A stretch of DNA of 32,000 nucleotides, taken from NCBI GenBank assembly GCA_963705375.1, contig OY970071.1, forward strand, positions 270,001 to 302,000, written 5' to 3'. Under the pieces are notes generated by a model. The model saw only the letters and a program-made list of their open reading frames with translations. It had not been told where the DNA came from and ran no database searches. Numbering within the stretch: the stretch's first letter is position 1; every line of letters starts with the position of its first letter. The translations under genes were made by a program, and so were the position numbers. Origin of the DNA: Candidatus Saccharimonadota bacterium. Its GTDB lineage: Archaea > Micrarchaeota > Micrarchaeia > Micrarchaeales > Micrarchaeaceae. Positions 1-32,000 of this stretch are shown piece by piece.

Positions 1-771
1 AGGCATGGCGAACGTCCAGGGATTCATGCTGTTTGAGGTGGTGCCCGTCCAGCTAGAGAAGGCATAGTAGTCTGAACTTGCTACGGCATTAAGTGTTATC
101 GTTTCACCTGAAACATAGTTGTTTGAAGAGCAACCGACAGAATTGGTTGGAGAAGCATCGACATAAGACCCGCCAGTGCCATACGAAAGCGAGAGAGCAT
201 AGCACGTTGGAGAGCCCCCACTTATTGTTGTGGTGCTGCTACCAGTTGTGGTGCTTCCGCCACCTCCGCCGCTGCTTCCGAAGCCAAACGCTGTGACCTT
301 CGCGTTTATCGATGCGATCTGGACAACAAGGCCCGACTGGCCGCTCTGATTGTACTGCAACCACAAGTTTCCGGAGAACGGCGTGCCGATCGCACTAGAA
401 GACAACGAACACGGGAAGTCGACATTTTGCTGCGCACCTGCTGCGAGTGCAATATTCGCAGAGCTGAAACTGGAAGGCGCGGAAGAGCCGCTAGAGCATG
501 CGACGCCGGTAACAGTTATCGGATGTGAAGAGCCTATCGTTGTGGACAACAGGCCATTGGAAAGCAGGACGGGATTGCTGCACAAATAGCCTACGCGCGT
601 CGAGCATGCGCCGCTCGCGGCACTCGCGCCGCTGTTGAAAACGCCCAAGCTGAACAGGGAAGCGAGCACGACGGCGATTATTAGGATGGCCCATCCGTAC
701 GTCATGAGGTACTCCATCGCAGACTGTGCCCTTATTCTGGAATTGGGATCATTCAGCAATTCTCTATGCAT
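1..771 (-). CDS. Surface protein with an archaeal class III signal peptide / type IV pilin-like N-terminus. It is partial: the 3' end runs off the window.
   Basis: My own minus-strand translation from ATG (771-769) reads MHRELLNDPNSRIRAQSAMEYLMTYGWAILIIAVVLASLFSLGVF… and stays open to position 1 (257 codons). It is paralogous to the N-termini of 1520..2023 and 2253..5288. A poly-Gly linker is followed by a TCYALSLSYGTGG…SPTNSVGC module like those in the 1048-aa ORF. Confidence 0.75.
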   Translation of the reverse strand, partial: MHRELLNDPNSRIRAQSAMEYLMTYGWAILIIAVVLASLFSLGVFNSGASAASGACSTRVGYLCSNPVLLSNGLLSTTIGSSHPITVTGVACSSGSSAPSSFSSANIALAAGAQQNVDFPCSLSSSAIGTPFSGNLWLQYNQSGQSGLVVQIASINAKVTAFGFGSSGGGGGSTTTGSSTTTISGGSPTCYALSLSYGTGGSYVDASPTNSVGCSSNNYVSGETITLNAVASSDYYAFSSWTGTTSNSMNPWTFAMP

Positions 772-800
772 TTGGGTCTTGATAAAAGTGGACAGAACAT

Positions 801-812
801 ATTTATAGGCAT
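801..812 (-). promoter_or_regulatory. TATA-like box for the partial pilin-like gene, consistent with a leaderless transcript
   Basis: The minus strand reads CCTATAAATAT about 26-30 nt upstream of the ATG at 771. The same geometry occurs upstream of the ATG at 5288. Confidence 0.35.
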
Positions 813-822
813 ATGACCTTCT

Positions 823-1421
823 CTGCGGGCTAAAGCCCGCAGTATCTCATCACGCCGCGAGCGTCATCTGACAGGATACGTCTTGCCTCCTGATGTAATT
901 CTGTACCGTCTTCTCGTCGCGAGGCCCAACACTTCCGTTGCTGTATCCTGCACTCCAGAAGTGACCTTGCAGATACCGCAGCCTATGGTTAGGTATTTCC
1001 TTGAAAACCACATACGACGAATATCCCTTCAGCAGTTGTACTGCAGTTGCAATCGACATTGTATTTGGAATGCCTGTTTCGAGATGTATGTGTGCGTAAT
1101 CATCGCCAAATGACATTTCCTTTATTGAGATCTTGTACCTTTCTGCAACGTTGTAGAGGGCACCACGTATTGCCGCCACGGTTTTCGGGTTCTTGAACAT
1201 CTTGTATCGGTACTTCGTAACGAAGACAAGGTGCTGGAAGTTGTATTGATGACCGACGCTGTCGGCAGATGGTTCTTTATTTGCAGCGGTTCCACTATTC
1301 ATGTTATCACGTATCGGCAGTTTGCGGCGCAAATTTTTCCGTGCCGCGGCTGCCTTACGCAGAAATCTACAGGAAAAGTATTTCAGTAACTGTGCAATTC
1401 ATTCACGACCTAAAGGTCGTG
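823..1421 (-). mobile_element. IS200/IS605-family insertion sequence, tnpA only. The exact ends are not resolved.
   Basis: The TnpA gene is flanked by two subterminal hairpins that share a TAAA loop: ctgcgggc-taaa-gcccgcag (823-842) and cacgacc-taaa-ggtcgtg (1404-1421). This matches the subterminal hairpin ends typical of the family. Confidence 0.65.
850..1332 (-). CDS. tnpA: IS200/IS605-family Y1 (HUH) transposase TnpA
   Basis: Family hallmarks are present: HLVFVTKYRYKMF, the HUH motif in DYAHIHLETGIP, LKGYSSYVVFKEIP, GHFWSAGYSNGSVG and QNYIRRQ. The start may instead be Met11 (1302). Confidence 0.85.
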   Translation of the reverse strand: MRRKLPIRDNMNSGTAANKEPSADSVGHQYNFQHLVFVTKYRYKMFKNPKTVAAIRGALYNVAERYKISIKEMSFGDDYAHIHLETGIPNTMSIATAVQLLKGYSSYVVFKEIPNHRLRYLQGHFWSAGYSNGSVGPRDEKTVQNYIRRQDVSCQMTLAA

Positions 1422-1519
1422 GTATTCTTGCCCTAAGAATAATAAGAAAATGGCACTTGTACCCTACAGGACTCTGCGACGTACTGTGGCTGCGACTACG
1501 ATGCTCCAGACTGCGTGCC

Positions 1520-2023
1520 TTAGCTTTGCCCGGCAACTTTTGTGTTCACCGTACCGACCTGTGAGATGAGGCCTGTAAACGGCCCATGGCTATATTCGAT
1601 CCACAGCGTTCCGGAGAAAGGTGCACCCAGAGAGTTCGAAGATAGGACACATCTGAACGCGACGTTTGCCACCTGTGAAGGCTGAAGGTCGAGCGTCGTC
1701 TGTGAGAAAGTGGAAGGTTCCGCAGAGCTGTTGGAGCATCCAAGGCCGGTGACCGTCATAACACCGGTGATGGTCGATTCCCCGATCGAGGTCAGCAGAA
1801 GGCCATTGCTATCCAGCACAGGCGTGCCGCAAAGGTAGCCGACCTTGCCGATGCATGCGTTTAGGCCACTACTACCTGGACTGGAGAACACGCCCAAGCT
1901 GAACAGACCGATAAGCACAAGAGCGATGGCGAGGATCGCCCAGCCATACGTCATCAAGAATTCCATCGCCGACTGAGCGCCCAGTTTTTGTTTGATAGAG
2001 TATCTTTTTGTACTCACAAACAT
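1520..2023 (-). CDS. Stand-alone archaeal type IV pilin-like protein with a class III signal peptide
   Basis: The N-terminus is MFVSTKRYSIKQKLGAQSAMEFLMTYGWAILAIALVLIGLFSLGVF. The remainder aligns with the roughly 165-aa N-terminal domain of the two larger paralogs (…GYLCGTPVLDSNGLL…GAPFSGTLWIEYS…). Confidence 0.75.
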   Translation of the reverse strand: MFVSTKRYSIKQKLGAQSAMEFLMTYGWAILAIALVLIGLFSLGVFSSPGSSGLNACIGKVGYLCGTPVLDSNGLLLTSIGESTITGVMTVTGLGCSNSSAEPSTFSQTTLDLQPSQVANVAFRCVLSSNSLGAPFSGTLWIEYSHGPFTGLISQVGTVNTKVAGQS

Positions 2024-2066
2024 CCCGTAAGCTTTTGCAAAGAAACCAATAAGAAACCGATAGCAA

Positions 2067-2167
2067 TTACTCCCTAATCGCCTTTGGCAGCTTTATCCCG
2101 TGCTGCCCGTCTTTGCGAACACCGCGTGCACGAACAGCATCCCGGTTTGAGCGTTATTTTGTAAGGC
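2067..2167 (-). pseudogene. Decayed fragment of the dCTP deaminase 3' end, a duplicate of 5413-5555
   Basis: The nucleotide sequence ttactccctaatcgcctttggcagctttatcccgtgctgc|ccgtctttgcgaacaccgcgtgcacgaacagcatcccggtttgagcgttattttgtaaggc aligns to the dcd 3' end, with a 39-bp deletion between two gctgc repeats. The translation retains …HAVFAKT. Confidence 0.6.
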
Positions 2168-2252
2168 ATCCACTTTCCATGTTTCAGTTTTGTGCAGCAT
2201 ATGCCATCTATATCCTGCAGTTAAGCGTGCGCACTCTTTTGGCAAAGAAAGG

Positions 2253-5200
2253 TCATGAGAGGTATTCCATGACTGTGCTAGGTGAATTGTTGTTATAATC
2301 AGTCCAGTAGACGTTGCCGCTGCTTCCGACGGCTATACCATACGGCCCACTCTGCCCTGACGCTATTGTGGCAATCTGCGAGCTTGCAGAGTTATACACC
2401 ATCACATTGCCCGAATAAGAATCAGTCCAGTAGACGTTGCCGCTGCTTCCGACGGCTATACTATACGGCCCACTCTGCCCTGACGCTATTGTGACCTGCG
2501 AGCCTCCTAAAATCTGCTCCATCACTGTGCCGTCACCAGCATTAGCCCAGTAGACGTTGCCGCTGCTGTCCACAGCTATGCCACAGGGATTGTGCTGTCC
2601 TGACGCTATTGTGGTGGTCTGCAAGCTTACTGAGTTATACTCCATAACATTGCCAGGAAGATCGTCAGTAGTCCAGTAGACGTTGCCGTGGCTGTCTGCC
2701 ACTATGAAATCTAGATTCATCTGTCCTGACGCTATCGTGGTGGTCTGCAAGCTTACTGAGTTATACTCCATAACATTGTTCAAATTAGGAGCGGTCCAGA
2801 AGATGTTGCCGCTGTTGTCGACTGCTAAACCCCAGGCCCCAGTTGGTCCAGGCAGTATTGTGGTCGGCGAGCCTCCGGGGGCATATTCCAGTACATTGCC
2901 ATAACCATAATTTGCCCAGTAGACGTGACCGTTGCGCATGGTTATGCCGGCAGGCTGAGCTTGTCCTGACGCTATTGTGACCAGCGAGCCTCCGGATGTA
3001 TGTTCCATCACATTGCTATTGCCCGGTGGAAAATAATCAGTCCAGTAGACGTTGCCGCTGCTGTCGACAGCTATGCCAGTTGGACCCATCTGTCCTGAAG
3101 CGAGAATTACAACATGGGTGAAGCTCGCTGTCTCGGCGGACGCATATGGATACATAGAAAAAGTAAACGGATTGTCAGTAGACAGATATGGGCCCATCCA
3201 GCTGTAGAAGACATATCCCGGACTTGCTACCGCATTGATAGTGATTGACGCTCCGGCCACATAGTTTCCGGCAGGGCAGCCAGGAGAGTTGGTTGGAGAA
3301 GCGCTGACAGAAGAGCCTCCTGTGCCGTACGAGAGCGAGAGCGAATAGCACTGAGCAAAAGTCGCTTGCTCGTTCATGCCAGGTACTTGCATATAAAAGA
3401 GCCACGGATTAGAAGTGGATAGGTAACTACCCATCCAGCTGTAGAAGACATATCCCGGACTTGCTATCGCATTGAAAGTGATCGGCGCTCCGTGCACATA
3501 GTTTCCGGCAGGGCAGCCAGGAGAGTTGGTTGGAGAAGCGCTAGCAGAAGAGCCGCCTATGCTGTTATATGAGAGTGTGAGAGGATAACATGTTCCAAAG
3601 TTCGCTTGTTCGTTGATCGCGTCTGGTATGTTGAATGTCCAGGGCATGGTTGTGTTTGAAAATGTGCCGGTCCAACCTGTGAAACCGTATCCAGGACTTG
3701 ACGTGGCCGTAAGTGTTATCGTGGTCCCGGCATAGAAGTTGTCATCGGGGCATCCGACAGAATTGGTTGGATAAACGCTGACAAAAGCACCTCCTGTGCC
3801 GAATGAGAGCGAGAGAGGATAGCACGTTCCAGAGGGAATTGTTGTGGTGCTTCCACCGCCACCACCGCCACCAGATCCTATGCAAGTGTACCCTGCCTGG
3901 CACTCCACCACAGTGCCAGAACCGCTGTCTACCCAGTACACGTTGCCGCTGCTGTCAACAGCTATGCCCGCAGGCGCATTCTGTCCTGTTGCTATCGGAG
4001 TAAGTGTGCCTCCAGAATACTTCATCACGTTGCCAGAGCCGAGGTCAGTCCAATAGACGTTGCCGCTACCGTCCAAGGCTATGTCTAAAGCACCAGTCTG
4101 TCCTGTCGCGAGGGTCCTTACTGTATGAGAGTTCGCAACATATTCCATCACGTTGGCAGATGAGGATTGAATGTTATCCAAGCTGCTAAGGAAAGTGTTT
4201 ATCCAGTAGACGTTGCCGCTGCCGTCAATTGTGATCAAAAGCGGCCCATCCGCTGTTGCTATTGTTTGAGTAGAGATGCCATTATACTCCCTGATTTCGT
4301 CCGAACCGAAGGCAGTCCAATAGACATTGCCGTTGCGGGCAGCTACGCCGATGGGCTCACTCTCTCCAGAAACAAGAACACTAGCAGCACTGCCAGAGTA
4401 GACCATCACGTTGCCGTCACCAGCAGAAGCCCAGTAGACCTTGCCATTGCCAAAAGTTATTCCCAAAGGCGAAGATAGTCCACTCGCAATAGCAGTCGTC
4501 ACGCCGGAAGAATACTTTATCACGTTGCCAGCACCCATATCCGTCCAGTAGACGTTGCCGCCATCCACGGCTATAAAGGATGGATTGCCGCCATTGAGAT
4601 AGGTAGCAAGCGCTGTCACAGTATTCGAACTCTTGACATACTCCATCACATTGGTAGAGCTAGATGGTGCTGCGGCCCAGTAGACGTTCTCACTGCTGTC
4701 GACCGTTATTCCAGTTACACCGTTCTGTCCGGAAGCAAGTATTATCAAATTTTCGGAGTGAGAGCCACCGCCACCACCGCCACCTCCACTTCCAGAGCCA
4801 AAGGCAGTAACCCGAGCATTCACCGATGCGACCTGCGCAACAAGGCCGGTTTGGCCGTTCTGCGAGTACTTCATCCACAGCGTCCCAGCGAAAGGAGTAC
4901 CCAGCGCATTGGAAGGAAGTCTGCAGGGGAAGTCAACGTTCTGCTGCGAACCCGCGCCTAGCACGATATTTGCAGCTGCATAAGCAGAATCGGCAGGGGC
5001 AGAAGAGCTGTTTGAACATCCAATACCTGTAACTGTAACCGCTTGTGAAGAGCCTATTGTTGCTGCGAGGACGCCGTTTGATATAAGGACCGGATTGCTG
5101 CACAGGTAGCCGACCTGTGTCACACAAGATGTACTTGTGGATGTGCCAGTGCTAAACACGCCCAAGCTGAACAGTGAAGCGAGAACAACCGCAATTATCA

Positions 5201-5288
5201 GGATAGCCCATCCGTACGTCATCAAATATTCCATCGCGGACTGTGCCCTTTTTCCGGTAGAGGCGAACCTCGCCATATCCCTTTGCAT
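2253..5288 (-). CDS. Giant pilin-fused surface adhesin. Domain order: class III signal peptide/pilin-like domain, beta-propeller (NHL/YWTD-like) repeats, three Cys-containing Ig-like modules, then a second propeller.
   Basis: The ORF is open to 5399, but Met38 (5288, MQRDMARFASTGKRAQSAMEYLMTYGW…) sits about 28 nt downstream of a TATA-like box. Poly-Gly linkers are present. There are more than 15 G(I/L)AVDSSGNVYW(T/A)D-type blades. Three modules match TCYPLSLSYGTGG…SPTNSPGCPAGNYV.G..IT..A.ASPGY.F..W.G. Confidence 0.8.
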   Translation of the reverse strand: MQRDMARFASTGKRAQSAMEYLMTYGWAILIIAVVLASLFSLGVFSTGTSTSTSCVTQVGYLCSNPVLISNGVLAATIGSSQAVTVTGIGCSNSSSAPADSAYAAANIVLGAGSQQNVDFPCRLPSNALGTPFAGTLWMKYSQNGQTGLVAQVASVNARVTAFGSGSGGGGGGGGSHSENLIILASGQNGVTGITVDSSENVYWAAAPSSSTNVMEYVKSSNTVTALATYLNGGNPSFIAVDGGNVYWTDMGAGNVIKYSSGVTTAIASGLSSPLGITFGNGKVYWASAGDGNVMVYSGSAASVLVSGESEPIGVAARNGNVYWTAFGSDEIREYNGISTQTIATADGPLLITIDGSGNVYWINTFLSSLDNIQSSSANVMEYVANSHTVRTLATGQTGALDIALDGSGNVYWTDLGSGNVMKYSGGTLTPIATGQNAPAGIAVDSSGNVYWVDSGSGTVVECQAGYTCIGSGGGGGGGSTTTIPSGTCYPLSLSFGTGGAFVSVYPTNSVGCPDDNFYAGTTITLTATSSPGYGFTGWTGTFSNTTMPWTFNIPDAINEQANFGTCYPLTLSYNSIGGSSASASPTNSPGCPAGNYVHGAPITFNAIASPGYVFYSWMGSYLSTSNPWLFYMQVPGMNEQATFAQCYSLSLSYGTGGSSVSASPTNSPGCPAGNYVAGASITINAVASPGYVFYSWMGPYLSTDNPFTFSMYPYASAETASFTHVVILASGQMGPTGIAVDSSGNVYWTDYFPPGNSNVMEHTSGGSLVTIASGQAQPAGITMRNGHVYWANYGYGNVLEYAPGGSPTTILPGPTGAWGLAVDNSGNIFWTAPNLNNVMEYNSVSLQTTTIASGQMNLDFIVADSHGNVYWTTDDLPGNVMEYNSVSLQTTTIASGQHNPCGIAVDSSGNVYWANAGDGTVMEQILGGSQVTIASGQSGPYSIAVGSSGNVYWTDSYSGNVMVYNSASSQIATIASGQSGPYGIAVGSSGNVYWTDYNNNSPSTVMEYLS
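2298..2493. repeat. Near-identical intragenic direct repeat (two ~73-bp copies, 123-bp period) inside the adhesin gene
   Basis: atcagtccagtagacgttgccgctgcttccgacggctata(c/t)…cggcccactctgccctgacgctattgtg occurs at 2298-2370 and 2421-2493. Confidence 0.85.
3193..3542. repeat. Intragenic direct repeat (237-bp period) encoding duplicated Ig-like modules
   Basis: cccatccagctgtagaagacatatcccggacttgcta…ggcagggcagccaggagagttggttggagaagcgct occurs at 3193-3305 and 3430-3542. More diverged copies lie at about 3660-3780 and 60-180. Confidence 0.8.
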
Positions 5289-5314
5289 CGTGGTCCTAAC
5301 ACAATCAGAAAGAA

Positions 5315-5330
5315 GGTATTTATTATTTCG
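5315..5330 (-). promoter_or_regulatory. TATA-like box for the adhesin gene
   Basis: The minus strand reads CGAAATAATAAATACC, ending 26 nt before the ATG at 5288. Confidence 0.35.
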
Positions 5331-5412
5331 CAATACGGCACCCACACTAGCCACACTAAACTTCATCTGGCGACAGTGCATCTGCAACGCTTTATGCAAG
5401 AAATTCCGGCAG

Positions 5413-5952
5413 TCACTCCTTGATGGCTTTTGGAAGCTTTATCCCGCGCTGCTCGTTGTACGTGCCGGTGTAGATCTTCTCCACCTTGCTGCTCGTCTTT
5501 GCGAACACCGCGTGCGCGAACCGCATTCCGGGCTTGAGCGTTATCTTGTAAGGCGCGTTGTTCACGACCTCTAACGTGATGGTGCCCTTGAATCCAACAT
5601 CTATTATCGTCGGAGGTATCGAAAGGCCGTACCTGCCCCATGTGCTCCTGAGCTCGACAAGGCCGACCAGGTCGTCGGGCATGCCTATGTATTCCATCGA
5701 TGAGAGCAGCACGTGCTCGTGCGAGTCTATTGAAAGAACCTTCGCGCCCTTCTGAAGGTCGTATGCCACTTTGACGCTTTCTTCTTTTGTAGGATCCATG
5801 ACGAAGTCAGGAGTGGGCTTCACATGCCTCGCTATCTCATCAGAAAGCCTGAGGTCTATCCCGTTCTCCTTGACAAGGCCATCTACGAACGGGTCTATCA
5901 CGAGCCTCTTGCTCTTTATCATGTTCATCAGGTCGAAATCTGAGAGTATCAT
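5413..5952 (-). CDS. dcd: dCTP deaminase (dCTP deaminase/dUTPase family)
   Basis: It starts MILSDFDLMNMIKSKRLVIDPF…GIDLRLS and contains …VELRSTWGRYGL…IDVGFKGTITLEV.N. This is the typical Dcd fold signature. The start was chosen at MILSD (5952); the ORF extends to 5976. Confidence 0.85.
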   Translation of the reverse strand: MILSDFDLMNMIKSKRLVIDPFVDGLVKENGIDLRLSDEIARHVKPTPDFVMDPTKEESVKVAYDLQKGAKVLSIDSHEHVLLSSMEYIGMPDDLVGLVELRSTWGRYGLSIPPTIIDVGFKGTITLEVVNNAPYKITLKPGMRFAHAVFAKTSSKVEKIYTGTYNEQRGIKLPKAIKE

Positions 5953-6011
5953 GCAAACACAAATTCCTTTCTGCAAATAACATTAATAAGCTTTCACAGA
6001 CAGTGCTCATC

Positions 6012-6590
6012 ATGTTCATCGCTTTCGAAGGCATCGACGGCTGCGGCAAGTCCACGCAGGCGGAACTGCTGTACAGCTACATGAAGCAGAAGGGCAGGTG
6101 CCTGCTCACTGACGAGCCTACGGATGGGATGACCGGAGTGCTCATCCAGGGACTGCTCAGGAGCGGGAGGCACATAGACCCGATGGCGCTTCAGCTGCTT
6201 TTCATATCTGACCGGACGGAGCACATGAACGAGTTCCTGCTACCTAAGCTCAAGGAAGGATATTCCATCATAACGGACCGCTACATGTTCTCATCGATAG
6301 CGTACGGCGCAGCAAGCGGCGTGGACAAGGAGTGGCTGATGCAGACGAGCAGCAAGTTCAGGCTGCCAGACGCTACTTTCGTGTTCGACGTCGATCCCGA
6401 GATAGCCATGCAGCGCCTGAAAAAGAAGAGCAACGAAGTGGAATACTTTGACAAGGTGCAGTTCATGGGCAAGGCAAGGGCCGCGTTCCAGAGCCTGAAG
6501 GAACACTACAAGAACTATTATTTGATAGACAGCAGCAAGAGCATCGAAGAGATACATTCTAATATAATTAAGATAATAGATACTCTGTAA
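6012..6590 (+). CDS. tmk: Thymidylate kinase
   Basis: MFIAFEGIDGCGKSTQAELL carries the P-loop, followed by …TDEPT… and DRYMFSSIAYG (DRY motif). A GTG at 6003 is an alternative start. Confidence 0.9.
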   Translation: MFIAFEGIDGCGKSTQAELLYSYMKQKGRCLLTDEPTDGMTGVLIQGLLRSGRHIDPMALQLLFISDRTEHMNEFLLPKLKEGYSIITDRYMFSSIAYGAASGVDKEWLMQTSSKFRLPDATFVFDVDPEIAMQRLKKKSNEVEYFDKVQFMGKARAAFQSLKEHYKNYYLIDSSKSIEEIHSNIIKIIDTL

Positions 6591-6598
6591 ATGAATGC

Positions 6599-6673
6599 GC
6601 TCCCATCGTCTAGCCCGGCCAAGGACATGGGGCTTTCAACCCCAGAACCCGAGTTCAAATCTCGGTGGGAGCA
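6599..6673 (+). tRNA. tRNA-Glu (anticodon UUC); CCA is not encoded
   Basis: I folded the cloverleaf by hand. Acceptor stem: GCTCCCA/TGGGAGC plus discriminator A. D stem: GTCT/GGAC. Anticodon stem: TGGGG/CCCCA with loop CT-TTC-AA. T arm: CCGAG-TTCAAAT-CTCGG. Confidence 0.9.
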
Positions 6674-6681
6674 TTTTACGC
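6671..6681 (+). repeat. Left copy of the casposon target-site duplication (GCATTTTACGC)
   Basis: An identical 11-mer lies at 21697-21707, directly outside each TIR. Its first 3 nt are the last 3 nt of tRNA-Glu. Each boundary is ambiguous by about 1 nt because the flanking bases also match. Confidence 0.8.
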
Positions 6682-6735
6682 TGGGATATAGCTAAGGAAA
6701 ACATAATGGACTCCTACTTTCCATAAATCTGAAAT
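6682..6735 (+). repeat. Casposon left terminal inverted repeat (54 bp)
   Basis: tgggatatagctaaggaaaacataatggactcctactttccataaatctgaaat is the exact reverse complement of 21643-21696. Confidence 0.95.
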
Positions 6736-6746
6736 ACCAATAGACT

Positions 6747-7475
6747 TTACTTATCGTCTTTCGGTTCTTCGGAGAAATAAGCAGCATCCTCTGCCCTTTC
6801 AAGTTCCGCTTCGTATCTTTGGTCAGGATCAATACCAGTTCCATCACAATAGATACATTTTTCGCCAGTGTTCGAGTCCTGACCTGCTACACAATCTGGA
6901 TTTCCACATTTGAGCTGTCTTTCTAATAAGGATATATCAATATTGAAGTCTTCGAGAATCAAGTCCCTGTAGTCCTCTGGATGTCTATAAGTAAGCCAGT
7001 CTTTTATCATATCCTCAAAAGCAAGTTCTATCTGATTTAGAAGTATCCCTGGGTTTATAAATATAATACTGTCCTTGTCTATCTCGACTGCGTTTTGAAT
7101 ATCATAAGTAAATTGTCCACCATTCTTGATTCGAGCCTCGTGAACTAAACCACATCTAAACTCATCATAAATGCGGCCTAATTGTTTAGAATCCAAATTC
7201 TTGAAATCGGGCAGATTGCTGCTAATCCAATCTTTAGTTCTTTCCCCGCTTTCATCGATGCCATATTCTGTTCGCGCTATTGCGTCTATTGCACTAAAGC
7301 ACAATATTCCCGCTCCGAACCCTGCTTTCTTCTCATTCAACAATCTGGCAGGTCTGAAGTAGAAACCAATTATCCTTTCCTGATACGCCTTTATCACTTC
7401 TACTGGATTGTCCGTGCTGATAAGCTGAGTAAAAGTATAGTCTGGCGCAAAATATACATTGTCTCCTTTTCGCAT
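6747..7475 (-). CDS. Hypothetical protein with a C-terminal CxxC…CxxC zinc ribbon (casposon cargo)
   Basis: It is a 242-aa ORF with the C-terminal motif CGNPDCVAGQDSNTGEKCIYCDGTG. I recognise no family for it. Confidence 0.55.
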   Translation of the reverse strand: MRKGDNVYFAPDYTFTQLISTDNPVEVIKAYQERIIGFYFRPARLLNEKKAGFGAGILCFSAIDAIARTEYGIDESGERTKDWISSNLPDFKNLDSKQLGRIYDEFRCGLVHEARIKNGGQFTYDIQNAVEIDKDSIIFINPGILLNQIELAFEDMIKDWLTYRHPEDYRDLILEDFNIDISLLERQLKCGNPDCVAGQDSNTGEKCIYCDGTGIDPDQRYEAELERAEDAAYFSEEPKDDK

Positions 7476-7617
7476 AAGATAATATTACTCTCTTGCTAAT
7501 AAATCCTTGCTCATGTTAATTTATTAGACCAAAAACGATGGGTTATTGCAAAGTCATACCAACAAAAAGGCTTAAATACGGCATAGAAACACTCTTATAT
7601 TTGGATGCAACCACGTC

Positions 7618-9618
7618 TTGAGAGTAGTACGACGTGATAATGTGGGCAATAGGCTTTTTCTTTCAATTGTAATAATGCTATTTGTCATGCTTCCTCTTGC
7701 TGCAGCGACATACGAGCCCGATGTCGCCTCGTGGACGTGTTATCAACATTTCTGCTATTCTCCGGGGGCACCATCTCTGTCGGTATCAGGCCTAGTTGCT
7801 ATAGATGGTGGGCAAAGCCTGCAGTTAACTGCGACACCTAATAATTTTACTGATGCAATGAGGGGTTTTATCTATTATTGGTATGCACCAACTGAACTTA
7901 CTGAATCTCCTAACTGCTATACGCCTGCTCTATACAATAGCACCTCTCTTTGGACGTATAGCAACACATGCACACTTATTGCAAATAGTAGCTTTTCAGG
8001 AACCGCTCAGGTTAACATAGAAGTAGAACAAGCGAGTATAACATACGCAGTTGATGGACGTATATTGCCTACTATTTTCGGTTCTGTATCTAAGTCAGTG
8101 TCAATAACTGTCAACCCTGCACTTACTGCACCAACAATCAGCACTCCGTCAATGGCGGCGATAGATGCAGGGCAGATTTCGACAATCTTGATGACCTCAC
8201 CTGCGACAGGGACGTCTCCTGCGTATCAGTGGTTAGAGGAGAAACCAAATGCGAGCGCATACATAGGCGCAGTTGACTGTGCCGCACCGACCACAATATC
8301 ATGCCGTTTCACCACACAAACCGCCGGCACATACTATTTTGAACTTGAAGCAACAGACTACGCAAGCAGCAAGATAAGCTCTCCTGTATCTGTGATTGTC
8401 AACCCTGAAGAGAACATACAAACAACTAGCATTCCGTCATCCTCGAAAAACGCTTTTGGCATAGTAAATGTGTCGCAAGGGTTCAGGACAGAGCGTGGCA
8501 GCAAGGTTGCCGGCGCAACTCCAGACACAACAGCATTTGGAATAGTCAACTCGACCGGAGGTGTCGGCGCATCTCCTTTGTTCCAGCTGAACTACACTTC
8601 AAACACGAACATAAACACCGAAAGCGGATTCAGGACAGAGCGTGGCAGCAAGGTTGCCGGCGCAACTCCAGACACAACAGCATTTGGAATAGTCAACTCG
8701 ACCGGCGGTGTCGGCGTATCTTCTTTCTTCCATCTCAACTATACTGCGTCAAAAGGGCAAACAAATAGTTCATCATACGCTTATTGCGTCTTCGCAGCGA
8801 AGATGTGCAACTATACAAAAGCAACCAGTTCACTGAACACTTACTACTGCACCTTCATAGCGAAGTTTTGCAACCACACTTACGCTAATGCAACATACCT
8901 TCCACAGAACGGGCAGTCAGTCAATCAGCAGTCCGGATTCAGGACAGAGCGTGGCAGCAAGGTTGCAAGCATAACGCCGAGCACACTGACAATCGACTTG
9001 GCGAAGACCGCTAACATGCTCAACTTCGCGATAGGCCCGTCAAACAGCACGGTCAAGTCAACAGGAGTAAGTACGATAGGTCCGTTTGGCACAGGTAAGG
9101 CAGTGACTGGATTCGCGAACCTGGCCGTATCTGCTGTGAACGCAACGCCAATACTGAGCGGCGCTTCCAAGTACACAATCAGAGGCATAAGTAACATAAC
9201 CGCGACTACGAGCGTCAGCAGTGCGACAGTGCCTGTGTTGCTGAAGAACATGACAGCGTCAGTAACGATAGAGCAGACCACTATATCACCATACGATTCA
9301 CAGATCCAACCACCCCTTGCTAATGGGACGTGTCCATCAGGATATGCTGCAGACGGTGGTGTTGCTGATTATGGCTCCAATGGTCAACTTCTCTATTGTC
9401 ATCTTATCCCAACTGCCTCTAGTGTATGTGTAACCGTCACTAATGAACCATATAATGAGATATGTAATGGGCAACCAGTATATTCTGTAACTCAAACGAC
9501 TACATCTGCCACCACAACTGTGATCCCATGGTCATATAATAACGTGACGCATGGTAACTCATGTGGTTACGTAGAAACATGTATCGGATATTCTTGTATT
9601 TTCACATACGAATGTTAA
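7618..9618 (+). CDS. Secreted, probably heavily N-glycosylated surface protein with internal 49-aa repeats and a Cys-rich C-terminus
   Basis: The signal peptide is …RLFLSIVIMLFVMLPLAAA. There are many NxS/T sequons. The SGFRTERGSKVAGATPDTTAFGIVNSTGGVG repeat occurs twice, plus a partial third copy. The start is uncertain: TTG at 7618 or GTG at 7642. Confidence 0.7.
   Translation: MRVVRRDNVGNRLFLSIVIMLFVMLPLAAATYEPDVASWTCYQHFCYSPGAPSLSVSGLVAIDGGQSLQLTATPNNFTDAMRGFIYYWYAPTELTESPNCYTPALYNSTSLWTYSNTCTLIANSSFSGTAQVNIEVEQASITYAVDGRILPTIFGSVSKSVSITVNPALTAPTISTPSMAAIDAGQISTILMTSPATGTSPAYQWLEEKPNASAYIGAVDCAAPTTISCRFTTQTAGTYYFELEATDYASSKISSPVSVIVNPEENIQTTSIPSSSKNAFGIVNVSQGFRTERGSKVAGATPDTTAFGIVNSTGGVGASPLFQLNYTSNTNINTESGFRTERGSKVAGATPDTTAFGIVNSTGGVGVSSFFHLNYTASKGQTNSSSYAYCVFAAKMCNYTKATSSLNTYYCTFIAKFCNHTYANATYLPQNGQSVNQQSGFRTERGSKVASITPSTLTIDLAKTANMLNFAIGPSNSTVKSTGVSTIGPFGTGKAVTGFANLAVSAVNATPILSGASKYTIRGISNITATTSVSSATVPVLLKNMTASVTIEQTTISPYDSQIQPPLANGTCPSGYAADGGVADYGSNGQLLYCHLIPTASSVCVTVTNEPYNEICNGQPVYSVTQTTTSATTTVIPWSYNNVTHGNSCGYVETCIGYSCIFTYEC
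8482..8705 (+). repeat. Near-perfect intragenic direct repeat (147-bp period)
   Basis: ttcaggacagagcgtggcagcaaggttgccggcgcaactccagacacaacagcatttggaatagtcaactcgaccgg is identical at 8482-8558 and 8629-8705. A partial third copy lies at 8948-8976. Confidence 0.9.
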
Positions 9619-9633
9619 CAAGAGGATGTTAGA

Positions 9634-10266
9634 ATGCTAAAGACAAACGTGTTAGTGGTCTTTCTCTTATTACTAACTAATCTGGCAAATGCTTCAACCT
9701 GCAATAACTCTGCACTATACGCATGCCAGAATCAACTTGCAAATCTGAATCAGAGCTATAACAGCTTACAAAACAGATACAACGCATTAAATGCCTCTTA
9801 TTTGAGTCTTACTAAGGAAAACCAAGAGTTAATTAAAAATCTTACCAATGTAACCTCCGAGCGAGATTTGTATAAAACATTGTATTATAATTCATCATTA
9901 AACAAATTATCGGTTGGGGATTTCTTAGCGCTCAAGAATAACATTAATTACACATATGTTCGTGTAAATCAGAGCTTAACACAAATTAAGAATAGTTTTG
10001 AAGAGAAAGTTACTCAAATAAACATGCGGATAAACAACTTTTATTTTATTGTAGTTATAGCAGTTGTTTTTGAGATAGCTGTGTTGCAGTTCAAGCTCTT
10101 AGACTTGATATTGCGAGTCAAGGTCGTCAACAAAGTACATAAGAGATATTCGAAATGGGTGAGAGAATCCAAATTTATAAAACAAGTTAGTACTTTTATT
10201 TTTGTGACTGAGACAAAAAGTGAAACCAAAAGTGACAAACATCAACAAAATGAACCCGTTCGTTAG
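9634..10266 (+). CDS. Membrane-anchored coiled-coil protein with a signal peptide and a C-proximal TM helix
   Basis: The signal peptide is MLKTNVLVVFLLLLTNLANAS. A heptad-like, Asn/Leu/Gln-rich region carries NxS/T sequons. The TM segment is FYFIVVIAVVFEIAVLQF. Confidence 0.6.
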   Translation: MLKTNVLVVFLLLLTNLANASTCNNSALYACQNQLANLNQSYNSLQNRYNALNASYLSLTKENQELIKNLTNVTSERDLYKTLYYNSSLNKLSVGDFLALKNNINYTYVRVNQSLTQIKNSFEEKVTQINMRINNFYFIVVIAVVFEIAVLQFKLLDLILRVKVVNKVHKRYSKWVRESKFIKQVSTFIFVTETKSETKSDKHQQNEPVR

Positions 10267-11269
10267 AAAGGGCATTTGCGTCTTTCTCACATCCTTTTTT
10301 GCAACTGTATTATTATTTGCTTTTGGACCGCCGATAATTCCATCAATATACAATGCAATTTGGGGTGCTAGTACAAAAGCATCTAATGCGGCTATGATTG
10401 GAAATGAAACAAATCCTGTATTAGTCGCCAAAACTTATATGAACTGGATTTCAAACGAAACATATCCTCCATACGCAACAAAACCGTATCTAAACGAAAT
10501 TGGATGGATGATTGTAAACGAAAGCAATTCTCCTAGACTTTTTATTCGCACTACGCTTGCCTCTTGGTTTATTTTTCAAAAGATTGGGAATTGTGGTGAA
10601 GACGCCTATTACTTTGCTGAAATGATGAACTATTCGGGATATCAAAGTAAGGTGCTGTTAGTGGAGGGTGGCGATCACGCATTTGCTGAATTTTACACAC
10701 ATAATGGAACAAAATTTATTGTTGATCCTTCAACTGATCAATTTGTAAATAATGCACTGGCTTTTGGTAATGGGCATATTTATTGGCCAAGAGTAGTGGC
10801 TCATGATCTATCTGGCAATGAAACAGACGTAACTAGTGAATTTTTAAGTAACACCTCTTTGCTCACGATAATACCTGTCAATAATTCAGTTCTAACAAAG
10901 TTTGTTACTGTTGACGTGGAAAGTACTTTCTTAAAGAACCATTCTCCAGAAATATACTCTGAGCCACTTTCTGTTATTAAACATTCTTTTTCTAATGATA
11001 CCCGATTCCAAGTAAGTCTTGGTTCGAATAGAGAGTATCAAATATCGACTACTGTAAACCTCTTCTTATTAACTTTTAAATTAATCCAACCACTTAATCT
11101 GACACAAAACAGAACCGTATATCTAGACATTAGCAAACTAGTTTCATTTAATGATGTTTATTACCCTAGTGCAATTATCGGTCTGTCTCTAGTAATCCTC
11201 TTAGTTTTGCTCACTTTGAGGTTAATTCCTGTTTTAACGTATAAAAACAAAAATAGAACTAGGATTTAG
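10250..11269 (+). CDS. Transglutaminase-like cysteine protease-fold membrane protein
   Basis: A Cys-His-Asp core pattern is present: GNCGEDAYYFAEMMNYSGYQSKVLLVEGGDHAFAEFY…GTKFIVDPS. There are N- and C-terminal TM helices. The ORF opens at 10220, and Met11 (10250) is the likelier start. Confidence 0.65.
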   Translation: MNPFVRKGICVFLTSFFATVLLFAFGPPIIPSIYNAIWGASTKASNAAMIGNETNPVLVAKTYMNWISNETYPPYATKPYLNEIGWMIVNESNSPRLFIRTTLASWFIFQKIGNCGEDAYYFAEMMNYSGYQSKVLLVEGGDHAFAEFYTHNGTKFIVDPSTDQFVNNALAFGNGHIYWPRVVAHDLSGNETDVTSEFLSNTSLLTIIPVNNSVLTKFVTVDVESTFLKNHSPEIYSEPLSVIKHSFSNDTRFQVSLGSNREYQISTTVNLFLLTFKLIQPLNLTQNRTVYLDISKLVSFNDVYYPSAIIGLSLVILLVLLTLRLIPVLTYKNKNRTRI

Positions 11270-11873
11270 GTTTGTCTGCCTTATAGAGTTCTCGGGTTAT
11301 CTTTTCTTCCATTTCTCCCTTGAATTTCCCAATTTCAAATGCCATTTGTGGACTAAGATGATCAATGTTCTTTAAGTATTGTTGCAGTTTTTTTGCTGTT
11401 TCTATAATTCCAGGCATATGTGGAAGATTGTATTTGTCCAACCTGCCTGCCTCTCCCCATTTTATTATAAATGCTAATACTTTTTCAATTTCAACCCTCT
11501 TTTCGGGTTTTTCAGATTCAGATTCAATAACTTTGACCTCTGTATGGTTGTGGTTTTCTTCGCTTTCTGAACTTTTCTCTCTCAGTTTCAATATTCTGGG
11601 CTTCAACACTTCGACTATTTCTGAATCCTTTACGAGCAAAAGACTGGTATGGTCTGGGGCTACGATAACGAAGGTAGAATCCTTAGTTCTATCGAGCCTT
11701 AAGGCATTGCATACCCTTTTTGGAAGGTATAGTTTGGCGGCATTGCCCTTAAAAGTCAACCTTCCTAGTTCAACCACTGTGCCTTCGTCTTCTTCAAAAC
11801 AGGTCAGCCCTCGAATATCTCGGTACATAATATCTCCAAAATAAGGAGCAGTAAGTATTACACTCTTTCTCAT
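11259..11873 (-). CDS. Hypothetical protein, possibly with an AbrB/SpoVT-like N-terminal DNA-binding domain
   Basis: GRLTFKGNAAKLYLPKRVCNALRLDRTKDSTFVIVAPDHTSLLLVKD resembles a swapped-hairpin domain. An acidic/Lys-rich linker follows. The domain call is weak. Confidence 0.45.
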   Translation of the reverse strand: MRKSVILTAPYFGDIMYRDIRGLTCFEEDEGTVVELGRLTFKGNAAKLYLPKRVCNALRLDRTKDSTFVIVAPDHTSLLLVKDSEIVEVLKPRILKLREKSSESEENHNHTEVKVIESESEKPEKRVEIEKVLAFIIKWGEAGRLDKYNLPHMPGIIETAKKLQQYLKNIDHLSPQMAFEIGKFKGEMEEKITRELYKADKPKS

Positions 11874-11920
11874 CGCTAATATTTAGGCTTCAACATAAGT
11901 TCTGATTTAATATTACCATT

Positions 11921-12529
11921 TCACCAAATTATTTTTACCTGGGCTCTATACTTTTCTTTATTCGTGTAATTTGCATAATGGGGAACTTTTAGAATTTTGA
12001 ATTCCTGTCCAAAGTTTCTTTTCAAGATGTTAAACGTATCATTACCAAACGTGATAACTATGGGATTATTAGCTCCTAAATCTTTCAATTCTTTTCGAAA
12101 GATTTCTACATTTTCTTTTTCAAATACTGGATTGGACTGCAAAAAGGCGACTACCTTAGCCGATGATTTTTGATCAAGGTCTTTGATAATATCCGTCATG
12201 TAACCGCCCCAATAAGGAGAATCTCTAAAAGCGAACCTTATTTTATAATCAGTTGCTTCAGGTCGGCTGTCATGAAAGTTTGCTAATGGAACTTTTATAG
12301 CGCCTCGCGAAATGTTTAAACCCACTAGCACAACATTAGGATTTAATTGAGAGAGCAGCACCTTATTCTTTTCTGGATCTAGAATGGTCAGGTCTCCGAC
12401 ATTGCTTTTAGGTTTCTTATTGTCTTCATCAGCCCAAATTGCCCAACTAGCATAATAGCCATACTTCTCCTTAATGAATTCGAATTTTTCTCTAGTAATG
12501 TAGGTTATGTACTTACCTCTTTTCTCCAT
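11921..12529 (-). CDS. Hypothetical protein, possibly of the uracil-DNA glycosylase superfamily fold
   Basis: VLVGLNISRG resembles the Mug-type GINPG motif. …ANFHD…, YMTDIIKD and …VPHYANY have spacing that recalls UDG motifs A and B. This is pattern recognition only. Confidence 0.5.
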   Translation of the reverse strand: MEKRGKYITYITREKFEFIKEKYGYYASWAIWADEDNKKPKSNVGDLTILDPEKNKVLLSQLNPNVVLVGLNISRGAIKVPLANFHDSRPEATDYKIRFAFRDSPYWGGYMTDIIKDLDQKSSAKVVAFLQSNPVFEKENVEIFRKELKDLGANNPIVITFGNDTFNILKRNFGQEFKILKVPHYANYTNKEKYRAQVKIIW

Positions 12530-12662
12530 ATTGCTCTTCCATAAGCCGTTTTATAGCATAAAGTATAAGTTCAGACTTGCTGTAGTCCTCCTTTACCTTG
12601 CTTTCGAGCCAGTCTAGCTGCTCTCGGCCTAGTGAGACCCTGGTTTGCTTCTTATGAGCCAA
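12513..12662 (-). CDS. Small ribbon-helix-helix (CopG/Arc-like) protein. It is below the ORF-track length cutoff.
   Basis: My own translation from TTG at 12662 reads (M)AHKKQTRVSLGREQLDWLESKVKEDYSKSELILYAIKRLMEEQYGEKR*. Its stop overlaps the start of 11921..12529 by 17 nt. Confidence 0.5.
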   Translation of the reverse strand: MAHKKQTRVSLGREQLDWLESKVKEDYSKSELILYAIKRLMEEQYGEKR

Positions 12663-12704
12663 ATCATCATCTACTGATTATGCTGATTTAACTACTTTGA
12701 ACAA

Positions 12705-13253
12705 CTACTCTTTAAGAATTTCCCAAGATATGCACCTAACGACCTGATGCTCAGGATGCACTAAGTTTTCTCTTCTTTCTTCTACTCTTGAACTTAGTGG
12801 TAACTTACAAACAGATTTAGCGATTAATTCGAACGAACTAAATAAAGGATCTAGGGATATTTTTGCCTGTTGATGTTCGTATCCAATTACAAATATTGCC
12901 TTTCTAATATTTTTTGGGTAGTTGATCAATTTGAAGGCATCTCCGATCGCTGAAATATTACCACTATACGGATGTAAGAGATTAACAGACCAGTTTTCGG
13001 CTTCTTTCCCGTTGTCACCATAGGGTCTAACAATCTTAAATTCCAATGCCCATTCATCGCCAAATGTTAAATCCGGAGTTCGTCCAGTGTGGGATGAGTA
13101 TCCTTTATCTGTTAAAAGTTCAGACAATTTTTTTATCAACTGTGGCTCACCATAGGGCCCAATTCCTGGTTTAAAAGTTTTAAAGACGGGTCTCGACAAA
13201 TCAAACTCTTTAAGTGTGTCAGCTATTAGTCTAACTAATTCATTTAGTTCCAT
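12705..13253 (-). CDS. PD-(D/E)xK-fold nuclease (restriction endonuclease-like)
   Basis: GRTPDLTFGDEWALEFKIVRP contains the PD…ExK arrangement. The gene heads a minus-strand operon with the RHH and UDG-like genes. Confidence 0.55.
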   Translation of the reverse strand: MELNELVRLIADTLKEFDLSRPVFKTFKPGIGPYGEPQLIKKLSELLTDKGYSSHTGRTPDLTFGDEWALEFKIVRPYGDNGKEAENWSVNLLHPYSGNISAIGDAFKLINYPKNIRKAIFVIGYEHQQAKISLDPLFSSFELIAKSVCKLPLSSRVEERRENLVHPEHQVVRCISWEILKE

Positions 13254-13314
13254 GATTACTTATATTCGAAGTAAGGCTTTTAAGGTTGGGTTGCAGTTGT
13301 GGTGTGGTGACTTG

Positions 13315-14016
13315 ATGGCACTAGGAAAGAACGAGGGCCAGAAGTATGAAGATATGATTTTTGAATCGCTCAAGAGGTTCGGATTTCTTTATCCCGGGAC
13401 AAGTCAAATGGGTATGGCCGGAGGTGTAGATGCCATCTTTTGCCATCACAATATGCCATATAATCTAGAAATAAAAAATGAATTAAAGGTGGATTACGGC
13501 CAGAAAAAACTCTCATGGAATAAGGAAAAAGGATGGTCTTTTTCTATAGACGACGATATAACAAGATTATATGTAAAGCACGTAAAAGTGTTAGAATTTA
13601 TTCAGAAAAAGAAAATAATTCCTCGCCGATATACAAAACCGCTGCACGAAATAACCTGCCAGGATGGCAAAGCAGATCAGAAAGCTTTCGAGGATCGCAT
13701 ACCCATCAACATTGCGGCTCTTTGGCGTTATTATTCTGAAAAGGAAGTGCATTATATTCAAATCGGCAGGGGATATGGGTTCTATCACCTCGATAAGGAT
13801 ATAGCAGAACTAGGAACACCACAATTCAACTGTGATCTGTTCTTACGACTTAGAGCAAAATATCATGATCATTATGATCGCTCTAGTGGATTTGCGAAGC
13901 CTACTCCCTGGAATTATAGTTTCTTTGCAGTACTAAAGGTAAAGAGCAAGCCAAAAAGATCAGAATTCAACCTAGAAGAAGGGAGGGGACAACGGCTTCC
14001 ACCAATCAAACCTTAA
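13315..14016 (+). CDS. Candidate type II restriction endonuclease (PD-(D/E)xK-like), partner of the adjacent methyltransferase
   Basis: GGVDAIFCHHNMPYNLEIKN shows a D…EIK pattern. The gene is convergent with the MTase, with their stops 29 nt apart. The ORF opens at 13216 but overlaps the neighbouring gene, so Met34 (13315) was chosen. Confidence 0.5.
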   Translation: MALGKNEGQKYEDMIFESLKRFGFLYPGTSQMGMAGGVDAIFCHHNMPYNLEIKNELKVDYGQKKLSWNKEKGWSFSIDDDITRLYVKHVKVLEFIQKKKIIPRRYTKPLHEITCQDGKADQKAFEDRIPINIAALWRYYSEKEVHYIQIGRGYGFYHLDKDIAELGTPQFNCDLFLRLRAKYHDHYDRSSGFAKPTPWNYSFFAVLKVKSKPKRSEFNLEEGRGQRLPPIKP

Positions 14017-14045
14017 TAGGCACAGCCTTTTGTATATAATATGTT

Positions 14046-14927
14046 CTACTTTATGTAATCCTCTAATTTGCTCGATTTTAAGCCCTTGTTTGCGTCGGGC
14101 CATATTTTTTCCAGATTCTTAGTAAATCTATAGTATCTAAGATTACTGGGTGCACTTATATCATCTGCATTCCTTATTTTTTTAACTCTATAGTTTATCA
14201 TATCTGCGTATGCGGGGTCTATCTCCACACCTATAGATTTTCGTCCGAGTTGCTTTGCAACAACTAGTGTAGTCCCTGTACCTGATGTTGGATCAAAAAC
14301 TGTATCTCCAGGCTTAGAAGAAGTTAATATTATTCTTAACAGCAGATCGATAGGTGATTGCTGTAAATGCGACCGTTTGCCTGCTTTGTCGCGTAACGGT
14401 TCATCTCCGGCCAGATAGCCCGATGTGAGTTCTCTAATATCCTCCCAGATATCAGTTACATACACCCCTTTTTCTCTAGGAATTTTCCAGTTTGCAGGCA
14501 TCGGCGGATCTATTCTCAATTTATTAAAGGTTCGCGGCTTGTCCCCTTTAGTAGCAAATGCAATTATCTGATATCCCTTTCCGTGACGTGCATTACCTGG
14601 AACTGCGGAAGTAAGTTTTTTCCAGATTATCACATTCTGCAGTTTCCACCCGGTTTCTCGTAATGCGTTTAGAACGTATTCTGTATTCTTTTCACGTTGC
14701 ATGAAATATATCGCTCCGCCATCTTTAGTGATTGTGTAGATACCACTCAATACCGCTCTAATCCAGTTCCAGTACTCTTTACTTATTTTAGCATCATCAA
14801 AATACTTGTAATCTTTATCCTGATTAAATGGCGGGTCAAAGAAAGTTAAATCCACTTCATCAGCTTTATGACTCTTGAAATAAAGTAGCACATCAGAATT
14901 TACCACGGTCGGCTCAAATATATTCAT
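14046..14927 (-). CDS. Beta-class N6-adenine/N4-cytosine DNA methyltransferase
   Basis: Motif IV (LTFFDPPFN) lies near the N-terminus and motif I (VFDPTSGTGTT) near the C-terminus. This is the permuted order typical of the N6_N4_Mtase family. Confidence 0.85.
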   Translation of the reverse strand: MNIFEPTVVNSDVLLYFKSHKADEVDLTFFDPPFNQDKDYKYFDDAKISKEYWNWIRAVLSGIYTITKDGGAIYFMQREKNTEYVLNALRETGWKLQNVIIWKKLTSAVPGNARHGKGYQIIAFATKGDKPRTFNKLRIDPPMPANWKIPREKGVYVTDIWEDIRELTSGYLAGDEPLRDKAGKRSHLQQSPIDLLLRIILTSSKPGDTVFDPTSGTGTTLVVAKQLGRKSIGVEIDPAYADMINYRVKKIRNADDISAPSNLRYYRFTKNLEKIWPDANKGLKSSKLEDYIK

Positions 14928-15097
14928 AACAACACCTCACTTTACGGTATACCTTAATTATCTTCCCTTCTTTTATATTCTTTTGCATGTACCGCAATGT
15001 TGACTTATTTATGCCTAGTCTCTTATGGGCTTTTTCACACATAATTATTACTTTATTACATAAGTATTTAAATATTACTCTATTTATTTATTACTTT

Positions 15098-15241
15098 ATG
15101 AACACACCACTATCTAGGACCACAATACTCATAGATAAGGAACTATGGAAGAAATTCAAGATCAGATCTATAGAAAGAGGAATATCTGCTTCCGAACTGC
15201 TATCTAATTTAATAAAAAAAGAACTCAGTGAAAAAAGTTGA
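15098..15241 (+). CDS. Ribbon-helix-helix protein, a possible controller of the R-M module
   Basis: The sequence is MNTPLSRTTILIDKELWKKFKIRSIERGISASELLSNLIKKELSEKS. A TATA-like TATTTAAATATT lies about 25 nt upstream. The gene is divergent from the MTase. The ORF-track start (14987) is probably too far upstream. Confidence 0.6.
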   Translation: MNTPLSRTTILIDKELWKKFKIRSIERGISASELLSNLIKKELSEKS

Positions 15242-15379
15242 AGCAAGAAAAAGCGCTTATGCTAACCAATCAAGCCAGCAGTACTCTTATGCCTCGAAGA
15301 AGCAGACTATTTGTATAGCGTTGCCATAAACGCATTTTGTGTAAATGTTTATGTAAATAAAAGTTTATATACCTGAGTA

Positions 15380-16483
15380 TCATACAGGTGTCTGACCACT
15401 CGAAGGTTTTTGTCTTGCCGCTTCTGCAAGAGACAACATTTCCCATTTCTTGTTTTTATCTTCTTCAAATTCATTCAACTTGGAAATAAAATCGGCATCA
15501 CCATATTTAAATATTCTTGCGGCTTTGATGTATCTGTCAAAAAGGTCTGTTAGATGTCCTCCTATTTTAGGAAATAATGTTTTCGTTATTGTTTTACTGG
15601 CTAGAAGTCGTTTGCCTTCACCGTGTCCTATCTTTTCTACAACTCTGTTAAATAACTTTGGATCTACTCCTGTAATTTCATAGAATTTCAGCGTAGATGA
15701 GAATCTCTTTAAATACGCTTTTAACTTTCTTCTAAATGCAGAATCTGCAAAGCGTGTTGAGAACTCGATTAAGAAATCAAGACGATATAGTTTTAGCCCC
15801 TCTATCTGTTGAATATCTTTGATTTTTTCATTTTCTGGAAGGTCAAATCTTTCTCTATTGAAATCAATCACACTATCGGAAAATATATCCTTGCCTGTTT
15901 TGATACAAGTAATAAAGCTCTGAATCATTCTTAAGGATCTAGCAAACGCGTGCCAATCTATTTCTAGAGCCAACACCGTTCTACTTTCTGACAAGTCCTT
16001 TATTGTTATTTTGTTATCCCTGAAATTCTGAGTTACTCGTCCGAAGGTATATTCTGCGATATTCTTGTCGAGGTCCGCTGGCAGATAATTTGGAGGAGTA
16101 TTCTTATCGAAGATCGAATCAGTATAGACTCCAAAATTATAGAGACCCAGTGGATCGGTTCCATGCCGGTACATTGCATGTGCCTTCCGCAGTTCTTGCA
16201 CAATGTTAGCTAGGTACCAGATGTCTTTCTTCTCTCTATTAATTGCCACTTTAGAAAGTTCCCATACCTTCTTGCCGTTTTCATCTAGTCGTTTGTGCAG
16301 TTCACCACTTTTTCTGAGCTCCTGCGAAATTTTATAGAGGCCCGATTCGCTTAATCCTGTGCCTTTTCTTAGTTCCTCCCAACTCCTACATTGTGTTTCG
16401 CCAGATGGACCAAAAAACAGACCTAGTAGTTTTCTTCTTGTTTCTGTCATCTTTTCTTTTCTGAACTCAGATACCTTTCCCAT
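15380..16483 (-). CDS. Hypothetical protein with an N-terminal winged-HTH
   Basis: RSWEELRKGTGLSESGLYKISQELRKSGELHKRLDENGKKVWELS looks like a wHTH. I recognise nothing in the rest of the protein. Confidence 0.55.
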   Translation of the reverse strand: MGKVSEFRKEKMTETRRKLLGLFFGPSGETQCRSWEELRKGTGLSESGLYKISQELRKSGELHKRLDENGKKVWELSKVAINREKKDIWYLANIVQELRKAHAMYRHGTDPLGLYNFGVYTDSIFDKNTPPNYLPADLDKNIAEYTFGRVTQNFRDNKITIKDLSESRTVLALEIDWHAFARSLRMIQSFITCIKTGKDIFSDSVIDFNRERFDLPENEKIKDIQQIEGLKLYRLDFLIEFSTRFADSAFRRKLKAYLKRFSSTLKFYEITGVDPKLFNRVVEKIGHGEGKRLLASKTITKTLFPKIGGHLTDLFDRYIKAARIFKYGDADFISKLNEFEEDKNKKWEMLSLAEAARQKPSSGQTPV

Positions 16484-16612
16484 GGAAACACAGACAGATT
16501 ATCCGAATAAGACTCTTATGTGTTTCTCTACTGAGTGGAGATTTTCAGGAAAGGCACTTTCCTAGTGGAAAATGACAGCTTCTAGTTCTGCATAGAATAT
16601 TCTGGTGTAAAT

Positions 16613-16918
16613 ATGTCTATAAAAGACAAACCAACAGAAGATACGGACGGGTTAACGTCTCACCTGAGCAGACGTAGAGAAGAGCTACTGTTGTGTCTTG
16701 ACAGCTATCTAGAGGCAATAGAAGTGAAGATAGCTTCAGGTTCACGCATAGATTTGCCAGCTGCACTAAAGAACAGAATAGAAGCAGTAGCTAGGCAAAA
16801 AGGCTGCTCGACTAACAAGGTGGCTGCTGTCATCCTTTCCAAATACCTTGACGAAGGAAAGAGGCTGCTGAGTTCGGACGAGAAGGAGGAGGAAGAAGAT
16901 GGTGCCTTCGACATATAG
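16613..16918 (+). CDS. Ribbon-helix-helix DNA-binding protein with an acidic tail
   Basis: RIDLPAALKNRIEAVARQKGCSTNKVAAVILSKYL is followed by EKEEEEDGAFDI. This is the first gene of the plus-strand core operon. Confidence 0.6.
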   Translation: MSIKDKPTEDTDGLTSHLSRRREELLLCLDSYLEAIEVKIASGSRIDLPAALKNRIEAVARQKGCSTNKVAAVILSKYLDEGKRLLSSDEKEEEEDGAFDI

Positions 16919-17453
16919 CCGAGGAGTCAAAAGGGGCCGTAAAGGCCCCCTCTCCTCAAATAAGCGCAGGTTGTCATCCAAGTCCTGGACCTCACTGACT
17001 CCGACAGAGAAGAGCGCGCGCATACGCGCACTGTCTGTGATCGGAGATATGCGTTCTGGTAAGTCCTTCAGTGCGTCGGTTAAGCATGCCGGAACCAGCC
17101 CAAAAGTCGCCAAAGCCAATCTAAAGGGCTTCATATATAAGAGGGGAGGCCGATGGCATGCGAGAGCAATAGATAACATAGAGCGCTCGATGGTCATTTA
17201 CACAAAAGGGAAGCTAAGAAGTATGATAATAGACAACAACATAGTCGCGTCCACCATCGGTCGCTATCTTAACGACGTAAAGTTTATGCTAATCGGAAAG
17301 CTCGGTTATGATGAGTTCGTTGAAAGATACAAGAACCTGTCAATCATAGATCTCGACGGCAAAGAGCACAGGCTTGAAACGAGGCTCAGCAAGCTCAAGG
17401 ATATCGAACTCTCACGGGAAGATGTACCGTTCAGTGACATCTATGACTACTGA
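16899..17453 (+). CDS. Hypothetical basic protein, possibly DNA-binding, in the casposon core operon
   Basis: It is a 184-aa ORF that overlaps its upstream gene by 20 nt and its downstream gene by 11 nt, suggesting translational coupling. I recognise no motif. Confidence 0.55.
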   Translation: MVPSTYSRGVKRGRKGPLSSNKRRLSSKSWTSLTPTEKSARIRALSVIGDMRSGKSFSASVKHAGTSPKVAKANLKGFIYKRGGRWHARAIDNIERSMVIYTKGKLRSMIIDNNIVASTIGRYLNDVKFMLIGKLGYDEFVERYKNLSIIDLDGKEHRLETRLSKLKDIELSREDVPFSDIYDY

Positions 17454-17739
17454 AAGGGTGTGCGCTATATGTGGGGAGGCTGATCCACGAGTCCTGATGG
17501 AGAAGCACCATATTTTCGGAAAGAGCAATAGCCCAGAAACGCTTATCGTCTGCCACAACTGCCACGATAAGATTACCCACGATCAGAACCTGTTGCCACC
17601 AAAAACTCGCAGCAGCAAGGCAAGCAAGGCGGATAAACAGGCATTTGAGGATGTCGCCATAGGAAGTGTGCTGGAGCTTTTCGGAAGACGTCTCAAGACA
17701 AGAAGGTATAAGCATGGACAAGATAAACGCAGCCGTTAG
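17443..17739 (+). CDS. HNH endonuclease
   Basis: CAICGEADPRVLMEKHHIFGKSNSPETLIVCHNCHDKITH is a classic HNH/His-Me finger with paired CxxC motifs. The start was chosen at the ATG at 17443. Confidence 0.8.
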   Translation: MTTERVCAICGEADPRVLMEKHHIFGKSNSPETLIVCHNCHDKITHDQNLLPPKTRSSKASKADKQAFEDVAIGSVLELFGRRLKTRRYKHGQDKRSR

Positions 17740-20353
17740 AGTGTACAACAGGCTTAAGGACGATGCCAGGAAGCACACAGCCAACCGTCCGAAAGAGCAA
17801 AACATCCAAAATTATGATAAAATCCTCTGTTTTGACACAGAAACCCGTAGTGACGAGGCGCAGGCCCTGACCTTCGGCTCCTTTGTCATCATGAACAACA
17901 ATGCCGTAGAGGGCATAGGGCTGTTCTACGCACCAGAAGAGGTCACTGCAAGCGAGCTTGCGGTCTTGAAGGCATATTGCAGGAGAGACCCCGCCCTCAA
18001 GCTTTACACGTTGCAGGAGTTTGTAGAGCAGGTGTTTTACCCAAAAGTCTACACCGAGCAGGTAATATGCACTGCTTACAATGCCCCGTTTGATATAAGC
18101 CGTCTGGCCGTAAGCTTTGGGTATGCGAAAGGCTGGACGAAAGGAGGGTTTACGTTTAAGCTGAGCAATGACAAGCGGTGGCCGGCAATAAGAGTCAAGC
18201 ACGTTAACGCTACAGAATCCTTGGTACAGTTCCAGGGTACCCGTCATGGGAAGTTCAGGGGCAACTTCGTTGACAGCCAGAAGATAGCAGCTGTGCTCAC
18301 GGACACCCAACGCATCTCTCTGAAGAGAGCGTGCGCCATCTTCAACAAGAAATACCAGAAACTCGATGTGGAAGAGCACGGAAAGATAACTGAGAAGTAC
18401 GTGGATTACAACATCCGTGACACACTAGCAACCGCAGAGCTCTTCACCAATCTGTGCAAAGAATACAACAAGTATGGGATAGAACTGCCACTGACAGAGA
18501 TCTACTCTTCCGCTTCAATGGGGAAAGCCTTCCTTGAAAGCCTCGGGATAGCTCCATTCATGAAATTGAACCCCGATTTCCCGCCTGAGCTTCTGGGCAA
18601 GCTCTCACAGGCATATTACGGCGGGAGGTGCGAGTGCAGAATAAGGAAAACTCCTACAAGAGTCTCGATACTAGACTTCACATCACAATATCCGAGTCTT
18701 TTCCTCTTGCTGGGTTTGCAGGACTTTCTTATCGCTGAACGTGTAAGTTATCTCGATGATACCGAGAAGGTAAAGAGGTTTGTGGATACCATCACACTCA
18801 ACGACCTTCAAAACCCGAACACTTGGAAACGCCTCAATGCCATTGTTGAGGTTGAACCAGACGAGGATCTCATACCTTTGAGAGCAGAATACAGCGAAGA
18901 CACGCTCACGGTCGGGCTGAATTACGTCAGTTCAAAGAAACCCCTTTACTGGGGCCTGCCAAGCGTCGTGCTGTCGAAATTAATGACCGGCAAGACTGCA
19001 AAGATACGGAAAGCGATACGTTTCATCCCCATAGGCAGACAAACGACATTGAAGAAGGCAACAATTCTAGGAATGGATATCGACCCCAGAATGGACAGCA
19101 TATTCAAGAGTCTCGTAGAAGAGAGGCACAGATGCAAGAAGGCAGGCGATGTAAAGGAGAAGTGTATCAAAATCATCGTAAACTCCTCAAGCTACGGAAT
19201 TTATCTAGAATTGAACCGAGAAGACAAAAAGTCAGACTTGGTTGTTTATAGTGGTGACGAGACCTTCCCAGAAAATAAACGCTTCGAGAAGGAGGGCAGA
19301 CACTACAACCCGATTATCGCCACACTCATAACGGATGGCGCCAAGCTATTGCTAGGAATCGGAGATTACATACTCCAGAAGCATAACGAAGTCGTTGCAT
19401 ACGCTGACACGGATTCGCTTGCAGTGCCACCACAATATGCAGATGAAGTGGTGGCTTTCTTTGACGCTCTAAACCCCTATGACAATGTCAGCCACCTGCT
19501 TAAGGTAGAGGAAAAGAACATCTGGTTCTACGGCATAAGCGCAAAACGATACGTCCTTTACGATATAGACGATAAAGGAAACTTTATCATAAAGGACGAT
19601 GAAGGGAATGAGAACTATTCCTTGCACGGTCTTGGTCACCTCTCGAATCCGTTCAACAAGACAGTAACACACTGGCAGAAGGAAATCTGGTTGGATCTGC
19701 TGAGACTGCATTACAAGAAAATCGGCGAGGCAGAGTTTCTTAACAAATATAGAAACACTTACGCCATTTCACAGTTTTCAGTTTCGACAGCTACCCTAAT
19801 GAGACGGTTCGAATCATTTAACAAAGGCAAGAGCTACAATAAGAAGATAAAACCGTTCAATTTCTTCTTGATAGGATTCGGAAATAACGAAGCCGTGAAG
19901 CCCATTGCTCCGTTCTGCAATGATGCGCAAGCAATGCCCTATGGTGATTTTATAAACTACAAGAACGGGAAGAAAATGAACGGTCAGCAGCACTTCAAAT
20001 CACTGTCGGATGAGCTATGGTCGTACAACAACCATCCCGAATCAAAGTTAGACGGTGATACGAGCACATTGCAACGCAGGCGCATCATCATAAACAGGAC
20101 AATCTACATTGGAAAGGAAGCAGACAAGATTGAAGAGAACCTTAGCGGTCTAGGCAAAGTATATTATAATGTCTACAAGAGCCCAGAGGATACGCAAATG
20201 ATTATCGCAAAAATCCTTTCGATGTCGTTAAAAGACGCCAGACTTGCAGGAATATCAAAAGGGCAATATTACAACCTACTTGCAAGTGCAAAGAAAGGCA
20301 GACTTCCTAACTTGAAGAATAAGACGCTGAAGAGACTAGGATTTTTAGACTAA
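17714..20353 (+). CDS. polB: Family B DNA polymerase
   Basis: Exo I is FDTET, Exo II is YNAPFDISRL and Exo III is YVDYNIRD. Pol motif A is LDFTSQYPSL, motif B is KIIVNSSSYG and motif C is YADTDSL. The start is MDKINAAV (17714); the ORF opens at 17666. Confidence 0.9.
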   Translation: MDKINAAVRVYNRLKDDARKHTANRPKEQNIQNYDKILCFDTETRSDEAQALTFGSFVIMNNNAVEGIGLFYAPEEVTASELAVLKAYCRRDPALKLYTLQEFVEQVFYPKVYTEQVICTAYNAPFDISRLAVSFGYAKGWTKGGFTFKLSNDKRWPAIRVKHVNATESLVQFQGTRHGKFRGNFVDSQKIAAVLTDTQRISLKRACAIFNKKYQKLDVEEHGKITEKYVDYNIRDTLATAELFTNLCKEYNKYGIELPLTEIYSSASMGKAFLESLGIAPFMKLNPDFPPELLGKLSQAYYGGRCECRIRKTPTRVSILDFTSQYPSLFLLLGLQDFLIAERVSYLDDTEKVKRFVDTITLNDLQNPNTWKRLNAIVEVEPDEDLIPLRAEYSEDTLTVGLNYVSSKKPLYWGLPSVVLSKLMTGKTAKIRKAIRFIPIGRQTTLKKATILGMDIDPRMDSIFKSLVEERHRCKKAGDVKEKCIKIIVNSSSYGIYLELNREDKKSDLVVYSGDETFPENKRFEKEGRHYNPIIATLITDGAKLLLGIGDYILQKHNEVVAYADTDSLAVPPQYADEVVAFFDALNPYDNVSHLLKVEEKNIWFYGISAKRYVLYDIDDKGNFIIKDDEGNENYSLHGLGHLSNPFNKTVTHWQKEIWLDLLRLHYKKIGEAEFLNKYRNTYAISQFSVSTATLMRRFESFNKGKSYNKKIKPFNFFLIGFGNNEAVKPIAPFCNDAQAMPYGDFINYKNGKKMNGQQHFKSLSDELWSYNNHPESKLDGDTSTLQRRRIIINRTIYIGKEADKIEENLSGLGKVYYNVYKSPEDTQMIIAKILSMSLKDARLAGISKGQYYNLLASAKKGRLPNLKNKTLKRLGFLD

Positions 20354-21552
20354 GAAAGGTGTCTCTTGGTTTTCTTATATATCTTGATCTTTCTTCCTTC
20401 TCTGATGTATTTTTGCTGATACCAGAGTGTGGATTTGTTAATTCCCAGTCTCTTTCTTTCTTCTGGAGTTATGCTAAGAATCTTGTCTCTTTGTTCTGTA
20501 TCATCATTCCTTTCTATCTCTATCAGAGGAACGTTGAATTCTAATTTGTCTCTTTTTCCTAAGAGATAATTTGCAAGAATCTCGACGTTATCATACAGGA
20601 CATTCTCATAACTGAAATTCTCGCCTTTATATGGTGCCTTGTTATTGAAATTTAGTCTTATTTTCTCTATCAGCATTCTTGCAGTCTTTTCTCTGAGTCT
20701 TATGTGAAAATTCTCTGTCACGATGAAGTCTTTTTTCTTCAATTTCTTCTCTTCCAAGAGCTGTATCACGGATAAATCGACTAGCCACCTGTAAAGTTCC
20801 TGCAAATCGCAGTCAAGAGAGTACCTACCGTCTTTTACTTCGTGTAGGAATCCTATTGCAATGTCTAGGCCTATCGAATTTGCAGTTCTTCTAACTTCGG
20901 AGTCCATCACAGAATAGCCATAATTCAGGAGGGCGTTAATCTCGTCTGATGCATTCCTGTTATGGGAATTTAGTGTGTTGTTTCTTCTTTTAAAGTTGAA
21001 TTCGGGATAAAGAGTGTTGAAGACAGCAAACAAGCATCCCCAATACATGTCTGCTATCCGACCCTCGTAAGTCATTATAGAATTTATGTCGTGTGAAGTT
21101 CCTGAAAAGAACTTCTCTTCTCTGGCAAAAGAGGATTCCAACTCGTTAACGTTGATCTCGGGATAGTATCTGGAGAGTTCTTTGAGAAGATTAAAAGACT
21201 GTCTCACTTTCTCTTTTATGATGAGTTTTGCTATCCTTTGTCTTTTTTCTTGGTCCATGTATGCTCTGTATTGCATTATCTTCAATTTGCCTGAAATTGG
21301 TTCCCTAGGAAGTGTCACACTCATAAGGTTCCCATTCCAATTTAAAAGAGACAAGCTGATTTTATGGCTCATCAGCCACCTCATGGCCTCAAAAGAAACC
21401 TGTCCGTAGTTGCCGTCTATGATGATAGAGTCATAGGATATCTGAAAAGGGAAGAATTCCTGTCTCGTTTTCTCTAATCTATTCTCGATGACAAGACGTC
21501 TTCGATCCACGTTTATACTAGTCCCAAAGCCAGCCACCAATAATGGATTCAT
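20350..21552 (-). CDS. cas1: Cas1-family integrase (casposase) with a C-terminal HTH
   Basis: Cas1 hallmarks are present: TYEGRIADMYW (catalytic Glu region), NALLNYGYSV and GFLHEVKDGRYSLDCDLQELYRWLVD (His plus acidic residues). The C-terminal ERKRLGINKSTLWYQQKYIREG is an HTH, as in casposases. Confidence 0.9.
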   Translation of the reverse strand: MNPLLVAGFGTSINVDRRRLVIENRLEKTRQEFFPFQISYDSIIIDGNYGQVSFEAMRWLMSHKISLSLLNWNGNLMSVTLPREPISGKLKIMQYRAYMDQEKRQRIAKLIIKEKVRQSFNLLKELSRYYPEINVNELESSFAREEKFFSGTSHDINSIMTYEGRIADMYWGCLFAVFNTLYPEFNFKRRNNTLNSHNRNASDEINALLNYGYSVMDSEVRRTANSIGLDIAIGFLHEVKDGRYSLDCDLQELYRWLVDLSVIQLLEEKKLKKKDFIVTENFHIRLREKTARMLIEKIRLNFNNKAPYKGENFSYENVLYDNVEILANYLLGKRDKLEFNVPLIEIERNDDTEQRDKILSITPEERKRLGINKSTLWYQQKYIREGRKIKIYKKTKRHLS

Positions 21553-21642
21553 TCATATCCCTCTTTCTTTCGAGGTTATATGATCTTCTAAAGAATATAA
21601 ACATTTCCATCGACAAATCGTCGACAAAATAGACACTTCAGC

Positions 21643-21696
21643 ATTTCAGATTTATGGAAAGTAGGAGTCCATTATGTTTTCCTTAGCTATATCCCA
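21643..21696 (-). repeat. Casposon right terminal inverted repeat (54 bp)
   Basis: It is the exact reverse complement of 6682-6735. Confidence 0.95.
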
Positions 21697-21707
21697 GCAT
21701 TTTACGC
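21697..21707 (+). repeat. Right copy of the target-site duplication (GCATTTTACGC)
   Basis: It is identical to 6671-6681. Confidence 0.8.
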
Positions 21708-21879
21708 TTTCGAGGGAAGGCAGAATGATACCTATTGAGTCAGGCAGTCTCGGTCACATGCTGGAGAGGAGTGCTTTTGGCAGCAAACCAAAGAAAAGAA
21801 AAAGATGAAGAGTGACAGGCATATTCTTTATCCATCTAATCCACCAGCTTCACTTTGTATTTGAAAGGACCTACGGACA

Positions 21880-22002
21880 CTACTCAGACAGCTCTTTCTT
21901 CATTCGGGCATACTGTTCTTCTGTTATCTCGCCTTTGGCAAGCCTCTCTTTCAAAATGTTCAGAGAGTTGTCTGCCTTTGCTTCAGCACCTGATGCTGAT
22001 TG
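21880..22002 (-). other. SHOCT-domain coding segment lacking its own start. It is in frame with, and directly downstream of, the TAG stop of 22003..22212.
   Basis: My own translation reads QSASGAEAKADNSLNILKERLAKGEITEEQYARMKKELSE*. The segment 21880..22212 is 333 nt, i.e. a single frame. Confidence 0.5.
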
Positions 22003-22212
22003 CTAAGAGCTCTTCGCTTTCCCTGTTTGTATCATGCCTGATGCGTTAGCAAAAATGTAAGCTCCTGCCACAAGAAGAGCCAATCCCACAAGTGAAAAAG
22101 CGATTTGTGGAGCGCCAGTCTCTTCTACTATGCCAGCGTAAAGAAGCAATACGCCGAACACCATCATACCTATTGATTGGTCTTTATCTCTAGCTTTTGA
22201 CATTTGCATCAC
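22003..22212 (-). CDS. Small two-TM membrane protein, possibly the N-terminal part of an interrupted membrane-SHOCT protein
   Basis: The TM segments are IGMMVFGVLLLYAGIV and IAFSLVGLALLVAGAYIF. The ORF ends at a TAG. Confidence 0.5.
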   Translation of the reverse strand: MMQMSKARDKDQSIGMMVFGVLLLYAGIVEETGAPQIAFSLVGLALLVAGAYIFANASGMIQTGKAKSS

Positions 22213-22807
22213 ATATAGCAGAAATTACACTCTTTATTTTCTCAGTATCTATATCGCTCTTGGTTATCCTCTTGATATATGCAGACTTGCTAGGGGCTTG
22301 TGGAACATAAGTCCAACTACCAACGTTTTTAGTTTGAGGTCTTTCGACACCAAGCGTATCGCACAGCTCTTTGAGTTGCTTGATGCTAAGTTTCTGCAAC
22401 AATGGATTCAATTCTAGCCTATTTCGGAAGTATGCCTTAGCGTCTATCTGTAGCGCAGCAGTACCCGTCTCAGGTGCAGCAACCTCTTTCTTTTCAGGAG
22501 CAGGTATGGGTGGTAAATCGGTAGCGGTCTTTGCGTCGGTCTTTCCGTATCTCTTTTTCATGAATACCTCAAAGCTGTCCGTTCCCTGTAATCTATTACA
22601 TGTAGGACACAGACAGACGCTATTCTTTAGTGTTGTTGGTCCTCCTCTTGAATATGCCTGCTTATGCCCTGCTTCCATCTCAGTGAAAGAGATTTCTTTT
22701 TCGCAGGCTTCACACTTACGCCCTGCTTTTTCATAAAGGATTTCTTTATCTCTGAATTTAAGCGTTCTTTTCGGCGCACGTCCAAAATCAAACAAGCCTT
22801 CTGACAT
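22190..22807 (-). CDS. HNH endonuclease with a C-terminal SAP-like DNA-binding motif
   Basis: The HNH region is CEACEKEISFTEMEAGHKQAYSRGGPTTLKNSVCLCPTCNRLQG. The SAP-like motif is LSIKQLKELCDTLGV. Confidence 0.75.
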   Translation of the reverse strand: MSEGLFDFGRAPKRTLKFRDKEILYEKAGRKCEACEKEISFTEMEAGHKQAYSRGGPTTLKNSVCLCPTCNRLQGTDSFEVFMKKRYGKTDAKTATDLPPIPAPEKKEVAAPETGTAALQIDAKAYFRNRLELNPLLQKLSIKQLKELCDTLGVERPQTKNVGSWTYVPQAPSKSAYIKRITKSDIDTEKIKSVISAICDANVKS

Positions 22808-23065
22808 GCCATCTACTGCAAAGGACTAACTGGTTAGGAATAATAATCTTGTGGTTGCACAATCGCCCGGAGTCCAGAGCGCAACATGCGCCCTAAGCCT
22901 TGACCTTCATCGCCTTTGTAATCTACTCCTTTGAATTGAACCCTAGCTCATGCAGCACAGACTCAAAGTTTGATTTCAGCTCCAGAAGCTGGTTGCGCAG
23001 GTTTGAATATCTGGAAAGCTGCATGAACACAAGAGTTAAGTATCACTTCCTATAGATGCCGTAGC

Positions 23066-23311
23066 ATGCCCAGCTTGGTGCAAGCGATACAAGAGTTATA
23101 TGATAAACCATTTGAAGTGCTTGCAGCGTGCATATTGGTTGCTGTGTTTTACTATGTGGCGAGCATATCCCTCTTCAGCCAGTTTGCTGCGCCTATCGCG
23201 AATGCAGTAGTGACTGGGCTTGTAGATGATGCTAAGGATGCAATTGCCCCTATCCTGCTGACCCTTGCTATATTGTGGGTTGCTGAAAGCAAGTACAAAC
23301 ACCCTGAATAA
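23066..23311 (+). CDS. Small hypothetical membrane protein (2 TM)
   Basis: It is an 81-aa ORF with two hydrophobic helices and no recognised motif. Confidence 0.4.
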   Translation: MPSLVQAIQELYDKPFEVLAACILVAVFYYVASISLFSQFAAPIANAVVTGLVDDAKDAIAPILLTLAILWVAESKYKHPE

Positions 23312-23354
23312 GACTGTATAGTGCCGTATATCGTTTGAGCAAACTAAGCTATGA

Positions 23355-23445
23355 ATCAAATCTCGGTGGGAGCACCAGTGGTCTTTGACGGTCTCTGAAA
23401 TTGTATGCCACTATGTGATGGCGAAGTGCTCTCTTTTTAATTGAA
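23355..23445 (+). repeat. att-like copy 1: a 19-bp copy of the tRNA-Glu 3' end plus a conserved downstream arm
   Basis: tcaaatctcggtgggagca (23355-23373) is identical to 6655-6673. It is followed by ccagtggtctttgacggtct…gtgctctctttttaattgaa, which is shared with copy 2. Confidence 0.85.
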
Positions 23446-23556
23446 CAGCCGGATATTTTCTTGCCCAAGCAGCTCGCAAGATTGCAAGCTTCCGCAAATG
23501 CGGTCGTGAAAGAAAACTAATAAAGTCCTTCATTACCCATTTATGCAGGGGTTACC

Positions 23557-24426
23557 ATGAGCAAGATAACAATGCGCACTGCGATAGAGCCGAACAAGAC
23601 GAAGCAGATGCCGGAAGAGCAACTAAACGACCTAAAAAAGATTTTAGATGGTTCAAAGCATTGTGGAAAATGGCTGCTTAACAGAGAACTCGATGATTAC
23701 AAAAGCAAATATGGACAGAATGATAAAGAAACGCAGTTGTCCTGTAAGCAAGTTGCCAGAAAGGTTACCGGACAATTCTTGAATGGTGAGTTAGATTTTG
23801 ACGCTTTAGAGAAAGCATGCGAAGAGATAGAGAACTTCAAACAGCACAGGTGGATAAAAAACAGGGACATGAAACCCTTCTTACGGAATGTTGAGGCGGT
23901 GCTTCCTGGGATTGCTGAAAAAGGATGTATTGGATGTGTATCACGCACCGCTTCTGCAGTAGGTCTGCCAAAAGCGAAAGCAAAGCAGGTAGTAATCGAG
24001 GCACTTCCAAAAATCTTAGATCTAGGCTTAGTTATTGGAATTGGTGCCGATTTGGGTGTGGGAACGCTCTCTGACGCCATAGAGACGTTTGGAACAAGAG
24101 GAAAGGATCTGAAGGCTTCAAGGGAACAGGCACTGCTTAGGACTGCGGAGCATGTGCGGAGCAACCTAATATACAGGAAGGATGTTGATGTTAGAGAGCT
24201 TGCAAAGGGCATCTGGATGGATTTTGATAAACGCATATTCTTAGCTATCCGTCCGAAACGTGACGAAACAGAAAAGTTTGTTGAAAAGCTTAAGGAAGAC
24301 GGGAATGTTAGCGAAGAAAGAGCCAGAGAAGCGGCCAAGTACCTCGAGCCACACCGCGTCATAGCCCTCATAGCATCAATAAAGGAATGGATAGACTCTC
24401 GCCTTGAAGGACCAATTTATGACTGA
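23557..24426 (+). CDS. Hypothetical protein
   Basis: It is a 289-aa ORF and the only sizeable gene between att-like copies 1 and 2. I recognise no motif. Confidence 0.55.
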   Translation: MSKITMRTAIEPNKTKQMPEEQLNDLKKILDGSKHCGKWLLNRELDDYKSKYGQNDKETQLSCKQVARKVTGQFLNGELDFDALEKACEEIENFKQHRWIKNRDMKPFLRNVEAVLPGIAEKGCIGCVSRTASAVGLPKAKAKQVVIEALPKILDLGLVIGIGADLGVGTLSDAIETFGTRGKDLKASREQALLRTAEHVRSNLIYRKDVDVRELAKGIWMDFDKRIFLAIRPKRDETEKFVEKLKEDGNVSEERAREAAKYLEPHRVIALIASIKEWIDSRLEGPIYD

Positions 24427-24544
24427 TCGAACTAAGGTCCACAAACAGGACAAGCGGTTGGAGGCCTTTTCAGGCCCGCCAAGAATGGCTAGACGGCTGC
24501 CAGGGCCCGAATAGGCAGTGCGGACGGTTCTTGGATGCTATGTC

Positions 24545-24716
24545 ATCGGTTGCATTGAATAGTCATGAGCCCCGAAGAGTTTCGTGCAATTTCATCCTGT
24601 GGCGTTTGAGAATGCAGTTTGTCGTCGAAAACTCGGTGGGAGCAACCAGTGGTCTTTGACGGTCTTTGAAAGGGTATGCCATTATTTACTGGAAAAGTGC
24701 TCTCTTTTTAATCGAA
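24545..24716 (+). repeat. att-like copy 2: upstream arm, 13-bp tRNA-Glu 3' end, then downstream arm
   Basis: ctcggtgggagca (24632-24644) equals the tRNA 3' end. After a 1-nt insertion comes ccagtggtctttgacggtct…gtgctctctttttaatcgaa. The upstream arm atcggttgcattgaa…catcctgtggcgtttgagaatgcagtttgt is shared with 27973-28050. Confidence 0.85.
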
Positions 24717-24848
24717 ATACAATAGGCTTTCCTCACGTTGAAAACGTCAAGTGCAAAGCGGCAGGACAAGGTATATAAGGATTCGCTCGAAAGTATAAAG
24801 CAAGTGAAATTATGTTTGGAGGAGCATCAGGCGGAGGCGGCGACTAAA

Positions 24849-26294
24849 TTACGCAGGCAAACCACGGATATCTAGTTTTCTGTTTTCGTAGCGTGTGATT
24901 TGGTCATATTCTATTCTCTCTGGAGGTTTAATTCCATAAGTTTCTTGTAGTATCTCCCAAGTAGACTGTCTTGATCTGTTGTCATATCGCCTATAGCATA
25001 GAGAACCCAGAAGAACACTTCTGCCTACTGTAATTGTTGTAGAGGTGCCTTCTATCTTTCTGAGTTTCTCAACTAGATTTTCAAACTCTCTTTCGTCTGT
25101 TACTGGCACTAGGAACATTACGCCATATGGTGCCGCCACGTCTCCAACAAGAGCATATTTGTTTATCAATTTTGGAACCCCTTCTACAATATCCTGTAAA
25201 AGTGTTTTTCTCCCTTTCTTAAATCCCAATGCATTTGTAACAACCATCTGCAATATTCCGACGTATTTTATAGGTAGTTTCTGCATCGCGATTGTTATTC
25301 TGTGTATTTTGCCGCTCGATCTCAGTTGATGATACGTGTACTGCGACCTTCCTTTGTCAAAACCATATTTCTTATCTATTTCTATAAAATCTTCTTTGCC
25401 GTTTGCGCTCAGTTCTCTTAGGACTGCATACTCTCTTTGTGTTATCTGATTATGGTCTGGCCTTGGCCGTTCACCTGTCCTGTGCCATATTCTATTTTTA
25501 AGTACGTCCTCGAAGAATTCGTCGCGAATAGGAGCGCAGCCATACGTCCTAAGAAATGGCGTAAATGTCCATTTCACGTCAAAGCTGGGAAAGAGATTCT
25601 GTTCCAAGTTTTGCAGAATATTTCTCCGTAGATACTCTTCTTTTTCCACCAAAAGGTAAAGCATGATGTCGTAAGCTCCGCTGGTGATGATTGCATGCTG
25701 AATGCGCGGTTCTTTACATACTTCTTTCTTAATTTTTTCAGCATTCGGAATGTCTCCTTCAAATTTTATGAACGCAAGATACTCCTCATACCCTATGCTG
25801 TCCGGCTCAACAAATGCAGTGTACTTGATATCGAACCGCTTCTCCAATCTCTGTATCCTATAGTTTATGTCTTCTTTTTTTATTCCCATTATCTTCTTCA
25901 TGTATGGTGCCTCTATCCTGCCGTTCATGCTGAGTGCCATCAGTATCTTCTTGTCGTCTTCGTCGAGACTGTCTGATGCTTTTGCTGTGATGGTTGCAGG
26001 TTTTTCTTGTATTGTCTCGGCACTTGCAACCGTTCCAGTGTATGCCTCGATTATCGCCCGTGCGTTCTCTAATTCGTCCTCTTTGGTCATTACTTTCTTT
26101 ATGAATGCCCCGTCTTCCCTTATCTTTCCTAAGTATTCTGATATCGTCTTGGACTTATTTACCCCTTTAATATATGAAGAGGTCTGCTTGTAAACATAAT
26201 ACCCTGTTCCGACCTTGTTTAAGCTGAGATACCCTTCGTGTTCGTGCCTCAGTTTGTTTAGTGTGTCAATGACTTTCTGTGGTACGCCCTCCAA
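24849..26294 (-). CDS. Transcriptional regulator with two tandem Lrp/AsnC-like (HTH + RAM) modules
   Basis: Module 1 is DEDDKKILMALSMNGRIEAPYMKKIMGIKKEDINYRIQRLEKRFDIKYTAFVEPDSIGY…SGAYDIMLYL. Module 2 is ITQREYAVLRELSANGKEDF…YHQLRSSGKIHRITI…. Confidence 0.7.
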   Translation of the reverse strand: MEGVPQKVIDTLNKLRHEHEGYLSLNKVGTGYYVYKQTSSYIKGVNKSKTISEYLGKIREDGAFIKKVMTKEDELENARAIIEAYTGTVASAETIQEKPATITAKASDSLDEDDKKILMALSMNGRIEAPYMKKIMGIKKEDINYRIQRLEKRFDIKYTAFVEPDSIGYEEYLAFIKFEGDIPNAEKIKKEVCKEPRIQHAIITSGAYDIMLYLLVEKEEYLRRNILQNLEQNLFPSFDVKWTFTPFLRTYGCAPIRDEFFEDVLKNRIWHRTGERPRPDHNQITQREYAVLRELSANGKEDFIEIDKKYGFDKGRSQYTYHQLRSSGKIHRITIAMQKLPIKYVGILQMVVTNALGFKKGRKTLLQDIVEGVPKLINKYALVGDVAAPYGVMFLVPVTDEREFENLVEKLRKIEGTSTTITVGRSVLLGSLCYRRYDNRSRQSTWEILQETYGIKPPERIEYDQITRYENRKLDIRGLPA

Positions 26295-26812
26295 CTACCC
26301 ACCGTAATAATTTGCAGTCGTTCTGATATATAAAGGTATTTTGGACTCCGACAGATGTCTATATATTTCATAAAGGGGAAACTCCCTTTTAAAATCACCA
26401 ATAAGCCCTGTTTTTGGTACAATGTTTAAGTGGTGAGCACAGAAAGCGAGGTCTTCCATATATACCACGTGCGACGTATAATATGCCCGTGGTGGGCGAA
26501 TGGAATGGGAAGATGCAGACTACAGTTCAAATTCGCGTCCTGAATCAAATCCCAAGGTAAGTATTCACCCATCTTACCACATAGGTCTCCAAACCACTTC
26601 GGCAGCGGGAGAGTCGGTCTCGCTGCCATACCTTTTAAGGAAATCTCCGGCGCTTTTAAGGACTTGATGCTTGGTGGGCGAATGAATCCGATAAGATTGT
26701 GGATGGAAAGGAAGCGGCTTGTGCAGGATGCGCAGGCGAATGAGCAAAGACCTGTAAAATGGGTCAAGGAAGGCATGAACTCGTGGAGAGTCGTGTACTC
26801 GGACTGCGCCGA

Positions 26813-27118
26813 ATGAACTGTGATGGTGGGCGTGTGAAGAACAAATCAAACAGAGCGAGAAGAGCGAAGCGCATCTCCGGGCGTTTCGGGTTCGTGTTCA
26901 TCGATCCTGAAGAGAACGCCGATGCAAATGCAGTTGCAGAGAAACTGATTGCAATAGAGAACGTGGAGGAGGTGTTCGTCACAGAAGGGGATTATGGCTA
27001 CTTGGTGAAGGTGCGCCTCGATGATGAAACAGACGGCAAGAAGTTCCTCGATTACATGAAGCGGAACGTTTCGCCGCGGCTCGGGTCTGTCACGAGCTAT
27101 TATTCGATAAAGAGGTGA
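26813..27118 (+). CDS. Stand-alone RAM (Lrp/AsnC ligand-binding-like) domain protein
   Basis: FGFVFIDPEENADANAVAEKLIAIENVEEVFVTEGDYGYLVKVRLDD matches the RAM pattern. The ORF opens at 26759 and the start is uncertain. Confidence 0.6.
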   Translation: MNCDGGRVKNKSNRARRAKRISGRFGFVFIDPEENADANAVAEKLIAIENVEEVFVTEGDYGYLVKVRLDDETDGKKFLDYMKRNVSPRLGSVTSYYSIKR

Positions 27119-27323
27119 ACCGTCAGCGAAAACCATGCTGCACTATACACGATAACGTAATAATACAACGCCCAAGCTGGGACAGGATTTATTATCTAGT
27201 CGGAGGAGTCAAACTCGCGGCAGCCTCTGACGTAAGCGAATCTGTGGCAAAACTTGATGTGAACGAAAATCAGAGCGCGAGCGAATAGGGCAGGTATTTT
27301 ATTCCTTTTATGCGCTTCATGAA

Positions 27324-27902
27324 ATGTGTTTTGCGATGCTGTCTAAAAAGATTTACCATATGGTGCTGCTCGCCAACATATTCTTCGGATTGGGTATAGG
27401 ACTTTACGGTCCGGTGTACGCAATATTCGTGAAGGACCTTGGCGGCAGCCTGATAGACATAGGCGTGGCGTATTCTATACTGCTGATACTGCAGGGGCTG
27501 CTTGTGATACCGTTCGGAGAGCTTACCGACAGGTACGGAGTAAGGCTTCTTTCGATAACTTCTACGCTCTTCTTTGCCATAGCCGCATTCCTGTATGCGC
27601 TTTGGGTGAAAGACGTGTTTTCTGTCTTCGTTGTGCAGGCGATCATAGGTATCAGCACCGCGGCAGGATCGCCGTCTTGGCCTCTTATGCTGTTCAATGC
27701 AAGTGGAAAGAGTAGAAAAGCGCTGAAGTACGGCATACTGCAATCAGGCATGTATGTCGGGGAAGGCATAGCAGGGATTGCTGGATCTGCGATTGCGGCA
27801 TACATAAGCTTTCAGGCGCTGTTTGTTAGCGTGGGCGTTCTGCTGCTTGCGTCGGCCTTCTTCATAGGCATAATAAAGCCAGATAAACTGACACAATTAT
27901 GA
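27324..27902 (+). CDS. Half-size (6-TM) MFS transporter, probably a 5'-truncated remnant
   Basis: Six hydrophobic helices are present, along with the MFS loop motif GELTDRYGVRLL. The upstream in-frame sequence has no TM helices and reaches a stop at 27255. Confidence 0.55.
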   Translation: MCFAMLSKKIYHMVLLANIFFGLGIGLYGPVYAIFVKDLGGSLIDIGVAYSILLILQGLLVIPFGELTDRYGVRLLSITSTLFFAIAAFLYALWVKDVFSVFVVQAIIGISTAAGSPSWPLMLFNASGKSRKALKYGILQSGMYVGEGIAGIAGSAIAAYISFQALFVSVGVLLLASAFFIGIIKPDKLTQL

Positions 27903-27972
27903 GTCTGCATGCAGCATTCGCACAAGAAACGCGAGCAAGCTGCGCTAGAGCATATTGCCACCTGCCCCTTTT

Positions 27973-28057
27973 ATCGGTTGCATTGAACATCAATAACCAC
28001 TGAAGAATTGCATTCAGTTGCATCCTGTGGCGTTTGAGAATGCAGTTTGTAGTCGAC
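27973..28057 (+). repeat. Orphan copy of the att upstream arm, lacking the tRNA-derived core
   Basis: atcggttgcattgaa…catcctgtggcgtttgagaatgcagtttgt matches 24545-24620. It then diverges (agtcgacaaacaaatt) where copy 2 carries the tRNA 3' end. Confidence 0.75.
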
Positions 28058-28161
28058 AAACAAATTAATGCGAATATTTGTCGTCGGAAAAGTCGCGAGT
28101 TCACATCCCTTACTTTTCAGTTTTATGGAATGCTACTGTTCGGTGTAGGTGTTGCCAATCG

Positions 28162-29361
28162 TTACACGTGCCAGATTACAGCCAGAATGCCGAGGACACC
28201 CCCTATCACTATGACTGCCGAAGCAAGCCAGAACAGATACCTGCCAGGACGGCCTAGGGCGTGGCCATTCATCACCTTGTTGTCGGAAACCAGCCTTCCC
28301 AGGAAGTACAGCGAAGGTATGATTATTATCGTGTACACGACCATTAGGCTGAGCATCAGCTGTATGTAGCTCGTTATGAAAAGCACCAGCACCAGCGCAG
28401 GAATGCTTTCGGTCAGATACACTGTAAGGAATGATGATTTTGACTTCAGGTCCAGCGCTTCCAGTACCCCCCAAGCAGAACCCAGAGAGATGACTACGAG
28501 CGCCAGGAAGCCTGCGAACACAAAGCCTATCCCCATGAACAGTGAGGCGTAAGGGCCAAACAGGGAGATTGCCTTTGAAAGGGTTTTTATGTTTATCAGG
28601 CCACCCCCGTTCGCAAGGTGCAGGCCGTCCACTACGATCAGCGCCATAAGAATCTCAGATACAACGGCGCCAAGCAAAGTCTCTATGCGCTCGTTCTTCA
28701 AGTCCTTCGGCATTTTCTTCCTGCGCGAGTCTGCCCCGGAGTGGAAGTACAGCATCCAAGGCATGATAACTGCACCTATGCTAGCCGCTAGAAGATAGTC
28801 GAAGGAAGCATTGCCGTATGGCTGTATCGGTGACAGTCCCAATGAGACAAACTTGCTTATGTCGAAGCGGAACACGAAAGTCGACGCGACGATTGCAGCC
28901 ACAAGCACGAAGCTGACAGGGATCAGCACCATCTCCGCATGCTTGTATTCTTTCCTTATCACCACGACGGTGTGAAGCAGGAACGCAAGAAGAAGGCCGA
29001 ATATCACGGGAATCCCGAGCATGCCCATGCCTATCGCTATGCCTGCATACTCCGCCACATACTCCAGGAAGTCGCTGATTCCCATAGGTATCGCGGCAAT
29101 CAAAGCGGTTTTCTTCCCGAAGTGCTTCCTTATCGCTTCGCCAAGGCCGAGGCCTGACGCGATCCCAAGCATGCCTGCAGCATCCTGGATCAGGAAGAGC
29201 GGTATCGTCAGTGCGAGCATTATGAATACAAGCCGATAGCCCCAGCTCGCGCCAGCCTGCAATGCGGTGATAATGGATGCAACGTCTATGTCTGCCATCA
29301 TCACAAGCCAGGCTGGACCGAAATTACTCAGCCAGCTAGAAAGTCTAGACCTGCCCTTCAC
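28162..29361 (-). CDS. NRAMP-family metal ion transporter, divergent in its metal-site motifs
   Basis: GPAWLVMMADIDVASIIT…GASWGYRLVF resembles NRAMP TM1 and GAVIMPWMLYFHSG resembles TM6. The protein is 399 aa and polytopic. Confidence 0.75.
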   Translation of the reverse strand: MKGRSRLSSWLSNFGPAWLVMMADIDVASIITALQAGASWGYRLVFIMLALTIPLFLIQDAAGMLGIASGLGLGEAIRKHFGKKTALIAAIPMGISDFLEYVAEYAGIAIGMGMLGIPVIFGLLLAFLLHTVVVIRKEYKHAEMVLIPVSFVLVAAIVASTFVFRFDISKFVSLGLSPIQPYGNASFDYLLAASIGAVIMPWMLYFHSGADSRRKKMPKDLKNERIETLLGAVVSEILMALIVVDGLHLANGGGLINIKTLSKAISLFGPYASLFMGIGFVFAGFLALVVISLGSAWGVLEALDLKSKSSFLTVYLTESIPALVLVLFITSYIQLMLSLMVVYTIIIIPSLYFLGRLVSDNKVMNGHALGRPGRYLFWLASAVIVIGGVLGILAVIWHV

Positions 29362-29493
29362 ATATGCGCCCCATGGCCGGGAGCGCGTCCTTCATTTTCG
29401 GACTCCATACTAACTGTTCGGAATCAATATGTATTAACCTTGTTGTTGCGGTGCCGAACTTTCCTACAATATCTCTGAGAATAGCGGACGGTC

Positions 29494-29853
29494 TTGACGC
29501 ATGGTATGGATTTAAATGTTGCCAGACATGAATTCCAAATCGGTGTTTGCTTGTTGATCAGGCGGATAAAGGAACCTGGGAAGCTCATTGCCTTTTCGGA
29601 AGGGCACCAGTTTAGATCAGGGTGTGTCGTGTTAGAACCTGGTGGAGAGGTTGGCGAGCACGCAACAGAAACAGGACAGGAACTAATCATAATACTCGAA
29701 GGGATCGCTACTGTGATCGCAGATGGAGAGCGCGGCGAAGCAACTGCGCCTTCAGAGGTACTCATCCCGATCCATACAATACATAATATAAAAAATGAGT
29801 TTCACAAGCCGCTAAAATACATCTACATAGTTTCGACAAACAAAAATCAGTAA
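29494..29853 (+). CDS. Cupin-domain protein
   Basis: GCVVLEPGGEVGEHATETGQELIIILEGIATVIADGE…VLIPIHTIHNIKN shows the cupin motifs G(x)5H.H…E and …H. Confidence 0.7.
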   Translation: MTHGMDLNVARHEFQIGVCLLIRRIKEPGKLIAFSEGHQFRSGCVVLEPGGEVGEHATETGQELIIILEGIATVIADGERGEATAPSEVLIPIHTIHNIKNEFHKPLKYIYIVSTNKNQ

Positions 29854-29945
29854 ACTCCGGATGATGAAGCAGGAAAGTCCAGAAGCGAGCCATGCCAAGC
29901 ACAATAAACGCAATAAAGGAAAAATAATTTCATATGATGCTGCGT

Positions 29946-30028
29946 CATATTATGCCGAGTTGTTCGCACATTAAACCTAAAGCGCAGATAACGGTGGGAG
30001 CACCAGTGGTCTTTGACAGTCTTTGAAG
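29946..30028 (+). repeat. att-like copy 3: an 11-bp tRNA-Glu 3' end with arms
   Basis: cggtgggagca (29992-30002) is followed by ccagtggtctttgacagtctttgaag. The upstream arm catattatgccgagttgttcgcacattaaacctaaagcgcagataa is shared with 31529-31575. Confidence 0.8.
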
Positions 30029-30161
30029 TTGTTAGTGCTCGTGCCTTGAAGAGGTCAGTTATTTCATGTTTATTGGCATAACCAGCGGACGATGCTATCA
30101 TTCAAACCTTCTGCGCGGGGAAAGCATTATTAAATCGAAATCGAAGGAATAGACATGTCAA

Positions 30162-30992
30162 ATGCCAGTACCGACTGATAGCATGGAATTGGTCTTCAAC
30201 ACGAACAAGCACCTACGAAAGTTGGTGGCAGTCTGGGATCTTTTTGGGCCTCCTGACGCTCCCGCCAACCGGCTTGACCCGCGTTTCTTCGGAAAAGATT
30301 TCAACACCTCTGCTGCCATCTCGGCAGAGATGCGAAAGTACGAAAAGGGCGACCTGTGGGTTGCGTTTCTGGATAAGAACATGCATGAAAGCGAAAATGC
30401 AGCAAGGTTCCCTGACTTAAGGGACATGCTCACCACCTTAAACATTCCCATGGAGGATGACGATAGCAAATTCTTCAAAGAAGTAAAGGCATCCTTGGTG
30501 GCCGATTTCAAGAAACATGAGGAAGATATCGAAGTGTGGCTGGAGCGCATATTCGGGTTCAAACTACCCGTAGAAGTTAATCTGGTGGTTGACCACTATT
30601 ATGCCAAGAATACCGGAGGTTCTAGCTTATCGTCAGACCCGGCTATTGTATCATTACGAATGAGAGAGTATGCCAATGAGTATGTGGGAGTGCTCTTGCA
30701 TGAACTTTTGCATTCACTGGTAAGGAAAGCAAAGATATTTGCCACTTCAAGCATGGGAAATGGCAGTTTCGAGGAGGCACTTCTGGACTATTTCGCCCCG
30801 GCAGGATTGCTTGACTGGAAAGCAGGCCTGATTGCGTCTTTAGACGTGATAGAACATCAGAGGCGCTGCGAACGACTTAGGCCTTATGCTTCAGGAAATT
30901 CAAGAATGCTATTGCCGTTTATCCAAGAGTACTCTACTATATGCGGCGAGAAGACCATCTGGCAGTTCCTGAAAGAGAAGAGCATCATATGA
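30162..30992 (+). CDS. Hypothetical protein with an HExxH motif, a putative zinc metallopeptidase
   Basis: It is a 276-aa ORF containing VGVLLHELLHSLV. I recognise no other motif. Confidence 0.5.
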   Translation: MPVPTDSMELVFNTNKHLRKLVAVWDLFGPPDAPANRLDPRFFGKDFNTSAAISAEMRKYEKGDLWVAFLDKNMHESENAARFPDLRDMLTTLNIPMEDDDSKFFKEVKASLVADFKKHEEDIEVWLERIFGFKLPVEVNLVVDHYYAKNTGGSSLSSDPAIVSLRMREYANEYVGVLLHELLHSLVRKAKIFATSSMGNGSFEEALLDYFAPAGLLDWKAGLIASLDVIEHQRRCERLRPYASGNSRMLLPFIQEYSTICGEKTIWQFLKEKSII

Positions 30993-31170
30993 CGCTTCTG
31001 CCGTGCGACGCTGCATTAATTTGGGATCCTAAAACTTCCACTAAAGACAAAAATACAGAGCGCTTTTTAATCTTTCATACTATCAAAAGCGTGCTGTGAA
31101 TGCGTAACTGACCAGACGCATCAAGTACCACAGCAAGCACCATTTAGGCGACATTTATAGAGGGACCGTT

Positions 31171-31479
31171 ATGGATATACGTAGCAGCAGGCTTCGCTTA
31201 AGCACCGAACACAAAGAGTTCATTAAGGACCTGACGACCTTGATGGTCGGTTATACCCCCGTTTCAGGCGCAGTTGGCATCATAACATTCGGCAATAAAT
31301 GGTTTGGGCAAAAGAGATCACTCCACCGTACGGTTGAATATATGGTGGAATATGTAAAAGAGTGCAACAGAAAGAGCTACATAAAAAAACGTAGTAGAAG
31401 GATAGGCGAGGCGCATAGGAAGCTGGGCAATAAGTATCACCCGAATGAGAATATGGCCATTAAGAATATTGTAAAATGA
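31171..31479 (+). CDS. Hypothetical basic protein
   Basis: It is a 102-aa ORF with no recognised motif. Confidence 0.4.
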   Translation: MDIRSSRLRLSTEHKEFIKDLTTLMVGYTPVSGAVGIITFGNKWFGQKRSLHRTVEYMVEYVKECNRKSYIKKRSRRIGEAHRKLGNKYHPNENMAIKNIVK

Positions 31480-31528
31480 ATAGCACATCTCACACACGCC
31501 AACTCAGAAGAATTGCATGCTGTTGCAC

Positions 31529-31606
31529 CATATTGTGCCGAATTATTCGCACCCGAAACTTAAAGCGCGGATAACGTGGAGGCGCCTTGTTTAAAGTTCA
31601 AATCTC
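31529..31606 (+). repeat. Degenerate att-like copy 4
   Basis: catattgtgccgaattattcgcacccgaaacttaaagcgcggataacgtggaggcgcc aligns at about 80% identity with copy 3. In addition, agttcaaatctc (31595-31606) is identical to the T-arm of tRNA-Glu (6652-6663). Confidence 0.6.
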
Positions 31607-31678
31607 TACAAAAATCAAAGGCACCTAAGCATAGTGTGCTCGGATTTCTAGGATACTGCCATGAATGAAAGAGCAGTG

Positions 31679-31990
31679 TTATTTTATGCCTAGAGCAGCA
31701 AGAATGCTTGTGGTTACTCTTTTTATCCAGCTTGTTTTATTGGGCTGTTTGACAGAGGTGTCAATGCTGTTGTCTCTTGCTTGAGTTCCGAAAGTTAGAA
31801 TATCGGCAGATGGGAGCGTTCCTTGAATTTCTTGACTCATATTCGGACTATCGACAGAGAGGGATACTCCTTGCATTTCTTGGTCCATATTTGGACTATC
31901 GACAGATGGAAGAGTTCCTTGCATTACTTGGCCCATATTGTGTTGATTTAGCCACAGATCCCCTGTTCCGCTTAGTCTTAAGGACATCAT
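31679..31990 (-). CDS. Hypothetical repeat protein
   Basis: It is a 103-aa ORF containing three 16-aa repeats (SPNMDQEMQGVSLSVD-like). Confidence 0.4.
   Translation of the reverse strand: MMSLRLSGTGDLWLNQHNMGQVMQGTLPSVDSPNMDQEMQGVSLSVDSPNMSQEIQGTLPSADILTFGTQARDNSIDTSVKQPNKTSWIKRVTTSILAALGIK
31802..31945. repeat. Three tandem 48-bp repeats
   Basis: The units are atcggcagatgggagcgttccttgaatttcttgactcatattcggact, atcgacagagagggatactccttgcatttcttggtccatatttggact and atcgacagatggaagagttccttgcattacttggcccatattgtgttg. Confidence 0.8.
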
Positions 31991-32000
31991 ATTGAAACTA

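Follow-up and report, generated by a model that had tools for sequence, protein, structure and literature searches.

A stretch of about 15 kb that abuts the 3' end of a tRNA-Glu gene and encodes a Cas1 homologue raises the question of what kind of mobile element it is, where exactly it begins and ends, and whether it still moves. The initial annotation, made by reading the sequence, described it as a complete casposon at the tRNA 3' end, and the terminal inverted repeats (TIRs), the target-site duplication (TSD), the casposase and the family B DNA polymerase (PolB) strongly supported that description. We are highly confident that positions 6683-21695 of the window (the whole 32-kb stretch of DNA that was analysed) constitute a family 2 casposon of intact structure, hosted by an uncultivated archaeon that is probably Micrarchaeota-like. 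The target and the ends of the element are composed as follows.

6599..6673, plus strand: intact tRNA-Glu(UUC), the integration target (ARAGORN; Rfam RF00005, 58.8 bits, full length)
6670..6682, plus strand: left TSD copy AGCATTTTACGCT (13 bp), an exact repeat of 21696-21708, with its boundary taken from the family 2 terminus GGGATATAG
6683..6735, plus strand: left TIR, 53 bp, starting GGGATATAGCTAAGG; pairing runs on to 6680, and the terminus is that of the MetMaz-C1 and MetMah-C1 TIRs and of five related ends
21643..21695, minus strand: right TIR, 53 bp; pairing runs on to 21698
21696..21708, plus strand: right TSD copy AGCATTTTACGCT, an exact repeat of the left copy

A 56-nt inverted repeat with arms at 6680-6735 and 21643-21698 was 100% complementary (blastn-short, 4e-28), while the runner-up in the window was 34 nt long and 74% complementary. 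A perfect 53-nt inverted repeat is expected by chance about 6e-24 times in 32 kb. Recomputation of the TIR alignment reproduced the 54/54 complementarity of 6682-6735 and 21643-21696 reported initially, which lies within these arms. The 11-nt direct repeat GCATTTTACGC was also recovered at both ends (6671-6681 and 21697-21707), and the maximal perfect direct repeat was found to be 13 nt, AGCATTTTACGCT, at 6670-6682 and 21696-21708. Given the ends, the chance probability of such a 13-nt flank match is ~1.5e-8. Because the final bases of the direct repeat and the TIR overlap, four partitions into TSD and TIR (13/53, 11/54, 9/55 and 7/56) lead to the identical pre-insertion sequence. An ambiguity of 11-13 bp at the flanking bases had been foreseen; the ambiguity exists, and its range is wider, at 7-13 bp.

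The element termini start with GGGATATAG, a sequence common to five related element ends. Among the family 2 TIRs in print, MetMaz-C1 (GGGATATAGGTAAG...) has an equal terminus and MetMah-C1 (GGGTTATAGGTAG...) a similar one (PMC4046053 supplement). The boundaries are therefore 53-bp TIRs and a 13-bp TSD, in place of the 54 and 11 bp proposed initially, and the element spans 15,013 bp. Its GC content is 0.408, compared with 0.516 for the left flank. No extra TIR- or TSD-like copies were present within the window, which holds a single copy of the element.

The tRNA gene ends in ...GGGAGCA, and its final three bases are the GCA that opens the 11-mer, as had been reported. The first 4 nt of the 13-bp TSD (AGCA) are the final 4 nt of the full-length tRNA-Glu, and are followed by AT-rich sequence. 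A short duplication had been taken as a possible sign of a distinct lineage or spacing rule. Casposon TSDs overall range from 1 to 27 bp (PMC4046053), the Aciduliprofundum boonei casposase generates TSDs of 13-16 bp in vitro (PMC5137440), and the Methanosarcina mazei TSD is 14 bp, consisting of CGCA and AT-rich sequence with a 4-bp tRNA overlap (PMC6977970). At 13 bp, the TSD is 1-2 bp under the characterised family 2 values (~14-15 bp) and inside the reported range (PMC4046053, PMC5137440). Since a 13-bp TSD with a 4-nt tRNA overlap mirrors the geometry of M. mazei, a distinct spacing rule is unsupported.

The casposase gene lies just inside the right TIR.

20350..21552, minus strand: 400-aa casposase, homologous to Cas1, with a C-terminal helix-turn-helix (HTH) (Pfam PF01867, 1.2e-59)
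21594..21629, minus strand: subterminal block TTTTGTCGACGATTTGTCG, ~8 nt, GTTTATAT, upstream of the casposase gene and conserved in six related ends; a putative promoter with a tandem operator-like motif

The initial description of a Cas1 homologue with intact catalytic motifs and a C-terminal HTH held in full. Catalytic residues E163, H237 and E252 correspond to E162, H232 and E247 of the M. mazei enzyme and are invariant in 21 homologues, and the HTH (residues 366-392) is conserved across homologues. Strong matches to generic Cas1 models could also be expected of a Cas1 from a CRISPR-Cas adaptation module with its array and partners outside the window. We give this reading almost no credence, as the CRISPR-subtype NCBIfam Cas1 models all scored far under cutoff, and the best structural relative is itself a casposase. 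The top PDB match, 6OPM, is the M. mazei casposase (8.9e-74; query residues 3-384, HTH region included), and in the PDB sequence search it scored 252 bits against 101 bits (7.7e-28) for the best CRISPR Cas1. By similarity scores, and not by a tree, the protein is nearer to known casposases than to CRISPR-associated Cas1. A casposase-fused C-terminal HTH is missing from CRISPR Cas1 and from family 1. Furthermore, the gene sits inside an element bounded by TIRs and TSDs with host genes on either side, and, in agreement with the initial annotation, the 32-kb window contained no CRISPR array, cas2 or effector gene (Rfam, Tandem Repeats Finder, and Pfam on plausible ORFs), the sole Rfam match being the tRNA. 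A Cas1 from Methanocella arvoryzae, the host of MetArv-C1, is 56% identical to the casposase and may be the product of the MetArv-C1 gene.

A second protein expected of a self-synthesizing element is encoded to the left of the casposase, on the opposite strand.

17666..20353, plus strand: PolB of the kind carried by family 2 casposons, its C-terminal tail HTH-like (motifs, fold, homologues)

The ORF encodes 895 aa, and a likely start at ATG 17714 would give 879 aa. Profile searches, which had been proposed for both proteins, recognised Cas1 (PF01867) and failed for the polymerase: the 895-aa protein had no match in Pfam, NCBIfam or PDB sequences, and a 27-sequence polymerase profile had none in PDB sequences. 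Assignment to PolB therefore rests on motifs, fold and homologues. The Exo I-III and A-C motifs reported initially are invariant, as is KxY. Homologues with 40-43% identity occur in Methanosarcinales genomes, including those of Methanosarcina, Methanolobus and Methanococcoides, and carry PF00136/PF03175. The AF2 model (pLDDT 86.7) gave Foldseek matches that at the top were all PolB (8e-14 against PDB; 5e-16 against the His1 virus polymerase). Motifs and predicted fold thus confirm a very divergent family B polymerase. The C-terminal tails of Cas1 and PolB are alike (E = 0.003), and this resemblance is a published family 2 trait.

These proteins also separate the casposon families. Family 1 was rejected because the casposase has an HTH and PolB falls with family 2-type homologues; family 4 was rejected on the 53-bp TIR and 13-bp TSD, and its Zn-finger, REX1-like and TPR accessory domains were not found. 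The family 2 features present are the casposase triad, the C-terminal HTH, PolB, an HNH nuclease, the TIR terminus, the TSD and the 4-nt tRNA overlap. The element is a family 2 casposon, with the following further genes to the left of PolB.

14987..15241, plus strand: 84-aa ORF, possible ribbon-helix-helix (RHH) protein (Pfam RHH_10, E = 0.009, below cutoff)
15380..16483, minus strand: 367-aa protein, divergent from the core operon, similar to its positional counterpart in related element L013 (E = 2e-7)
16613..16918, plus strand: ORF of 101 aa that opens the core operon; RHH-like by eye, with no significant family match
16899..17453, plus strand: core protein of 184 aa, conserved throughout the related elements
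17374..17739, plus strand: HNH nuclease, ORF of 121 aa, or 80 aa (17497-17739) in the gene call of an independent assembly (Pfam HNH_2, 7e-4; PHROG HNH, 4.5e-7)

The HNH_2 match is below the Pfam cutoff, so that support for the nuclease is weak but consistent, and the HNH gene is directly upstream of PolB in four relatives. The HNH gene named in the initial annotation accordingly stands, and the RHH/HTH genes named with it are weakly supported, by the RHH_10 match. The 184-aa protein shows 36-56% identity (blastp) to ORFs at the same position in L012, L013, L016 and L008, and had no match in Pfam (per-member scans) or, as a profile, in PDB. Similarity of the 101-aa ORF to its L013 counterpart was weak (E = 0.22). 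The family 2 gene set includes a pair of different HTH proteins, of which one carries HEAT repeats at its C-terminus. None of the candidates of 367, 184, 101 and 84 aa gave a significant domain match (Pfam, at E up to 10, and other searches including a PDB profile). From its position and similarity, the 367-aa protein is a candidate for a family 2 HTH protein; it had no Pfam match, and its single-sequence AF2 model (pLDDT 37) was unusable.

The remaining ~8.5 kb of the element is lineage-specific cargo.

6747..7475, minus strand: 242-aa ORF with no Pfam, PHROGs, NCBIfam or PADLOC match
7618..9618, plus strand: 666-aa ORF with weak PKD-like similarity
9634..11269, plus strand: two ORFs of 210 and 349 aa, the latter with a weak transglutaminase-core match under the Pfam cutoff
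11259..14016: four ORFs, of 204, 202 and 182 aa on the minus strand and 266 aa on the plus strand, the last matching phrog_26930 (unknown function)
14046..14927, minus strand: N6/N4 DNA methyltransferase (Pfam PF01555, 7.7e-42; PADLOC MTase_II, 1e-37; NCBIfam)

The contig of L008 encodes a 1059-aa Big_3_5/MBG_2 protein that has a 56-aa segment (79% identical) in common with the 666-aa protein; the latter is probably a surface protein. The methyltransferase was the sole recognition in a PADLOC scan for defence cargo, and no partner restriction enzyme was recognised.

Could the 15 kb have arrived by other means, as a provirus or integrative element of the integrase type, brought into tRNA-Glu by site-specific recombination, with Cas1 and PolB as cargo? 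tRNA 3' ends are classic att sites, and in the right flank the 3' end of tRNA-Glu recurs in three att-like copies of 11-19 nt. The repeat that flanks the element, however, holds 4 nt of the tRNA against the 11-19 nt in these copies, and the TIRs are perfect, with the canonical casposon terminus. Searches inside the element found no tyrosine or serine recombinase, integrase or DDE transposase (Pfam, PHROGs, NCBIfam), and no capsid or packaging genes (PHROGs). We regard such an origin as very improbable. The att-like copies do indicate that integrase-type elements have used tRNA-Glu; they are older and mark an integration hotspot. A second casposon in the right flank, whether tandem or decayed, was also considered and rejected, since there are no further TIR- or TSD-like copies and the HNH gene of the flank is unrelated to that of the casposon.

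Related elements bear on the choice of target. The closest relative, L017, has a casposase 92% identical to that studied here. It lies directly beside a tRNA-Glu (CUC), oriented the other way round and without synteny in its surroundings, and the distance between the tRNA end and GGG is again 9-10 nt. It is an independent insertion at a different tRNA-Glu, which suggests tRNA-Glu targeting. A more distant element, L005 (70% identical), abuts tRNA-Pro in the same manner. In four others (L008, L013, L016 and L018), an inverted-repeat search and the terminus motif revealed no second TIR.

The initial annotation had inferred a recent, possibly still active insertion from the perfect TIRs and TSD, and had proposed a search for the empty site. 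Published casposons as a rule have perfectly paired TIRs (PMC4046053 supplement), and the TIRs therefore do not date the insertion. When genome and metagenome collections were scanned with the exact 23-mer over the predicted empty junction, no true empty site came to light. The scan matched L002 and L003 alone, both of them small circular elements, rich in AT, that carry a tyrosine recombinase; having no tRNA and no other likeness to the window, they were rejected as empty sites. The pre-insertion site is identical over 26 nt to these integrase-encoding plasmids. A link between them and a hypothetical attP, rebuilt for the segment from the tRNA to the first att-like copy, was discarded, since the 26-mer alone matches and the similarity of the arms equals that of shuffled controls. 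In an independent assembly of the same organism (ERR11594402), reached through the right-flank HNH gene, we found the occupied junction only. An exact look-up of the thymidylate kinase of the host flank gave no match, and neither did scans of viral contigs with the casposase, the casposase alignment, the TIR terminus and the 26-mer. A second copy of the element or a solo TIR was not found. In the absence of an empty site, recent activity is unproven.

These results would be expected if the family 2 casposon were now a fixed and immobile resident, intact yet silenced or lacking a needed host factor. The single copy in the window, the occupied junction seen again in the independent assembly and the lack of an empty site in the collections are all in keeping with this, as is the very rare excision of the M. 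mazei casposon (1e-5 to 1e-9 per genome; PMC10359463). On the other hand, the core ORFs run their full length, the catalytic residues are preserved and the TIRs and TSD are perfect, and the 92%-identical casposase at another tRNA-Glu in another genome indicates that the lineage was recently mobile. We therefore consider immobility rather unlikely, while allowing it real weight.

The boundaries, the gene identities, the family assignment and the separate tRNA-Glu insertion of a close relative are shown directly; a mechanism, with its chemistry and its determinants of target recognition, can be proposed by homology with the systems of M. mazei and A. boonei, and any current activity would likewise be a matter of inference. 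The casposase would recognise the 3' part of tRNA-Glu (T-arm and acceptor) together with an NGCA motif, and would attach the element by its 3'-OH ends (termini GGGATATAG...) to the two strands of the target at points 13 bp apart. Of these cuts the first would fall within the tRNA, 4 nt short of its 3' end, and repair of the gaps would then duplicate AGCATTTTACGCT, so that the tRNA gene would stay intact. The element's own divergent PolB is presumed to copy it, and the HNH nuclease and the 184-aa protein are core accessory factors. The insertion heads an array of integrase-type att sites, and the 26-nt identity to L002 and L003 could mean that casposases and tyrosine recombinases compete for the same site.

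Few casposons have been characterised, mainly from methanogens, Aciduliprofundum and Thaumarchaeota. The present element brings a new tRNA target (Glu), together with a 13-bp duplication, a very divergent polymerase and a probable Micrarchaeota-like host. No concept is changed, since the element closely fits the established family 2 model. As a complete and apparently intact element, it offers a naturally occurring variant with which to examine target reading by casposases and the way in which they fix the integration stagger, matters that bear on the evolution of CRISPR spacer integration. We tentatively suggest, short of thinking it probable, that it and its close relatives form a family 2 sub-lineage in DPANN-type (Micrarchaeota-like) ultra-small archaea whose specificity has switched to tRNA-Glu with a 13-bp stagger. 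If true, this would add to the range of hosts in which casposons live and to the repertoire of tRNAs that they use.

Among known systems, the M. mazei family 2 elements (MetMaz-C1 and the tRNA-Leu elements; 6OPM) are similar in the TIR terminus (GGGATATAGG.. compared with GGGATATAGC..), in a TSD whose first bases, NGCA, are the final 4 nt of the tRNA gene and whose remainder is AT-rich, in the casposase (C-terminal HTH, identical catalytic triad), and in a core made up of PolB, HNH and Cas1. Both orientations relative to the tRNA occur, and the elements can adjoin integrase-type elements at the same tRNA. They differ in the target (tRNA-Leu or an intergenic site, against tRNA-Glu here), the TSD (14 against 13 bp), the TIRs (31-59 against 53 bp) and the host (a methanogen against a small-genome Micrarchaeota-like archaeon); the cargo is unrelated, and PolB here is ~41% identical to the nearest Methanosarcinales polymerases. 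AciBoo-C1 of A. boonei (family 2, tRNA-Pro) is likewise inserted just past a tRNA, whose 3' end its TSD overlaps, and has a comparable gene set (PolB, HNH, HTH proteins, methyltransferase and casposase) and a site-preferring casposase that requires the tRNA T-arm region and the TSD segment. It is, however, 9 kb long with 40-bp TIRs, a 15-bp TSD and a 5-bp overlap, against 15 kb, 53, 13 and 4 here. MetArv-C1 of Methanocella arvoryzae (family 2, tRNA-Arg, 14.5 kb) is alike in size and tRNA targeting, and differs in its 134-bp TIRs, 14-bp TSD and tRNA target. Families 1 and 4 are also Cas1-mediated, PolB-encoding and bounded by TIRs, but family 1 has a protein-primed PolB (PF03175 type), a casposase without HTH and ef-2 as its usual target, and in family 4 the TIRs are 225 bp long, the TSD measures 35 bp and the accessory genes are different.

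The 15-kb element just past the tRNA-Glu(UUC) gene is a structurally intact family 2 casposon, a well-supported reading under which its identification as a casposon in the initial annotation was right. The features that carry this reading are as follows.

6599-6673: intact tRNA-Glu(UUC) gene, 3' end ...GGTGGGAGCA (ARAGORN and Rfam agree)
6670-6682 and 21696-21708: longest perfect direct repeat, 13 nt, AGCATTTTACGCT
6680-6735 and 21643-21698: inverted-repeat arms, 56 nt paired, 100% (4e-28)
17666-20353: PolB open reading frame (ORF), 895 aa, start likely at 17714
20350-21552, minus strand: casposase, 400 aa

The second-ranked inverted repeat in the window had just 34 nt at 74%, and for 32 kb the expected number of perfect 53-nt inverted repeats is about 6e-24. 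The chance of the 13-nt flank match, given the ends, is about 1.5e-8; the 11-mer reported earlier as a flanking repeat was found at both ends of the element. Since the outermost bases of the terminal inverted repeats (TIRs) overlap the innermost bases of the direct repeat, four partitions into target-site duplication (TSD) and TIR are formally consistent (13/53, 11/54, 9/55 and 7/56), all of which predict one identical pre-insertion sequence; the predicted empty site contains ...GGTGGGAGCATTTTACGCTTTCGAGG.... Loci were fetched for the closest casposase homologues, and their casposase-proximal ends were aligned with that of the window. These ends start GGG(A/T)TATAG(C/G)TA and end ...ATGAAA ~50 nt in, and the starts of published family 2 TIRs agree with that of the window (MetMaz-C1, GGGATATAGGTAAGTC...; MetMah-C1, GGGTTATAGGTAG...; PMC4046053 supplement). 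With this common terminus as its end, the element spans 15,013 bp (6683-21695) and has TIRs of 53 bp (GGGATATAGCTAAGG; terminus GGGATATAG) and a TSD of 13 bp; these replace the 54-bp TIRs and 11-bp TSD proposed initially. The first four bases of the TSD, AGCA, are also the last four of the tRNA, and AT-rich sequence comes after them; the TSD may alternatively measure 14 bp, with one mismatch.

The two large core proteins had been called a Cas1 homologue and a family B polymerase. Profile searches bore out the first directly (Pfam Cas_Cas1, 1.2e-59), and the top match of the casposase among solved structures was 6OPM (8.9e-74, residues 3-384), the casposase-DNA complex of M. mazei (PMC6977970); the best CRISPR-associated Cas1 in that set reached 7.7e-28, and all CRISPR-subtype-specific NCBIfam Cas1 models fell far under their cutoffs. 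E163, H237 and E252, the catalytic residues, are the counterparts of M. mazei E162, H232 and E247; these three and residues of the C-terminal helix-turn-helix (HTH) did not vary across 21 aligned homologues. Elsewhere in the window, Rfam, Tandem Repeats Finder and Pfam scans detected neither a CRISPR array nor cas2 or an effector. A block upstream of the casposase gene (21594-21629, minus strand) reads TTTTGTCGACGATTTGTCG then GTTTATAT, is conserved at the equivalent positions in five related casposon loci (L005, L008, L011, L017 and L018), and resembles a promoter with a TATA box and a tandemly repeated TTTGTCG motif. A G-rich spacer of 50-100 nt between the TIR and this block is found in relatives and is absent from the window element.

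The polymerase was negative in Pfam (even at E = 10), yet it was recovered by homologues, motifs and fold; NCBIfam and PDB sequences, the latter even with a 27-sequence family profile, likewise gave zero matches. In genomes of Methanosarcina, Methanolobus and Methanococcoides, proteins 40-43% identical to it are annotated as DNA polymerases and carry PF00136/PF03175. The alignment columns without variation coincide exactly with the catalytic positions of PolB, namely D57/E59, N139/F142/D143, Y248/D252 and D337/Y342, and further K502/N506/Y510/G511, D581-T582-D583 and K627-R628-Y629. An AlphaFold model of the ORF was confident (pLDDT 86.7, pTM 0.81), and a fold search with it retrieved family B polymerases exclusively: yeast Pol alpha (8e-14), phi29 and archaeal 9N/KOD among solved structures, and the His1 virus (nearest) and tectivirus polymerases among viral models (about 1e-16 to 1e-15). 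Homologues, motif columns and predicted fold thus identify the 895-aa ORF as a highly divergent family B polymerase. Its C-terminal tail is weakly like the casposase HTH (E = 0.003), a likeness described as a family 2 trait (PMC4046053).

Directly upstream of PolB are genes for an HNH nuclease (Pfam HNH_2, 7e-4; PHROG HNH, 4.5e-7) and a 184-aa protein, both kept at the equal position in four related elements. The remaining ~8.5 kb encodes an orphan N6/N4 DNA methyltransferase (7.7e-42; also called by PADLOC) and ORFs without assigned function, among which no integrase, transposase, capsid or cas genes were recognised. One cargo protein of 666 aa (7618-9618) contains a 56-aa segment 79% identical to part of a 1059-aa Big_3_5/MBG_2 protein encoded on the contig of L008 (6771-9950), the remainder being just ~29% identical; on these alignments, the likeness suggests a possible exchange of a surface-protein module. 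Cargo differs greatly between relatives, L018 carrying a tubulin-family gene (PF00091) and a PD-(D/E)XK nuclease (7455-8105 and 9228-9926), and on another contig type I restriction-modification genes lie beside the PolB core (L013, 2692-5553).

The closest relative, L017 (casposase 92% identical), also lies directly after a tRNA-Glu gene, and in both loci the terminus starts 9-10 nt beyond the tRNA end. L017 differs from the window in its tRNA, which is the CUC isoacceptor, in its downstream sequence, in its upstream gene, which is not thymidylate kinase, and in its opposite orientation; it is an independent insertion, which suggests tRNA-Glu as the target of the sub-lineage. Family 2 elements in the literature use tRNA-Pro, -Leu and -Arg, and no report of one at tRNA-Glu was found. 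Other relatives agree with this pattern: L005 (70% identical) adjoins tRNA-Pro with spacing equal to that in the window, and the other-strand flanks of L018 and L008 start AGCA and CGCA, respectively.

The initial annotation had taken the perfect TIRs and intact TSD as a sign of recent insertion. Published casposons usually have perfect TIR pairs too, so the TIRs do not date the event. No true empty site was found in the searched collections, where the exact junction matched just an unrelated plasmid family, and no near-identical copies of the flanking host proteins were seen elsewhere in the collection. ERR11594402, a separate assembly from the same organism, has the occupied state, its contigs breaking inside the TIR. 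In M. mazei, excision occurs at a rate of 1e-5 to 1e-9 per genome. Current activity of the element is plausible.

The right flank carries three more plus-strand copies of the tRNA-Glu 3' end: 19 nt at 23356-23374, 13 nt at 24632-24644 and 11 nt at 29992-30002. A common CCAGTGGTCTTTGAC... sequence comes after every copy (arms 23374-23445, 24645-24716 and 30002-30073); a second shared arm (24545-24631 and 27973-28059) lies upstream of one copy. The 13-mer of the tRNA-Glu 3' end had 3 matches, with 0.03 expected by chance. The copies resemble att sites that older integrase-type elements, nested or tandem, would have left at tRNA-Glu. The DNA between them contains an HNH gene, HTH proteins and a truncated MFS gene, and no integrase was found among its genes; GC at 21.7-27 kb is 0.44, below the 0.516 of the left flank. 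The match of the MFS ORF (27324-27902) to Pfam MFS_1 stops halfway through the profile, so the gene is probably truncated; the ORF ends beside one copy of the repeat arm (27973-28059), as it would at a rearrangement breakpoint. The casposon, nearest to tRNA-Glu, is the latest arrival, and M. mazei strain 1.F.A.1A.3 is a published case of the same arrangement (PMC4779613).

The pre-insertion sequence (6667-6681 joined to 21708-21718) shares 26 identical nt, GGGAGCATTTTACGCTTTCGAGGGAA, with two small circular elements, L002 (2511-2536) and L003 (1442-1467), on the minus strand inside a 471-aa ORF without Pfam match. Both encode a tyrosine recombinase (PF00589, 6e-13) and measure ~3.5 kb with 30% GC; over this region their sequences are 91% identical. 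They showed no further likeness to the window, and their arm similarity to a rebuilt attP was no higher than that of shuffles. The match may reflect chance or a shared recombination site; by a rough estimate, chance is unlikely.

In the left flank are an IS200-type Y1 transposase gene (850-1332, minus strand; PF01797, 3.9e-26) and a gene for a 1048-aa beta-propeller/NHL and InlB B-repeat protein (2253-5399, minus strand) with ~123-nt internal repeats. Repeats lie at 472-806, 1712-1978 and 4992-5323, and a terminal segment common to the 1048-aa protein and two smaller neighbour ORFs suggests a surface-protein family with a common anchor. At its right edge, the window has ORFs that contain a tandem repeat (31801-31939; 48 nt, 2.9 copies, 78% matches).

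The source contig is 1,209,602 bp. Its nearest host relatives are contigs of 27.7 kb and 706 kb, which encode dCTP deaminases 92% (P0252) and 83% (P0254) identical to the one in the window. Among named sequences, the best matches of the window's dCTP deaminase were proteins of Micrarchaeota/Micrarchaeia MAGs (60-65%) and some Marsarchaeota, and named casposase relatives include MAGs of both groups. Judged on this single marker gene, the host is probably a small-genome archaeon akin to Micrarchaeota; a literature search gave no account of casposons from this group. The element is modestly new in its tRNA-Glu target, 13-bp TSD, highly divergent PolB and probable Micrarchaeota-like host.

The TSD was initially considered short enough for a possible distinct lineage or spacing rule. 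In M. mazei the 14-bp TSD starts in the tRNA as well: its first four bases, CGCA, close the tRNA-Leu gene, and AT-rich sequence comes next (PMC6977970). The repeat of MetMaz-C1 has ...AATGCG|GGGATATAGG where the window has ...AATGCT|GGGATATAGC. The A. boonei casposon has a 15-bp TSD that overlaps tRNA-Pro by 5 bp, and on non-specific targets its casposase generates 13-16 bp products (PMC5137440). Over all casposons TSDs range from 1 to 27 bp, and TIR/TSD overlaps are common (PMC4046053). Given these ranges and the likeness to M. mazei, the 13-bp TSD lies at the short edge of family 2, and its M. mazei-like geometry needs no new rule.

Follow-up and report, generated by a model that had tools for sequence, protein, structure and literature searches.

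A complete casposon of 15 kb in a Micrarchaeota genome encloses three genes (7618-11269 of the window, the 32,000-nucleotide stretch of DNA analysed here) whose products are predicted to act at the cell surface. They are a mosaic glycoprotein that appears to be assembled from surface-protein parts of the host lineage (gp666), a small sequon-rich membrane protein (p210) and a membrane-anchored homologue of peptide:N-glycanase, PNGase (p349). In the reading that we favour, with a probability of about one half, this cargo is an accessory unit that remodels the host cell surface and plausibly excludes other invaders.

The element is bounded by a perfect pair of 56-nt TIRs, with ATTTTAC duplicated at both ends, is inserted immediately 3' of tRNA-Glu and encodes Cas1, an HNH protein and a PolB-like gene (Table 1). 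Cas1, PolB, HNH, TIRs, target-site duplication, tRNA-gene insertion and variable, horizontally acquired cargo are all shared with the casposons of Krupovic et al. 2014 (PMC4046053), whose cargo is nucleic-acid-related whereas surface proteins are encoded here. The preliminary description of this DNA had called surface cargo unexpected for casposons, in agreement with that founding paper, where the words "membrane" and "surface" occur 0 times. A full-text search of the literature turned up no description of Micrarchaeota casposons. Adjacent restriction-modification and nuclease genes share an AT-rich cargo block with p210 and p349, and the methylase lies close to the pair within this low-GC block. 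The cargo also holds a remnant of a Cas1 C-terminus, the mark of past casposon recombination or nesting to the right of the surface and restriction genes. Domain and PHROGs searches of the casposon revealed no capsid or packaging genes, and PADLOC gave no match for gp666, p210 or p349. Just left of the casposon lie many pilin-fused adhesin-like genes of the host.

Table 1 Features of the casposon and its surface cargo, in window coordinates.
Feature	Position	Strand	Basis and remarks
tRNA-Glu (UUC)	6599..6673	+	ARAGORN and sequence; casposon context
Left TIR of casposon	6680..6735	.	56 nt, 100% complementary to 21643-21698; ATTTTAC flanks both ends
gp666, predicted secreted sequon-rich mosaic glycoprotein	7618..9618	+	ORF, 666 aa, TTG start
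gp666 putative signal peptide, aa 1-30 (Arg-rich n-region, hydrophobic core, AAA|T)	7618..7707	+	Hydrophobic window aa 8-34; cleavage inferred
gp666 two PKD/Ig-like domains, aa 61-274	7798..8439	+	P0094 N-terminus 29%; P0092 repeats 35%; PF22352 below threshold
gp666 S-layer-protein-derived segment, aa 279-556	8452..9285	+	SLP match, repeats D10/D13, tree, dN/dS
gp666 Cys-rich C-terminal region, aa 560-666	9295..9615	+	Cys positions; 8 Cys, no TM anchor
p210, predicted signal peptide, coiled-coil ectodomain, one TM, basic tail	9634..10266	+	210 aa; sequence features, homologue positions
p349, predicted membrane-anchored peptide:N-glycanase homologue	10220..11269	+	N-terminal TM, transglutaminase-fold core, beta-sandwich, C-terminal TM
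p349 predicted catalytic triad codons	10592..10726	+	C125 (10592-10594), H153 (10676-10678), D169 (10724-10726)
Cas1 C-terminus remnant within cargo	14935..15054	-	53% identity to Cas1 aa 357-396, E 5e-12 pairwise
Casposase Cas1	20350..21552	-	PF01867, E 1.2e-59 (Pfam)
Right TIR of casposon	21643..21698	.	Complementary to left TIR

All three frames are intact and read in the same direction. A gap of 15 nt separates gp666 from p210, which overlaps p349 by 47 nt (17 nt if p349 begins at ATG). The preliminary description had seen three tight or overlapping co-directional genes inside the TIRs and products that are all secreted or membrane proteins; both points stand, the latter as a prediction from hydrophobic or TM segments in each. 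Its view of a single three-gene surface module holds for the surface cargo as such but not for its unity. The cargo appears to consist of two independently acquired units, gp666 and p210-p349, because GC content (0.47 and host-like in gp666, 0.33-0.35 and AT-rich in the other two) and histories differ, and because a related casposon, L010, has the gp666-type gene only.

In gp666, 19 NxS/T sequons (10.2 ± 2.9 in shuffles), a repeat with 147-bp spacing (8479-8598 and 8626-8745, 93% identical, with a third partial copy at 8934; families D10 and D13) and a Cys-rich C-terminus (8 of 18 cysteines within the last 95 residues) were all found as described beforehand. The single hydrophobic segment is N-terminal (aa 8-34). 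The signal peptide, also described beforehand, rests on the longer frame. It would be lost in the public gene call, which begins at Met24 (643 aa), and we prefer the longer frame, as the signal peptide of its relative P0094 is canonical. No full-length homologue exists among 5.8 billion proteins, gp666 being a singleton, and searches that included this set found no homologue of the Cys-rich C-terminal region.

At its core gp666 repeats, in part three times, a stretch that is very well conserved in Micrarchaeota S-layer proteins (SLPs; GFRTERGSKVASITP...IGPSNSTV motif). Residues 352-556 match aa 776-944 of the host SLP (E 6e-50) and are 50% identical overall, 68-73% in the core, to that stretch of the host-clade SLPs; within aa 279-556 the AFGIVN..FQLNY / GFRTERGSKVA motifs occur partly in triplicate. 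The near-invariant GFRTERGSK motif is shared, and a Cys-containing stretch at about aa 385-428 is without a counterpart in the SLP. The host SLP itself is bona fide (PF05124 at 3.7e-20, TIGR01564, an STT3/AglB gene next door). The 5.8 billion proteins yielded about 90 Micrarchaeota SLPs as matches to gp666, over only ~30% of its length, and in a tree the fragment clusters with host-clade SLPs with support of 99/99. Compared with the host SLP, the segment has a dN/dS of 0.19 at a dS of 1.5, where synonymous change is saturated, which argues that it has not decayed. Residues 61-274 resemble the repeats of a chromosomal PKD-repeat protein, P0092 (35% identity, E 5e-19), and the N-terminus of the casposon protein P0094 (29% identity, E 9e-15). 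P0092 is a large membrane-anchored repeat protein of a kind typical of adhesins.

We read gp666 as a mosaic of host-lineage surface-protein parts: signal peptide, PKD/Ig-like domains, SLP segment and Cys-rich tail. It shares the aa 776-944 segment with Micrarchaeota SLPs (SLP_Mh of Ca. Micrarchaeum harzensis, bioRxiv 10.1101/2021.04.28.441871; PF05124/TIGR01564) but lacks both PF05124 halves (SLP aa 39-84 and ~926-1008) and most of the ~1000-aa protein, and the captured segment falls outside the Pfam-defined S-layer domain. By these comparisons gp666 appears to be a chimera of S-layer ancestry rather than an S-layer protein itself. Homology to ordinary chromosomal surface proteins of the same lineage, with no link to mobile elements, had been named at the outset as speaking against the idea; gp666, made of SLP and PKD-repeat parts, answers to this in part.

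The SLP motif recurs, in a different predicted surface protein, in a second related casposon, L010, which is complete, with 79-nt TIRs, a Cas1 79% identical and a PolB 53% identical to those described here. Its P0094, of 1059 aa, has the same N-terminal domains as gp666, MBG and Big_3_5 adhesin-type domains and, at 79% identity, the same SLP motif. In P0094 the pieces of SLP are short and scrambled, a state as readily explained by debris of recombination as by a working docking motif. The survey of other casposons for homologous cargo that had been proposed bore fruit in L010 for the gp666-type gene, but the second casposon of this genome and most related casposons are without these surface genes. 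In a heuristic screen, 7 of 10 delineated Micrarchaeota casposons had secreted or membrane sequon-rich cargo.

p349 (349 aa from GTG, ~339 aa from the next ATG) is PNGase-type in sequence, modelled fold and triad. It has TM segments at aa 14-44 and 312-343, 13 sequons (5.0 ± 2.0 in shuffles) and only two cysteines, C20 and C125; its Transglut_core match is sub-threshold (E 4e-4). The profile of its family, which comprises ~81 representative clusters with most matches near p349's own length, matches yeast Png1 (E 2.7e-16) in an alignment that brings the GxCGE, DHxW and VD motifs into register, and the next-best PDB matches have E above 0.3. The triad positions align with the GRCGEW, DHVW and VD motifs of Png1, as does a WSY...DVT..YI extension beyond them; all 36 family members compared have C125 and H153, and 30 of the 36 have Asp at position 169. 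Foldseek placed mouse and yeast PNGase first for the structure model of p349 (pLDDT 91.7; 2f4m/1x3w/3esw, E 1.3e-7 to 3e-5), the best matches all being PNGase or Rad4, and its C-terminal beta-sandwich resembles starch-binding modules. The Cys-His-Asp transglutaminase-like core and two TM helices noted earlier in this protein are thereby borne out. The structural comparison called for at the same time gave PNGase and Rad4 for p349, not spike or fusion proteins, while the gp666 model reached a pLDDT of only 42.5. We know of no archaeal homologue for which PNGase activity has been demonstrated. A transglutaminase fold can also serve proteolysis or cross-linking.

With eukaryotic cytoplasmic PNGase (yeast Png1, mouse/human NGLY1; PDB 1x3w, 3esw, 2f4m) p349 has the fold, triad and flanking motifs in common, but it lacks the Zn-binding CxxC motifs and the Rad23-binding and PAW domains, has a CBM-like beta-sandwich instead, and is predicted to be extracytoplasmic and membrane-anchored rather than cytosolic. 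Full-length relatives were found in only 4 of 401 Micrarchaeota genomes; among these genomes there were none in the host's genus or family, and the sole match in its order was weak and partial. Given this sparse pattern, the element seems to have brought the p349 gene with it.

p210 has an N-terminal hydrophobic segment, a TM segment at about aa 131-162, 9 sequons (4.0 ± 1.8 in shuffles) and a weak leucine-zipper match at aa 42-72, in keeping with the signal peptide, TM segment and, by that weak match, coiled coil first ascribed to it. A p210 homologue immediately precedes the closest p349 homologues, as in L056 (31% identity, E 2e-19) and L058. One such pair sits among housekeeping genes, and more distant Micrarchaeota relatives of p349 (G222, G224) are without a partner gene. 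This pairing, conserved among the closest homologues, points to p210 as the glycoprotein partner of p349.

Together p210 and p349 match, as far as gene content and architecture go, an archaeal cell-surface system described in passages of Krishnan, Burroughs, Iyer & Aravind 2018 (iScience; PMC6222260). These passages present a PNGase homologue with a signal peptide and C-terminal TM and an operonic N-glycoprotein, count Micrarchaeota among the carriers, report linkage to restriction genes and propose invader exclusion as the role of the pair. Common to both are the PNGase-related transglutaminase fold with intact Cys-His-Asp triad, the N-terminal signal/TM and C-terminal TM, the sequon-studded small membrane protein directly upstream and restriction-type neighbours. 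p210-p349 differ in riding inside a casposon, an element that the passages on archaeal PNGase neighbourhoods do not mention, and in adjoining the S-layer-derived gp666; p210, at 210 aa against partners of 160-180 aa, is likened to them by description, not by sequence homology.

What we infer of the biological role extends to secretion, topology, S-layer docking, enzymatic activity and substrates. gp666 would be secreted and N-glycosylated and, because it has no membrane anchor, might, purely by conjecture, dock through its SLP-derived segment onto or into the host S-layer lattice, displaying two Ig-like domains and a Cys-rich domain. p349 would be an amidase anchored at both ends, its catalytic domain and carbohydrate-binding-like beta-sandwich outside the cell, that removes or edits N-glycans of surface glycoproteins; likely substrates would be its partner p210 and the heavily glycosylated S-layer protein.

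In Micrarchaeota, which live in attachment to other archaea, it is possible, if unlikely, that gp666 is an S-layer-displayed adhesin (Ig-like and Cys-rich domains) at contact sites where the PNGase pair trims glycans. The casposon would then spread a trait altering attachment to, or choice of, a partner cell, not defence. The Ig/PKD domains that gp666 has in common with large membrane-anchored adhesin-like repeat proteins (P0092), the MBG and Big_3_5 domains of P0094, the abundant pilin-fused genes just left of the casposon and the sequon-rich cargo of the heuristic screen agree with such a trait, which at the sequence level is indistinguishable from receptor masking. However, the passages in the literature tie the PNGase pair to restriction genes rather than adhesins, and restriction-modification cargo adjoins it here too. 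That p349 is no glycanase but a transglutaminase-fold protease or cross-linker of S-layer subunits, with gp666 as substrate, decoy or competitor, seems to us distinctly unlikely. PeiW and PeiP, prophage-encoded pseudomurein endoisopeptidases that serve as cell-wall lysins, would be its model. The fold search also returned putative cysteine proteases (3kd4, 3isr), factor XIIIa and, at low rank, PeiP (8z4f, E 0.13), the triad is common to all these enzymes, and the three gp666 copies of the invariant SLP motif could be a recognition site. Yet the profile similarity is PNGase-specific, the motifs past the triad and the best fold matches point the same way, and the operonic partner is sequon-rich, as expected for a glycan substrate.

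We think it very unlikely that the genes are passive passengers, picked up by recombination (gp666 through repeated events with the highly expressed S-layer gene), and do nothing for the element and little or nothing for the host. The singleton mosaic gp666, the scrambled P0094 pieces, the Cas1 remnant that shows the element to be recombinant and the absence of these genes from the genome's other casposon and most related ones would suit passengers. Three intact frames, the intact p349 triad, sequons ~3 to 4 SD above shuffles, a low dN/dS in the SLP part even though synonymous change is saturated, and an SLP motif and N-terminal domains kept in a casposon with so divergent a PolB argue otherwise. 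A relic or precursor of virus-like transmission (gp666 as spike, p210 as fusion or coiled-coil protein, p349 as egress enzyme), also raised in the preliminary description, has become highly improbable. The trio is superficially envelope-like (glycoprotein, coiled-coil TM protein, wall-active enzyme fold), and the low-confidence gp666 model leaves room for a spike-like fold. But the three proteins had no PHROGs match, no tblastn hit in 50,697 GenBank phage/archaeal-virus records and no close relatives in IMG/VR; p349 models as PNGase, not as a viral protein, gp666 is composed of cellular S-layer and PKD parts, a p210-p349-type pair stands beside housekeeping genes elsewhere, and capsid and packaging genes were not seen in the element.

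Temperate phages bring about lysogenic conversion and superinfection exclusion, for example through O-antigen-modifying gtr or oac cassettes. If the casposon cargo does remodel the host surface, the surface unit and the adjacent restriction-modification and nuclease genes would most likely work in this way. The analogy is functional: an integrated mobile element with enzymes altering the host glycan coat, which would block competitors. The type of element, the domain of life and the chemistry (removal, not addition, of sugar) differ. Surface remodelling with superinfection exclusion, already suggested in the preliminary description, is now the best-supported reading, p210-p349 matching a pair that passages of PMC6222260 propose to act against invaders. 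With cell-surface receptors altered, competing viruses or mobile elements would be unable to adsorb, and such a change, if true, would benefit the carrier cell and the casposon alike.

The casposon in the window, which spans C1:270001-302000 of the 1.21-Mb single-contig host genome (G000), carries a composite set of surface genes inside its terminal inverted repeats (TIRs): a mosaic gene derived from an S-layer protein (SLP), of a kind that recurs in another casposon, and a gene pair whose pairing is conserved. The three genes, encoding the proteins gp666, p210 and p349, are co-directional open reading frames between perfect TIRs, as a preliminary description of the region had proposed. An ATTTTAC target-site duplication lies outside both TIR arms. 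The TIRs also enclose a Cas1-type casposase of 400 aa (PF01867, E 1.2e-59), an HNH protein, an N6/N4 methylase and an 895-aa ORF that matches DNA-polymerase PHROGs and shares 31-56% identity with PolBs from related casposons. This PolB-like ORF has no Pfam match of its own; the PolB of one related casposon has a weak, sub-threshold match to PF00136 (E 2.6e-4). All the features by which a casposon is recognized, that is Cas1, a family B polymerase, and TIRs and a duplication around the cargo, were found.

Positions in the window of the casposon ends, the adjacent tRNA gene and the three surface genes
Feature	Position	Strand	Remarks
TIR pair	6680-6735 / 21643-21698		perfect, 56 nt, 15 kb enclosed
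tRNA-Glu	6599-6673		left TIR arm begins six bases past it
gp666 gene	7618-9618	+	
p210 gene	9634-10266	+	15 nt downstream of gp666 gene
p349 gene	10220-11269	+	overlaps p210 gene

The features described earlier for the three proteins were recovered. All three begin with a hydrophobic segment, to which p210 adds one TM segment and p349 a C-terminal one, and sequons are about twice as dense as in shuffled sequences (gp666, 19 vs 10.2 +/- 2.9; p210, 9 vs 4.0 +/- 1.8; p349, 13 vs 5.0 +/- 2.0). The public gene call begins gp666 at Met24 (643 aa; window 7618-7690) and p349 at Met59 (291 aa). These starts would delete the predicted signal/TM segments, and homologues favour the longer forms of both proteins.

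A search of the host genome with gp666 revealed a second matching place, a 1016-aa gene at C1:471015-474065. This gene encodes the host SLP (PF05124, E 3.7e-20; TIGR01564), with a signal peptide, many sequons and an adjacent STT3/AglB oligosaccharyltransferase gene, and its nearest relatives among 5.8 billion proteins are Micrarchaeota proteins. At this locus (C1:465000-478000) the SLP gene stands between STT3/AglB (813 aa) and a gene for a 734-aa secreted, sequon-rich protein that has C-terminal TM segments and lacks a Pfam match.

Residues 352-556 of gp666 align to residues 776-944 of the host SLP (E 6e-50). The 147-bp-spaced repeat reported in gp666 is 93% identical between copies, with a third partial copy, and corresponds to duplicated SLP motifs, AFGIVN-x-GG-x-G..FQLNY and GFRTERGSKVA. 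The five invariant columns of the SLP alignment all fall within the copied stretch. It has no Pfam model of its own and sits between the two parts of the Pfam S-layer domain, which in the host SLP are aa 39-84 and about 926-1008. gp666 itself has no match to PF05124 or TIGR01564, and the S-layer 'outer domain' halves were not found in it. Searching the 5.8 billion proteins retrieved no full-length relative of gp666; the ~90 matches were SLPs of Micrarchaeota, each about 1000 aa long, that cover ~30% of it. In a tree of the segment, gp666, the host SLP and three close SLPs form one clade with support of 99/99, which places the source of the segment in the narrow clade of the host itself. The segment was not captured recently, since DNA identity to the SLP is only 70-78% and dS is 1.5, and the dN/dS of 0.19 indicates that the segment has been kept under constraint.

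The remainder of gp666 has other affinities. Residues 61-274 probably form two PKD/Ig-like domains: the N-terminal region matches the PKD repeats of P0092, a chromosomal, TM-anchored protein (BLAST E 5e-19), and a match of gp666 to PF22352 is below threshold (E 1.4e-3, 19 bits, cut-off 27). The C-terminus is Cys-rich as had been noted, with eight Cys in the final 95 residues, and no relative of this tail was found, the 5.8-billion-protein search included. AlphaFold2 produced an unusable model of gp666 from a 44-row alignment (pLDDT 42.5). These comparisons show gp666 to be a mosaic of host-lineage surface-protein parts around the copied SLP piece. A 7,960-bp Logan contig (run ERR11594402) is 100% identical to window positions 8937-16896, so that it represents the same population and is not independent; its end coincides exactly with the third GFRTERGSK repeat of gp666. 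Metagenome gene catalogues may under-represent genes of this kind, because internal repeats break short-read assemblies.

The Cys-His-Asp transglutaminase-like core that had been read from p349 was borne out by a confident AlphaFold model (pLDDT 91.7, pTM 0.86) and a conserved triad: C125 and H153 are present in 36/36 aligned family members, and D169 is Asp in 30 of them. In the model, two helices at the N-terminus are followed by an alpha/beta core, a beta-sandwich and a helix at the C-terminus. In a Foldseek search of the PDB, mouse and yeast peptide:N-glycanase (PNGase) came first (E 1.3e-7 to 3e-5), followed by Rad4/XPC, and the top eight matches were all PNGase or Rad4/XPC; the beta-sandwich resembles starch-binding modules. 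When the family profile was compared to the PDB, yeast Png1 (E 2.7e-16) and mouse PNGase (1.8e-11) were retrieved and nothing else scored below 0.3. The alignment with Png1 spans GxCGE, DHxWxE, VD and the PNGase-specific extension WSY..DVT..YI. Profile and model show a PNGase-type fold, motifs and triad, and relate p349 specifically to PNGase/Rad4 and not to other transglutaminase-like proteins. To our knowledge, peptide:N-glycanase activity has not been demonstrated for any archaeal member. The hydrophobic segments of p349 are at residues 14-44 and 312-343 (model helices, 13-57 and 317-348), with 12 of its 13 sequons between them, and we infer that the catalytic domain is placed outside the cell.

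An exhaustive HMMER search yielded 81 representative clusters of the p349 family, mostly of near p349 length, and reading of the neighbourhoods demonstrated that relatives of p210 are encoded directly upstream of the nearest homologues of p349. At one locus (L056) a p210 relative with 31% identity (E 2e-19) is encoded by a gene that runs into the start of the PNGase homologue, as in the window. At another (L058), whose neighbourhood is ordinarily chromosomal (CysRS, PCNA, TFS), the relative shares with p210 the motif RD-YYK-LYxNSS..SVxDF. A word-indexed search of the 5.8 billion proteins returned only p210 itself and a single relative of p349; given the relatives found by HMMER and neighbourhood reading, these few matches reflect a limit of sensitivity.

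Krishnan et al. 2018 (PMC6222260) describe archaeal PNGase homologues, including some from Micrarchaeota, that are predicted to reside at the cell surface and that combine a signal peptide with a C-terminal TM segment. Their genes are operonic with that of a small membrane N-glycoprotein, often together with restriction-type genes, and were proposed to form 'dual-action' systems that de-glycosylate surface receptors and keep invaders out. p349 shares the transglutaminase fold, and its Cys-His-Asp triad is intact; it also has the same layout of an N-terminal signal/TM segment and a C-terminal TM segment, and the p210-p349 pair is likewise near a restriction-type gene, the methylase. With its sequons, single TM segment and gene overlap, p210 fits the small partner by description, and the two proteins probably represent the pair described in PMC6222260.

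The three genes had been regarded as one module. Their joint location inside the TIRs holds; their origin is composite. The GC content of the gp666 gene is host-like (0.47 vs 0.478 for the genome); p210 and p349 share a low-GC block (0.33-0.39) with the methylase and candidate nucleases. Full-length relatives of p349 were found in four of 401 Micrarchaeota genomes, with none in the host genus and family and one weak partial match in the order, which argues that the p210-p349 pair is foreign to the host lineage; it appears to have come with the element. Judged from its sequence, the element appears to have arisen by recombination or nesting of two casposons, with the surface and restriction cargo as part of its older left portion.

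A comparable protein is encoded by L010, a 12.5-kb metagenome contig (JGI 3300035696, Ga0374055_0057816, 1-12559) that holds a complete casposon with perfect 79-nt TIRs (20-98 / 12366-12444), whose Cas1 is 79% and PolB 53% identical to those of the window casposon. Its 1059-aa surface protein, P0094, is 29% identical to the N-terminal domains of gp666 over 223 aa (E 9e-15), shares with gp666 an SLP motif at 79% identity and includes two more short SLP pieces in scrambled order; the remainder consists of MBG and Big-type adhesin domains. With SLP pieces in both gp666 and P0094, secreted proteins derived from the S-layer are thus a recurrent feature of this casposon lineage. Only about 20-115 nt of the contig lie outside the TIRs, and L010 could be an excised or free copy of the casposon or the product of an assembly break at the repeats. 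S-layer-derived proteins of this sort are otherwise rare: in the order (151 genomes), only the host and G063, a genome of the same family, have an unambiguous additional copy of the SLP segment within a protein that is not SLP-sized. The latter copy is in a chromosomal SLP paralogue (G063:C1:226038-230870, minus strand; locus L105, 10039-14871) with no casposon genes nearby. This secreted 1610-aa protein includes duplicated SLP segments, among them GFRTEKGSKVAAITP, and an unrelated N-terminal domain, so S-layer segments are reused in surface proteins of the lineage outside casposons too.

Cas1 of the same clade is present in 26 of the 401 Micrarchaeota genomes, and ten elements were delineated by their TIRs, including L009, L010, L049 and stitched regions of G015, G010, G186, G344, G002 and G102. 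A heuristic screen identified secreted or membrane/multi-TM sequon-rich proteins, mutually unrelated, in seven of the ten. Only L010 shares a homologue with the module, the gp666-type gene, and eight further Micrarchaeota casposons have no homologues of the three genes. Surface cargo thus seems common yet heterogeneous. Examples are proteins of 507 aa in G186, 311 aa in G102, and 606 aa together with a Zn-ribbon/TM/Cys-rich protein of 243 aa in G194, where the PolB match ends at aa 474, immediately before the 606-aa gene. The 606-aa L049 protein, tentatively considered as a putative C25-type protease, has no Pfam match. The 507-aa secreted G186 protein was considered as transglutaminase-like for its GDCKD...ADH...LDT motifs and rejected (hhalign probability 0.4%, no Pfam match).

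The host genome includes a second casposon (C1:908830-923555; L009, 830-15555) with imperfect TIRs and a Cas1 that is 56% identical. It carries a type III restriction-modification pair (Res helicase, Mod methylase) and a DUF4268 protein, and has no surface genes. In the window, a 40-aa remnant of a Cas1 C-terminus (14935-15054, minus strand), which matches residues 357-396 of the intact Cas1 at 53% identity, lies within the cargo just upstream of the methylase, and DNA near it (15309-15382) is 80% identical to a stretch 3' of the Cas1 of this second casposon. A full-text literature search found no paper on casposons in Micrarchaeota, and the founding casposon paper (Krupovic et al. 2014, PMC4046053) nowhere mentions surface or membrane cargo.

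The surface genes had also been suggested to be a remnant or precursor of a virus-like transmission stage. For p349, a search of BFVD with the model returned weak transglutaminase-like matches only, and the viral lysin PeiP stands no higher than rank 46 of the Foldseek list from the PDB. None of the three proteins matched PADLOC, PHROGs or NCBIfam, tblastn of 50,697 phage and archaeal-virus records found no match, IMG/VR has no close relatives, and no capsid or packaging genes were seen in the element. We conclude that a virus relic is not supported, p349 having been compared by sequence and fold and gp666 by sequence.

We favour a conversion of the cell surface by the casposon. gp666 would be held at the cell surface through its S-layer-derived segment, p349 would trim N-glycans on surface glycoproteins, and the net effect may be that competing viruses or elements are excluded or that cell-cell contact is changed. 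The identification of the proteins is much firmer than this biological role, and we give surface conversion as a whole a probability of about 0.5. A more specific and rather improbable version is that the casposon lineage uses the host SLP piece (GFRTERGSK...IGPSNSTV) as a portable 'plug' that co-assembles with the S-layer lattice and displays variable ectodomains, which would be the Ig-like and Cys-rich parts of gp666 and the MBG and Big domains of P0094. Together with a glycan-stripping enzyme, such a plug would amount to cell-wall mimicry by a transposon, excluding rivals or promoting cell-cell contact for its spread.

Casposons are known as self-synthesising transposons with DNA-related cargo. 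In the window casposon and its close relative the cargo includes proteins of the cell envelope, one of them visibly copied from the host SLP. Casposon cargo, archaeal surface PNGase systems and S-layer-associated proteins are all of known kinds, and the single unusual feature would be that a transposon mimics the S-layer of its host. If the SLP-derived segment truly docks in the lattice, the transposon would be mimicking the archaeal cell wall, of which we know of no earlier description, and the segment would provide a natural handle for protein display on S-layers. The p210-p349 pair is a concrete, mobile and compact candidate for the 2018 prediction of receptor de-glycosylation by archaeal surface PNGases, and it is relevant to the question of how the eukaryotic PNGase/Rad4 fold arose. 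As the cell surface mediates DPANN symbiosis, this result suggests an ability of mobile elements to alter the surface on which the symbiosis depends.

Follow-up and report, generated by a model that had tools for sequence, protein, structure and literature searches.

Downstream of a tRNA-Glu gene of a probable Micrarchaeota genome, and beyond the casposon that lies next to it, the 3' end of this tRNA gene recurs several times within the 32,000 nucleotides analysed here (in the following, the window). The copies are accompanied by conserved sequences and separate pieces of DNA of 1.3 to 5.3 kb. Which process placed the copies there, and what are the segments between them?

The tRNA-Glu(UUC) gene is located at 6599–6673 on the + strand (ARAGORN; Rfam tRNA, 58.8 bits). 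The repeated core comprises its last 11–19 nt, which take the role of attB/attL. Three copies are exact over lengths of 19, 13 and 11 nt: c1 at 23356–23374 (19/19 positions; repeat family D7), c2 at 24632–24644 (13/13, and 16/19 in register, with an additional A at 24645 before the downstream arm) and c3 at 29992–30002 (11/11, and 15/19 in register). By sequence comparison a degenerate core c4, cgtggaggcgcc, was recognized at 31575–31586, and blastn-short found a 12/12 match to the T arm of the tRNA, agttcaaatctc, at 31595–31606, which is probably a truncated further core copy. All five are direct repeats on the strand of the tRNA and lie downstream of it. The copies reported in the earlier note are therefore real, including the 19-bp length of c1, whose position had been given one base off (23355–23373). 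When the window was searched for GGTGGGAGCA with at most one mismatch, five matches were obtained. The four exact ones, all on the + strand, are the tRNA, c1, c2 and c3; the fifth has one mismatch and lies on the - strand (3848–3857). In shuffled sequences the mean count was 1.41, and five matches were reached in none of 100 shuffles.

The cores are embedded in conserved arms. 3' of c1, c2 and c3 the downstream arm ACCAGTGGTCTTTGAC(G/A)GTCT(C/T)TGAA is found (repeat family D1). It extends over 23375–23445 after c1, where it begins with CCAGTGGTCTTTGAC and forms the left end of segment B, over 24645–24716 after c2 and over 25 nt (30003–30027) after c3, always on the + strand; the arms of c1 and c2 share 72 nt at 86% identity. 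The c1 arm is 91% identical in the Logan contigs L008 and L009, and so far the downstream arm is known only from the source strain and these two contigs. Its pattern had no match in viral contigs and four chance matches in metagenome contigs; the patterns of the upstream arms and of the tRNA end had no match in the viral contig collection either.

Two types of upstream arm exist, type I with a native core of 13 nt and type II with one of 11 nt. The type I arm of c2 (24545–24631, +; family D5; nhmmer E = 2e-29) has homologues in the relatives L010 and L017 and is 80–82% identical to a second type I arm at 27973–28059 (+), here called arm28k. This latter arm is an orphan that has no acceptor-end core; it begins 70 nt after a truncated MFS gene. 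The type II arm of c3 (29923–29991, +; nhmmer E = 1e-23) is 87–91% identical to L017 and 81% identical to the upstream arm of c4. Hence the relationships between the arms described in the earlier note, namely c1 with c2, c2 with arm28k and c3 with c4, are all borne out. Three features go beyond that note: a weak T-arm-like piece (11/12 match) follows arm28k at 28096–28107; the arm of c4 (31490–31586 together with its core, +) is a hybrid of type I and type II according to the alignment and to nhmmer (E = 2e-23 for type II and 5e-4 for type I); and nhmmer found no further arm copy elsewhere in 33.8 kb, i. e. in the window and its extension by the Logan contig L001. At c1, c2 and c3 the junctions of arm, core and arm are intact. 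The decrease from 19 to 13 to 11 nt and then to a degenerate copy could be taken for a decay gradient. This does not hold, since cores of 13 and 11 nt are native to the two arm types, and both families keep these lengths in L017.

Three type I copies, from the window and L017, agree in every base of a 28-nt block, wobble positions included; the L010 copy has two deviating bases. Folding of the arms is no better than that of shuffled sequence (z from -1.6 to +0.8), and Rfam contains no match to them. The arms thus look like binding sites on duplex DNA, putatively those of a recombinase. Structured RNA or DNA was rejected for lack of an Rfam match and of a significant fold. A reading of the arms as the end of a protein was also considered; one minus-strand frame is free of stops in each of the four type I copies, but identity of the block down to the wobble positions points to a constraint on the DNA level, and the coding reading was rejected. 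An integron was discarded as well, as no integrase is present in the window and the arms fold no better than shuffles.

Between the tRNA and the first core copy lies the casposon (6680–21698, about 15 kb). It has perfect terminal inverted repeats (TIRs) of 56 nt (6680–6735 and 21643–21698; inverted repeat I1), a Cas1 gene (20350–21552, -; Pfam 1.2e-59; TIGR00287), a divergent PolB gene (17666–20353, +), recognized by the motifs DFTSQYP and YADTDS only and matching no profile, and a target site duplication (TSD) of 7–13 bp, ATTTTAC or at most AGCATTTTACGCT (6670–6682 and 21696–21708). With TIRs, TSD, Cas1 and PolB all present, this element is a casposon. The TSD repeats the initial bases of segment A, whose left end adjoined the tRNA before the casposon came in. 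The casposon is the last insertion at the locus, as the earlier note had proposed; its perfect TIRs and the TSD shared with segment A agree with this.

The four segments that follow carry unrelated cargo. Segment A (21709–23355, about 1.65 kb) encodes an HNH endonuclease (22190–22807, -; Pfam HNH), an ORF with a SHOCT domain (Pfam) that is interrupted by an in-frame stop, and a membrane ORF of 81 aa. Segment B (23375–24631, 1.26 kb) contains one ORFan of 289 aa only (23557–24426, +), which has no homologue outside its own cluster and returned only itself in a word-index search. The segment is a truncated form of a longer unit in L008 and L009; the homology of L008 stops at position 24493 of the window and is followed by other genes. 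Segment C (24645–29991, 5.3 kb; genes assigned by Pfam, NCBIfam and the gene table of L001) is probably composite and encodes a 481-aa Lrp/AsnC-like protein (-), an AsnC fragment, the N-terminal half of an MFS gene (27324–27902), Nramp (28162–29361, -) and a cupin (29494–29853). Segment D (30003–31574, 1.57 kb) consists of ORFans of 276 aa, with an HELLH motif, and of 102 aa, which have no match in Pfam, PHROG, NCBIfam, PADLOC or PDB. With AlphaFold a pLDDT of 41 was obtained for the 289-aa and 276-aa ORFans, and PDB sequence searches gave no match. The GC content of the segments is 0.44–0.47 (0.443 in segment A) versus 0.515 in the host flank. Genes for replication, structural proteins or transfer were not found in the segments, and megablast of 21699–32000 against known plasmid and phage collections had no match. 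Gene orientation inside the segments is mixed. Signs of decay are the half MFS gene abutting an arm, the in-frame stop in the SHOCT ORF and the shortness of segment B relative to the L008 unit.

The order dcd-tmk-tRNA-Glu is conserved in five relatives (L003, L005, L006, L010 and L015), all of them distant (tmk 63–75% aa). Each is homologous to the window up to base 6673, the last base of the tRNA, and the DNA beyond it is different in each of the five. This supports an integration hotspot at tRNA-Glu as suggested in the earlier note; these relatives share neither the segments nor the gene order, so the segments do not look like conserved core genome. A tmk-based scan of genome contigs gave no match. 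One of the five, L010, has an array of its own adjoining tRNA-Glu. In L010 and in the Micrarchaeota MAG L017 the upstream arms and core recur beside unrelated cargo, in segments of 0.6–0.8 kb. In L017 a type II arm with core is followed, after 0.8 kb, by a type I arm with core and then by host genes that show synteny to the right edge of the L003 island. The nine known copies, from 33.8 kb of this genome and from the relatives, all lie at tRNA-Glu loci and on the tRNA strand and thus give no sign of a dispersed family unrelated to this gene. L006, L010, L015 and L017 share a short similarity, …GA.TTTTGG..T, which follows either the tRNA or the last core. It might be an ancestral flank; being T-rich, it could also simply be a terminator.

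Arm identity across genomes is 75–93%, versus 80–81% between paralogues in the window, and is comparable to that of adjacent host genes (76–83% nt). Most clearly, arm28k is 93% identical to the L017 arm and 80% identical to the c2 arm in its own window. Since the identity across genomes matches or exceeds that between paralogues, the arms appear to stem from a shared mobile pool and not from local duplication. The view of the earlier note that the repeats bound horizontally acquired segments devoid of an integrase is supported.

The integrase itself was searched for in several ways. No recombinase was detected by Pfam among the ORFs of at least 80 aa between the casposon and the window end or by NCBIfam and PHROGs among the main ORFs of the same region, nor did one emerge when the unassigned DNA was scanned with Pfam in six frames; profile searches and six-frame scan thus confirm the absence of a recombinase from the window that had been noted earlier. 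The earlier note had also proposed to look beyond 32 kb for an integrase and a final attR. L001 adds 1,773 nt beyond the window end and contains neither an integrase nor a further core. For the window, a partitioned integrase of the SSV type was rejected, as no integrase-like ORF runs across any core there. In L003 the C-terminal 40% of a tyrosine recombinase of about 400 aa starts about 60–100 nt after tRNA-Glu and adjoins a downstream arm unlike that of the window; no N-terminal partner was found within 10 kb. The family of this fragment was recovered by exhaustive search; a word-index search returned only the fragment itself. Its closest full-length homologue is on L018, a circular contig of 8.2 kb. 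The tRNA-Glu core or att site is absent from L018 and from L019, the contexts of two full-length relatives, and neither the L003 fragment nor any of three full-length homologues matched the window in tblastn. Altogether, neither the window nor the 1.8 kb beyond it nor any of about ten segments from three genomes yielded an integrase that goes with these att sites.

We consider it likely that integrative elements accreted in tandem at an attachment site in tRNA-Glu and then lost their recombination genes, as in CIMEs, and that the casposon was inserted afterwards. The locus has the features of tandem att-bounded islands: direct repeats of the 3' end of a gene, variable units, and absence of integration and transfer genes with the att junctions kept. 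The segments are foreign and variable, the repeats lie on a common strand and the arms fall into two families. In such a process the 3' end of tRNA-Glu would be used as att site by integrative elements of at least two related families in this Micrarchaeota lineage. The site carried by the element, i. e. upstream arm, a core of 11–19 bp identical to the tRNA end, and downstream arm, would recombine with the tRNA, presumably by means of a tyrosine recombinase. Integration would restore the tRNA, and the distal end of the element would be marked by a core copy lying behind the element's own upstream arm. Reuse of the site, whether in the tRNA itself or in a core copy already present, would stack elements head to tail. 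Later deletions would then have removed the integrase and the backbone genes, and the segments would be the deletion remnants of elements, with cargo between intact-looking att junctions as CIME-like islands that have no integrase. As the last step, the casposon would have inserted beside the tRNA with the tRNA end as its target. Less easily reconciled with this reading are the lack of a matching integrase in all segments, the different downstream arm beside the L003 remnant, the absence of the tRNA-Glu core from L018 and the lack of replication, structural and transfer genes in the segments.

Another possibility is that the segments never were autonomous elements but units of one or two genes which carry only an upstream arm and a core and are reshuffled at tRNA-Glu by a recombinase encoded elsewhere, so that the locus would function like an integron anchored on a tRNA gene. 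In three genomes the conserved module of about 100 nt, arm plus core, adjoins cargo that has nothing in common, the segments are very short (0.6–0.8 kb in L010 and L017, 1.3–1.7 kb in the window), every one of them is free of integrase and backbone genes, and the arms are conserved at least as well as adjacent host genes. Yet the orientation of the genes within segments is mixed, the arms have no attC-like hairpin (fold z-scores about 0), no integrase adjoins the platform, and a truncated gene, that for MFS, abuts an arm. Segment B moreover is a deletion derivative of the longer L008 unit, and decay fits this better than tidy cassettes. Such an origin of the segments is unlikely. Its more general form, in which the tRNA-Glu gene of Micrarchaeota anchors a platform for gene capture and units of one to few genes, equipped with nothing but a module of about 100 nt made of one of the two arm types and a tRNA-end core of 11–13 bp, are inserted, stacked and passed between genomes by a recombinase encoded elsewhere, appears quite unlikely. 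If it were true, organisms with 1-Mb genomes would possess an integron-like system built on a tRNA att site.

Segmental duplication within the locus, or a host repeat that has no link to integration, such as a dispersed regulatory or RNA element resembling the tRNA end, would explain why the copies are clustered and why the downstream arm is known only from the source strain and two contigs. It would not explain the greater similarity of arm28k to L017 than to its c2 paralogue, nor the location of nine out of nine copies at a tRNA-Glu locus in tRNA orientation. No duplicated sequence was found between the copies, and the arms have neither an Rfam match nor a significant fold, which makes this explanation rather improbable.

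That the repeats are TSDs of older casposon-type insertions made by Cas1 at the tRNA-proximal site, comparable to leader-proximal spacer insertion, was an alternative in the earlier note that is now largely refuted and very improbable: the casposon does target this tRNA end, segment A has, immediately beyond the right TIR, an HNH gene, as is often found in family 2 casposons, and tandem casposons at one site are known (PMC4779613), but the segments lack inverted repeats at their ends (left end against reverse-complemented right end scores 13–18; shuffle mean 13.4, maximum 25), no TIR remnant occurs downstream, the repeated core …CTCGGTGGGAGCA differs from the TSD ATTTTAC with an overlap of 1–4 nt at the tRNA 3' end, and the arms, which differ between the two sides, are conserved in direct orientation, as one would expect of attP arms.

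With tandem accretion as the preferred reading, the locus is a tidy example of a known process and not a new one. For bacteria there is ample documentation of accretion with subsequent loss of the integrase, and archaeal cases are known as well; what the locus contributes is descriptive rather than conceptual. It illustrates how accessory and defence genes are acquired by a probable DPANN archaeon whose genome measures about 1.2 Mb, one tRNA-linked hotspot serving both site-specific integrative elements and a casposon. The arm and core sequences also provide a practical probe for the elements and the integrase that feed this hotspot.

Several known systems resemble the locus. Integron cassette arrays share with it short unrelated gene units, a recurring recombination site and a fixed anchor. 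Unlike in integrons, no IntI is adjacent, no attC forms a hairpin, gene orientation is mixed and the repeats are copies of a tRNA end. [quoted passage not shown] The segments of the window likewise have no integration or transfer genes, retain their att junctions and stand in tandem. CIMEs, however, were defined in Firmicutes, have conjugative partners and were mobilized in trans experimentally, whereas the present locus is known from its sequence. A further precedent is PMC6563490.

The small, streamlined genome of Dehalococcoides has tandem islands downstream of a single small RNA gene, ssrA. A direct repeat of about 20 bp, corresponding to the 3' end of the gene, delimits each island, with extra conservation around the repeats; about half of the islands have no integration module and were proposed to be mobilizable in cis, and the region is hypervariable between strains (McMurdie et al. 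2011, PMC3146451). Tandem islands bounded by repeats of the 3' end of a small RNA gene, with conserved surroundings, are what we find here as well. The target, however, is tRNA-Glu instead of tmRNA, the host is an archaeon and the islands are much smaller (0.6–5 kb). Many Dehalococcoides islands encode the serine recombinase DsiB, whereas here no integrase is present and the only clue from the lineage is the remnant of a tyrosine recombinase.

[quoted passage not shown] 2016, PMC4779613). There the neighbour is a single intact element with integrase and replication genes; here four or five remnants without an integrase lie behind a tRNA-Glu gene, in a host that is probably a DPANN archaeon. 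In both cases the target of the casposon overlaps the att site of the integrative element at the 3' end of the tRNA, and in both the casposon was inserted later and lies between the integrative element and the tRNA.

The proposal in the earlier note that the tRNA-Glu gene is a hotspot of serial site-specific integration holds. The host block ends with dCTP deaminase (dcd, 5413-5976, minus strand), thymidylate kinase (tmk, 6003-6590, plus strand) and, as its last gene, tRNA-Glu(UUC) (6599-6673, plus strand). Five related loci were reached via thymidylate kinase homologues (63-75% protein identity). In all five the order dcd-tmk-tRNA-Glu is kept and homology to the window ends with the final tRNA base; the DNA beyond differs genome by genome. 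On the contig L003 a tyrosine-recombinase fragment begins about 60-100 nt past the tRNA and is followed by defence-type genes, an Eco57I-type methylase and an HNH-AAA protein (12437-15205). The island of L006 carries an Eco57I-like enzyme (10778-12772) and that of L015 GmrSD (3332-5872). Thus the hotspot doubles as a defence island. The L010 island contains an AHSA1 gene.

The copies of the tRNA-Glu 3' end (c1 to c4) are real. The first, c1, matches the tRNA in 19/19 positions as originally described, only its position had been one base off (correctly 23356-23374). Copy c2 matches in 13/13 positions (24632-24644) and is followed by an extra A, c3 in 11/11 (29992-30002); c4 (31575-31586) is degenerate, and a 12/12 match to the T-arm lies at 31595-31606. 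The sequence GGTGGGAGCA occurs four times exactly in the window, every time on the plus strand, and five times when up to one mismatch is allowed, versus a mean of 1.41 in shuffled sequence. The shared arms were confirmed as well: a downstream arm stands behind c1, c2 and c3 (72 nt and 86% identity in the c1/c2 version), the upstream arm at 24545-24631 pairs with that at 27973-28059 (82%), and the upstream arms of c3 and c4 pair with each other (81%). Profile scans found no further arm copies elsewhere in the 33.8 kb of readable sequence. The arm at 27973-28059 is an orphan; behind it cGAGTTCAcATC (28096-28107), an 11/12 match to the tRNA T-arm, replaces the acceptor-end core.

Similar arms exist in other genomes. 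On L010 a type I upstream arm with its core lies 0.5 kb past tRNA-Glu, 82-87% identical to c2 of the window, and a second core copy follows 0.7 kb after the first. A search of the GTDB set with a 20-nt arm pattern matched one genome, an uncultured Micrarchaeota MAG (contig L017). On the reverse strand of this contig, a type II arm (11-nt core) is separated by 0.8 kb of small ORFs from a type I arm whose 13-nt core is perfect. Next come host genes that show synteny with those bordering the L003 island on the right. Between the last core and the first conserved host gene (about 4090-4230, reverse strand) there are three copies of TTATCCGAATA in about 130 nt; the motif may be a regulatory site. 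The arms hence belong to two families that differ in core length, and these lengths are preserved in a second genome. Therefore the series 19 > 13 > 11 is not a gradient of decay, as which it could have been read.

In every case the arms are accompanied by unrelated cargo. Arm identity between genomes is 75-93%, and that of the adjacent host genes is comparable or lower (76-83% at the nucleotide level); one arm is 93% identical across genomes versus 80% to the paralogue within its own genome. Because cargo is unrelated yet arm identity across genomes is high, the sequences point to repeated acquisition of the arms from a shared mobile pool. As to the nature of the arms, they fold no better than shuffled sequence (z -1.6 to +0.8) and have no match in Rfam. 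Both window copies and L017 share an identical 28-nt block, CATCCTGTGGCGTTTGAGAATGCAGTTT, down to the wobble positions of every frame; L010 differs from it in two bases. The most economical reading is that the arms are putative protein-binding sites on duplex DNA, e. g. attP arm sites.

An integron-like platform at tRNA-Glu is possible but less likely; against it stand the mixed gene orientation, the unstructured sites and the truncated genes at the arms. That the arms are a dispersed repeat is less likely: all known copies (9/9) lie at tRNA-Glu loci and on the tRNA strand, with no other in the 33.8 kb read. The earlier note had also considered a Cas1-mediated origin of the segments. This is contradicted by segment ends that are not inverted repeats, by the lack of any remnant of the casposon's terminal inverted repeats (TIRs) downstream, and by a casposon target-site duplication (TSD) that differs from the repeated core. 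Local duplication is ruled out by the unrelated cargo and by arm identity that is high across genomes, in one case far higher than to the paralogue.

Serial integration is the preferred reading. Segment A (21709-23355, 1.65 kb) encodes an HNH endonuclease; its SHOCT-domain membrane ORF (about 21880-22212, minus strand) has an in-frame stop and is likely a pseudogene. Segment B (23375-24631, 1.26 kb) consists of a single 289-aa ORFan. Segment C (24645-29991, 5.3 kb) codes for a 481-aa Lrp/AsnC-like protein, Nramp and a cupin and also holds an AsnC fragment, an MFS gene reduced to its N-terminal half and the orphan upstream arm, and segment D (30003-31574, 1.57 kb) ORFans of 276 and 102 aa. The GC content of the segments is 0.44-0.47 versus 0.515 in the host flank. 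Signs of decay are the interrupted ORF in segment A, the MFS gene (27324-27902), which covers only profile positions 2-168 of 347 and ends 70 nt upstream of the orphan arm, and a copy of segment B (91% identical) in L008 and L009, contigs from other samples. There a degenerate core and the downstream arm stand in front of it, and it runs beyond the deletion point of the window (24493) into more genes; these contigs show that a closely related strain with a longer segment B exists.

The 276-aa ORFan of segment D (30162-30992) contains a HELLH (HExxH-type) motif, and a gene of 197 aa in the array of L010 (1960-2553) has a weak SprT-like (zinc metalloprotease) match; the two showed no detectable homology. 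An ORF from 31679 to about 32182 (minus strand), completed with L001, a Logan contig overlapping the window end, includes three 48-nt tandem repeats (31798-31941) coding for a recurring SVDSPNM.QE.QG-like peptide.

No recombinase is among the segment genes, and none emerged in the window when all unassigned DNA was scanned in six frames with Pfam or when the lineage's integrases were used in tblastn. The fragment on L003 represents the last ~40% of a family of ~400-aa integrases that carry a zinc ribbon at the C-terminus (3,034 matches). A full-length 409-aa member is encoded on L018 (1-8369). This metagenomic contig of 8.4 kb shows terminal redundancy over about 200 nt and probably represents a circular element of ~8.2 kb. 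No tRNA-Glu core was found on L018. What is missing from the picture is a cognate integrase or an intact parent element.

The casposon (15 kb, 6680-21698) starts 6 bases past tRNA-Glu and is bounded by perfect 56-nt TIRs (6680-6735 and 21643-21698). It encodes Cas1 (20350-21552; Pfam, 1.2e-59; TIGR00287) and an 895-aa polymerase candidate (17666-20353) with the PolB motifs DFTSQYP at 337 and YADTDS at 579, which matches nothing in Pfam, NCBIfam or the PDB sequences. The TSD is ATTTTAC; since the outermost TIR bases are palindromic, its length is ambiguous up to AGCATTTTACGCT. The first bases after the right TIR, on the segment A side, belong to the TSD. Therefore the casposon entered a pre-existing junction of tRNA and segment A, in agreement with the late insertion suggested earlier. 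We would expect the casposase to target the tRNA-Glu end together with TTTTACGCT rather than c1-c3. The host genome is most likely that of a micrarchaeote (DPANN). In the literature accessible to full-text search we found neither a casposon described at tRNA-Glu nor one described in Micrarchaeota. As for its cargo, a 666-aa ORF with tandem 147-nt repeats (93% identical, 8478-8745 and 8934-8985) and a weak PKD-like match appears to be a repetitive surface-type protein. Also within the casposon, just 3' of the ORF 15380-16483 (minus strand), about 65-85 nt (15295-15380) are 85% identical to L003 14288-14373, the sole similarity between the window island and that of L003.

[quoted passage not shown] The concept of CIMEs, elements without integration and transfer genes which keep their att junctions, and the accretion model originate from streptococcal ICEs (PMC5704250). 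In archaea, arrays of tyrosine-recombinase elements re-using one site have been noted (PMC6563490), and in M. mazei a tRNA-Leu site is common to a casposon, the later arrival, and a tyrosine-integrase element (PMC4779613, section 10). These already known features come together at the present locus. Particular to it are the probable DPANN archaeal host, the tRNA-Glu target, the two arm types, the very small segments and the lack of an integrase in any segment seen.
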